NCBI RefSeq assembly: GCF_004010195.1
Contig: NC_057718.1
Location: forward strand, 69,354,851-69,405,394
Origin: Chiloscyllium plagiosum
Taxonomy: Eukaryota
Direction of reading: 5' to 3'
DNA length: 50,544 bases
The notes beneath the pieces were generated by a model, which saw nothing but the letters and a program-made list of their open reading frames with translations, was not told the DNA's origin and ran no database searches. Positions 1 through 50,544 of the stretch are shown one piece after another (position 1 is the first letter of the stretch; each line of letters begins with the position of its first letter). A program made the translations under genes and the position numbers.

Positions 1-430
1 TCCTGCACCATCCGTGTAGCCACGCATTTAAGTGTTCTCTTTCCCTATTCCTCGTATCTCTATCACGTGGCACGGGTAACAAACCAGAGCCAACAACTCT
101 GTTCGTTCTAACTCTGAGCTTCCAACCTAGCTCCCTGAAAGCCTGTCTAACATCCTCGGCACTCCTCCTACCTATGTCGTTGGTGCCAATATGGACCACG
201 ACTTCGGGCTTTTAAAGGGGAAAAAAACCTACCCAGGTAAGCTTACACTAACTGCTTCCGGGTCTCGGCTGCCCCTCTGGTCGTCGTCACTTCCCCCTGG
301 TGCTCCCGCTCTTTCTGTGAAGAGAGAGTGAAAGAGAAAAAAAAACACCGCTGCCCGCTACCGGTAAGCACTTTTAAAACCAAACGGTCTTACCTTCGCT
401 GCTGCTCGCACTGGAACATCTTCGCTCAAC
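1..430 (-). mobile_element. CR1-type LINE 5' region: ORF1 SGNH-esterase fragment joined to a GC-rich 5'UTR-like segment
   Basis: Minus strand 123-210 translates as PEVVVHIGTNDIGRRSAEDVRQAFRELG, which contains the GTND motif of CR1 ORF1 esterases. CpGs are retained, suggesting a young copy. Confidence 0.75.
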
Positions 431-597
431 AAACTTTAATCCCAATTGCTAAATAAATGGCGCAGATTAGAGGATTGGAGGCAGCCTTGTGAAAGGCAAA
501 TTATGTTTAACTAATCTAATTGAAGATTTTCATTAAATAAAATGAAAAATTATTGAATGGAATACAATGGAGGAGGTTTTGCAACAATTAAGCAAGG

Positions 598-819
598 AGA
601 AAGTGAGGACTGCAGATGCTAGAGATCTGAGTCTAGGGGGTGGTGCTGGAAAAGCACAGCTTGTCAGGCAGTATCCGACGAGCAGGAGAGTCCATGTTTT
701 GGGCATAAGTACTTCATCAGAAATGCCATTCTTGCTGAAGGTCTTATGCTCAAATATTGACTCTCCTGCTCCTCAGATGCTGCCTGCCTTGCTCTGCCTT
801 TCCAGCACCCCACATTTCG
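598..819. mobile_element. PLE family A non-autonomous fold-back element with two decayed head-to-head hammerhead motifs
   Basis: Inverted arms meet at cttcatcagaaatg-c-cattcttgctgaag (about 727). TSD acaat(t/a)aagcaagg at 584-597 and 820-833. Same family as 15061, 32287 and 46237. Confidence 0.8.
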
Positions 820-849
820 ACAATAAAGCAAGGTTAGGTTAGTGAAATT

Positions 850-2300
850 GAGAAATAATTGAAATTAGTGATGTAAGACACTAACAAAGAAAAAATATTT
901 GATATAATGGAACAACATTTGGAATGTGAAGAGGAAAACATTATCCTGAATAAATGGCAGATTGAATCGGCTACCATTCAATTGCAGATGAAGTGCTTTG
1001 AATTAAAAACAACAGATACAGAAAGGTGACATGTAATAAGAGACAGAGCTGCACAGAAAGAAGCTGGATAGTATGAACTAGAAAAAAGACTTCATTTATG
1101 TGATGAAGGAAGAACTGATGCTTTGAACAATGGAAATTCAACTTCGATTTGTAAAGGATGTTAGCCTGGTGTCGAAATTACTGAAGATGATGGGTAGAAT
1201 AATACTTCATTTCATTTGAGAAAGCTGCCAAAATGTAATGGTGGTTCAAGGAGATATGATTTTGTGAAATGCTTTGAGTAAAGGAATGAATGTTTATTCT
1301 AGGCTTTAGGAAGAACAACCTTTTGTAATTGTGAGAAAGATGACATTGTGATACTTATCACAGATGATATGGCTCCTGAAGTGAGTCAATTAAAATTTTA
1401 AACTGCAGACAAACAAAGATGCTTACATCAGATTTTTTTTGTGGAATATTTTGCAAAACTGCTGTTATTATTCAATGAAATTAAGTGCAACTTTAGAAAA
1501 TGTGAAGGGCAAGATAATCGTAGAAGAAATTAGGAACAGAACTCTCATTTGAAGGTTGGGAAAGTTTCTAAAATGGTGGTGGCTTTAGAAGATGATTGTA
1601 ATAACTCTCATAAAAAGCTAGGAAGAACAAATCTCCATTTATGAATCCTCAAAAAAGATGAGATAATTGGAAAAAGAATATAAGGGATTAATTGAGTAGC
1701 TGAAGTTGTAGTTACCGTAATTCAAAAGGTTGTGTTATTTTGTTTCCACTTCTGTAAGTTTTCTACGATCCTGTTTGTGAAGGTGATGGGAAATGCTTTT
1801 TAGCAGCCAGAGTGATGCACACCAATTAACAATTAGATCATTTTTAAGCCAATGTATTTGCCTTTAGAACTCTATATAAGTACATCTTAGTGAGAGTGTC
1901 TTCCGGATTCTAGAAACTACGCTGGGAAAAACTGAGTGAAAGAGACAGAGATATCAAGGTTTGAATTTCCAACCTGCATGTTTATAATAATGAGTTTTTG
2001 ATGTAAACCATTTCCTGACTCCAAGTGTGGTATTTATCTCAGATCACTATTCTAAGCAATGTGGATGATAATATCAAAGATTTTTTTAAAAATCTGTTTC
2101 CATTGCAGTGAGAGGGATGATTCAAGTGAATTGTTGGGTGTCTCAGGTATCTTCTGAAAAGACTGTCTATCAGTAAAAGAAATGAGCAATAGTATGAACC
2201 TGTATGATGAACTCAATTGCTCAAGTATTTGAGTAATTGCTCAAAATAGTCAGAAAGATTCTTCCTTAGGTACTGAGAAAGTGAGTCAGCTTATTGAAGG
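850..2300 (+). pseudogene. Highly decayed Gmr1-like Gypsy gag(-protease) relic
   Basis: Remnant peptides FVKDVSLVSK and YFISFEKAAK (about 1148-1232) and MAPEVSQLKF resemble Gmr1-type gag (VRLVPKF...YFxxFEKxA...LVPEAYRQKF). Many stops and frameshifts. Confidence 0.5.
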
Positions 2301-2309
2301 TTAGTAAAA

Positions 2310-4995
2310 CCATAAAATGTAAGAGAAGCAGACATTTCATCTAATAATCTTCAACTCCACTTACTTGCTCTTTTTTCATAACTCTTGATTTCCTTATGAA
2401 AAGTTTATTTGTGTCAACTCTGAATTTACTTAACAACCCAGCCTTGACAGCTCTCTGTGGTGAAGAATTCATTATGATCCCTTATTCTGAGATTATGCAC
2501 TTTGGCTCTGGATGCTACCATAAGGGGATCTTTTCCACATCTACTCTGTCAAGTCCATTAACATTCTTGTCCAGGATGTTTCAATAAGGTTTTCTAAATT
2601 CCAAAGAATGCAGGCCCAACCTACTCAACTTCTCTTCATAAGACAATTCCTAATAGTGAATGTTCCCTGGATGGTCTTGAGTGTCAGCGTAATTTCCTTT
2701 TAGATAAGGGTCCCAAAATTGTTCATAGTATTCAAGTGTGGTCTGATTAGTGCTTTGCATACTTCTAGGAAAGCCTCCCTACTTTTGTGCTCCATTCCCT
2801 TGAAATAAAGGCCAACATTCCATTTGCTTTCCTATTAGTTGTTGAACATAAATACTAGCTTTTTGTGACTCACAGTTGGGGACTCCCAAATTCCTCTGTT
2901 CTGCTTTCTGAAGTCTTTCTTCATTTAAATAATGTTCAGCTCCTGTATTCTTTCTGTCAAAATGCATGACCCCGCATTTCCCACAATGTATTTCCTAAGT
3001 CAAGCTTATGCCCGTTCATTTAACATGTCTGTATCCCTCTACAGGGTCTTTGTGTCATCCTCAAACTTGGCTATAGTACATCTAGATGAGATTCCCTCCA
3101 GTATGGAAACAGGCCCCTTGGCACAACAAGTCCACACTGACCCTCCAAAGAGAAACCCACCCAGACCCATCCCCTCCTTTATTCCTGACTATGGGCAATT
3201 TAGCATGGCCAACTCACCTGACCTGCGCATCTTTTGTACTGTGGGAGAAAACTGGAGCACTCAGAGGAAACCCAGGCAGACATGGGGAGAATGTGCAAAT
3301 TCCACAGAGACAGTCACCCGAAGCTGGAATCAAACCCGGGCCCCTGGCGCTGTGAGGCAGCAGTGCTAACCACACCATACCACCCCCTCATTTACTTGCT
3401 TCTTTAGTCATTAATATATATTGTAAATAATTGTGACCCCAGCACTAATTCCTGTCCTACTCCATTAGCCACAGGTTGCCATTTTGAAAATGTTTCTGAT
3501 CCCAATTGTCTTCTATTGGTCAGCCAAATCCTTTAGCCTTACCAACATATTACTTCATATACAATGGATTTTTTTTTAGTGTAATGTGTGCAACCGAACT
3601 TTAGCCCCATTAGTTTCTTTAATTTTTTCTCAAGTGATTTGTTGTTGTATTTGTTCCCTCTCCTCCTTTTGCCTTCTGATTATTTATTTAGTAATTTTAG
3701 AATGCTATTATTGTTTTCTACTGTGAAGACTGATGAAAAGTATTTATTAAACTCCACTGCCATTTTTTTGGTTCCCCATTATTGTTTACCTTTTTACACT
3801 TTTAAAGAAGATCTTACTGTCCTTCTTGACGTTAACTTGCAAATTAACCCTCATAGTTTACTTACTCCCCTTTTTTGGTTATCTTTTAAAAATGTTCTCA
3901 ATCCTCTTGTGTACGACTAATATTTGCCACATAGTATGTTTTTGTTTCAATTTTATACTAGACTTAATTTATTTTGTTAACCATGGTTGGCATGCCACAT
4001 TCCTAAAATCATCCTCCTTCACTGGGAGGTATCTTTGCTTATGAGCAGTGAACTATTTTGTGTTTGCCATTGTTCCTCAACAGTCTTTGCTAAACTTCTT
4101 TTGCAATCTGCATGATCTCAATTCTGCAAAATTACCCATATTTTGACTGAGCCCTGTTGTTTATGGCCCAAGTTCCTCCCTTTCAAACTGAATATTAAAT
4201 TTTACCATGCTATGATCACTGTTTACTAGGGGATTTTTTTATTCTGACATCATTTATTAAACTTGCCTCATTACCAGATCAAAAATTGCCTGACTGGATC
4301 CACTACATGTTGTCATACCACTGTTCTGAATAAACCCTATGAATTCTTCCTCATGGCTTTCTCTACCAATCTTACTACCCTAATCTCAATTAAGGTCAAA
4401 GTCTTGATTAATGTACTGCCTTTGTTATATGCCCTCATTATCTCCTGAGTTATTCTGTCTCACCATATAGATACAGCTGCTCCTACTAGTGTCATTTTTC
4501 CCCTTTTTACTACTTTCCTCTAACTATATGGTGTCTGTGTCTTTCAATCCAAGATCTTTCCTTGCTTTCGTACTTGGTGCAGGATGGAACCAATATTTTC
4601 TCATAATCCATTCCTTTATGCTTGTCCTTTTGGAAAGCCACATACCCTAAATATTTATTTCCTAACTTTGATATCCTTGAAATCATGTCTCCATAACGGC
4701 TATAAGATCAAACCTGTTGATGGCAGAAAAAGAAGTGAATTCATTTATTTTGTGCTGAATACCATATTCAAGGAAGGAGCAATCAAATTTTGCCTTTTAC
4801 AACTTTTTTTCTTCGTTTTGACCCTATTTGACTGCTATTTTTCCGTGTTTGTATACTCTGTCCTTTCCTGGCCCAGTGTGAGTATTGTTATTCAAACAGC
4901 TGCCCTTTAAATGCTGCCATATCTCCATGATTTTTATTTCCCCTCTTCCCAAACCCTCCGCACTCTAATCATTTTAAAGCCTTATCTACAGCTCT
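2310..4995 (-). mobile_element. Old CR1 LINE (ORF2 remnant), interrupted by a SINE
   Basis: Minus ORF 2779-2967 (HF...YLNEERLQ..QRNLGV) matches the CR1 ORF2 C-terminus, and CR1-like sequence continues to an ORF1-end-like region at about 4990. Confidence 0.7.
3085..3385 (-). mobile_element. HE1-like V-SINE
   Basis: tRNA-like head (GTGGTTAGCACTGCTGCCTCACAGCGCCAGGG...GGGTTTGATTCC), V-domain (GTGGAATTTGCACATTCTCCCC...) and LINE-like 3' tail. Confidence 0.9.
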
Positions 4996-5499
4996 AGAAA
5001 AAAATTAATTTCTAAGGAAGAAGCATTCCTTACATCTGTAATGAAATACGTAAACAAATTTAACTTGATCCAATATGCAAAACATTAGCTACTGTTGGTG
5101 GATAATGACACATTGATCTTCTAGAGTCTGAAAAGTCTGAGTTTGTTCCCTTATATCAAGGTGCTACCAAGTGACTAAGTACACAGAATTGTCACTGCAG
5201 GAGTTATTCCAAGTTTTGCATATTGAAGAGGTAGATTTTTTTAATTGAAAAATTATTTGACAGATGGTATGGTTTTAGCGTTTCCAAAAGTTTTAAGAGA
5301 GTCAGTTGAATTGCAAGAAACTGATTTTGCAAGATAAACATTCTGGATTCTTCCTAGATTATGTAGTATTAAGGTCTTCGGCTCATAAGGAAAGAAAGAA
5401 CAAGGAAAAATCTATCGAAAAGGAGAATAAGTCAAAAGTTAAATTAGTCAGGATTTTTTCGATTTGCTTGATAAGGATAAAAACCTGAAAGAATGAGGC

Positions 5500-6015
5500 T
5501 GTACGGAACTTTGCTTAGACCACAAGTGGAATACAGCATGGAGTTCTGGCCAGTGTACTACAGGTCGATTTGTTTGCACTGGAGGGGGCACAAAGGAGAT
5601 TCACCAGGATGAGCATCTTAGCTATGAAGAGAGACTGAATAAGCTTGGGCTGTTTTCTTTTGGAGCAGGAAAGATTTAGGGAGGACCTGGTAGAGGTGTA
5701 TATGAGGGATATGGACTGGGTGAATAGAAAGCAGCTGTTCCCTTAGTCAAAGGCTCCTTAACAAGGGGGAATAATCTTTAAATGAAAGGAAGAAGGTTTG
5801 TAGAAGAACATTTTCCCCCAGAACATGGTGGGAATCTTAGGAAACTGCCAAGCACAAGAGCTGAGGCAGGTAACCTCACAACCTTTAAAAATTACTTAGA
5901 TGAGCACTTGTGGTCTCATAACTTTCAAGGCTATGTGCCTAATGTGGGAAAGTAGGCCTAGGTCAGTAGTGGTATATTTTTGCAGTACAGACATGAAGAA
6001 ATGTATGATTCCATG
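5500..6015 (+). mobile_element. CR1 LINE 3' fragment
   Basis: RP..EY..FW and QRRFTRM..LSYEERLNKLGLFS remnants; ends in a tatgattccatgact tail. Confidence 0.8.
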
Positions 6016-6799
6016 ACTTATTTTGTTGAACTTCTTAAATTGACCACCAGATCTTGATTTGCAGGGACTACCTGAGACTCTGTACTCAGAAAAGACTTCT
6101 TACACATAAAAAAATCATAATTAAGAATCAGAGACTTCCTCAAACACCAGTGAATGAAAAATGGACCATAGCCCATCTAATTGTTCTCCCTGTTTATCTC
6201 CCTCTTTATTTTAAGGATTGCATATGAGATTTCAATATCAGGTCAGTTTGGGATAAGAAGGACTCCAGCATTATTTCCTTGCATTCATATTTCCTTATTG
6301 GCTAATCTCATCTCCTTTATATTCAGCTTGTGTTTCACACTTGTACTGCTTATTCTTGACATGAAAACCTGAGCAGTTACTGCACAGATGAAGCAGCACT
6401 TGTTTGTCCAGATCTCCAACTTAAGGTCCATTCAATAACATCTTAATGCATGCTCTGTGGAAGGCGATTGCTTCCAGCTTTCAACCACAAAAGTCAACAT
6501 TGGTAAAACAGCACCCTCATGGAGTAACTCATAACATTCTTCAGCAACTGACTACTTTGAAGCTTATAGACATCTTACCTGTCAAGTTGATATGTGGTCA
6601 GGGGTACAGCAATCTCTTGTATTTTTACAGAATGTATTTTATTGTTTATAGCTTGCTTTCTCAGCACTCATATTTGTTTTGTGTTGACCTGGAGCTCACA
6701 GTATCTCTACTTTGACTTGCCTTTATTATTAAAGGTATGCCAAATACAAGTCGTATTCAATATGTTTGCCACGTAAATATGCCAAAACATATGATGTCA

Positions 6800-8381
6800 G
6801 GGAGGATGTGTGTACTTCAGGGAGGAGAAAAGGAAGGAAGAGAGTAATATGACTTTAACTGAGAGTTCAGATGATGAGACAGAGACTGAAAGTTTTTAAA
6901 TTGAACTCCCTCATAATCAAAAAAATTAGTAAATAGAGGTGTTAAATAAATGGATAAAACTTCATACTATCTTCAAGAGATCTCCAAATGACATACTTGA
7001 AATGCTTTTTAAAAAATGTCAGTGTATTGATGGGTCATGTTGAATAATGTTAATGTGGAAAATCCTCCACACATTCAGCAAAGCCCCTATTGATTGAACT
7101 CTGAGCACTTAACTCAACATCTTCATGTTGGATAATGATATATTTGAACTAAGTCAAGCAATGGGAATTCACCAGTTGCAGTTCGAACCAAAAACTGATG
7201 GAACATAAATACAGCCTACATCAATGTAAAGTCATGTCAGCAAGAATAAAACATGCATCAGCTATTTCTCAAACATAATAATAAATCAATTCATTGAACT
7301 ACTTTATTGATATTAAGGATTTATTAGTCTACATCAACACCTGGTGAGACACCTCAATGCCTTAACCAAGAAACAAAAAAATGACTCAATAATAAGTGAA
7401 TTTGCCCAAGCCAAGGTCGCTTATTGGGGCATGTGTGGGCCAAGCTCAAGCAATCCCAGAGAAGCTAAAGTTTACGTGATTACAGATGTTTCTGATCCTA
7501 AAACCAAGAGAGATACTGCAGTTCTTCAAAATGTAAGGAATATACCGGAAATGTGGCCCATATTCCATCACAGTAGCTACTCCATTAACAAACACATTAG
7601 ATGATGTCATAAATAGTCAAACACACTATTGGCAGACGACCTTGAGAGATTAGAGACTGCATCATTAAATGTTAGTGCTAGCTGTTTCAAATTACATCAC
7701 AGAATTCAAAAAAGCAATTGATTCCACTAATGTGGGCATAGATATCACATTTTTGTAAGATAATAATATTGACATAGAGCATCTAATTAATTACTTTACA
7801 AGGAAACTTAATTCTCAAGTACTCCACAGTTGAATAGGAAGCATTAAACCTTGTTTTTACTTGTTTGAAAAAGAATTCATAAATATCAGAGATATTATCA
7901 TCTATATGGACCCCAATCCATTAGTATTTTGGAGAAATTATGGCAAAAAATCTCTTTGCTTTGCTGGAATCTGATGCTGCAACCATTTCCTTTAAAATTT
8001 GTTCACGTTGCAGGAAGGAACAGCATAGTTACAGATGCTTTATCTGGAGTTCGGCCATTCATTTTTCATAATTCTTAAATATATAAAGGATACTTATAAA
8101 CTTTATATTATGCCAGATATTTTGGGCAAAATTGTTCCATCCATCTTTTGATCATGGAGCTGGGATTTCTGAATATTTATTTAAGAACAAAGAACAATAC
8201 AGCACAAGAACAGGCCCTTTGGCCCTCCAAGCTGTGCCAACACATTTTGGACATTTAACAACGGAGAGAGGATTTTTGTGTGTATGTTTATAATAAGATA
8301 GTTGCCAAAATGCTTACATTAAAGTGTGTAACACTTTAAAGGTTTCTGAAAAACGTTACTTTAGTAAAGCTTTAGAGAGGG
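6800..8381 (+). pseudogene. Decayed Gypsy pol C-terminus (RNase H) followed by a polypurine tract
   Basis: KYSTVE*EALNLV (7817-7855), IIIYMDPNPLVF and WNLMLQPFPLKFVHVAGRNSIVTDALSG (to about 8048) are Ty3/Gypsy RNase H motifs. No integrase follows. agagaggg at 8374-8381 precedes TGTGATG. Confidence 0.7.
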
Positions 8382-10800
8382 TGTGATGACTTATGTCTTT
8401 GATCAGCCATTCAAGAACAAGGCTTCTCCAGATTAGGATTTCTGGTAAAGCACTAAGGCAACAGTTATTGATTATATGACTATGTTGATTAGGAGATAAA
8501 CAATCAAGTCATGGAGCTATACAGCATGGTAACTGACTCTTCAGTCCAACTCGTCCATGCCAACCAGATAGCCTAAATTAATCTAGTCCGACTTGTCAAC
8601 ATTTGGCTCATATCCCTCTAAATCCTTCCTATTCATATACCCATCCAGGTGATTTTTTAAATGTTGTAATTGTACCAGCCTCCACCACTTCCCATGGCAG
8701 CTCATTCCATACAAATGCTGCCCTTTGTGAAAAGGTTGTCCCTTAGGTCCCTTTTAAATCTTTCCCCTCTCAGCTTAAATCTAAGCCCTCTAGTTTGGAT
8801 TCCGCTACAAGACCTTGGATAGTTGCCCTATTCATGCCCCTCATGATTTTATAAATCTCTACAATGTCATCTTTAGCCTCTGATGCTCCAGGGAAAATAG
8901 TCCCAGCCTATTCAGCCTCTCCTGAGAGCTCAAACACTCCAACCCTGGCAACACCCTTGTAAATCTTTTCTGAACCCCTTCAAGTTTCAAAACATTCTTC
9001 CTATAGCAGAGGCAGAAGTGGCTGAACCAATGTCCTGTACAACTGTAACATGACCTCTTGACTCCTATAATCAATGCACTGGCCAATAAAGGCAAGCATA
9101 CCAAATGCCACCTTCACTATCCTGTCTACCTGCAACTCCACTTTCCAGGAAATGTGCATCTGCACCCCAAGGTCTTTTTGTTCAGCAACACTCCCTAGGA
9201 CCTTACCATTAAATATGTAAGTCCTGCCTTGATTTGCCCTTCCAAAATGCAGAACTCGCATTTATATAAATTAAACTCCATCTGCCACTTCTCGGTCCAT
9301 TGGCCCATCTGATCAAGATCATGTTGTAATCTGAGGTAACTTTCTTTGCTGTCCACTAGACCTCCAATTGTGGTGTCATCTGCAAACTTCCTAACCATAG
9401 CACTTATATCCACATCCAAATCACTTATATCAATGATGAAAAGCAAAGGGCCCAACACTGATCTTTGTCGCAGGCCTCCAGTCAGAAAAGCAACACTCCA
9501 GCATCACCCTCTGTCTCATATCTTCGAGCAACAGAAAAGAGATCAACAAGTAGTTAATTGTGGGAGCATGGGGATGATTTGAATGTGGGCATGTCTCAAA
9601 CAGGATTTTAGTTTTTGAGTTTAGAACAAGCTTACAGCAGGAAATTTTCTTTCCAACGGGGTTCAAACAAAATTACTTGAGCTGACTATAAATTGTAAAA
9701 CTCTTGATAACTGAAGCACTCCTAACAATGAGTTGGACTTCTAGGAAAAACCAAGATTCTTAAGTTAAGAACTTTAGAAGTAGAGAAGTTCTGATATGAG
9801 CAGCTGTGCCAATAACACTATCAACATTGTTGTTGAACTGGAATGCCACATCTGTGGGATTATTGGAAGTGATTTAAAGGATTAACCTTGGCAAAAATAA
9901 GCAGAAGACACACAAATCTTAACCTTAATACTGATTTAAAAACAGTACTCAGATCATATGTTTGATCTTCCTGTTGTTCAAGTATTTAATTTAAGCTTGT
10001 GATGCTATCACTTTAACAAAGTTATTTTGTCCTTTTGGGTTTTTTAAAAGAAGGGTCATAAAGGCAGAGATGCTGAAATTTCTTGGAAACAGCCTAGTTT
10101 AACAATGGCAGGGGAGTAGCCAGTTCTCTCATTTCAGGTTTTTTTCTAGTTTGGTTTAATTGTAGGAGAGAAGCTGATGGTAGCAGACAGTCATAAGCTA
10201 CTGCAGCAAAACAGTCCCATGCTTCAGCAGATGATTCTTGACTGGCTTCTCTCCTGCCTGTAACAACCTGTGTTTGAATTTACCTTTAGCTAAGGGGTGT
10301 GTTTATGGGATGTTGCAGGAATTGGAACACGTCCTTAGTTAAGTTGTGGTATTGAGTCAGTTGAGTTTTCATATGGCTAAGTTATTCTATATTCTGTTTT
10401 CTTTTGTTCATGTTTCAACTGTAGTGTTAAATAAGTTTTTGGTTTGCTTGAAGCTGAGTGCTTGACCGGCTGCATTGCCCACTTCACATCTGCCTTTAAA
10501 ATAAGAAAAAGGCTACCATCTTGAAATATTTTAAGGGGGTCTGGCCTAGTCCATACAAGACTACAAGTCAGAAAGACAAATTAAGAAGTTTGGTTTAAAA
10601 TGTGAGTTTCTGTACTAATTGTAACTTTAATATCTTTAATATAAGTAAGATAGTGTTGTTGTCAATATCCAGGTTCTTTGATTTTTATGTTGTAAAGTTA
10701 CTTTGCTTTATTTGGTTTTTGTTTTGTTTTATTTTTGAATTCTAAAAACAAACATTTTGGTCTCTGAGATACAATATATTATACTATATATGAAATCATT
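8382..10800 (+). mobile_element. Putative 3' LTR of the Gypsy relic, interrupted by a CR1 copy and a possible nested solo LTR (about 9998-10557, TGT...ACA)
   Basis: TG start directly after the PPT and LTR-like composition. No second LTR copy was verified, and the 3' end is uncertain. Confidence 0.35.
8507..9527 (-). mobile_element. CR1 LINE 3' fragment (RT C-terminal part plus tail)
   Basis: LGPLLFII.ISDLD...KFADDT; VLHFGRANQ; LEGVQKRFTRVLPGLE.LS.ERLNRLGLFSLE. Confidence 0.92.
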
Positions 10801-10880
10801 GCAATGTAAGTTTGTCAGTTTACATGCAGTTTCAGCATTTTTATAGTTTGTGCATCATATGGATTTATGTTTTTTTTAAA

Positions 10881-11148
10881 TTTAAAAATCTCACAACACC
10901 ATTTTATAGTCCAACAGGTTTATTTGGAAGCACTAGCTTTCGAGGCACTACGCTTCATCAGGTGGTTGTGGAACATGACCATATGACACAAAATTTACAG
11001 CAAAAGTGTCATGGAGTTGTAATGATATATTAAACAACTTTAGTTAAAAATCACACAACACCAGGTTATAGTTCTTAAACAAATTTAGATTAAGTCTTTC
11101 AATGTTTAGGATGGGATATGGTGGTTTAGGTTCTTTAATATTTAAGAA
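10881..11148 (-). mobile_element. PLE family B terminal fragment with hammerhead motif (10931-10964, stem II disrupted)
   Basis: Reverse complement reads CAC-CTGATGA-agcgtagtgcctc-GAAA-GC-TA-GTG; homologous to the arms at 24423 and 28694. Confidence 0.8.
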
Positions 11149-11152
11149 TTTA

Positions 11153-11500
11153 AGGGTGGCACGATGGCTCAGTGGTTAGCACTGTTGCCTCAGCGCCAGG
11201 GCCCCGGGTTCAATTCCTGCCTTGGGCGACTGTCTGTGTGGAGCTTGTACATTCTCCCTCTATCTGCGTGGGTTTCCTCCTGGTGCTCCGATTTCCTCCC
11301 ATAGTCCAAAGATGTGCAGGTTAGATGAATTGAATTGGCCATGCTAAAATTGCCCATAATGTTAAGGGATATTTGTAGGTTAGGTGTATTAGTCAGGGGT
11401 AAATGGAGGGGAATGGATGGTTGGGTTAATCTTTGGAGGTTCGGTGTGGACTCGTTGGACCAAAGGGCCTGTTTCCACATTGTAGGCATTATATCATTCT
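11153..11500 (+). mobile_element. HE1-like V-SINE
   Basis: gggtggcacgatggctcagtggttagc (A box), gggttcaattcc (B box), V-domain and tail. Confidence 0.92.
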
Positions 11501-11804
11501 AAACCACTACAAAATGTTTTGCTCTTTTGTACCTTTTGAAAGTTGTAATTGAATCTTCTTGAATGACCCTTTCAGGTAGTGCATTCCAGATCACAATTCA
11601 TTGTATAATTTTGTTAATCATCTGCGGGTTTTTTTTGCCAGTTACCTTGAATCAGTGCTGTATACCAAGCCTCCGAAGTTTGAAACAAGTCATTCAAACT
11701 TTCATTGATCTAGACACAATCCCAATTTCTCTAATCTTTTCATATAACTGCAATTTCTCACACCTTATATCATTTTAATAGATCTCCTTTGTACCTATTC
11801 TATG

Positions 11805-11895
11805 ATTACCCGATGAAGGAGCGACGCTCTGAAAGCTAGTGTGCTTCCAATTAAACCTGTTGGACTATAACCTGGTGTTGTGTGATTTTTAACTA
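11805..11895 (+). mobile_element. PLE family B terminal fragment starting at its hammerhead (core mutated to CCGATGA)
   Basis: tacccgatgaaggagcgacgctctgaaagctagtgtgcttcc...gtgtgatttttaact. Confidence 0.8.
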
Positions 11896-12490
11896 CGAAT
11901 TTGACATTCTCCTAAAATGTGGTGTCAGGTAAAAGGCAAAATATTCCATCTGAGACCGAAATAATTTCTTTCATTTTATTCTGCAGCTCCATTTAGATTT
12001 ATATCCTTTTTAATACCTAGTAACTTTTGTTACACCTTTCAAAGATTTGTGCTTCCATGTCTCTTTTTTTCTACACAAATTATATGAATTACGTATCATG
12101 CCAAGGAGCCATCACTGCTGTCAGCCAAATTGGCCATTTCTTAGAAACCCCTGTCGCGTATTTTAAATCTCTTTGTATAACTGTAAGAATCTTCTTAGAC
12201 CAATCTCCATTTTGAAATGGTGAGAGTTCAGGTCAAACTATTGCTCCAGTTCATCGTCTGTACTTTTGCTAGGTTTTATTTAGGTTTATAAACCTAAATT
12301 CTATTTGAAGCTATTGGATGTCTGTTGATTGTTTATAAATTATCCATCATTACGCAAGCTACTCTAGTCTCCTCCACCAACTGTCTGTGTTCCTAAGGAC
12401 AAGGAGCTGGAGGGGACTATTGGACCCCTTGAGCCTGCTCCACAATTCAATTTAAAATCATGGTTGATCTGATTTGTAAATCAAATCCAC

Positions 12491-13195
12491 ATTCGACGTT
12501 TCGGGCATAAGCCCATCACCAGAAATGTTGAGGGGGGAAGGAGGCTGAGAGATAAATAAGGGGATGGAGATGGGGTGGCTGGAAAGTGATAGGTAGATGC
12601 AGGTGGGGGCTGATGGTAATAGGTCATTCGGGAGGGTGGAGCGGATCGGTGGGAAGGAAGGTGGACAGGTAGGACAGATCAAGAGGGCAGTGCCAAGTTG
12701 AAGGATTGGATCTGGGTTGATGTGGGGTGAGGGGAGATGAGGAAACTACCGAAGTCAATGTTGGAAAGTCTGAAGGCAGAAGATGAGGCGTTCTTCCTCC
12801 TGGTGTCAATTGGCTTAGAATTGGCGGTGGAGGCAGCCAACGTCCTTGTTGGAGTGGGAGGGGGAGCTGAAGTGGTAGGGCACAGGACACAGGCACAGGT
12901 TGTTTAGTGTGTCTGTCCCAGAGATATTCTCTGAAACATGTGAGTTGGCGTCCTGTCTCCCCAATGTCAAGGAGACCACATCGAGAACACCAGACACAGT
13001 AGATGAGGTATTTGGACGTGAAGGAAAATCTCTACTGGATGTGGATGGATCCTTTGGGCCTTGGACAGAGGTGAAAGGGTAGATGTGGGCACAGGTTTTA
13101 TACCTCTTGTGGCAGCAAGGGTAGGTGCTAGGAGTGGAGGGTGGTTTGGTGGGGAGTATGGATCTAACGAGGAAGTCACGGAGAGATTTCTCCAT
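12491..13195 (-). mobile_element. Penelope-like element (family A, Neptune-like): GIY-YIG endonuclease remnant, 3' region and hammerhead at 12490-12527
   Basis: KSLRDFLVRSILP...YPCCHKRYKTCAHI (Cys linker), then a frameshifted HLIYCV..YIGETGRQL GIY-YIG motif. Reverse complement reads cattt-CTGGTGA-t-gggc-ttat-gccc-GAAA-CG-TC-gaatg. Confidence 0.85.
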
Positions 13196-15060
13196 TGTAC
13201 AAATTAGTCCAGTTGAGGTCTCATCAGTGCTCAGTGTAACTGGAGCATAACATTTCTACTTCTGCATCTAATTCCCATTGTGATAAATGATAACAATCTA
13301 TTAGCTTTCTTAATTACTTGCTGTACCTGCATTTTAAATATTTTGTAATCCATGCACTAGGACTCCCACATCTCTCTGCATCTCAGAGCTCTGCAATCTT
13401 CTATCCTTTAGTATGCATTTTTATTCTTAGTATTGAAATTGACACTTTCACATTTTTTACACATTATAGTCAGTCTGTCACATTTTTGCATACCAACTTA
13501 ACCTATCTTTATCTTTTGACAACAGAAATTGCTGAGAAGACAGACCCTGAGTGATCTCTGCTGATTTGCGATTTTTCTGAATTCCCCTCTTTTGTTTCTT
13601 GATTTATCTCTGCTTCTGGAACATTACTTCCATCCACTGTAGTGAAGAGAGATGCTAAACGGCTGTTCAATTAATGTGCTATGTTCTTCATTTCCATTAA
13701 TGATTCACCAAACCCATTTCTATACGACTAATGCTCACTTTATTAACTCTGTTCTTTAGATAATTATATAAACTGGCTATCTGTTTTTATACTTCTGGCT
13801 TGTTCTCTCAAAATCAAATTTGTCCCTCCTTATTAATTTTTTTGTCATATTTTGCAGGTTATTTTTGCTACTATCTAATGTTGCCTTTGCACAGTTAAAT
13901 GCTTTTTCTTTAAGTTTGATTATTATCTGTAACATTTCTAGTTAATCACAAATGGTGTGTTACCATTTGAAATGTTTCTTATTAATTGGAATATATCTAC
14001 TTTCCACATTCTGAAATTTCCCCTGAAATATAACTGCATTTCTACTACTGATTGAAGGCACTGTCTTAGACTATAGATTTTTTTTTGCATGTGGTAAGAC
14101 TCAAATGTGCATGTGTGTAAATTCTGTCATTACCCCGATGCATAGGTGCATTCAAATTGGGGGAAGGCCAACTATAGCAAAATTTGACAGGAGCTGGGGA
14201 ATGTAGATTGGGAGCAGCTGTTTGGAGGCAAATCCACATTGAAATGTGGGGGTGTTAAAGGGAGGTTGATTAGAGTGCAGGAGAGACATGACCTTGTGAA
14301 GAAGAAGGATAGAAATGGCAAGATTAGGGAGTCACATGGTGAACAGATGAAATTGAGATTAGCTAAGCGAAAAATGGATGCGTACGTAAGGTCTAGGCAA
14401 CTGAAAACAGATGAAGCTTTGGAAGAATATTGGGAAAGCAGGACCAAACTGAAGTGAGAAATTAAGAGGGCTAGAAGGGGTCATGAAATATCTTAAGCAA
14501 ATAGGGTTAAGGAAAATCCCAAAGCCTTTTATTCGTATATAAGGAGCAAGAGGGTAATGAGGAAAGGGTTATCCCACTCAAGGACAAAGGAGGAAAGATA
14601 TGCGTGGAGTCAGAGAAAATGGATGAGATTCTTAATGAGTACTTTCGGTCGATATTGACCAAAGAGAGGAACATGACAAATGTTGAAGTTAGGTCAAGTC
14701 AGTATAAGGAGGAAGGAAGTGTTGTGAATTCTAAAAGGCATTAAGATGGACAAGTTCCCAGGTCTGGATAGGATCTATCCCAGGTTACTGAGGGAAGCGA
14801 GAGAGGAAAGAGCTGGGGCCTTAACAGATACCTTTGCAGCATCCTTGAACATGGGTGAGGTCCCGGAGGATTGGAGAATTGCTAATGTTGTTCCCTTGTT
14901 AAAGAAGGGTAGCAGGAATAATCCAGGTAATTATAGACCGATGAATCCAATGTCAGTGGTAGGGAAGTTGCTGGAGAAGATACTGAGCGATTGATTGATT
15001 GATGAGTAAAGGGCTGTAGATGTCATATGCATGGACTTTAGTAAGGCATTTGATAAGTTC

Positions 15061-15186
15061 CTGAAGAAGGGCTAATGCCCGAAACGTCGATTCTCCTGTT
15101 CCCTAGATGCTGCCTGACCTGCTGCGCTTTTCCAGCAACACATTTCCATCTCTGATCTCCAGCATCTGCAGACCTCACTTTCTCCT
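15061..15186 (+). mobile_element. PLE family A 126-bp monomer beginning exactly at the hammerhead core
   Basis: CTGAAGA-a-gggc-taat-gccc-GAAA-CG-TC-gatt; TSD catttgataagttc at 15047-15060 and 15187-15200, inside the CR1 DFSKAFDK motif. Confidence 0.9.
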
Positions 15187-15795
15187 CATTTGATAAGTTC
15201 CCCATGGTAGGCTGATGGAGAAAGTGAAGTTGCATGGGGTCCAGGATATACTAGCCAGATGGATAGAGAACTGGCTGGGCAGCAGGACATAGTAATAGTG
15301 GAAGGGAGTTTCTCAAAATAGAGAATTGTGCCCAGAGGTGTTCCACGGGGATCTAGTGCTGGGATCACTACTGTTTATGATATACATAAATGATGTGGAG
15401 AAATGATTTGGAGGTGCCGGTGTTGGACCAACCTAGCTCCCTGAAAGCCTGTCTAACATCCTCAGCACTCCTCCTACCTATGTCGTTGGTGCCAATGTGG
15501 ACCACGACTTGTGTTCCACGGGGATCTAATGCTGGGATCACTACTGTTTGTGGTATACATAAATGATGTGGAGAAATGATTTGGAGGTGCCGGTGTTGGA
15601 CTGGGGTGTACAAAGTTAAAACTCACACAACACCAGGTTATAGCCCAACAGGTTTATTTGGAAGCACTAGCTTTTTGAGCGCTGCTCCTTCAACAGGTGG
15701 CTGTGGAGTATAAGATCGTAAGACACAGAATTTATAGCAAAAGTTTAGTGTGATGCAACTGAAAGGACATATCGAAAAATACCTGTATTCTTTAA

Positions 15796-16108
15796 GATTA
15801 GATTAGATTACAGTGTAGAAACAGGCCCTTCGGCCCAACAAGTCCACACCGACCCGCCGAAGCGAAACCCACCCATACCCCTACATTTACCCTTTACGTA
15901 ACACTACGGGCAATTTAGTATGGCCAATTCACCTGACCCTGCACATCTTTGTGATGTGGGAGGAAACCGGAGCACCCGGAGGAAACCCACGCAGACACGG
16001 GGAGAACGTGCAAACTCCACACAGTCAGTCGCCTGAGGCGGGAATTGAACCCGGGTCTCTGGCGCTGTGAGGCAGCAGTGCTAACCACTGTGCCACCGTG
16101 CCGCCCAC
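15796..16108 (-). mobile_element. Young HE1-like V-SINE nested in the PLE arm
   Basis: Near-consensus sequence with CpGs retained and a (tagat)n tail. Confidence 0.95.
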
Positions 16109-16435
16109 AAACAGATGAAATTGAGATTAGCTAAGCGAAAAATGGATGCGTACGTCTCTCATCTTTTAGAATGACCCTGTTGGTTTCAGTTCTTTCATAT
16201 GTAAATCCCAGAACCTTTTTTTAAAAGTTACATTCTCAAGTGAACTTTAACAATAGGTGCATGTCAGCTCAGAATGTGCAATGAATGTGTGAGGTTAAAG
16301 TCTGTCTGCCTGTGTCCCAATGTTCAAACTGATTCTATTTTTAAAAAAGGGATTGACAGAATCTTACATAGATTCATGCAGTTTTTGAGCAAAATAAAAT
16401 GTAATTCTGGAACTACAAATTCACCCCACAAACTT

Positions 16436-16910
16436 TGGAAAGATGTTGTGAAACTTAAAAGGGTTCAGAAAAGATTTACAAGGATGTTGCCAGGGTTGGA
16501 GGATTTGAGCTATGGGGAGAGGCTGAACTGACTGGGACTGTTTTCCCTGGAGCGTCGGAGGCTGAGGTGTGACCTTATAGAGGTTTACAAAATTATGAGG
16601 GGTGGGGATAGGATAAATAGGCAAAGTCTTTTCCCTGGGGTCGGATAGTCCAGAACTAGAGGGCATAGGTTTAGGGTGAGTTGGGAAAGATATAAAAGAG
16701 GCAATTTAGCATGGCCAATACACCTGACCTGCACATCTTTGGACTGTGGGAGGAAACCGGAGCACCCGGAGGAAACCCACGCAGACGCGGGGAGAACGTG
16801 CAACCTCCACACAGTCAGTCGCCTGAGGCGGGAATTGAACCCAGGTCTCTGGCGCTGTGAGGCAGCAGTGCTAACCACTGTGCCACCGTGCCGCCACATC
16901 TCTATGACTT
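16436..16910. mobile_element. CR1 3' fragment (+) with a partial V-SINE (-, 16700-16897), nested in the PLE arm
   Basis: KDVVKLKRVQKRFTRMLPGLEDLSYGERLN, then SINE head and V-domain, then a ctctatgact tail. Confidence 0.88.
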
Positions 16911-19461
16911 GTGCGTGTATGCAAGTGGGTGGGTGTGTGTGTCTGTGACAGTGTGTTTGTGTGTGAGTGTAAAGGAGTATAAGTCTGTGAGATGGTGCAT
17001 GTGTGGGTATGACTGTGGGTGGGGGATATGTATGTGTGTGTGTGTATATGAGAGAGGGTCTGCGTGAGTGTATGGGTCTGTAGGAGTGTCTGTGTGTGCG
17101 AGAGAGAGTGTGTAGTGCAGTGGGGTCACCTGTAGTGAGATATGAACCCAATGTCCCGGTTGAGGCCATTCTTATGGGTACTGAACTTGACCGAGCAGAG
17201 GCTAGTAGCCACATGTTGTTGCCTGTCCCAAACTCCGCCTTGGAGGATGGTCACACGAAGATTTGAGGCCAAATGTCCCTGACTGGGAGGGAACACGCCT
17301 GCCTGGAGATTGTTGTGCAGTGTCCATTCATCCGTTGTCGTAGCCTCTGCTCGGTCTCACCAACATACCATGCCTCGGCTTCCTTGCCTGCAGTGTATGA
17401 GATGGACGACATTGGCCGAGGCATATGAGTACCTGCTGCGTATGTGGTGGGTGGTGTCACCACGGGTAATGGTGGTATCCGTGTCCACACTCTGACACGT
17501 CTTGCAGTGACTGCTGTGACAGGGTTGTATGGTGTTGTTCTGAAAGCCAGGCACTTTGCTGTGAACAATGGTCTGTTTGACGTTTGGTGTTGTCTAGAGG
17601 TGAGAAGTGGAGGCGTGGAGAAGGGCTTGGCGAGGTGCTTATCCTCATCAATAATGTGTTGTAGGCTGCGAAGAACATGGCGTAGTTTCTCTGCTTCTGG
17701 GAAGTACTGGATAACGAAGAGTACCTTGCAGGCAAGGATGCCCTGAGGCATGGTACATTGGCAAGACCTAGCAGAGGCTATGGCAACGGATGAATGGACA
17801 CTGCGCAACAATCACCAGGCAGGGGAACACTATAGTGGTCCGGGACATTCGGCCTCAGACCTTTGGGTGCCTATCCTCCAAAGTGGACTTTGGGACAGGC
17901 AACAACTCTAGGTGGCTGAGCAGACACTGATAGCCAAGTTTGGTACCCATGGGGATGGCCTCAATCAGGACCTTGGATTCATGTCATATGCAGGTGACCC
18001 GATTGCACTATACACACAAGCACATGCACACACACTCCTACAGATCCATACACTCACGCAGACGCTTTCTCATACACAAACTCTCTTGCATATGCGCACA
18101 TGTATACACTCACACCCGCACATGCACCCTCTCAGACTTCTACCCCTTTACACTCACACACAAACACATACGCACACTCTCTCACAGACACTCACTCTCA
18201 CCCACCCAACCCCCGCCTCTCACACACACACCCACATGCATACACAAGTTTGTGGGGTGAATTTGTAGTTGCAGAATTACATTTTATTTTGCTCAAAAAC
18301 TGCATGAATCCATGTAGGATCCTGTAAATCCCTTTTTTAGAAATAGAATCAGTCTGAACACTGGGGCACAGACAGACGGACTTTAACCTCACACCTTCAT
18401 TGCATAATCTGAGCTGACATGGGACCTATTGTTAAAGTTCACTTGAGAATGTAACTTTTAAAAAAAAGTTCTGGGATTTACATATGAAAGAACTGAAACC
18501 AACAGGGTCATTCTAAAAGATGAGAGACTTAAAGAACTCAGGTCTTTTTCAATACATCCTTTCAGTTGCATCACACTAAACTTTTGCTATAAATTTTGTG
18601 TCTTAAGATATTAAACTTTACAAAATCTAATGCTTCCAAATAACCCTGTTGGGCTATAACCTGGGATGTGGAGAAAGGTATAGGTGTTCTGATTAGCAAG
18701 TTTGCAGCTGAAGCTAAGATTGGTGGAGCAGTAGATAGTGAAGGGGACTGTCAGAAAATGCAACAAAAAATATATAGATTGAAGAGTTGAGTGGAGAAAT
18801 AGCAGATGGAGTTTAATCCGGGCAAATGTGAGGTGATGTATTTTGGAAGATTCAATTCAAGAGCGAACTACATGATAAATGGAAAAGCCCTGTGGAAAAC
18901 TGATGTACTGAGAGACTGGATGTTCAGATCCATTGTATCCTGAAGGGGACAACACAGGTCAATAGAGTTGTCAAGAAGGCACACGGCATGCTTTCCTTTA
19001 TTGGATGAGGTATTGAGTACAACAGTAGGCAGGTCATGTTGCAATTGTATAGAACTTTGGTTCAGCCACATTTAGAATGTTCTGGTCGTCTCATTACCAA
19101 AAGGATGTGGCTACTTTGAGGAGGGTGCAGAGGAGGTTCACCAGGGATGTTGCCTGGTATGGATGGTCCTAGATACGAAGACAGCTTGAGTAGATTATGA
19201 TTATTTTCATTAGAAATACAGAGGTGGTGGTGGGGGGGGGGGGGGGGGGGGAGGCAGCCAGAGATCTATAAAATCATGAGAGGTATAGATAGGGTGGATA
19301 GTAAGAAGCGTTTTCCCCCAGAGTGGGGTTCTCAATTACTAGGGACCATGAGTTCAAGGTGAGAGGGGAAAAGTTTAAGGAAGATATGCATGGAAGGTTC
19401 TTTACGCAGAAGGTGGTGGGTGCCTGGATCAAATTGCCAGCGGAGGGGGGCATGATAGCAT

Positions 19462-22400
19462 CATAGAACATAGAAACGTACAGCATAGAACATAGAAACG
19501 TACAGCACAGAACAGGCCCTCAGGCCCATGATGTTGTGCTGAGACTTAATCCTAATGTAAACTATAGTAGCTTAACCTACACACCCCTCAACTCACTGCT
19601 ATCCATGTGCATGTCCAGCAGTCACTTAAATGTCCCCAATGACCTCGCTTCCACCACCTCAGCTGGCAAAGCATTCCATGCATTCACAACTCTCTGCGTA
19701 AAGAACCTACCTTTGATGTCTCCTTTATACCTTCCTCCTAATGTCTTCAAATTATGACCCCTCGTGCCAGTCAATCCTGCCCTGGGGAAAGGTCTCTGGC
19801 TATTGACTCTATCTATTCCTCTCATTACTTTGTACACCTCGATCAGGTCTCCTGTCTTCCTCCTTCTCTCCAGAGAGAAAAGTCCGAGCTTATTCAACCT
19901 TTCTTCATAAGGCAAGCCCTCTAGTCCAGGTACCATCCTGGTAAACCTTCTTTGCACCTTCTCCAAAGCCTCTGTGTCTTTCCTATAGTAGGGCAACCAG
20001 AACTGGACACAATATTCCAAGTGTGGTCTCACCAGGGACTTGTAGAGCTGCAGCAAAAACTCGCGGGTCTTAAACTCGATCCCCCTGTTAATGAAAGCCA
20101 AAACACCATATGCTTTCTGAACAACCCTATAAACTTGGGTGGCAACTTTGAGGGATCTATGCACTTACACACCCAGATCCCTCTGTTCCTCCACACTGCC
20201 AAGAATCCTGTCTTTAATCCTATATTCAGCATTCGAGTTTGACCTTCCAAAATGTATCACTTTGCATTTATCCAGGATGAACTCCATCTGCCATTTCTCA
20301 GCCCTGCTCTGCGTCTTGTCTTTGTCGTGCTGCAGCCTGCAGTAGCCCTCTATATTATCGACGACACCTCCAACCTTTGTATTATCTGCAAATTTACTAA
20401 CCCACCCCTCAACCTCCTCATCCAAGTCATTTATAAAAACTACAAAGAGCAGAGGCCCAAGAACAGAGCCCTGTGGGACCCCACTCAACACTGACCTCCA
20501 GCAGAATACTTTCCATCTACAACCACTCTCTGCCTTCTGTCAGCCAGCCAATTCTGAATCCAGATAGCCACATCTCCCTGTATCCTATACTTCCTGACTT
20601 TATGAATGAGCCTACCATGGGGAACCCTATCAAATACCTTGCTGAAATCCATATACACCACATCCACTGCTTTACCGTCGTAGACCTGTCTTGACACCTC
20701 CTCAAAGAACTCAATAAGATTTGTGAGGCATGACCTGCCCCTCACAAAGCTACGCTGACTGCCTTTAATCACACTATGCTTTGTCAAACAGTCATAAATC
20801 CTATTCCTCAGAATTCATTCCACAGCTTTGCTGACCACAGACGTAAGACTGACTGGTCTGTAATTGCCAGGGATTTCCCTATTACCCTTCTTGAAAAGTA
20901 GAACATCATTCGCCTCCTTCCAATCCTCCGGTACGACTCCTGTGGAGAGTGAGGAGGCAAAGATCCTCGCCAGCGGCTTAGCAACCTCCTTTCTCGCTTC
21001 CTGGAGCAGCCTAGGATAAATCTGGTCTGGCCCTGGGGACTTATCAATCTTAATGTTTTCCAAAATTTCTAGCACATCATCTTCATCAATCTTGATCTGG
21101 TTAAGACTGTATCCCAGCTCCTCTAAGTTTTCATTTATAACAAGTTCCCTTTCCTTGGTGAAAACCGAAACAAAAAACTCATTTAGGGCTTTCCCTATCT
21201 GCTCAGACTCCATGCACAAGTTCCCTCCACTATCCCTGATTAGCCCTACCTTCTCCCTGATCATTCTCTTATTCCTCACATATGAGTAAAATACCTTTGA
21301 GTTCTCCCTAATCCTTCTTGCCAAGTCTTTTTCGTGTCCCCTCCTGGCTCCCCTCAGTCCATTTCTGAGCTCCTTTCTAGCAAGCCTGTAATCCTCTAAA
21401 GCTGTGCTAGATCCTTGCTTTCTCCTCCTGACGTAAGCTGCCTTCTTCCTTTTGACGAGAAGCTCCTCTGTTCTCGTCATCCAAGGTTCCTTAATCTTAC
21501 CCCTTCTTACCTGTCTCAGAGGAACAAATTTGTGCATCACTCGCAACAACTGTTCCTTAAATAGTCTCCACATGTCTGCTGTGCCCTTTCTGTGGAACAA
21601 TTGCTCCCAGTCTGTACTTCCCAACTCCTGTCTGATAGCCTCATAACTTCCTTTTCCCCAATTAAATATCTTCCCTCGGTAACTGCACCTTTCACTCTCC
21701 AAGGCTATGCTAAATGTGAGGCAGTTGTGATCACTTTCACCAAAGTGCTCTCCCACCATGAGATCTGACACCTGTTGCCGAGCACCAAATCCAAAATGGC
21801 CTCTCCCCTTGTCAGTCTGTCTACATTCTGAGTAAGGAAACCCTCTTCGACACACCTGACAAAAACAGCTCCATCCAAACCATCTGCACTTACGAGGTTC
21901 CAGTCGATATTGGGAAAGTTGAAATCATCCATAACCAAACCCTGCTACTTTTGCATTTTTCCCAGAATCTGCCCGCCTATGAGATGTTCAATCTCTCTAC
22001 TGCTATTAGGTGGTCTGTAGAAAACCCCCAATGCAGTGGCTGTTTCTTTGCCGTTCCTAACTTCCACCCATACAGACTCAGTAGACAAACCTTCCTCAAC
22101 CACCTTGGTTTCTGTAGCTGTGATGTACTCACTGATTAGCAATGCTACACCCCCTCCTCTTTTTCCACCCTCCTGTTCTTTTTAAACATTCTAAACCCTG
22201 GAACATCAAGCAACCATCAATGCCCCTGTGAAAACCACGTCTTCGTTATGGCCACAACATCATAGCCCCAAGTACTGAACCATGCTCTGAGTTTGTCACT
22301 CTTATTCTGGACACTCCTTGCATTAAAGCAGACACACTTTAACCGATCCCTTTGTTTCATTGTGTGAGAAACCTTCCTGATAGATTCAATATATTCTGTC

Positions 22401-22478
22401 ACTGTTCTGTCTGCAACTGACCCCCTCTCAGACATGTGGCTCCGATTCTCACCCCCCTGCCAAACTAGTTTAAACCCT
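19462..22478 (-). mobile_element. Near-complete CR1/HER1-type LINE ORF2 (APE endonuclease + RT), frameshifted
   Basis: CFNARS, YDVVAITKTW, GVFYRPPNS, DFNFPNIDW, KSPGPDQIYPRLL, NYRPVSLTS, MDFSKVFDRVPH, GVPQGSVLGPLLF, KFADNTK, LVRPHLEYCVQFW; (tatgttc)n-type tail. Confidence 0.97.
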
Positions 22479-22479
22479 T

Positions 22480-22632
22480 TAAGATATATCTCGGCAGATG
22501 CATGAATAGGCAGGGAGCAGAGTGATACAGATCCTTAGAAAATAGGCGACAGGTTTAGATAGAGGATCTGGATCGGTGCAGGTTAGGAGGGCCGAAGGGC
22601 CTGTTCCTGTGCTGTAATTTTCTTTGTTCTTT
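22480..22632 (+). mobile_element. CR1 3' tail fragment
   Basis: gagggccgaagggcctgttcctgtgctgtaattttctttgttctttgt terminal motif. Confidence 0.75.
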
Positions 22633-24480
22633 GTATTGCATACTTTTCAACACCATGCATGTGTGATTTGCCATTGGCATTGCACATGGGCAGAATGGAA
22701 CAAGTGGAAATTCTATTAAAAGACAGACTGCAACACATGTTCAGAACTTTAAAACCCACTTTTTTGTGCATGTTTAATAATCTTTTTTCTTTTCAATGTG
22801 GAGAAAGAAGTGCAGGCAAATAAGATAAGAGTTAATGGGATTGAAAGTTCATAAATCCCCGAGATGATGATTGACATTCCTTTTTTTTGTAAAGCGATGT
22901 CTATAGAGATAATGGATATGTTGGTGATCTTCATTCAAATTTGATTGATTTTGGACACTGCCTGCAAATACAACCATGAGGTTGGATGGAGAAAATGGGG
23001 AACTATAGACTTGTTAGCCTGATATGTGTAATAGGCAAAACACTAGAACCTACTAAAGAATGTGATAACTGGACATACCATCTGATTGGGCAAAGCAGCA
23101 CAGATTTCTGTTCTGATGGAGAAATCATGTTTGACAAACATTTTAGAGCTTTTTGAGGATGTTACTAGCAGATTAGGTAAGGAGGAACCAGTGGATATGG
23201 TGATTTAGATTTTCAGAAAGGTTTCAGTAAGGTCCCACAAAGGTGGTTAGTAAACAAAATGAGAGCACATTGTCAGCAAATAACTGACATTGATTGAGGG
23301 TTGGTTAATAGACAAAAAAGCGAGTAGGGATAAATTGTCCATTCTCAAGCTGGCAAGCTCTGACTCATACTGTGCTGCAAGGATTCATGCTCAGACCCCA
23401 GCTGTTCATGATCTGTGTCCATGATTTCCATGTCTGGGCCAAACATAACATTTCAAAGTTTGCAGATGACACAAACCTAGATGGGAATGTGTGTTGTAAG
23501 GATCATGCACAAAGTTTTATGAGTTTTGGATAGGTTGAGTGAGTGGATAAGGACATGGCAAATGGACTAGCATGTGGATAAATGTGAGGTCATCCACTTT
23601 GCTTGGAGAATGGCTTATTACTCAAGTAGTGAGAAATTGGAAGTATGCCCATAAGGACCCAGATGTCTTAAAACATCATTGAAAAATAATATGCAGATGC
23701 AGCCAGCAATTAGAAAGGAAATGATACACTGGACCTTATTGCAAGGGGGGTTGAGTACAGGAACAAAGACATCTTGTTGATGCATTTTCAAATTGCCTGT
23801 AAGGATCAGTGATTTGTTTTGAACTATTACAAAATATTAATGATATGAATAAAGCAAAAAGCACTGAGCCTAACATTGCTAACAATATAAAGGTCAGAGG
23901 CATTTGTAAACTGAGTAGCTGACACAAAAAGGTGACCAAGTGCTATATTGTCCTGTTAGGCACTCACTCACTAACGATTATATTGGTTCACCAAGGCAAC
24001 ACTGTGTCGCTGGTCATCTGTTCTGTGTGTTCTTGTGTAGCTGATGAGCCCAATCCTAGAGCTACATCTCCAAACGCACATTTGGCAGGTGCTTCTGGGA
24101 AATGGAATTGGTCCTTGGCTATATGTAGGACAAGTGAATGAACAACTTGGCAGTAAATATAATGTGTGGGTGTTTAAGGTTATTTGTTCTAACAGTAAGA
24201 ACAGAAACAGAGAGGTTTTTAAAAAGACAAGACACTTTGTAAATGCTGATGTTCATATATTCAAAGCTGAGATAGACAGATGCTTGATTTCCACCATCAA
24301 TTTGATCACAAAGTTAGCATGCATATACAGCAAGCAAGTAGGAAATCAAATTTCATGATGGCCATTGTTGCAAAGGCAGTGGATTATAAGATATTGCTAC
24401 TCAAGAGACTACACCTGGAGTGTACAAAGTTAAAAATCACACAACATCAGATTATAGTCCAACGGGTTTAATCGGAAGCA

Positions 24481-24515
24481 CACTAGCTTTCGGAGCGCCG
24501 CTCCTTCGTCAGGTG
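24481..24515 (-). ncRNA. Minimal type I hammerhead ribozyme, intact core
   Basis: Reverse complement reads CAC-CTGACGA-a-GGAGC-ggc-GCTCC-GAAA-GC-TA^GTG; stems I and II pair and the AGCT palindrome forms stem III. Confidence 0.8.
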
Positions 24516-25306
24516 ATTGTGGAGGACACAATTCTAAGGCACAGAATTTATAACACACACACTAAACACACACACAGGCACTCCTATACATACGGACACA
24601 CATATGCACAGATACGCACACAGACACTCACACTAACCCTTACAGACACACACACACCCACATTCACACAGGCATCCTCTCAGAGACTTAGACCACTCTA
24701 CACTCATGCACACAAATATACACTCTCTCTCACAGACACTCACAACCCCCCAACCCAAACACACACACACACACATGCACCCCCTCACAGACACTTAAGA
24801 CACTACACTCATTACACACACATATACACTCTCTCTCACACTCAACTCCCAACCCAGATAGACACACACACACAGACAGACAAAGACCCACATGCACACA
24901 CATTTTGTGGGGTGAATTTGTACTTGCAGAGTTATATTGTACTTTGCTCAAAAACTGCATGAATTCAGGTAAACCTCTGAGCTCAAAAACTGCATGAATT
25001 CATGTAAAACTCTGTTATCTCACTTTTTAGATTAGAATCAATCTAAACATCATGGCATAAACAGAGAACGCAGAGGGCTAACACCTTCAACATATTGTCT
25101 AGCTAACACCCATTGTTACAGCTAACCTGAGAATGCAACTTTTTAAAAAAAGGTTTGGTGATTTACACATGAAAGAAGTGAAACTATCATGGTATTTGAA
25201 CAGATGAAAGACTCAACAGACAATCAAGGTATTTGTCGATGTATAATTTCAGTTACATCACACTGTAAATTTTTGCTATAAATTCTGTGCTTTAGTCCTC
25301 CACAAT

Positions 25307-25341
25307 CATCTGATGAAGGAGCGTCGCTCCGAAAGCTAATG
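25307..25341 (+). ncRNA. Minimal type I hammerhead ribozyme, intact core
   Basis: CAT-CTGATGA-a-GGAGC-gtc-GCTCC-GAAA-GC-TA^ATG. Confidence 0.8.
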
Positions 25342-26663
25342 TGCTTCCAATTAAACCTGTTGGACTGTAACCTGGTGTTGTGTGATTTTTAACTTTGTAC
25401 ACCCCAGTCCAACACTGGCATCTCCAAATCACACCTGGAGTGCAATGTTGACCTCCTTGCTTAAGGAAGGATATATTAGCTTTAGTGGTGGTACAGCAAA
25501 GGTCCACTACATTTGTCCCTGGGACAAGACGTTTGTTCTATGATGAAATGTAGAGTAAACTGGATCTTTTCTGTCTGGAGTTGAATAAGAAATGGTTTCA
25601 CTGCAATAAACATGTACTGAAGGGACTTGACAGGATAGACACTGATGAGTTTCTCCTGGTTCAGAAGCTAGAATAATACAGGCACAGTATAGTCTGGATA
25701 TGGTGTTAACTACTAAAACTAAGATGAGCAGAAATTGCTTCATTTCAAATATTGTTAGTTCTCCAGGCAGTTGCAGATGCTCCATCATTGCATATATTTA
25801 AGGCTGAGATAGACAGATGCCTGATTTCCACCATCAGTAAGAGATATTGGAAATGGATGGAAAAGTGGAGTTGAGACAGAAGATCACTCATGACTGTATG
25901 GAATGGTGGAGTAACCTGAAGGCCACTCTTGCTCTTAGTTTTTTTTTGAACAAAAAAAAAGTATCTCTAATTAAGGAAATACAGCCCTAAAGATCTTTCC
26001 AAGGCAACTTTTAAAAAAAAAAGCTTTGTCCACATTTCACCCCCCCCCCCAAACTATATTTCAGATGTAAATACTTCATCACAAATGTAGGTTGGCCTAG
26101 GGGTAACACTGAGGATTTATTATTGATTTGGTAGCATTATCACCTATGCAATAAGCTTCACAATAACAGTTAAGTGGACAGGATTGATCTAAAATGTCTT
26201 TCTTCCACTTACTAACGTTACTAATGTCATATTCTCATGTCCAAATAAATTGAATTGTAGCCTAAGAGAAAACAAATGAAACCTTTATTAAAGACAAGTT
26301 TTTTGCAAGAATGAACAAGATGCAAAAATACAAATTGAGTCTGAACATTAATTCAGCTTGAGGCTGACATTAATGCTTCCAAAGTCTGCCTGTGCTTGTC
26401 CCAACTAGGACAACAGCAAGGTCAATTCATTAAAACATTTCAGTGGTGTTCACCGAATGAGATTCTGGAAGTGGCATGAGGCAGGGTTGCAAAATGCAAA
26501 TGCAATTTTGCAAAAAAGCAGTGAAGCTTATTGATGCCGATATATTGTTTTTCTCTCTACACTGGCTCCAATTTGTTGTGGAAGCCTGAAAACAATCACA
26601 GTGGTGTTATGATGGAAGAGGCTGCTTGAACGGAAGAATTCTTCTCCCTCAATAAGCCTTATA

Positions 26664-26980
26664 GATTAGATTCACTCCAGCATGGAAACAGGTCCTTTTG
26701 GCCCAACAAGTCCACACTGACCCTCCGAAGAGTAACCCATCTAGACCCATTCCCCTACATTTCCCTCTGACTAATGCACCTAACATTGGGCAATTTAGCA
26801 TAGCCAATTTACCAGAACTGCACATCTTTTGGAATGTGGGAGAAAACCGGAGCATCTTGAGGAAACCCATCCAGACACAGGGAGAATGTGCAAACTCCAC
26901 ATGGATAATAAGCTGGAATCAAACCCTGGCCCCTGATACTGTGAGGCAGCAGTGCTAACCACTAAGCCACCATGTTGCCT
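26664..26980 (-). mobile_element. HE1-like V-SINE
   Basis: Head, V-domain and tagattaga tail. Confidence 0.9.
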
Positions 26981-27917
26981 CGGTGTAATTTGTGTAATAG
27001 GTACTCAGGAACTCCAATCGCCACATGAAGGAGCTCCCTTATTTTAAGGCCTTAATGAGCACTTGTGAGCACTTCATACACAAATTCCGAATGTTCTAAG
27101 TATTAGCCCATCAGAATGGCAAGTAAAGAGTGCATTGGGAATATTAGCCCTCAGATTTTCACACTCAATTAGATGAGAAACTGATACCCAAACCACATGA
27201 TTGACAACAGCTGCAGCCAACTTATTATTCACTCCCTGGAGTCAAATTTACAAGATGCAAACAAATAAACTGTTGTACAAATGCTACTGATAACTTGGCA
27301 CTATTTGATTTTAAAAATGTCACTCTACAACCAAACTAACTTGATTGAAGGTTTCTATTGGTGTTGCAGTTTGTAAATGCACAATGCACTAAACTGCTTG
27401 GTATGACTTGTTTAAAAGAACTATGCAAATGAATTGGCACATTTGTATTAATAATGGAAAGCAATAAATAGATTCACTAATGGAATGATAAAGCTAAACA
27501 GTCTGACAATTTCTAAACACCTCAAAGTCTTCGATTCATCATTTAGCAGCATGTACTTCATGCATGTTACCTCTTAATTTCATTCCCACAATTTTTAACT
27601 TTTCCCTTCATTTAGATATATTTTATACAAATTATATCAAACACTTCTTTCATAACTTGTCATAGTATAGTTATCTTACTTACACCCTTTGATTACTCAT
27701 AATGCAATAATGCTCATCTCTGAACTTGACAAAGGAACTAACTGCTCTAACTGACTTGATCATTCTGCTTCCAAATTACTTTGTTTTTGCTATTTAATTA
27801 TGTCACAATATAAACAAAATAATACACCATTATTTATTCAGCAAAAGTGTATTATTGACATGCACTATTAAGAATGTAAAGATCAAGCAGAAAATTCAGG
27901 GGATTGAAATTTTCTAC

Positions 27918-28195
27918 ATTTTTTATTCATCATGGGATGTGGGTTTTGCTGGCTGAGCCCATACTTATTGCCCATTCCCAGCTACCCTCAAGAAAGTATC
28001 CTTCTTGAACTGCTGCAGCCCATTTGGTTTTAGAAGGTTGACAGTGTTCTTAATCAGTTGCAGCGTTTTGACCCAGTAACGCTGCTGAAAAGACAATATA
28101 TTTCCAGGTCAAGACAGTGAGTGGTCTGGAGGGGAACTTAAGATGGCGGTGTTCTCCTCTATCTACCATCCTTGTCCTTCTTTAATGGTGGTAGT
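27918..28195 (-). mobile_element. Probable 3' end of a second (non-CR1) LINE family
   Basis: tttattcat..gggatgtgg...ttattgccc...gaaag motif, also seen at about 43487-43580. The family assignment is inferred. Confidence 0.5.
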
Positions 28196-28229
28196 TAATA
28201 TTTTAACTTGCATGTTAGAATGTTTTGAC

Positions 28230-28620
28230 AGATACATTTATGACCATGTATGCCAGTTTATCAGAAGAACAACCTATAGCGTACAAACTGTCAAAGAGGC
28301 AACATTTATCACTTATGAGTTTGTCCCTGAAGCCTGTCAATTTAAATTTAGAACTACAAGAAAACTAATCAGACATTTGCAGAATTTGCAAGGGAGAAAG
28401 AATTGCTGTGGGTTCAGAGATTAGATCACTCAAGGTAGAGAAAAATATTGGGAATTTAAGGGAAATTATCATGGAAGTATTCATAAATACCATCTCTGAA
28501 AACCTAAAAACTTATTTAGATAAGTATCAAAGATTAACAATCAGAGAAGTAGCAGTTCTGACAGATTTCTATGACATCTTGCTGACAATTACAGGTGGAT
28601 GGAAATCCACTAGTTAATTG
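28230..28620 (+). pseudogene. Gmr1-like Gypsy gag (SCAN-like capsid region) relic
   Basis: YEFVPEACQFKFRTTRK and IRSLKVEKNIGNLREIIMEVFINTISENLKTYL..TIREVAVLTDFYDI. Confidence 0.65.
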
Positions 28621-28693
28621 GAGGAATAGAAAATATGCATGTGGAAAAGGTACCAGTTTCAGAAAGCAGCCAGAAGGATGCCAAAGTTCCTTG

Positions 28694-29714
28694 ATTAAAA
28701 ATCACACATCAGGTTAAAATCCAACAGGTTTATTTGGAAGCACTAGCTTTTGGAGTGCTGCTCCTTCATCAGGTGGCTGTGGAGTATCAGATCGTAAGAC
28801 ACAATTTCATAGCTAAAGTTTACAGTGTGATGTAGCTGAAACTACATATTGAAAAAGACCTGGATTGTTTAAGTCTCATCTTTTAGAATAACCATGTCGG
28901 TTTCAGTTCTTTCATATGTAAATTACAGAACATTTACAAGTTACATTATCAAGTGAACTTTAACAAATGGTGTCATGTCGGCCCAGATAATACATTGAAG
29001 GTGCGAACTGCCCTGTGTGAGACTGTCTGTGCCACAATAGTCAGACTGATTCTAATCTTAAAAAATGGATTTACAAAATTCTACATGGGTTCATGAAGTT
29101 TTTGAGCAAAGTAAAATGTAATTCTGCAAGTACAAATTCACCCCACAAACTTATTTGTGTGTGTATATATAGTGCAATGGGGTCATCTGTAGTGTGACAT
29201 GAACCCAAGGCCATCCCCTCAATTTGCACTTGCTGAATTACATTTTACATTGCTCAAGAACTGCATGAATCCATGTAAGATTCTGTAAATCCATTTCTTT
29301 CAGATTAGAATCAGTCTGACTATTGTGGCACAGATAGTCTCTCACAGGGTAGCTCACACCTTCAATGTATTTTCTGGGCCAACATGACACCAATTGTTAA
29401 AGTTCACTTGAGAATGTAACTTTAAAAAAGTTCTGCGATTTACATATGAAAGAACTGAAACCAACATGGTCAGTCTAAAACATGAGAGATTTAACAAACA
29501 ATCCAGGTCTTTTTCAATATATAATTTCAATTATATCACACTGTAAACTTTTGCTATAAATTCTGTGTCTTACAATCTTATTCTTATTTTTCACAATCAC
29601 TTGATGGAGCAGCATACCAAAAGCTAGTACTTCCAAATAAATCAGTTGGACTATAACCAGGTATTGTGTGTTTTTTTACCTTTGGACACCCCAGTCCAAC
29701 ACAACTCCAAATCA
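28694..29714 (+). mobile_element. PLE family B fold-back element, about 450-bp inverted arms, hammerheads decayed
   Basis: Arms at about 28694-29140 and 29221-29680; TSD aaagttccttg at 28683-28693 and 29715-29725. Confidence 0.88.
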
Positions 29715-29729
29715 AAAGTTCCTTGTGCA

Positions 29730-30460
29730 CGATTGGCCAATCAATAAAGTTATGGCTGACCTGACTGCGGCCTCAAATCTGCATTCATGCCTACACCAAT
29801 AACCTTTCACCCTTTTGCTAAACAAGAATCAATTTACTTCCACTTTTCAGGGAGAGCGTTCTAAAGATTCACCAACATTTAAGAGAGAGAATTACACCTT
29901 ACATCTATTTTAAACGTTCAATCCCTTATTTTCAAACATTGACCTCTAGTTCTACATTCTCCCAATAGTGAATGTAACTTCTCCATATCTACCATGTCAA
30001 GTTCCCTCAGAACATACAGAATGTTAGTCACTAGGGCTGCACTTAATCTAGGGTCAATCTTCAATCAAAGTGAAACTGAATCCCTGACTGTGTAAGGCTC
30101 TCATTGGACTCATTTGGGGGTGACAGTGGACTTGATTGGAACTATGAAACTTGTTTAATATGTGCACCAATCTCTGCATGAAAAAGTTCCTCATCAGTCC
30201 TTTTAAATCTCTACTCTTGCTTTAAACCTGTGTCTTCAGGATTTGGATTCTCCTACCCTGGGAAAAAGATCTTGGCTATTCACTTTATTCATTCCCATCA
30301 GGATTTGGTAAACTTCTATAAGGTCACCCCTCGCTCTCCAAATCTCCAGAAAATAAAGCCCCAGCCTATTCAACCTCTCCCTATAGCTCAAACACTCCAG
30401 TCCCAGCAACATTCTTGTACTGTAAGTCTTTTCTCAAGTTTAATGACATCCTTCCTACAT
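29730..30460 (-). mobile_element. Two CR1 3' fragments
   Basis: Reverse-strand LSYRERLNRLGL..DLIEVY-like remnants and tails. Confidence 0.65.
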
Positions 30461-30609
30461 AAAGATTACAAACCAGTTTCATTATACAGAGTTGGATTAA
30501 AGACGGACAGAAGTGGGAGTTAGCACTGTTACTTCACAGCACCAGGGACCTGAGTTTGATTCCAACCTGGGGATGGGGGGGGGGGGGGGGGTGGGGAGGG
30601 GGGGTAACT

Positions 30610-31265
30610 GAACATAGAACACAGAAAAGTATAGCACAGAACAGGACCTTAGGCCCACAATGTTGTGCTGAGGTTTAATCCTAATGTGAAATAATAACTT
30701 AACCTACACACCCCTCAACGCACTGCTATCCATGTGCATGTCCTGCAGTCGCTTAAATGTCCCTAATGATTCTGGTTCCACCACCACCGCTGGCAATACA
30801 TTCCATGCATTCACAACTCTCTGAGTAAAGAACCTACCTCTGACGTCTCCTCTATACCTTTCGCCTAATATCTTAAAACTATGACCCCTTGTATCCATCA
30901 ATCCTGCCCTTTGGAAGAGTCTCTGGCTATTGACTCTATCTATTCCTCTCATTATCTCGTCTACCTCGATCAGGTCTCCTCTCTTCCTCCTTCTTTCCAG
31001 AGAGAAAAGTCCGAGCTTTTTCTACCTTTCTTCATAAGGCAAGCCCTCCAGTCCAGGCATCATCCTGGTAAACCTTCTTTGCACGCTCTCCAAAGCCTTT
31101 GTATCTTTCCTATAATAGGGTGACCAGAACTGGACACAATATTCCAAGTGTGGTCTCACCAGGGACTTGTAGAGCTGTAGCAAAACCTCACAGCTCTTAA
31201 ACTCGATTCCCCTGTTCATGAAAGCCAAAACATCATATGCTTTCTTAACAACTCTATCCACTTGA
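30610..31265 (-). mobile_element. CR1 3' fragment, same subfamily as 19462-22478
   Basis: LLQLYKSLVRPHLEYCVQFWSPYYRKD; RGRFFTQRVVNAWN. Confidence 0.93.
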
Positions 31266-31570
31266 GTGGATGGAGTTTACATCCCCACACCTCTGTGGAT
31301 TTCTGCCGGGAGTTCTGATTTCCTCCCACCATCAAAAGATGCACTGTTTAGGTGGATTGGCTATGCTAAATTGCCATGTAGTATCCAGGGATATGCAAGC
31401 TAAGTTGATTAGCCTTGGTAAATATAGGGTTATGAGAATAGGGTGGGGCTCTGGGTGGGATGCTCTTTGGAGGGTCTGTGCAGACTCCATGGGCCAACAG
31501 CCTCATTCTTCACTGAGGCTTCATAGGTTCCAGCTCAGCGAGCAAACCTATATCCGGAACCTATGATTCT
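31266..31570 (+). mobile_element. V-SINE body; its head lies at about 30511-30570, separated by a poly-G tract and the CR1 insertion
   Basis: tggagtttacat...tttcctcccac...tgctaaattgcc; head gttagcactg...cacagcaccagggacc. Confidence 0.7.
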
Positions 31571-31574
31571 AGAG

Positions 31575-32190
31575 AAGTAAATTCTTCAATGAGAAATGAC
31601 CTGGCAGGTTCAAGAACATTAGCCTCACCAAGTGTGGTGGAACAATCAGTGGACGTAAAATAAATTGAAATGTTAAGGAAGAAAATATTCGGATTACTTC
31701 TGACTGTATTGTGACAACATCTCAGGTCCATACAATTAGGCTGGAAGTAAAGAAATCTGTGAAACAGGGAGATGATTTGGAAATTCAGTTATCAGATATT
31801 ATTTTGAAAATGCAACTAAAAAAGATAGGAAACAAGGTTATGCTTTGCCCAGCTTCTAAACAGAAGTGCAACAAATAGATTTGGAACTTGAAGAGTTACA
31901 TCAAACAACTATCTCAGAAATTGAATCAGAGACAATACCAGTTAAGTTATTGTTTGAAAGACAAGATGCTAGAAAACAGAGATGACCTTAAATACCAGCC
32001 TGTGAGAAACGTGCAGTTGTTCATCAGTCCCATCTGGGTATCATAGTTAAATTGTATAGGTGGCTTATATAATTCCAATGGCAGGTCACTCAGGCAATAA
32101 GGAAACACAGGATAAAACATTAAAGCATTTTTATTGGTCAGGAGTACATACAATGCGGTCAGATTTTGTCAGACATGCCATACATGATAA
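31575..32190 (+). pseudogene. Gmr1-like Gypsy protease-linker/integrase zinc-finger relic
   Basis: DCIVTTSQV, YCLKDKML, VAYIIPMAGHSGNKETQDKTLKHFYWSGVH...RFCQTCHT* (H2C2 integrase zinc-binding motif). Confidence 0.7.
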
Positions 32191-32286
32191 CTCCAACCCT
32201 CAATTATATATGTGCCTGTAATTTCTTCAACTTTGACAATTCTTTTAATGTGCTTTCAATTTTGTTGATCATGACTGCATTTCAGT

Positions 32287-32498
32287 GTCAAAACGTGTGG
32301 TGCTGGAGAAGCACACTCAGGCAGCATCCGAGGAGCAGGACAGTCGACGTTTCAATTATAAGCTCTTTGTGAAGAGCTTATACTTGAAAGGTTGACTCTC
32401 CTGCTCTTCAGATGCTGCCTGACTGACTGTGCTTTTCAGCATCACACTTTTTTTTGACTCTGATCTCTAGCATCTGCAGTCCTCACTTTCTGCTTCAA
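32287..32498 (+). mobile_element. PLE family A fold-back element
   Basis: Inverted arms folding at aagctctt-tgtg-aagagctt; TSD gactgcatttcagt at 32273-32286 and 32499-32512. Confidence 0.88.
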
Positions 32499-32544
32499 GA
32501 CTGCATTTCAGTTCAGGTGCTGGTCGTTTTATTGAATATGCAAA

Positions 32545-32952
32545 CTCAGGACATACCTGGGCAATTTTCCACATTGTCGAGTAGATGCCAGTATTGTAAC
32601 TGTACTGGAAGAGCTTGGTTATGGGAGTGGCAAGTTCTGGAGCACATATCTTCAATATTATTGCCGGATTGTTATCAGGACCCATTGCCTTTGCAGTATC
32701 CAGCTGTTTCTTGATATCACGTGGAGTGAATCAAATTGGTTGTAGACTGATATCTGTGATGTTGAAGATCACTGGAGGAGCCAGAGATGGATCAGCCACT
32801 CGGCACTTCTGCCTGAAGATTGTTGTGAATACCTCAGCCTTATCTTTTGCACTGATGTTCTGGGTTCGTCCATCATTGAGGATGGGGATATTTGTGGAGT
32901 GTCCTCCTCCAGTGAGTTGTTTAATGTCCACCACCATTCATGACTGGATGTG
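32545..32952 (-). mobile_element. Non-CR1 LINE RT N-terminal fragment
   Basis: NIPILNDG..ISAKDKAEVF; MGPDNNPAIILKICAPELATPITKLFQYSYNTGIYSTMWKIAQVCP. Confidence 0.8.
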
Positions 32953-33997
32953 AAATTGAACTAACTTTTTCCACAAGCACCTGACAGTGACTTAAATTGT
33001 AAATGTTGAAATACACTGCTTCACTAAATCTTGTGAAAACATCCATTGTCATTAAAAGATATTGATTCCCATTCCTGGTTTTAGGTAGCACCTAACATAA
33101 TGATTAAATCCTGCTAAATGGCTCTTTAGAAAGCTCCTGCTACTGACAATTTTTCTGTCTTCATAAAAATCAGAAAATATCAAAGGATTTAATAAGTCAG
33201 TTGTTTACCAATTTCCAATTGCTGTATTGCTTGCATTTGTCACAAAAGGGCCAAACTGTTTCTCAACCAATGTCTTTTTCATCATAACCTTTAATATTGC
33301 CATTAAAAACCCTCTCAAATACTCCCTTCATAATTGTTTGCTGCGCGTTGTTTTGTTCCCAGCTTCTTCTTAACATCTCTGATATAATCACTTTCTTCAG
33401 TTTAATGCTCTCACTTCTCTCGGTTCAACTGCACATGTCAAGTTCCTTTCCTTTAGGGTTGAATGCTTTCCATTAAGTACGCTTTTTAACATTACCCACT
33501 CTTTATTTCTATCTTTTATCACTTAGTATTTCAGTGCTCACTTGTGTCATACCTACATCCAAATTGATCACTCAAACATCACTCTACCCTTTGTCCTCCT
33601 GTATGTCCACCTTCTCTTTGACATACCAGCATTGTTCAGCTTTATCACTCTGTGATAGACAGTGTCACATTCTCCTCAATCTCTGGGTGAAGATGTTTCT
33701 CTTGAATTCTTCATTGGATTTATTGTGACTGTCTCATCTTTAGGACTCTGCCACATGCGGGGCTATGTTCTCTACATCAATCTGAATCACTCCCATCAAG
33801 TCATAAGCCCCAGCCTGTTAAATCTTTCAAATTTGTTATTAAATTGAGCATAGCGCACACAGGCAGGTTTGCCTCCCAAAAAGAAAACACCATCCGTCAG
33901 TGAGTTGATGTCTTTTGGGATGCCATTGCTACTGTAAATACAAATAGCAGTCAGAACATACAGTATTGTTTTATAACTTCTATAACTTTTATAATCA

Positions 33998-34342
33998 GGC
34001 GGCACTGTGTCCATTGGTTAGCACTGCTGCCTCACAGCGCCAGGGACCCAGGTTCAATTCCAGCCTTGGGCCACTATCTGTGTGGAGTTTGCACATTCTC
34101 CGTGTGTCTGCATGGCTTTCCTCCAGGAGCCCCGGTTTCCACCTACAGTCTAAGCATATTCAAGTTAGGTAAATTGGCTATGCTAAATTGCCCATAGTGT
34201 TCAACAATGTGTGGGTTAGGTGCATTAGTCAGGGATAAATATAGGGTAGGGGGAATGGGCCTGGGTGCGTTACTCTTCAGAAGGTCAGTGTGGACTTGTT
34301 GGGCTGAAGGACCTGTTTCCATACTGTAGGAATTCTATAATG
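33998..34342 (+). mobile_element. HE1-like V-SINE
   Basis: Head, B box ggttcaattcc, V-domain and tail. Confidence 0.9.
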
Positions 34343-35299
34343 ATTCAGGGTTCAATGAAACAATATGTTCTTTGTTTAATACTGTTAGAAATGGGTCTGA
34401 AATTACAAGTAATGCTTTCTATTGAATATCTTTATTATTACAGCAACATTATTTTTGCTGTTGCAGCTTACATGGTTTTAATTTTACCAAATCAATAATA
34501 TTTTAATATAGTTAAGCAGAAGGTTTGGTCATGTTAGAAGCTGCAAAGATGGCTGGATTAAATTCTACAAATTAAAAGAGGCTGTGAAGAACAACACGCA
34601 GTTATAAAGTCCATTGTGTGCAGTTAGATAGTGTTTCTGTTTTGCTATATAAATTCTAAAATGAGTTAAGTAAAATCTCTTACCTAATCATGTAAATGTG
34701 ATGCTACTGTAAACTTTAATAGATATACAATTACTTATGTCAACAGAAAAGATGTTCTATGGTTCTTCCCAGTACTGATCCCTCAAGAATATTCATGTTA
34801 ACCTAATGTATTTTTGAAATTCAAAAACTCCGTTATTCATCAGATTCTCTGTTTCCATTTAAACCACAGACTCAATTTGTATCCAGCTGTTTTTAACCAC
34901 ATAATATCGTGTAGGGTGTCCAAGGACTCTTTACTGCTTTGCTTCTCATCCCTGCCTACAATTCCACATGAGCCTTTGCTCCTCTTAAGGTCATGTGATT
35001 AGAGGGAAACTTCATTTCCAATTTCTCTCCCTATGCTCAGTCCCCTCGCCATTTCTAAATAGCACAATCTCCTTCTCTCATCACCCTTATTTTTCCTTTT
35101 TCCTGAATTTGAACACACAAATCCAAAAATAATTAATTTTTAAAAAAATCTACATTCACTGCAGATTATCATTAATATTTGATACTCGTGAAAAGTGATT
35201 TGTTATCAAAGCAGCAGCAATGTCCTCCCTGTGCTTGCTGCTCCTCTATTCACTGCTCAGCAACCAGTGGTTCATGTTAAAAAGGAGAGAGCTGCATGT

Positions 35300-35420
35300 T
35301 TCAAAAACCAAAATTGTTGGAAAAATTCAGCAGGTCTGGCAGCATCTATAGGAAGAAAGCAGAGTTAAGGCTTTGAGTCCAGTGACTCTATCAGAACTGA
35401 CAGCAGCTAGAAAAATTGGT
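35300..35420 (-). mobile_element. Decayed PLE-type terminal fragment (family D, related to A) with eroded hammerhead
   Basis: Reverse complement ttctgatagagtcactggactcaaagccttaactctg; similar to 44270-44326. Confidence 0.5.
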
Positions 35421-37829
35421 ATTTATCCTTCAAATTAAAATTAAGCACATCGTTCAGGTCAGAGGTTCTGGTTGCTCAGTATGGACAATGACAAGAAATC
35501 TGTTTACAATATCGGCCCTGTTCCTCCAGTTGTATTTTACTGGCTGCACCTCACATCCTCCCAAGCATTGTAGAAACTCTCAGCCTTCAGAGTTTTGGGA
35601 AATATATACCACAATATAGTGTTAAAGTATACAACGGTGTTGGGGAAATGTTTGAAATAATTTAACAATGGATTGAATTGATTCACAAGTACATAAATGC
35701 TGTTGTAAAAGTTAACTTTTAACATTTCTGACTACATCCTGAGAAATGGTGCTTTCTAAATGCAAAATGAGTGCCCATAACTTGATGTTAAATTTGGGCC
35801 TTAATAGGATGATACAGGGAGTAAGTAACTTGTATTGGCTGCTGTTAAGGAATGAAACTAGGTGTGGATGGTGTCCCAGCAAGTGTTTTATGTTTGCCCA
35901 TAGCTGGATATTCCTTCCTGTAATAAAGTCTCTCTTTCGCCCACATAAGCATTTGAAGATGAAGGGAAGTAAGAGCTTCGACTACATTGACAATTTTTCA
36001 CTTCGTCAGGAATAATCAAATGGAATCTGAAAAGATGCTTGAACAGTGGAAATAGTGATTCAACAGTAAGAACAGCAGTCTCCATTCTAGGCGTTGTTCT
36101 TGCATTTGATGAACATTTTAAAATAAACATTAACATTAAAGTACATAACATACATGATGACACATCAACTTTACTTTGGTGTCTGATCAAAATGGAAAGT
36201 TTGCTACACTATGTTTCAGTTGTACATTCTTTCCTCCTGGAGAGTACTGATTGCAGAATACAGAAAATTTCATAAGGTTGCAAGGCACATGGATTTTTGT
36301 TCTATAGTATAGTAAGATTTCCACCAAGAATAACAGTGTGTAAAGTACCTGTTCCATGCCCATCTTGCTAGATTCAAGATCTTAAAATATGATATGGATG
36401 AATTTCACGAATTGAAATATTTCACCAGGTCTCAGATGGGGTGGTGGAAATGAGGAAAAATAAAACAAGATCATAATTGCCACTGCAATATCCTCATCAA
36501 AACACTGCATTTATAGTTGTTTTAGGCTGTCTTCTAACTCTATGGTGTAACAATAACAGTATAGTGAGTGTTGCAAGAAATGTTGCTCTCTAGCATGAAA
36601 AATAACCCAGCTGTTTCTGTCATAGCTTCTAACTGGTTTATAACTTAATTCATCCATTATAACTCATGTTCTCCCTTATTATTCTATCTGTTTAATATTA
36701 TCTTAAGCATCAAAAATAATACACTCAATAGTTTCTCTTTAAATACGACTTGGTCCAAGTCACAGGCAGACAAAAACACACACGCTAATCCATTAGATCT
36801 CAGATCCTCATCTAATTTTTGACAATTATAAAAATCTGAGTACTGTACACCCTATGCTGCAGCCATAAATTAATACTTATAAATATTGGATAGAAACAAA
36901 GAAAATGCACAATATTATTTCTAAAAATGACAGGGAAAAATAGGTAACAATAAGCTTAATGTTTTATGAATCATTGCACTCCAGGGACAGACAAAAAGGA
37001 TGGCCTATCCTGTTCATAACCTTTTTCATTAAACATAATTATACAAAACTGGATATTTTGTACAATAGTTAATCAACAGATACTTTTATAGAGTTAGAAA
37101 TAGTGTTCAGCAGGTGACAATAGTACAGCTGTAGATTATGCTGGAATGAAATGGATTAATACAGGGGCTATGTTAGAGTAAATTCAATCATTCCACATTC
37201 ATAATAGGGGCAATGTCTGGCAGGAAGTGATGTGTTGAAAAATGGGTGTTGCAGTGAGATAGCCTCATCTCCCTACTCCAAGCACAAGTCATTCAACTTG
37301 CCCTCAATTCTAAGTTAGGCAAATATAGATTTAAAGTGCTTCCCGCAGCCAAGGTGAATGGAATTTACCTTTTATTTCACATAGCCGAATTCTTACCCTC
37401 CACCAATATTATGGATGATCTTTCAAGAGAATATCCAACAAATTGTTTTAACAAGGATAAAATCAGACTTTCACCAATGCCTTGAGTGGGGCTTAAGTAT
37501 TCAGGAGTCCTGGTATTAATATTGAAGAACATGATAGGCAAAGATATGAGGAAATTTAAACAAAAACACAATCAGGTTAATGCGGGGAGGAGTGTAGGGT
37601 TAAAAGCTTAGTAAGTTAAAGTCTAAAAGTTTCAACAAAATCCACATCCAAACCTATCAGCTTCCAGTTTTATCTTGGGTACATACAGATTGGTGAGCAG
37701 GTCACTAATACATTTCAAAGAAATGAGCTAACACTTTGTCCAATACCAAAGCTGTGAACCTCAAAGTCTGTCAGCCTTTTAAAGTTAACTGTTGTCTTTC
37801 TCGTTTCCCCAAGGCTCAGGAAATCACAT

Positions 37830-38795
37830 TAAGGAAAAGTATACAGTTAATGGCAGGACCCTGAATAACATTAATATCCAGAGGGATCTTGGGGTTTAAG
37901 ACCACAGCTCCCTGAAAGTGGCCACACAAGTAGATAGGGTGGTGAAGAATGCATATGACAAGCTTGTCTTTATTGGTTGGGGAACTGAGTACAAGAGTCA
38001 GGGATGTCATGTTGCAGCTTTATAAGACTTTGATTAGGCCACACACAGAGTATTGTATTCAATTCTGGTCACCACGTTACAGGAAGGATGTGGAGGCTTT
38101 GGAGTGGGTGCAGAAGAGGTTTATCAGAATGCTGTCTGGATTAGAGGATATGAGCTAAAAGGAGAGGCTAGAAAAACTCAGGTTGTTTTCTTTGGAATGC
38201 CAGAGAGAAGACTTGACAGATGTTTATTAAATTGTGAGATGTATAGATAGGGTTGACTGTCAGAATCTTTTTCCCAGAGTTGAAATGTCTAATACTAGGG
38301 GGCATGCATTTAAGGTCAGAGTGGGAAAGTTCAAAAGAGATGAGGGGGCAAGTTTTTGTTGCAGAGTGTGAGATAGGAGTCTGGAACGTGCTGCTGGGTT
38401 GGTGGTGGAGGCAGATATGATAGGGGCGATTAAGGGACTTTTAAATAAGCATATGAATATGCAAATAATGGACAAATAGGGATCAAGGGCAGGCAGAAGT
38501 GATTAGATTATTTACTTACAGTGTGGAAGCAGGCCCTTTGGCCCAACAAGTCCACATTGACCCTCCGAAGAGCAACCCACCCAGACCCATTCCCCTAACA
38601 CTACGGGCAATTTTAGCATGGCCAATTCACCTAACCTGCACATTTTTGTACTGTGGGAGGAAACCGGAGCACCCGGAGGAAACCCACGCAGACACATGGA
38701 GAATGTACAAACTCCACACAGCAGTTTAATTTGGCGCCATATTAGGCACAACATCATGGTCTGAAGGGCTCATTCCTGTGCAGTATTGTTCTATG
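37830..38795 (+). mobile_element. CR1 3' fragment with a nested V-SINE (-, about 38500-38722)
   Basis: MLQLYKTLIRPHTEYCIQFWSP.YRKDVEALE; SINE V-domain and tail. Confidence 0.88.
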
Positions 38796-38869
38796 CTCCT
38801 CCTGTGGATTCAGGAGGTGACTGGTTTCACTTTTCCTTCCTAGATCCAGCGAAACTTTCTGAACAACCT

Positions 38870-40140
38870 CCATCTGGCAAGTAACAATTTGATTGCAGAT
38901 AGTCAACATGGTTTTGTCAAGAGCAGGTCTTGTCTCACAAACTTCATTGAGTTTTTTGAGAAGCAAGTGGATGAGGGTAGGGCAGTTGACGTGATGTATG
39001 TGGACTTCAGTAAGGATTTTGATAGGGTTCCACATGGAAGGCTATTGGAGAAAATGCAGAGACATGGGATTGAGGATGATTTAGCAGCTTGGATTAGAAA
39101 CTGGCTTTCTGGAAGAAGACAGCAAGTGGTGGTTGATGGTATATATTCAGCCTGGAGTCCAGGTACTAGTGGTGTGCCACAAGGATCTGTTTTGGGACCA
39201 CTGCTATTTGTCATTTTTATAAATGACTTAGATACAGGCATAGGTGGATGGGTTAGTAAGTTTGCAGACGACACTAAAGTCGGTGGAGTAGTGGACAGTG
39301 TGGAAGGATGTTGCAGGTTGCAGGGGGACTTGGATAAACTGCAGAATTGGGCTGTGAGGTGGAAAATGGAATTCAATGCAGATAAATGTGAGGTGATTCA
39401 CTTTGGGAAGAATAACAGGAAGGCAGAATACTGGATCAATGGAAGTGTGAATGTGCACAGGGATTTTGGAGTCCATGTACATATATCCCTGAAAGTTGCC
39501 ACCCAGGTTGATAGTGCTGTTAAGACGACATATGGTGTGTTTGGTTTTATTAGTAGAGGGATTACGTTCTGAAGCCATAATGTCATGCTGCAACAATACA
39601 AAATGCTAGTGCAGCCGTACTTGAGAAAATTGTGTACAGTTCAGGTCGCTCCCTTACAGAAAGGATGTGGACGCATTGGAAAAGGTACACAGGAGATTTA
39701 CCAGGGTGTTGTGTGGTCTGGAGGGAAGATCTTATGAGGAAAGGCTGAGATACTTGGGTGTGTTATCATTGGAAAGAAGGAGGAGATTTGATAGAGACAT
39801 ACAAGATGATCAGAGGATTAGATAGGGTAGATAGTGAAAGTCTTTTTCCAGGATGATGACGTCAGCTGGTACGAGGGAGCACAGCTACAAATTGAGGGGT
39901 GATAGATTTAAGACAGATGTCAGAGGCACGTTCTTTACTCAGAGTGGTAAGGGTGTGGAATGCCCTGCCTGCCAATGTAGTTAACTCAGCCATATTAGGG
40001 TGATGTAAACAATCCTTGGATAAGCACATGGATGATGATGGGATAGTATGGGGGATGGGTTTAGATTAGTTCACAGATTGGTCCAACATTCAGGGCAAAA
40101 GGGCCTGTTCTGCTCTGTATTGGTTTATATTCTATGTTTT
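38870..40140 (+). mobile_element. CR1 RT to 3' end
   Basis: 227-aa ORF: SQHGFVKSRSCLTN, DFSKDFDRVPH, GVPQGSVLGPLLF, KFADDTK. Confidence 0.95.
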
Positions 40141-40277
40141 ATTACCAATACTCATAGTCTATGTTCTATGTTTTATTACCAATACTCATGCCCCAGTTTC
40201 CTTCCTCAAGATGATTCTGACCCAAGGCCTAGGATTTTCCCATTAAGGCATCCAATCCATATGTTGATCTCTTTCAG

Positions 40278-40765
40278 AGGTGTAGGAAAGATGTGGATGC
40301 TTTGGAGACGGTTCAGAGTGCCTGGAATGGAGGGCTTATCTTACGAAGAGAGGTTGACTGAGCTCAGACTTTTTTCACTGGAAAAAAGGAAGAGAAGGGA
40401 CCTAATTGAGGTGTACAAGATAATGAAAGGCATAGATAGAGTTGATAGCCAGAGACTTTTTCCCAGGGCAGAAATTGTTAACATGAGGGGGTCATAGTTT
40501 TAAGCTGTTTGGCGGAAAGTATAAAGGGGATGTCAGAGGCGGGTTCTTTATGCAGAGAGTTGTGAGAGCATGGAATGCGTTGCCAGCAGCAGTTGTGGAA
40601 GCGAGGTCATTGGGGATATTTAAGAGACTGCTGGACATGCATATGGTCACAGAAATTTGAGGGTTCGTGCATTAGGTTTACCTTACATGAGGATCAATGG
40701 TCGGCACAACATCCTGAGCTGAAGGGCCTGTTCTGTGCTGTACTGTACTGTTCTATGTTCTATGT
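40278..40765 (+). mobile_element. CR1 3' fragment
   Basis: PGMEGLSYEERLTELRLFSLE; gttctatgttctatg tail. Confidence 0.9.
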
Positions 40766-43191
40766 GTATCCCTCCCCAGACCTTTGACCTCACCTCCCAG
40801 TGAACCTGAAATCAGCAGATTCTCTGGGAAACCCACTCCACTGGGGACAATGATTATCACCAATTCGCCCCCTCTTGTGATTGTCCACCCTCTTCAAAAG
40901 GCCCCCTTACCCTCCACCCTATCTTCAATAGCTTTGGCACAGACATACCCAGTCCTGCTACCTTTACTGATCAGTTGCCACTCCAACTAGTGGTGAAGTC
41001 CATCAACCAGACAGCAAAGGCTTGGCTTTTAGACTTCACAGCTTGCAATAGATTCTTGACTTCCAGATTCCCATGCCTTTCTGTTCAACTCTGGCAGGTC
41101 ATGGTCTTACGAACAATCAAGTCAAAATCCAGGCTATGGAGTTAGAAATGCTGGTGAATGTTGTTGATCAAATGAGAGACAATCTTGACACACAAAGTGT
41201 TGTGATGCAAAACAAGTTTAAATCGTGTCATATCAATTCAATGATCAGAGCCAAAAGCACAAGATACATTTCTGATAACATATATTGCTTGCGAAATCCT
41301 AAGACTTCATTAATACAACAGCCAATTTGCAGTGATTCATTGCTTTGGTGCAGATAATAAGTAAAGAACTTTTTTTTAATACAACATGCAAACTACAATT
41401 TTCAGCTGACTTTCTCATTCTTTTTAAAAAGCACAAAATTTTTCAGATGCAACACAAGTAACAGGTTTGGCACAATGATTGGTTAAATGTATGATTACGT
41501 TTACAAACCACACTATGGAATGTTGGAAAAGCAGAAAAGGCTTGTGTTTGAAATTCCCAAATTCCATTTAAATATGCTTTTTAAACTGACCTTTTTGCTA
41601 TAAAATACACATTATACAAGAAAACATTTCTATTTTTAAAGGAGTTTAATTTGCATATTTAATCAAAATAATATTTAATAAAATGCACATCAGGATAGTA
41701 GGCTAAATTCCCTGATACAATGCTTCCAATGAGAAGCCATGCTTTAAAATGTTGGAATGGGAAAACAAGCACTATACTGACATAGCTCTATCGCTGAATG
41801 CATTCCCGTGAAGTGTGGCTATTTGCCAGGAACTTGCAATTAGCAAATTCACTCAAATGTTGCATTTGTTTGCGCCAGCGCAGTAGTTTGGTTGACAAGG
41901 AGTTAAAACTTATTCCATTTCACTACACTGTTCCATATGGTACCATTTCAAAACAGCATTAATCCATTGCGCCTGCGCAAAAAGTCTGTATTTTATAATA
42001 CTGCACAAACACAAAAAAATTGCACCAAGGAACTGTGCAGGAATAAATTAAGCAAAACTCCCTTTACTCTGGTGGAATAGTTAAAGTCTAATCAATCCAG
42101 AGAATTTTGTTTTTATAAAAAATACTTTTCTTGAATTCCTTCCAAGGTAATAGATTTTACTGATGTGAGAAATACACTTCCTAAATACTTTGAACTTTGT
42201 AAGTTAGTTAGAAAGAGTAGATGAAAATTAGCACTACAGAGGTACATTATCAAGATTGGCATGTGGTAATAGGTTTCTATTGCAAATTGGTGAAAAGTAG
42301 TGATGGAATGCCAAATTGAACTGGTTTCATCTCCAGTAAGTGAATCAATTGGATACAGATCTTCATAATATGTCAATCGAGGCTTATAATAGGCTAAATT
42401 GTTTAGTATGTCTGAAAGAAAATGCACAAGTAGAACATATATGCAATCTGGCATTGCAGGGAACATAAAGCAATACATTAGTTGCCTGAGACTTACCATT
42501 TTTAACCTATGTAGTAGATTAATATGCACCTTGGAAAACTTACTAATGAACATAGACCATTTGCCATGTTGATTAATGGAAAAATAGCAACAGAGAAAAA
42601 TTCTCTACAATTTGCAGGTGGAGTAGTAAATGACAAGAGAAAAAAAAAAGGAAAGTTCAAAAGTTCAAGTTTAAAATTTTCAGTGGCAACTTTTAAAGAA
42701 AACTATTTTATAAAACATGTTGAATTTCCTCTCCTAGTCCAATATGATTCTTAACAAAATCTTTCAGTTCAATGCCCTGACAGATTTATCTTGGAAGACT
42801 TGATGATTTTGCATTAAGTGCAGTTCACAGAGGCCGTTTAAATGCTGAGACGGAATTTCAAGGAATGATTTGTCTCATGTCAGCAGAGTTTTGATTGGTT
42901 GATTCTTTCAGCATTTCCTTACCTACTGTAGAAAATGGAACCACCACAAGTGAGTGCAATGATATCAGGCATGTTTATTTTAAGCCCTGGTCCTCCATGT
43001 ATATATTAAAAAGAATATGTTGCATATTCCAGTAAGATTGTGGAACAAACAGTCTTTGAAATCGTGCGAAAATAATCTTGATAATTCGACACATTGTCCA
43101 GTATTCAAGAACAAGGTACTCTCTCAATACTCTCTTAATTCAGCTCAAATGTGAATCAAGTTGTTATATCTTTCAAAGGACAATTTCATTA

Positions 43192-43335
<144 letters not shown>

Positions 43336-43809
43336 TCACAAATCAGTTATTGAATTAAATGGTATTAAATTTAATTATTTTTAACTGTTTTTTAAAATTT
43401 CTTATTTTTACAATTTTGTTAAGACAAAGTACTGTAGATGCTACAATCTGAAACAAAAGATCTCTCTGGCCTTAGCCTTCGGCAGTGTTTATTTATTCAT
43501 TTTAAGGGATGTGGTGGTGCTCATCACACCAATATTTATTGCCGATTTCAGGTTTGTCCTTGAGAAGGTGGTTGTGAGCCAAGTATTCCAGTGAAACTCA
43601 ACAGGTGTTTGAGAAACAGAACCTCATCATTAGTTTAGATATCTCAGAACCTTTCAGATGTAACAATGAATTGAAAAATTTCAACCCTTAATCACTGCAA
43701 TTTTGTTTTCTTTGCATGTTTTGGTCTTTGTCTAGTTTTCCCCTCGATTTAAAGATGCTCGCTGTACATCATGTTGCTATTCACACCCTGTCTCAAACTT
43801 ATTTACTTC

Positions 43810-44130
43810 AAGGTCTTTTCCCTAAGGTGGGAAGTTTAAAACTAGGGGGCATATTTTTAAGGTGGGAGGAGAAAGATTTAAAAAGGACATGAGAGACAAT
43901 GTTTTTACACAGAGTGGTTAGTGTCTGGAATGAACTGCCAGAGGAAGTGGTGGATGCAGGTATAGTTACAACATTGAAAAGAAATTTGGATAAATATGTG
44001 AACAGGAAAGGTTTGGAGGGATATGGGCTATATACAGACATGTGGGACTAGTTTAGTTTGAGAACATGGTTGGCATGAACTAGTTGAACCAAAGGGTCTG
44101 TTTCAATGCTGTAAAACTCTGTGACTCTAT
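43810..44130 (+). mobile_element. CR1 3' fragment
   Basis: FTQ.VV.VWNELPEEVV remnant; ctctgtgactctat tail. Confidence 0.85.
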
Positions 44131-44269
44131 AAATGAAATATAGCTCTCTTTTAAATATGCAAGACTGTTTTGTCATTCAACCACTCTATCAGAGACCCCC
44201 CACTTTTGTTATGTCTCTATCCTTTCCCATTTCACCTGCTTAAAACTTTTGCAATTTTAATTATTCCCA

Positions 44270-44326
44270 ATTCTGATGAGAAGTCATTGATCTGAAAAGT
44301 TAACACACACTCTCTCTCTCCACAGA
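44270..44326 (+). mobile_element. PLE family D terminal fragment with hammerhead-like core
   Basis: att-CTGATGA-gaagtcattgatct-GAAA-agttaac...ctctctccacagat. Confidence 0.5.
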
Positions 44327-46578
44327 TCCAAAGAGATTTGACAAATACATTAAGAGCAAGAGGCTAACTAACGAGAGGGTAGACCTCTTAAAGATCAAGG
44401 AGGTTGTCTTTGCGTTGAACCTTAGGAAATGGGAGAGATACTAAATGAATATCTCACATTGTTTTTACTGTGGAGAAAGAAATGTAGGGAAATAAACTTT
44501 GATGTTTTAAAAACAGTTCACATTACAGAAAAGGAACATCAGGAGGAACTTAGTGTGGAAACAGGCCCTTCAGCCCAATAAGTCCTCACCGACCCTCCGA
44601 AGAGCAACCCACCCAGACCCATTCCCTTACATTTACCCCTTCACCTAACACAATGGGCAATTTAGCATGGCCAATTTGCCTAACCTGCACATCTTGGGAC
44701 TGTGGGAGGAAACCGGAGCACCTGGAAGAAACCCACGCAGACAATGTGCAAACTCTACACAGACAGTTGCCCGAGGTGGGAATTGAACCCAGGTCCCTGG
44801 CACTGTGAGGCAGCAGTGCTAAGCACTGTGCCACCGTGCCGCCCATAGAGATGGATAAATCTCCAGGACCTGATCTAATGTATCCCAAAATGTTGTGTGA
44901 AGTAAGGGAGGAAATTGCAAGACCTTTTGCAGAAATATTTGTATCATGTATAACTACAGGTGGGGTGTCTGATGACTGGAGGGTGGCTAATGTTTTACAT
45001 TTGTTTCAGAAAGGTTGTAAGGAGAAACCAGGGAACTATGGACCTGTGAGTCTGACTTCGGTTGTAGGTAAGTTGTTGGAGGTAATTATAAAAGATAGGA
45101 TTTATGGACATTTGGAAAGGCAAAAATTGATTAGGGATAGTCAGCATGGCTTTGTACAAGGAAAATCATGTCTCACAAACCTGTTTGAGTTTTTTGAGAG
45201 AGTTACCAAAGAGATTGATGATGGCAGAGCAGTCGACATTGTTTACTTTAGTAAAGCATTCAACAAGGATGTGTGTGGTAGACTAATTAGTAAAGTTACA
45301 TCACATGAGATTCAGGGTGAATTTGCCAATTGAATATATAATTGGTTTAATGGCAGGAGACAGAGAGTGGTGGTGGAGGATTGCTCTTCAGACTGGTGGC
45401 CTGTGGCCAGTGATGTTCTACAGGCATTGGTTCTGGGTTCTATTTTGTTTGTCATTTATAAATGATTTGAATGAGAATATGGGAGGCATGGTTAGTAAAC
45501 TTGTGGACGACACCAAAATTGGTGACACAGTAGACAGTGAAGAAGGGATCTTGTTCAAATGGGTCAAAGAGTTGAAATGGAGTTCAATCCAAGGTATTGC
45601 ATTTTGGTACAACAAAGCAGGGTAGGGCTTATACACTTAATGAGAGAGCCCTGGATAGAACAGAGGGACCTAGGGCTGCAGTTACATAATTCTTTGAAGT
45701 TTATGTCACGTTTAGACAGGGTGGTTAAAAATGTGTTTATCACGCTTGCCTTCATTGCTCAGTTCTTTGAGTAAAGGAGTTGGGAAGTGAGGTTGCATGG
45801 GACATTGGTGAGACCTCTTCTGGGATTCTGTGTCCAGTTCTGGTCACCCACTTATAGGAAGGACATTATCAAGTTGGAGAGGGTCCAGAAGCGATTTATT
45901 GAGGTGTTGCTGGGTATGGAAGGTTTGAGTTCTTAAAAAAAAGGTGGATCGACTGGGACATATTTTCACTGGAGAGTGCGAGGTTGAGAGGAGACCGTAT
46001 AGAAGTTTATAAAATAATGAGGGGTATAGATAATGGTTAATGTGGTTAATGGTAGTTGTCTTCCCCCTAGGATGGGGGATTTCAAGACTAGGGGGCATAT
46101 TTTTAAGGTGAAACTGAGAGAGATTTAAAAGCATCATGAGGGGCAAATCTTTTACACAGAGGGTGGTTCACGTATGGAATCAATTTCCTGAGGAAGTGAT
46201 AGATGGGGGTACAATACAATGTTTAAAAAATATTTGTTGAAGCTTTATTGCTGGAACAGCACAGCAGGTCAGGCAGCATCCAGGGAACAGGAGATTCGAC
46301 GTTTCGGGCACAGGCCCTTCTTCAGGCCTGTGCCCGAAACGTCGAATCTCCTGTTCCCTGGATGCTGCCTGACCTGCTGTGCTGTTCCAGCAATAAAGTT
46401 TCAACTTTGATCTCCAGCAACTGCAGACCTCACTTTCTCCTTAAAAAATATTTGGATAAGTACATGAACAGGAAAGGTTTGGAGGGATATGGGCTAGACA
46501 CAGGCAGGAGGGGACAAGTTTAGTTTGGGATTATGGTCAACATGGACTGGTTGGACTGAGGGGTCTGCTTCCATGCTC
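44327..46578 (+). mobile_element. CR1 ORF2 fragment with a nested V-SINE (-, about 44552-44845) and a PLE palindrome
   Basis: DKSPGPDLMYPK, PGNYGPVSLTSVVGK, SQHGFVQGKSCLTN, KLVDDTK. Confidence 0.92.
46237..46440 (+). mobile_element. PLE family A near-perfect palindrome (81-bp arms, 8-nt spacer)
   Basis: 46236-46316 versus 46325-46405 differ at one position; TSD ttaaaaaatatttg at 46223-46236 and 46441-46454. Confidence 0.93.
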
Positions 46579-47399
46579 GAAAACACATTGGCTATTTCCC
46601 ACATCTCATTTTTTTAGTTCAACACTGATTATCTAAAAACGTATCTAATTTAAATGCTACTGATGCTGTAATACAAATATAGCTATACATCTTTATGTTG
46701 CTAAATTTACATATAAAGAATTCCAGACCATAAACTAAGTGGATGGTAAGATCAGACCATATCTGTAGTCACTCTCTTGGGTTGGTCACCAGGTAACGAG
46801 TATTTGACTAGCAAAGATTATCATGATGGTAATGCAGGGATTGAACATGAACATACATCATTCCATTCTAATACATTCATAACTGGCATCCATAAAGTAA
46901 CTTAAAAATCATAGCTATAAAGACTCATCACAAAATCTGAATATTTTTACACACCAGGTCAGTGTAATTAGTGCATTCTCTCAAAAAAAATTTGTTCTCC
47001 ACAATTTTTGTGATTACCTGGGATGATTGGCAGAGATTCTGGATACTCATGCGTTCCTGTCCTTCCTTCCAGAAATGAATCAACAAATTGGCAGTGGTCC
47101 TCCCCTTTTCCCCAAGCATCAGCAATGCTGTAAAACATATCTGGAAGAGATGAGGAAGTATAAGTGACTCTGACAATTGTGTTGGCACAGACAAAGAGTT
47201 CAATTTACGATACATGTGTTGGAATAGTTTTAAACTGTTTAGTTGAATTGAAACCATCAAACTGAGACTAGAAAATCTTCATAGCCCCATCATCTTCACA
47301 AATACATGAACATGTGTAAATAAGTCTTGGCGATTAGCTGAGACACAGAGTAGGAGATTGATAGTCCCAGAGGTCTGGCATGTTCTTCTTAATACAAAG

Positions 47400-47429
47400 T
47401 CAGCTCTCCATTCCATCTTTGTCATCATG
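47400..47429 (-). CDS. Candidate terminal coding exon of an unidentified host gene (HDDKDGMES*)
   Basis: Acceptor tcttcaagtttttcacttttcAG| followed by CAT GAT GAC AAA GAT GGA ATG GAG AGC TGA, in repeat-poor sequence that continues as UTR-like DNA. Phase and gene are unverified. Confidence 0.3.
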   Translation of the reverse strand, partial: HDDKDGMES

Positions 47430-48084
47430 CTGAAAAGTGAAAAACTTGAAGACTTGCAAAAAGTGAGCAAAGAAAAGTAATCCATCCTTTACTGTTCTTG
47501 TATATGTTTCAAGGTGCAAAACTGGCATGGTAACAATAGAACACGATTCGAAATTCTCCACAGAAATCTATATTGTGAAATTTTGTTATATGCAATCATG
47601 TGCAAACCAACAGAGGAACTGGCTAAATGTGGATTCTCTACCCTTTTTGTAACATTATTTTAGTATCACTTACAAGCAGGCTAAGACTTTTGATCCAATC
47701 TTGCTCATCCATCTATTCCCCTCTGCACTTCTAAGAACCACGGGCCAGATTTTTCAGGTAATGGCAATTGCGAGTAGACTGCCACTCTGGACTTCCTTTT
47801 TCTTCATATAAGAAAGGAGCTCCACATTCTGGAAAGGTGATTCTGTTCAGGTCTCCCTCAAATGTGGAGCCGTACTTCTAATCTGACAGTTCTTGCATAG
47901 TGTGGAACTGTCAGGGGAAAGTAGACCACACCCATGTTTCACAGCAGTTACCTGCCATATTCTGAAATTATATGCCCAACAGCCACTTTGATAGCTGTTG
48001 TCAAAGGACAAGTATATAAGGTAAGTGTGGGCAGGCTTTAATGGTGTAGTACCTCTAATCCAAAAAGCCTGGCTTCAAGAGTCT

Positions 48085-48905
48085 ACTGATGACCATAAAA
48101 TCATTGTCAATTATCAGAAAAACCCATCTGGTTCACTAATGTTGCTCAGGGAAGGAAATCTGCTATTCTTACCTGATCTGACCTTCAAGTGACTCCAGAC
48201 CCAATAGCAATGTGGTTGGCACTCAATACTCCTCTGAAATAGCCTAGCAAGCCAATCAGTTGTACCAATTGTGAACAAGTCTCAAAGAGGTGAAACTGGA
48301 CGGATCACCTGACATCGACCTAGGTATCAGAAAAGGCAATGGCAGAAACAGCCCTGTTGACCCTGCAAAGACCTCCGTACTAACATCTGGAGGCCAGTAC
48401 CAAAATTGGGATAGCTGTTTCACAGACTAATCAAACAACAGCCTGACATAGTCATGCACGGGGAATCCTACTTCACAGACAATGCCCCAGACACCACCAT
48501 TACCATCCCCCACTACCATCCCTCAATACGTCTTGTCACAATGACAGGATAGACCCCGCAGAGGTGGTGGCACAGTTAGGAAGGCGGGGCTCTAGGAATC
48601 CTCAACATTGACTCTGAGCCTCATGAAGTGTCATGGCTTCAAGTTAAACATAGGCAAGGAACGTTCTGCTGATTACCACATACCATCCTTCCTTAGCTGA
48701 TGAATCAGCACTCCTCTATGTTGAACAATATTTAGAGGAAACACTGAGGATGGCAAGGGCACAAAATGTACTCTGGGTGGGAAATTTCAATGTCCATCAC
48801 CAAGAGTGGCTTGGCGGCAGTACTACTGATTGAGCTGGTCATGTTCTGAAGGACATAGCTGCTAGATTGCGTCTGTAGCAGGTGGTGAGGGACCAACAAG
48901 AATGA
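48085..48905 (+). mobile_element. Non-CR1 LINE 5' region with APE endonuclease remnant
   Basis: HRLIKQQPDIV..ESYFTDNAPDTTITIP, QDRPRRGGGT, SEPHEVSWLQVK, QNVLWVGNFNVHHQEWLG. Confidence 0.8.
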
Positions 48906-48987
48906 AAAACATTCAGAGTTTGAGAGAAGATTTGTAGCTTGGGTGCTCGTTGTTGTGGTTCTGTTCGCCGAGCTGGGAATTTGTGTT

Positions 48988-49027
48988 GCAGACGTTTCGT
49001 CCCCTGTCTAGGTGACATCCTCAGTGC
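48988..49027 (-). ncRNA. Minimal type I hammerhead ribozyme, intact core (family C)
   Basis: Reverse complement reads GCA-CTGAGGA-t-GTCaCCT-agac-AGGgGAC-GAAA-CG-TC^TGC. Confidence 0.8.
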
Positions 49028-49987
49028 TTGGGAGCCTCCTGTGAAGTGCTTCTGTGTTGTTTCCTCCGGCATTTATAGTGGTTTGTCTCTGCCGCTTCCG
49101 GTTGTCAGTTCCAGCTGTCCACTGCAGTGGCCGGTATATTGGGTCCAGGTCGATGAGTTTGTTGATAGAATCTGTGGATGAGTGCCATGCCTCTAGGAAT
49201 TCCCTGGCTGTTCTCTGTTTGGCTTGTCCTATAATAGTAGTGTTGTCCCAGTCGAACTCATGTTGCTTGTCATCTGCGTGTGTGGCTACTAGAGATAGCT
49301 GGTCATGTCATTTCATGGCTAGTTGGTGTTCATGGATACAGATCATTAGCTGTCTTCCTGTTTGTCCTATGTAGTGTTTTGTGCAGTCCTTGCATGGGAT
49401 TTTGTATACTACGTTGGTTTTGCTCATGCTGGGTATCGGGTCCTTTGTCCTGGTGAGTTGTTGTCTGAGAGTGGCTGTTGGTTTGTATGCTGTTATGAGT
49501 CCTAGTGATCGCAGTAGTCTGGCTGTCAGTTCAGAAATGTTCTTGATGTATGTTAGTGCGGCTAATCCTTTGGGTTGTGGCATGTCCTCATTCCGTTGTC
49601 TTTCCCTTAGGAATCTGCTGATGAAATTGCAGGGGTATGCGTTTTTGGCGAATACATTGTAGAGGCGTTTTTCTTCCTCTTTTTGCAGTTCTGGTGTGCT
49701 GCAGTGTGTTGTGGCCCTTTTGAACAGTGTCTTGATGCAACTTCATTTGTGTGTGTTGGGGTGGTTGCTTTCGTAGTTCAGGACTTGGTCTGTGTGTGTT
49801 GCTTTCCTGTATACCTTTGAGGTGAATTCTCTGTTCGGTGTTCTCTGTACCATCACGTCTAGGAATGGGAGTTGGTTGTCCTTTTCTTCCTCTCTAGTGA
49901 ATCTGATTCCTGTGAGCGTGGCATTGATTATCCGGTGTGTGTTTTCTATTTCTGTGTTTTTAATGATTACAAAGGTGTTATCCACAT

Positions 49988-50319
49988 GGTGGCACAGTGG
50001 GCGGCACGGTGGCACAGTGGTTAGCACTGTCGCATCACAGCGCCAGAGATCCGGTTTCATTCCCGCCTCAGGCGACTGACTGTGTGGAGTTTGTACATTC
50101 TCCCCGTGTCTGCGTGGGTTTCCTCCGGGTGCTTCGGTTTCCTCCCACAGTCCAAAAATGTGCAGGTTAGGTGAATTGGCCACGCTAAATTGCCTGTAGT
50201 GTTAGGTGAAGGGGTAAATGTAGAGGAATGGGTCTGGGTGGGTTGCGCTTTGGCGGGTTGATATGGACTTGTTGGGCTGAAGGGCCTGTTCACACTGTAA
50301 GTAATTTAATCTAATCTAT
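49988..50319 (+). mobile_element. Young HE1-like V-SINE inserted in the PLE RT active-site codon
   Basis: Full head (with a short 5' duplication ggtggcacagtgg), V-domain and (aatct)n tail. Confidence 0.95.
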
Positions 50320-50407
50320 ATCTGACCCAGAGTTTGGGTTGAATTTGCAGTAAGACTGTTTGTTCTAATCTTTGCATTACAGCTTCTGCTATGAGTCCAG
50401 AGATGGG

Positions 50408-50544
50408 TCATAGAGTCATAGAGATGTACAGCATGGAAACAGACCCTTCGGTCCAACCCGTCTATGCCGACCAGATATCCCAACCCAATCTAGTCCCACC
50501 TGCCAGCACTCGGCCCATATCCCTCCAAACCCTTCCTATTCATA
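50408..50544 (-). mobile_element. CR1 3' end
   Basis: catagagtcatagagatgtacagcatggaaacagaccc tail in reverse orientation. Confidence 0.88.

What the first reader, a model, noticed from the sequence alone, without database searches (positions are those of the whole stretch)
598..49027. Dense population of minimal hammerhead ribozymes from three or four distinct Penelope-like families
Seen: about 15 hammerhead-shaped motifs in 50 kb, in distinct sequence families sharing one architecture (short stem I, CUGANGA, stem II, GAAA, palindromic ACGU or AGCU stem III, NUH site). Family A: 15061, 12491, 46294-46326, about 700-760 and about 32345-32400. Family B: 24481, 25307, 10931, 11807, 15665, 28741. 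Family C: 48988. Possible family D: 44270, 35360. Families A, B and C are each physically linked to a different GIY-YIG remnant in this window. Established: PLEs carry minimal type I hammerheads in their pseudo-LTRs, and these are thought to cleave as dimers. Inference: at this density the genome would hold a very large, probably unannotated ribozyme repertoire spread largely by short non-coding derivatives.
Basis: partly seen in the sequence, partly recalled or inferred. Interest (0 to 1): 0.8.

Follow-up and report, generated by a model that had tools for sequence, protein, structure and literature searches.

The report
Shark Penelope retroelement hammerhead stubs
The window holds 19 end-pieces of Penelope-like jumping genes that carry a small hammerhead (self-cutting RNA) motif of a known type; over 138,000 such motifs lie in this shark-like genome, most are broken or lack a partner, and the short copies likely record where the element's capped RNA begins.

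Summary
The motifs are real and of a known kind. The window has 19 hammerhead-derived ends from four families of Penelope-like elements: A and B Neptune-type, C Poseidon-type, D an A-like family whose ORF was not examined. Only 5 pass a strict fold test, an ordinary density here (3.3 expected). One core pattern matches 138,187 times genome-wide against 529 for the reversed control. This is about 9 times denser than the published axolotl count. Subfamily variants spare the catalytic core, but single copies decay. Of 79 intact motifs in a 1.2-Mb sample, none has an intact same-strand partner within 4 kb, so this is mostly not an active ribozyme repertoire. Half of family A copies end 24-38 nt upstream of the cut site, at the ribozyme's 5' edge, not at the cut. 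A non-parental G precedes that edge (2,351 G against 804 A; background 0.64) and is absent one base further out; family B shows it too. This likely marks a capped RNA start. Short copies would then be run-off cDNAs of uncleaved RNA, not separate SINEs. No cleavage is shown. The scan noted these stubs and their clustered ends before, elsewhere in this genome.

The parts
588..824 (.). Family A head-to-head pair (588-725 minus, 728-824 plus); both hammerheads decayed
10878..11037 (-). Family B end; core intact at 10961, stem II damaged
11805..11894 (+). Short family B copy; core changed (CCGAUGA)
12493..13192 (-). Family A 3' fragment: Cys linker and GIY-YIG endonuclease remnant (about 12839-13192), then hammerhead with changed core (CUGGUGA at 12522), tail missing
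15058..15186 (+). Young 129-nt family A copy: intact hammerhead (core 15061, predicted cut after 15088) plus long tail; 15-bp target duplication (15047-15061, 15187-15201) that overlaps the first 4 bases of the element
15574..18670 (.). Old family B insertion: minus arm 15574-17728 with endonuclease remnant (17132-17727), interrupted by other repeats, and inverted plus arm 17722-18670; both hammerheads broken
24415..25430 (.). Family B inverted insertion; intact hammerheads at 24512 (minus) and 25310 (plus), on opposite strands; 12-bp target duplication
28695..29714 (.). Older family B inverted insertion; both hammerheads broken (28772 minus, about 29600 plus)
32283..32491 (.). Family A palindrome; both arms lack CUGANGA; 14-bp target duplication
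35311..35399 (-). Decayed family D copy (GUU site, tail related to A)
44266..44320 (+). Decayed family D copy; core letters present at 44273, stems broken
46243..46439 (.). Young family A palindrome: minus arm with intact core (46325) but 1-bp stem I, plus arm starting inside stem II; predicted near-perfect hairpin (-165 kcal/mol); 14-bp target duplication
48913..50408 (-). Family C (Poseidon-type) 3' fragment: RT thumb and GIY-YIG remnant, interrupted by another repeat at about 49990-50310; intact hammerhead at 49024 (predicted cut after 48991)

Best explanation
These are end-pieces of endonuclease-bearing Penelope-like retrotransposons (Neptune-type A and B, A-like D, Poseidon-type C), each carrying the minimal type I hammerhead of its terminal repeat; the short A and B copies are likely run-off cDNAs that stop at the capped start of uncleaved element RNA. 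Shown: element architecture, two fixed 3' ends, a sharp 5' edge 4 nt (A) or 8 nt (B) before CUGA, a G excess at that edge, and a core spared by subfamily variants. Inferred steps: (1) a promoter in the terminal repeat starts a capped RNA at an initiator-like A just before the hammerhead; (2) the element protein primes reverse transcription about 63 or 98 nt (family A) past the cut site, by analogy with the anole element PAc; (3) priming on the 5' repeat runs off the RNA end after about 95-130 nt, adding a C opposite the cap, while priming on the 3' repeat gives longer copies with ORF remnants; (4) the cDNA end either anneals to the target or folds back or switches template, giving palindromes. 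The ribozyme would be under selection only in active master elements, where two same-strand copies or the bound protein could let it cut. Inserted copies would be dead ends that decay neutrally.
For: L115 is a near-complete B element with same-strand hammerheads 3,438 bp apart around an RT ORF. Motifs: B has GTAMG and RYIDD in its RT and a CX2-5CxxC linker in its closest complete relatives; A has RYIDD and the linker; C has TPMGSP and YVDD and no linker. Tail-anchored A copies (138 of 246 tail hits kept: score >=45, full flank): 70 end at -24 to -38, 19 nearer, 11 at -39 to -99, 38 run >=100 nt. Per-base stopping rate is 5.5% at the edge against 0.6% and 0.4% on either side; for B it is 7.1% against 0.8% and 0.8% (n=32). 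Only 3 of 138 end within 2 nt of the cut site. Of 100 young core-intact A copies, 66 end at -28 to -38, 1 at -39 to -62, and 33 continue (counted by eye). G before A(-32): 2,351 YG against 804 YA genome-wide, background ratio 0.64. One base further out: 24 G in 100 listed (by eye). In 40 such G loci, 10 are explained by element sequence and 30 are not (script classes corrected by eye); the corrected excess is 3.4-fold. Family B: 94 G in 100 listed, and 17 G against 2 A in contexts an inverted arm cannot supply. An untemplated 5' G is the accepted cap mark for L1 and SVA (PMC4859970, passages). For PAc, internal priming, uncleaved template and protein-assisted cleavage were shown in vitro (PMC11167929).
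Against: No start site was mapped directly. The one informative RNA run showed no pile-up of molecule starts anywhere and read both strands, as expected of passenger transcription. The edge is a 15-nt band, not one base. Many junctions at -26 to -31 fit fold-back on short self-complementary words, and 33 of the 70 edge-ending A copies are inverted-junction arms. In 6 of the 40 G loci the G is part of the target duplication. A reverse transcriptase that adds C at any RNA end would give a G without a cap. Family C shows no edge within 50 nt (0 of 20). In D. virilis Penelope an intron begins 46 nt after the start (PMC2377424, passages) and ends at helix I (PMC4209133), a different layout. No full-length A element was recovered, so its promoter and ORF start are unseen. 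Cleavage activity is untested.
Confidence: 0.7

Rival explanations
1. Short copies are SINE-like non-autonomous families: short masters with an internal promoter are transcribed from their first base and moved by the Penelope protein.
For: It predicts the same 5' edge and cap G. 89 of 138 A copies are short and non-coding. 13 of 34 short non-inverted young copies have a flanking direct repeat of 8 nt or more. Non-autonomous pLTR derivatives are reported in Xenopus (bioRxiv 2026.07.22.740005).
Against: Five of the six common loop II subfamilies occur as both short and long copies; none is short-only. Junction sequences are all different in 40 loci. No tandem arrays of the unit lie in the window.
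Confidence: 0.15
2. The edge is made at the DNA level or by RNA structure: the RT stalls after the folded hammerhead, the cDNA folds back on stem I-like words, or the endonuclease cuts at the ATT that lies at -32 in family A.
For: Microhomology is evident at many junctions. PAc endonuclease prefers ATT (PMC11167929). Self-priming was proposed for rotifer Penelope palindromes (PMC3846280, passages).
Against: It does not predict a G excess at one position only. Family B has the edge and the G at ACAA, not ATT. 37 of 88 non-inverted A copies also end at the edge.
Confidence: 0.12
3. The dispersed copies are a working ribozyme repertoire that cuts host transcripts, in trans dimers or with a helper protein.
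For: Roughly 190,000-230,000 strict motifs. Family A sequence is present in polyA RNA on both strands (1,396 reads). The ACGU palindrome pairs between two A molecules in a cofold model. Rare changes are somewhat fewer in the A core (1.8% against 4.1%, p=0.03).
Against: 0 of 79 strict motifs have an intact same-strand same-family partner within 4 kb, 19 of 79 have an opposite-strand one. Rare core changes match flanks in C (5.3% against 5.7%) and do not differ significantly in B. No read starts pile up at the cut site. Published monomers do not cut and dimers cut weakly (PMC4209133); 8 of 9 Xenopus dimers did not cut (bioRxiv 2026.07.22.740005).
Confidence: 0.05

Closest known systems
Minimal hammerheads (min-HHR) of metazoan Penelope-like elements (Cervera and de la Pena 2014, PMC4209133; parts 1-2 of 4 read)
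   Same: Type I core, unpaired base before stem II, G10.1-C11.1, palindromic 15.2-16.2, several families per genome, mostly solo copies, opposite-strand pairs; reported in Neptune, Poseidon and Xena of fishes.
   Different: Host is a shark. At least 138,187 exact cores against about 4,000 (coelacanth) and 9,000 (Xenopus) there, with a different descriptor. Stem II is only 4-5 bp in A, B and D. The 5' edge and G excess are not in the parts read.
Neptune and Penelope/Poseidon clades of EN+ PLEs (Craig et al. 2021, PMC8557442; passages)
   Same: RT then C-terminal GIY-YIG; CX2-5CxxC linker in A and B relatives and absent in C; 5' truncation, adjacent inverted copy, optional 30-40 bp tail.
   Different: Clade assignment here rests on motifs, not on a tree with named references. 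No uninterrupted ORF was found.
PAc, Poseidon of Anolis (Frangieh et al. 2024, PMC11167929; parts 1-2 of 4 read)
   Same: Two internal priming sites about 35 nt apart give two 3' ends; uncleaved RNA is the template; no RNA ends seen at the cut site.
   Different: Their ORF starts in stem II. In B the first long-ORF ATG candidate lies about 95 nt past the cut site. They do not report a start site or run-off copies in the parts read.
Non-LTR retrozymes (PMC7229834, passages; bioRxiv 2026.07.22.740005, parts 1-3 of 5)
   Same: Type I hammerheads at high copy number (126,247 in axolotl); derivation from pLTRs proposed; one chondrichthyan was sampled.
   Different: Retrozymes are head-to-tail arrays of 170-400 nt units. 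These copies are dispersed, solo or head-to-head.

Membership tests
PLE minimal type I hammerhead | CUGANGA ... GAAA ... NUH core with stems I and II | tested here: met
   5 strict in window, 79 in 1.157 Mb, 0 in reversed control
PLE minimal type I hammerhead | One unpaired base before stem II, G10.1-C11.1 pair, palindromic zero-loop stem III | tested here: met
   Pair 1 is G-C or G-U in 79 of 79; pair 4, not required by the filter, is canonical in 73 of 79 with six pair types; ACGU and AGCU
PLE minimal type I hammerhead | Located in the terminal repeats flanking a PLE ORF | tested here: met
   L115 has both repeats; A and C follow endonuclease remnants; D not examined
PLE minimal type I hammerhead | Core conserved across lineages | tested here: met
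   0 shared variants in the 11 core columns of A (34 copies), B (10; no CpG column) and C (17; except 3 CpG-type changes at G12), against 1-21% of non-CpG flank cells; cells are not independent
PLE minimal type I hammerhead | Self-cleavage as dimer or with protein | not testable with these tools
   No assay; one RNA run showed no ends at the site
Neptune clade (A, B) | CX2-5CxxC linker between RT and GIY-YIG | tested here: met
   A pieces L052, L112; B relatives P0001, P0006; frameshifted in the B copies seen
Penelope/Poseidon clade (C) | C-terminal GIY-YIG without the CX2-5CxxC linker | tested here: met
   L085 piece
Neptune / Poseidon clades | Placement in an RT tree with named members | not tested
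   No named reference set was held; homologues are 'uncharacterized'
Non-LTR retrozyme | Head-to-tail tandem units each with a hammerhead | tested here: not met
   No such array in window; 0 of 79 strict with same-strand intact partner; one 151-bp tandem pair of B seen in L092
SINE-like non-autonomous family | Own lineage of short masters | tested here: inconclusive
   No short-only loop subfamily among 65 copies; no tree built

The most novel reading that the evidence does not exclude
Neptune elements start their capped RNA at the very edge of the hammerhead, and hundreds of thousands of shark insertions are fossil 'strong-stop' cDNAs bearing the cap-derived G. The 5' hammerhead would then sit where a cut removes the cap with about 32-37 nt, making it a switch between translatable RNA and a cap-less, possibly circularisable unit. 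The genome itself would show that cut RNA is rarely the integrated template.
Probability: 0.45. Interest if true: 0.6.

Novelty: new member of a known kind. Interest (0 to 1): 0.36.

Why it matters
What the PLE hammerhead does in vivo is open. This genome offers a very large natural data set: copies span the cut site intact and stop at a likely capped start beside the ribozyme. That supports, from genomic data, the in vitro result that cleavage is not needed for insertion, and it gives exact start positions to test. The count may be the highest hammerhead density yet noted in an animal (38.9 per Mb or more, against about 4.5 for axolotl), but it is a count of mostly dead transposon ends.

Tried and rejected
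Rfam: no hammerhead model hit, only hairpin-type miRNA matches below threshold, caused by the palindromes. Pfam on 18 window frames: no GIY-YIG hit; one LINE-type RT hit; a DUF3791 match below cut-off ignored. Four family C loci chosen for long open frames held no whole ORF: three frames were inflated by N gaps and the fourth was not the element's frame. The first breakpoint run with 14 fixed references misread a few diverged-subfamily copies as short, so I redid it with 41 references; the all-versus-all version in turn misplaces a few inverted arms. A pile-up at the cut site, which would mark cleaved templates, was not found. No RNA holder was listed by index. Run X20 laid no reads and is no test; contigs of X1 show presence only. 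Monomer folds give stem II, and stem I only in B and C; cofolds pair ACGU in A but prefer other pairings in B and C, so they are weak evidence. A hammerhead cut making the -32 end was considered and dropped: the triplet before it is NUH only in some A subfamilies and not in B. The paper by Lunse et al. on dimer cleavage was not held; I know it only from a review's text and reference list. The host gene context of the window was not examined.

Full report
Host and setting. The window lies in a 3.56-Gb animal genome. The closest named proteins to a family B ORF piece are uncharacterized shark proteins at 76-89% identity with RT and related Pfam domains, so the host is most likely a shark.

Observation. 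Every cited place holds a hammerhead-derived element end. I count 19: A 8, D 2, B 8, C 1. Five pass a strict descriptor (core, stem II of 3 bp or more, 15.2-16.2 pair, stem I of 1 bp or more): 15061, 46325, 24512, 25310 and 49024. Two more keep the core letters with damaged stems; twelve have lost or changed core letters. Twelve of the 19 belong to six head-to-head insertions, and four insertions show 12-15 bp target duplications. One copy each of A, B and C adjoins an endonuclease remnant. Rfam finds no hammerhead here.

Abundance. The pattern CTGANGA-N(9-24)-GAAACGTC occurs 138,187 times, the reversed control 529 times. Tighter or other patterns give 49,986 young A, 20,127 B and 3,329 mostly D (control 20). 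In 120 fixed-position 10-kb stretches (1.157 Mb non-N) there are 79 strict motifs (A 54, B 16, C 7, D 1, other 1), against 0 reversed and 0-1 per shuffle, and 327 tail matches (A 246, B 56, C 25; reversed control 0; a few are partial). Scaling gives about 234,000 strict motifs (185,000-292,000) and about 0.97 million ends. The sample runs about 20% above the genome-wide rate for the pattern, so about 195,000 and 0.8 million are safer. The window is ordinary for this genome (P=0.24). Published counts are about 4,000 for coelacanth and 9,000 for Xenopus (PMC4209133, other descriptor) and 126,247 for axolotl (PMC7229834).

Parent elements. L115 is a near-complete B element: two same-strand hammerheads 3,438 bp apart around a 544-codon RT stretch with GTAMG and RYIDN (RYIDD in L116 and L118). 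A pieces carry RYIDD, a CX2-5CxxC linker and a GIY-YIG-type motif; C has TPMGSP, YVDD and no linker. By the criteria in PMC8557442 (passages), A and B are Neptune-type and C is Poseidon-type; no tree was built. D shares A's tail and has a GUU site; its ORF was not examined. The endonuclease or thumb pieces drew 106,233 (A), 24,272 (B) and 50,524 (C) first-look candidates, which are not copy numbers.

Selection on the motif. In long, non-inverted copies, variants shared by several copies avoid the catalytic columns: 0 in the non-CpG core columns of A (34 copies), C (17) and B (10), against 1-21% of non-CpG flank cells. Such cells are inherited together, so the nominal p values are inflated. Rare changes hit the core about as often as the flanks in C and B, and less often in A (1.8% against 4.1%, p=0.03, with some bias because alignments had to cross the core). 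All 11 core letters survive in 25 of 34 A, 9 of 17 C and 6 of 10 B. Stem II differs among families and stays paired: pair 4, not filtered, is canonical in 73 of 79. This fits selection in active masters and neutral decay after insertion.

Can inserted copies cut? Published metazoan minimal hammerheads do not cut as monomers and cut weakly as dimers (PMC4209133); PAc cuts only with its protein (PMC11167929). Here 0 of 79 strict motifs have an intact same-family partner on the same strand within 4 kb of the 10-kb stretch, while 19 have one on the opposite strand. Among all A tails, 110 of 246 have an opposite-strand tail within 500 bp and 28 a same-strand one, mostly decayed or partial. The palindrome at 46243-46402 is predicted to be a near-perfect hairpin on either strand. 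In polyA run X19, 1,396 reads lay on a family A stretch from both strands with no pile-up of starts or ends; 102 reads leave the element at position -32, mirroring the genomic junctions. That run is a weak test of cleavage.

Where copies end. Anchoring on the tail avoids selecting for the core. Of 138 A copies kept, 70 end 24-38 nt upstream of the predicted cut, 19 nearer, 11 at 39-99 and 38 beyond 100; only 3 end within 2 nt of the cut. The stopping rate per base is about ten times higher in that band, also for non-inverted copies (37 of 88) and for B (14 of 32 at -29 to -38). C has no such edge (0 of 20 under 50 nt). The commonest A end is the A four bases before CUGA, and in B a preferred end is the A eight bases before it; both sit in initiator-like contexts (consensus recalled, not from a call). 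A has two 3' ends, about +63 and +98, as in the tail model of PMC11167929.

The G signature. At the A edge a G stands where the parent has a pyrimidine: 2,351 YG against 804 YA genome-wide, with a background ratio of 0.64. One base further out only 24 of 100 listed have G. Among the first 40 unexamined-or-new listed G loci that I fetched, 8 have an inverted arm that supplies the G, 1 is a tandem jump and 1 a point change. In the other 30 the G is untemplated or, in 6, shared with the target duplication. The corrected excess is 3.4-fold. For B, 94 of 100 listed have G; most contexts could come from an inverted arm, but in those that cannot it is 17 G to 2 A. For L1 and SVA such a G is read as reverse transcription of the cap (PMC4859970). 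Penelope promoters lie in the terminal repeat (PMC2377424, PMC3846280, PMC6765202; passages).

Mechanism and verdict. Most likely the short copies are run-off cDNAs primed in the 5' repeat of capped, uncleaved RNA, then joined to the target or folded back (0.7). Rivals are short SINE-like masters (0.15), structure- or nuclease-made ends (0.12) and a working dispersed ribozyme set (0.05). The hammerhead-PLE link, solo copies and inverted pairs are already published. Searches for shark with Penelope and hammerhead terms found no paper on these elements, and two searches on start sites and truncation listed none reporting the edge or the G; the library lacks most subscription papers. Earlier notes of this scan on the same genome describe the stubs and the clustered ends; I had reached that reading before looking, and they are not independent support. 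Verdict: real, a new member of a known kind, with a record-like density and one testable mechanistic clue.

Noticed in passing
window 25307-25341 (+): Stem I of this B copy differs from its relatives on both sides (C-G replaced by U-A) and still pairs; a single case, may be chance.
   Followed up: no
L092 2543 and 2694 (+) (G000:C1:92.91 Mb): Two intact family B hammerheads in tandem 151 bp apart on the same strand; a natural dimer candidate for assay.
   Followed up: no
G000:C1:4662538-4662600 (-); L212: Chimeric junctions between family A and family B ends, suggesting template switching or nested insertion between families.
   Followed up: no
L040, L067, L096-L098, L174: Further C-like hammerhead subfamilies with 6-7 bp stem II, not present intact in the window.
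   Followed up: partly
window 3092-3390, 11156-11473, 15804-16105, 16681-16895, 26672-26979, 34001-34338, 38512-38802, 44544-44843, 50003-50302: A dispersed SINE-like family of about 300 bp, several copies inserted into Penelope remnants; resembles the shark HE1 SINE (recalled).
   Followed up: no
window 19564-22534, 38844-39572, 44809-46234 and others: Many decayed LINE-type RT fragments (RVT_1 hit at 38844-39572).
   Followed up: no
L032 6469-9998 (+): Fragments of another retroelement with a zinc-knuckle-like ORF, an endonuclease-like ORF and an RT, with a family A copy inserted.
   Followed up: no
L115 about 1890-1935 and window 25370-25410: The B tail holds a pyrimidine-rich run ending in CAG just before the candidate ATG, resembling a splice acceptor; no intron was tested.
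   Followed up: no
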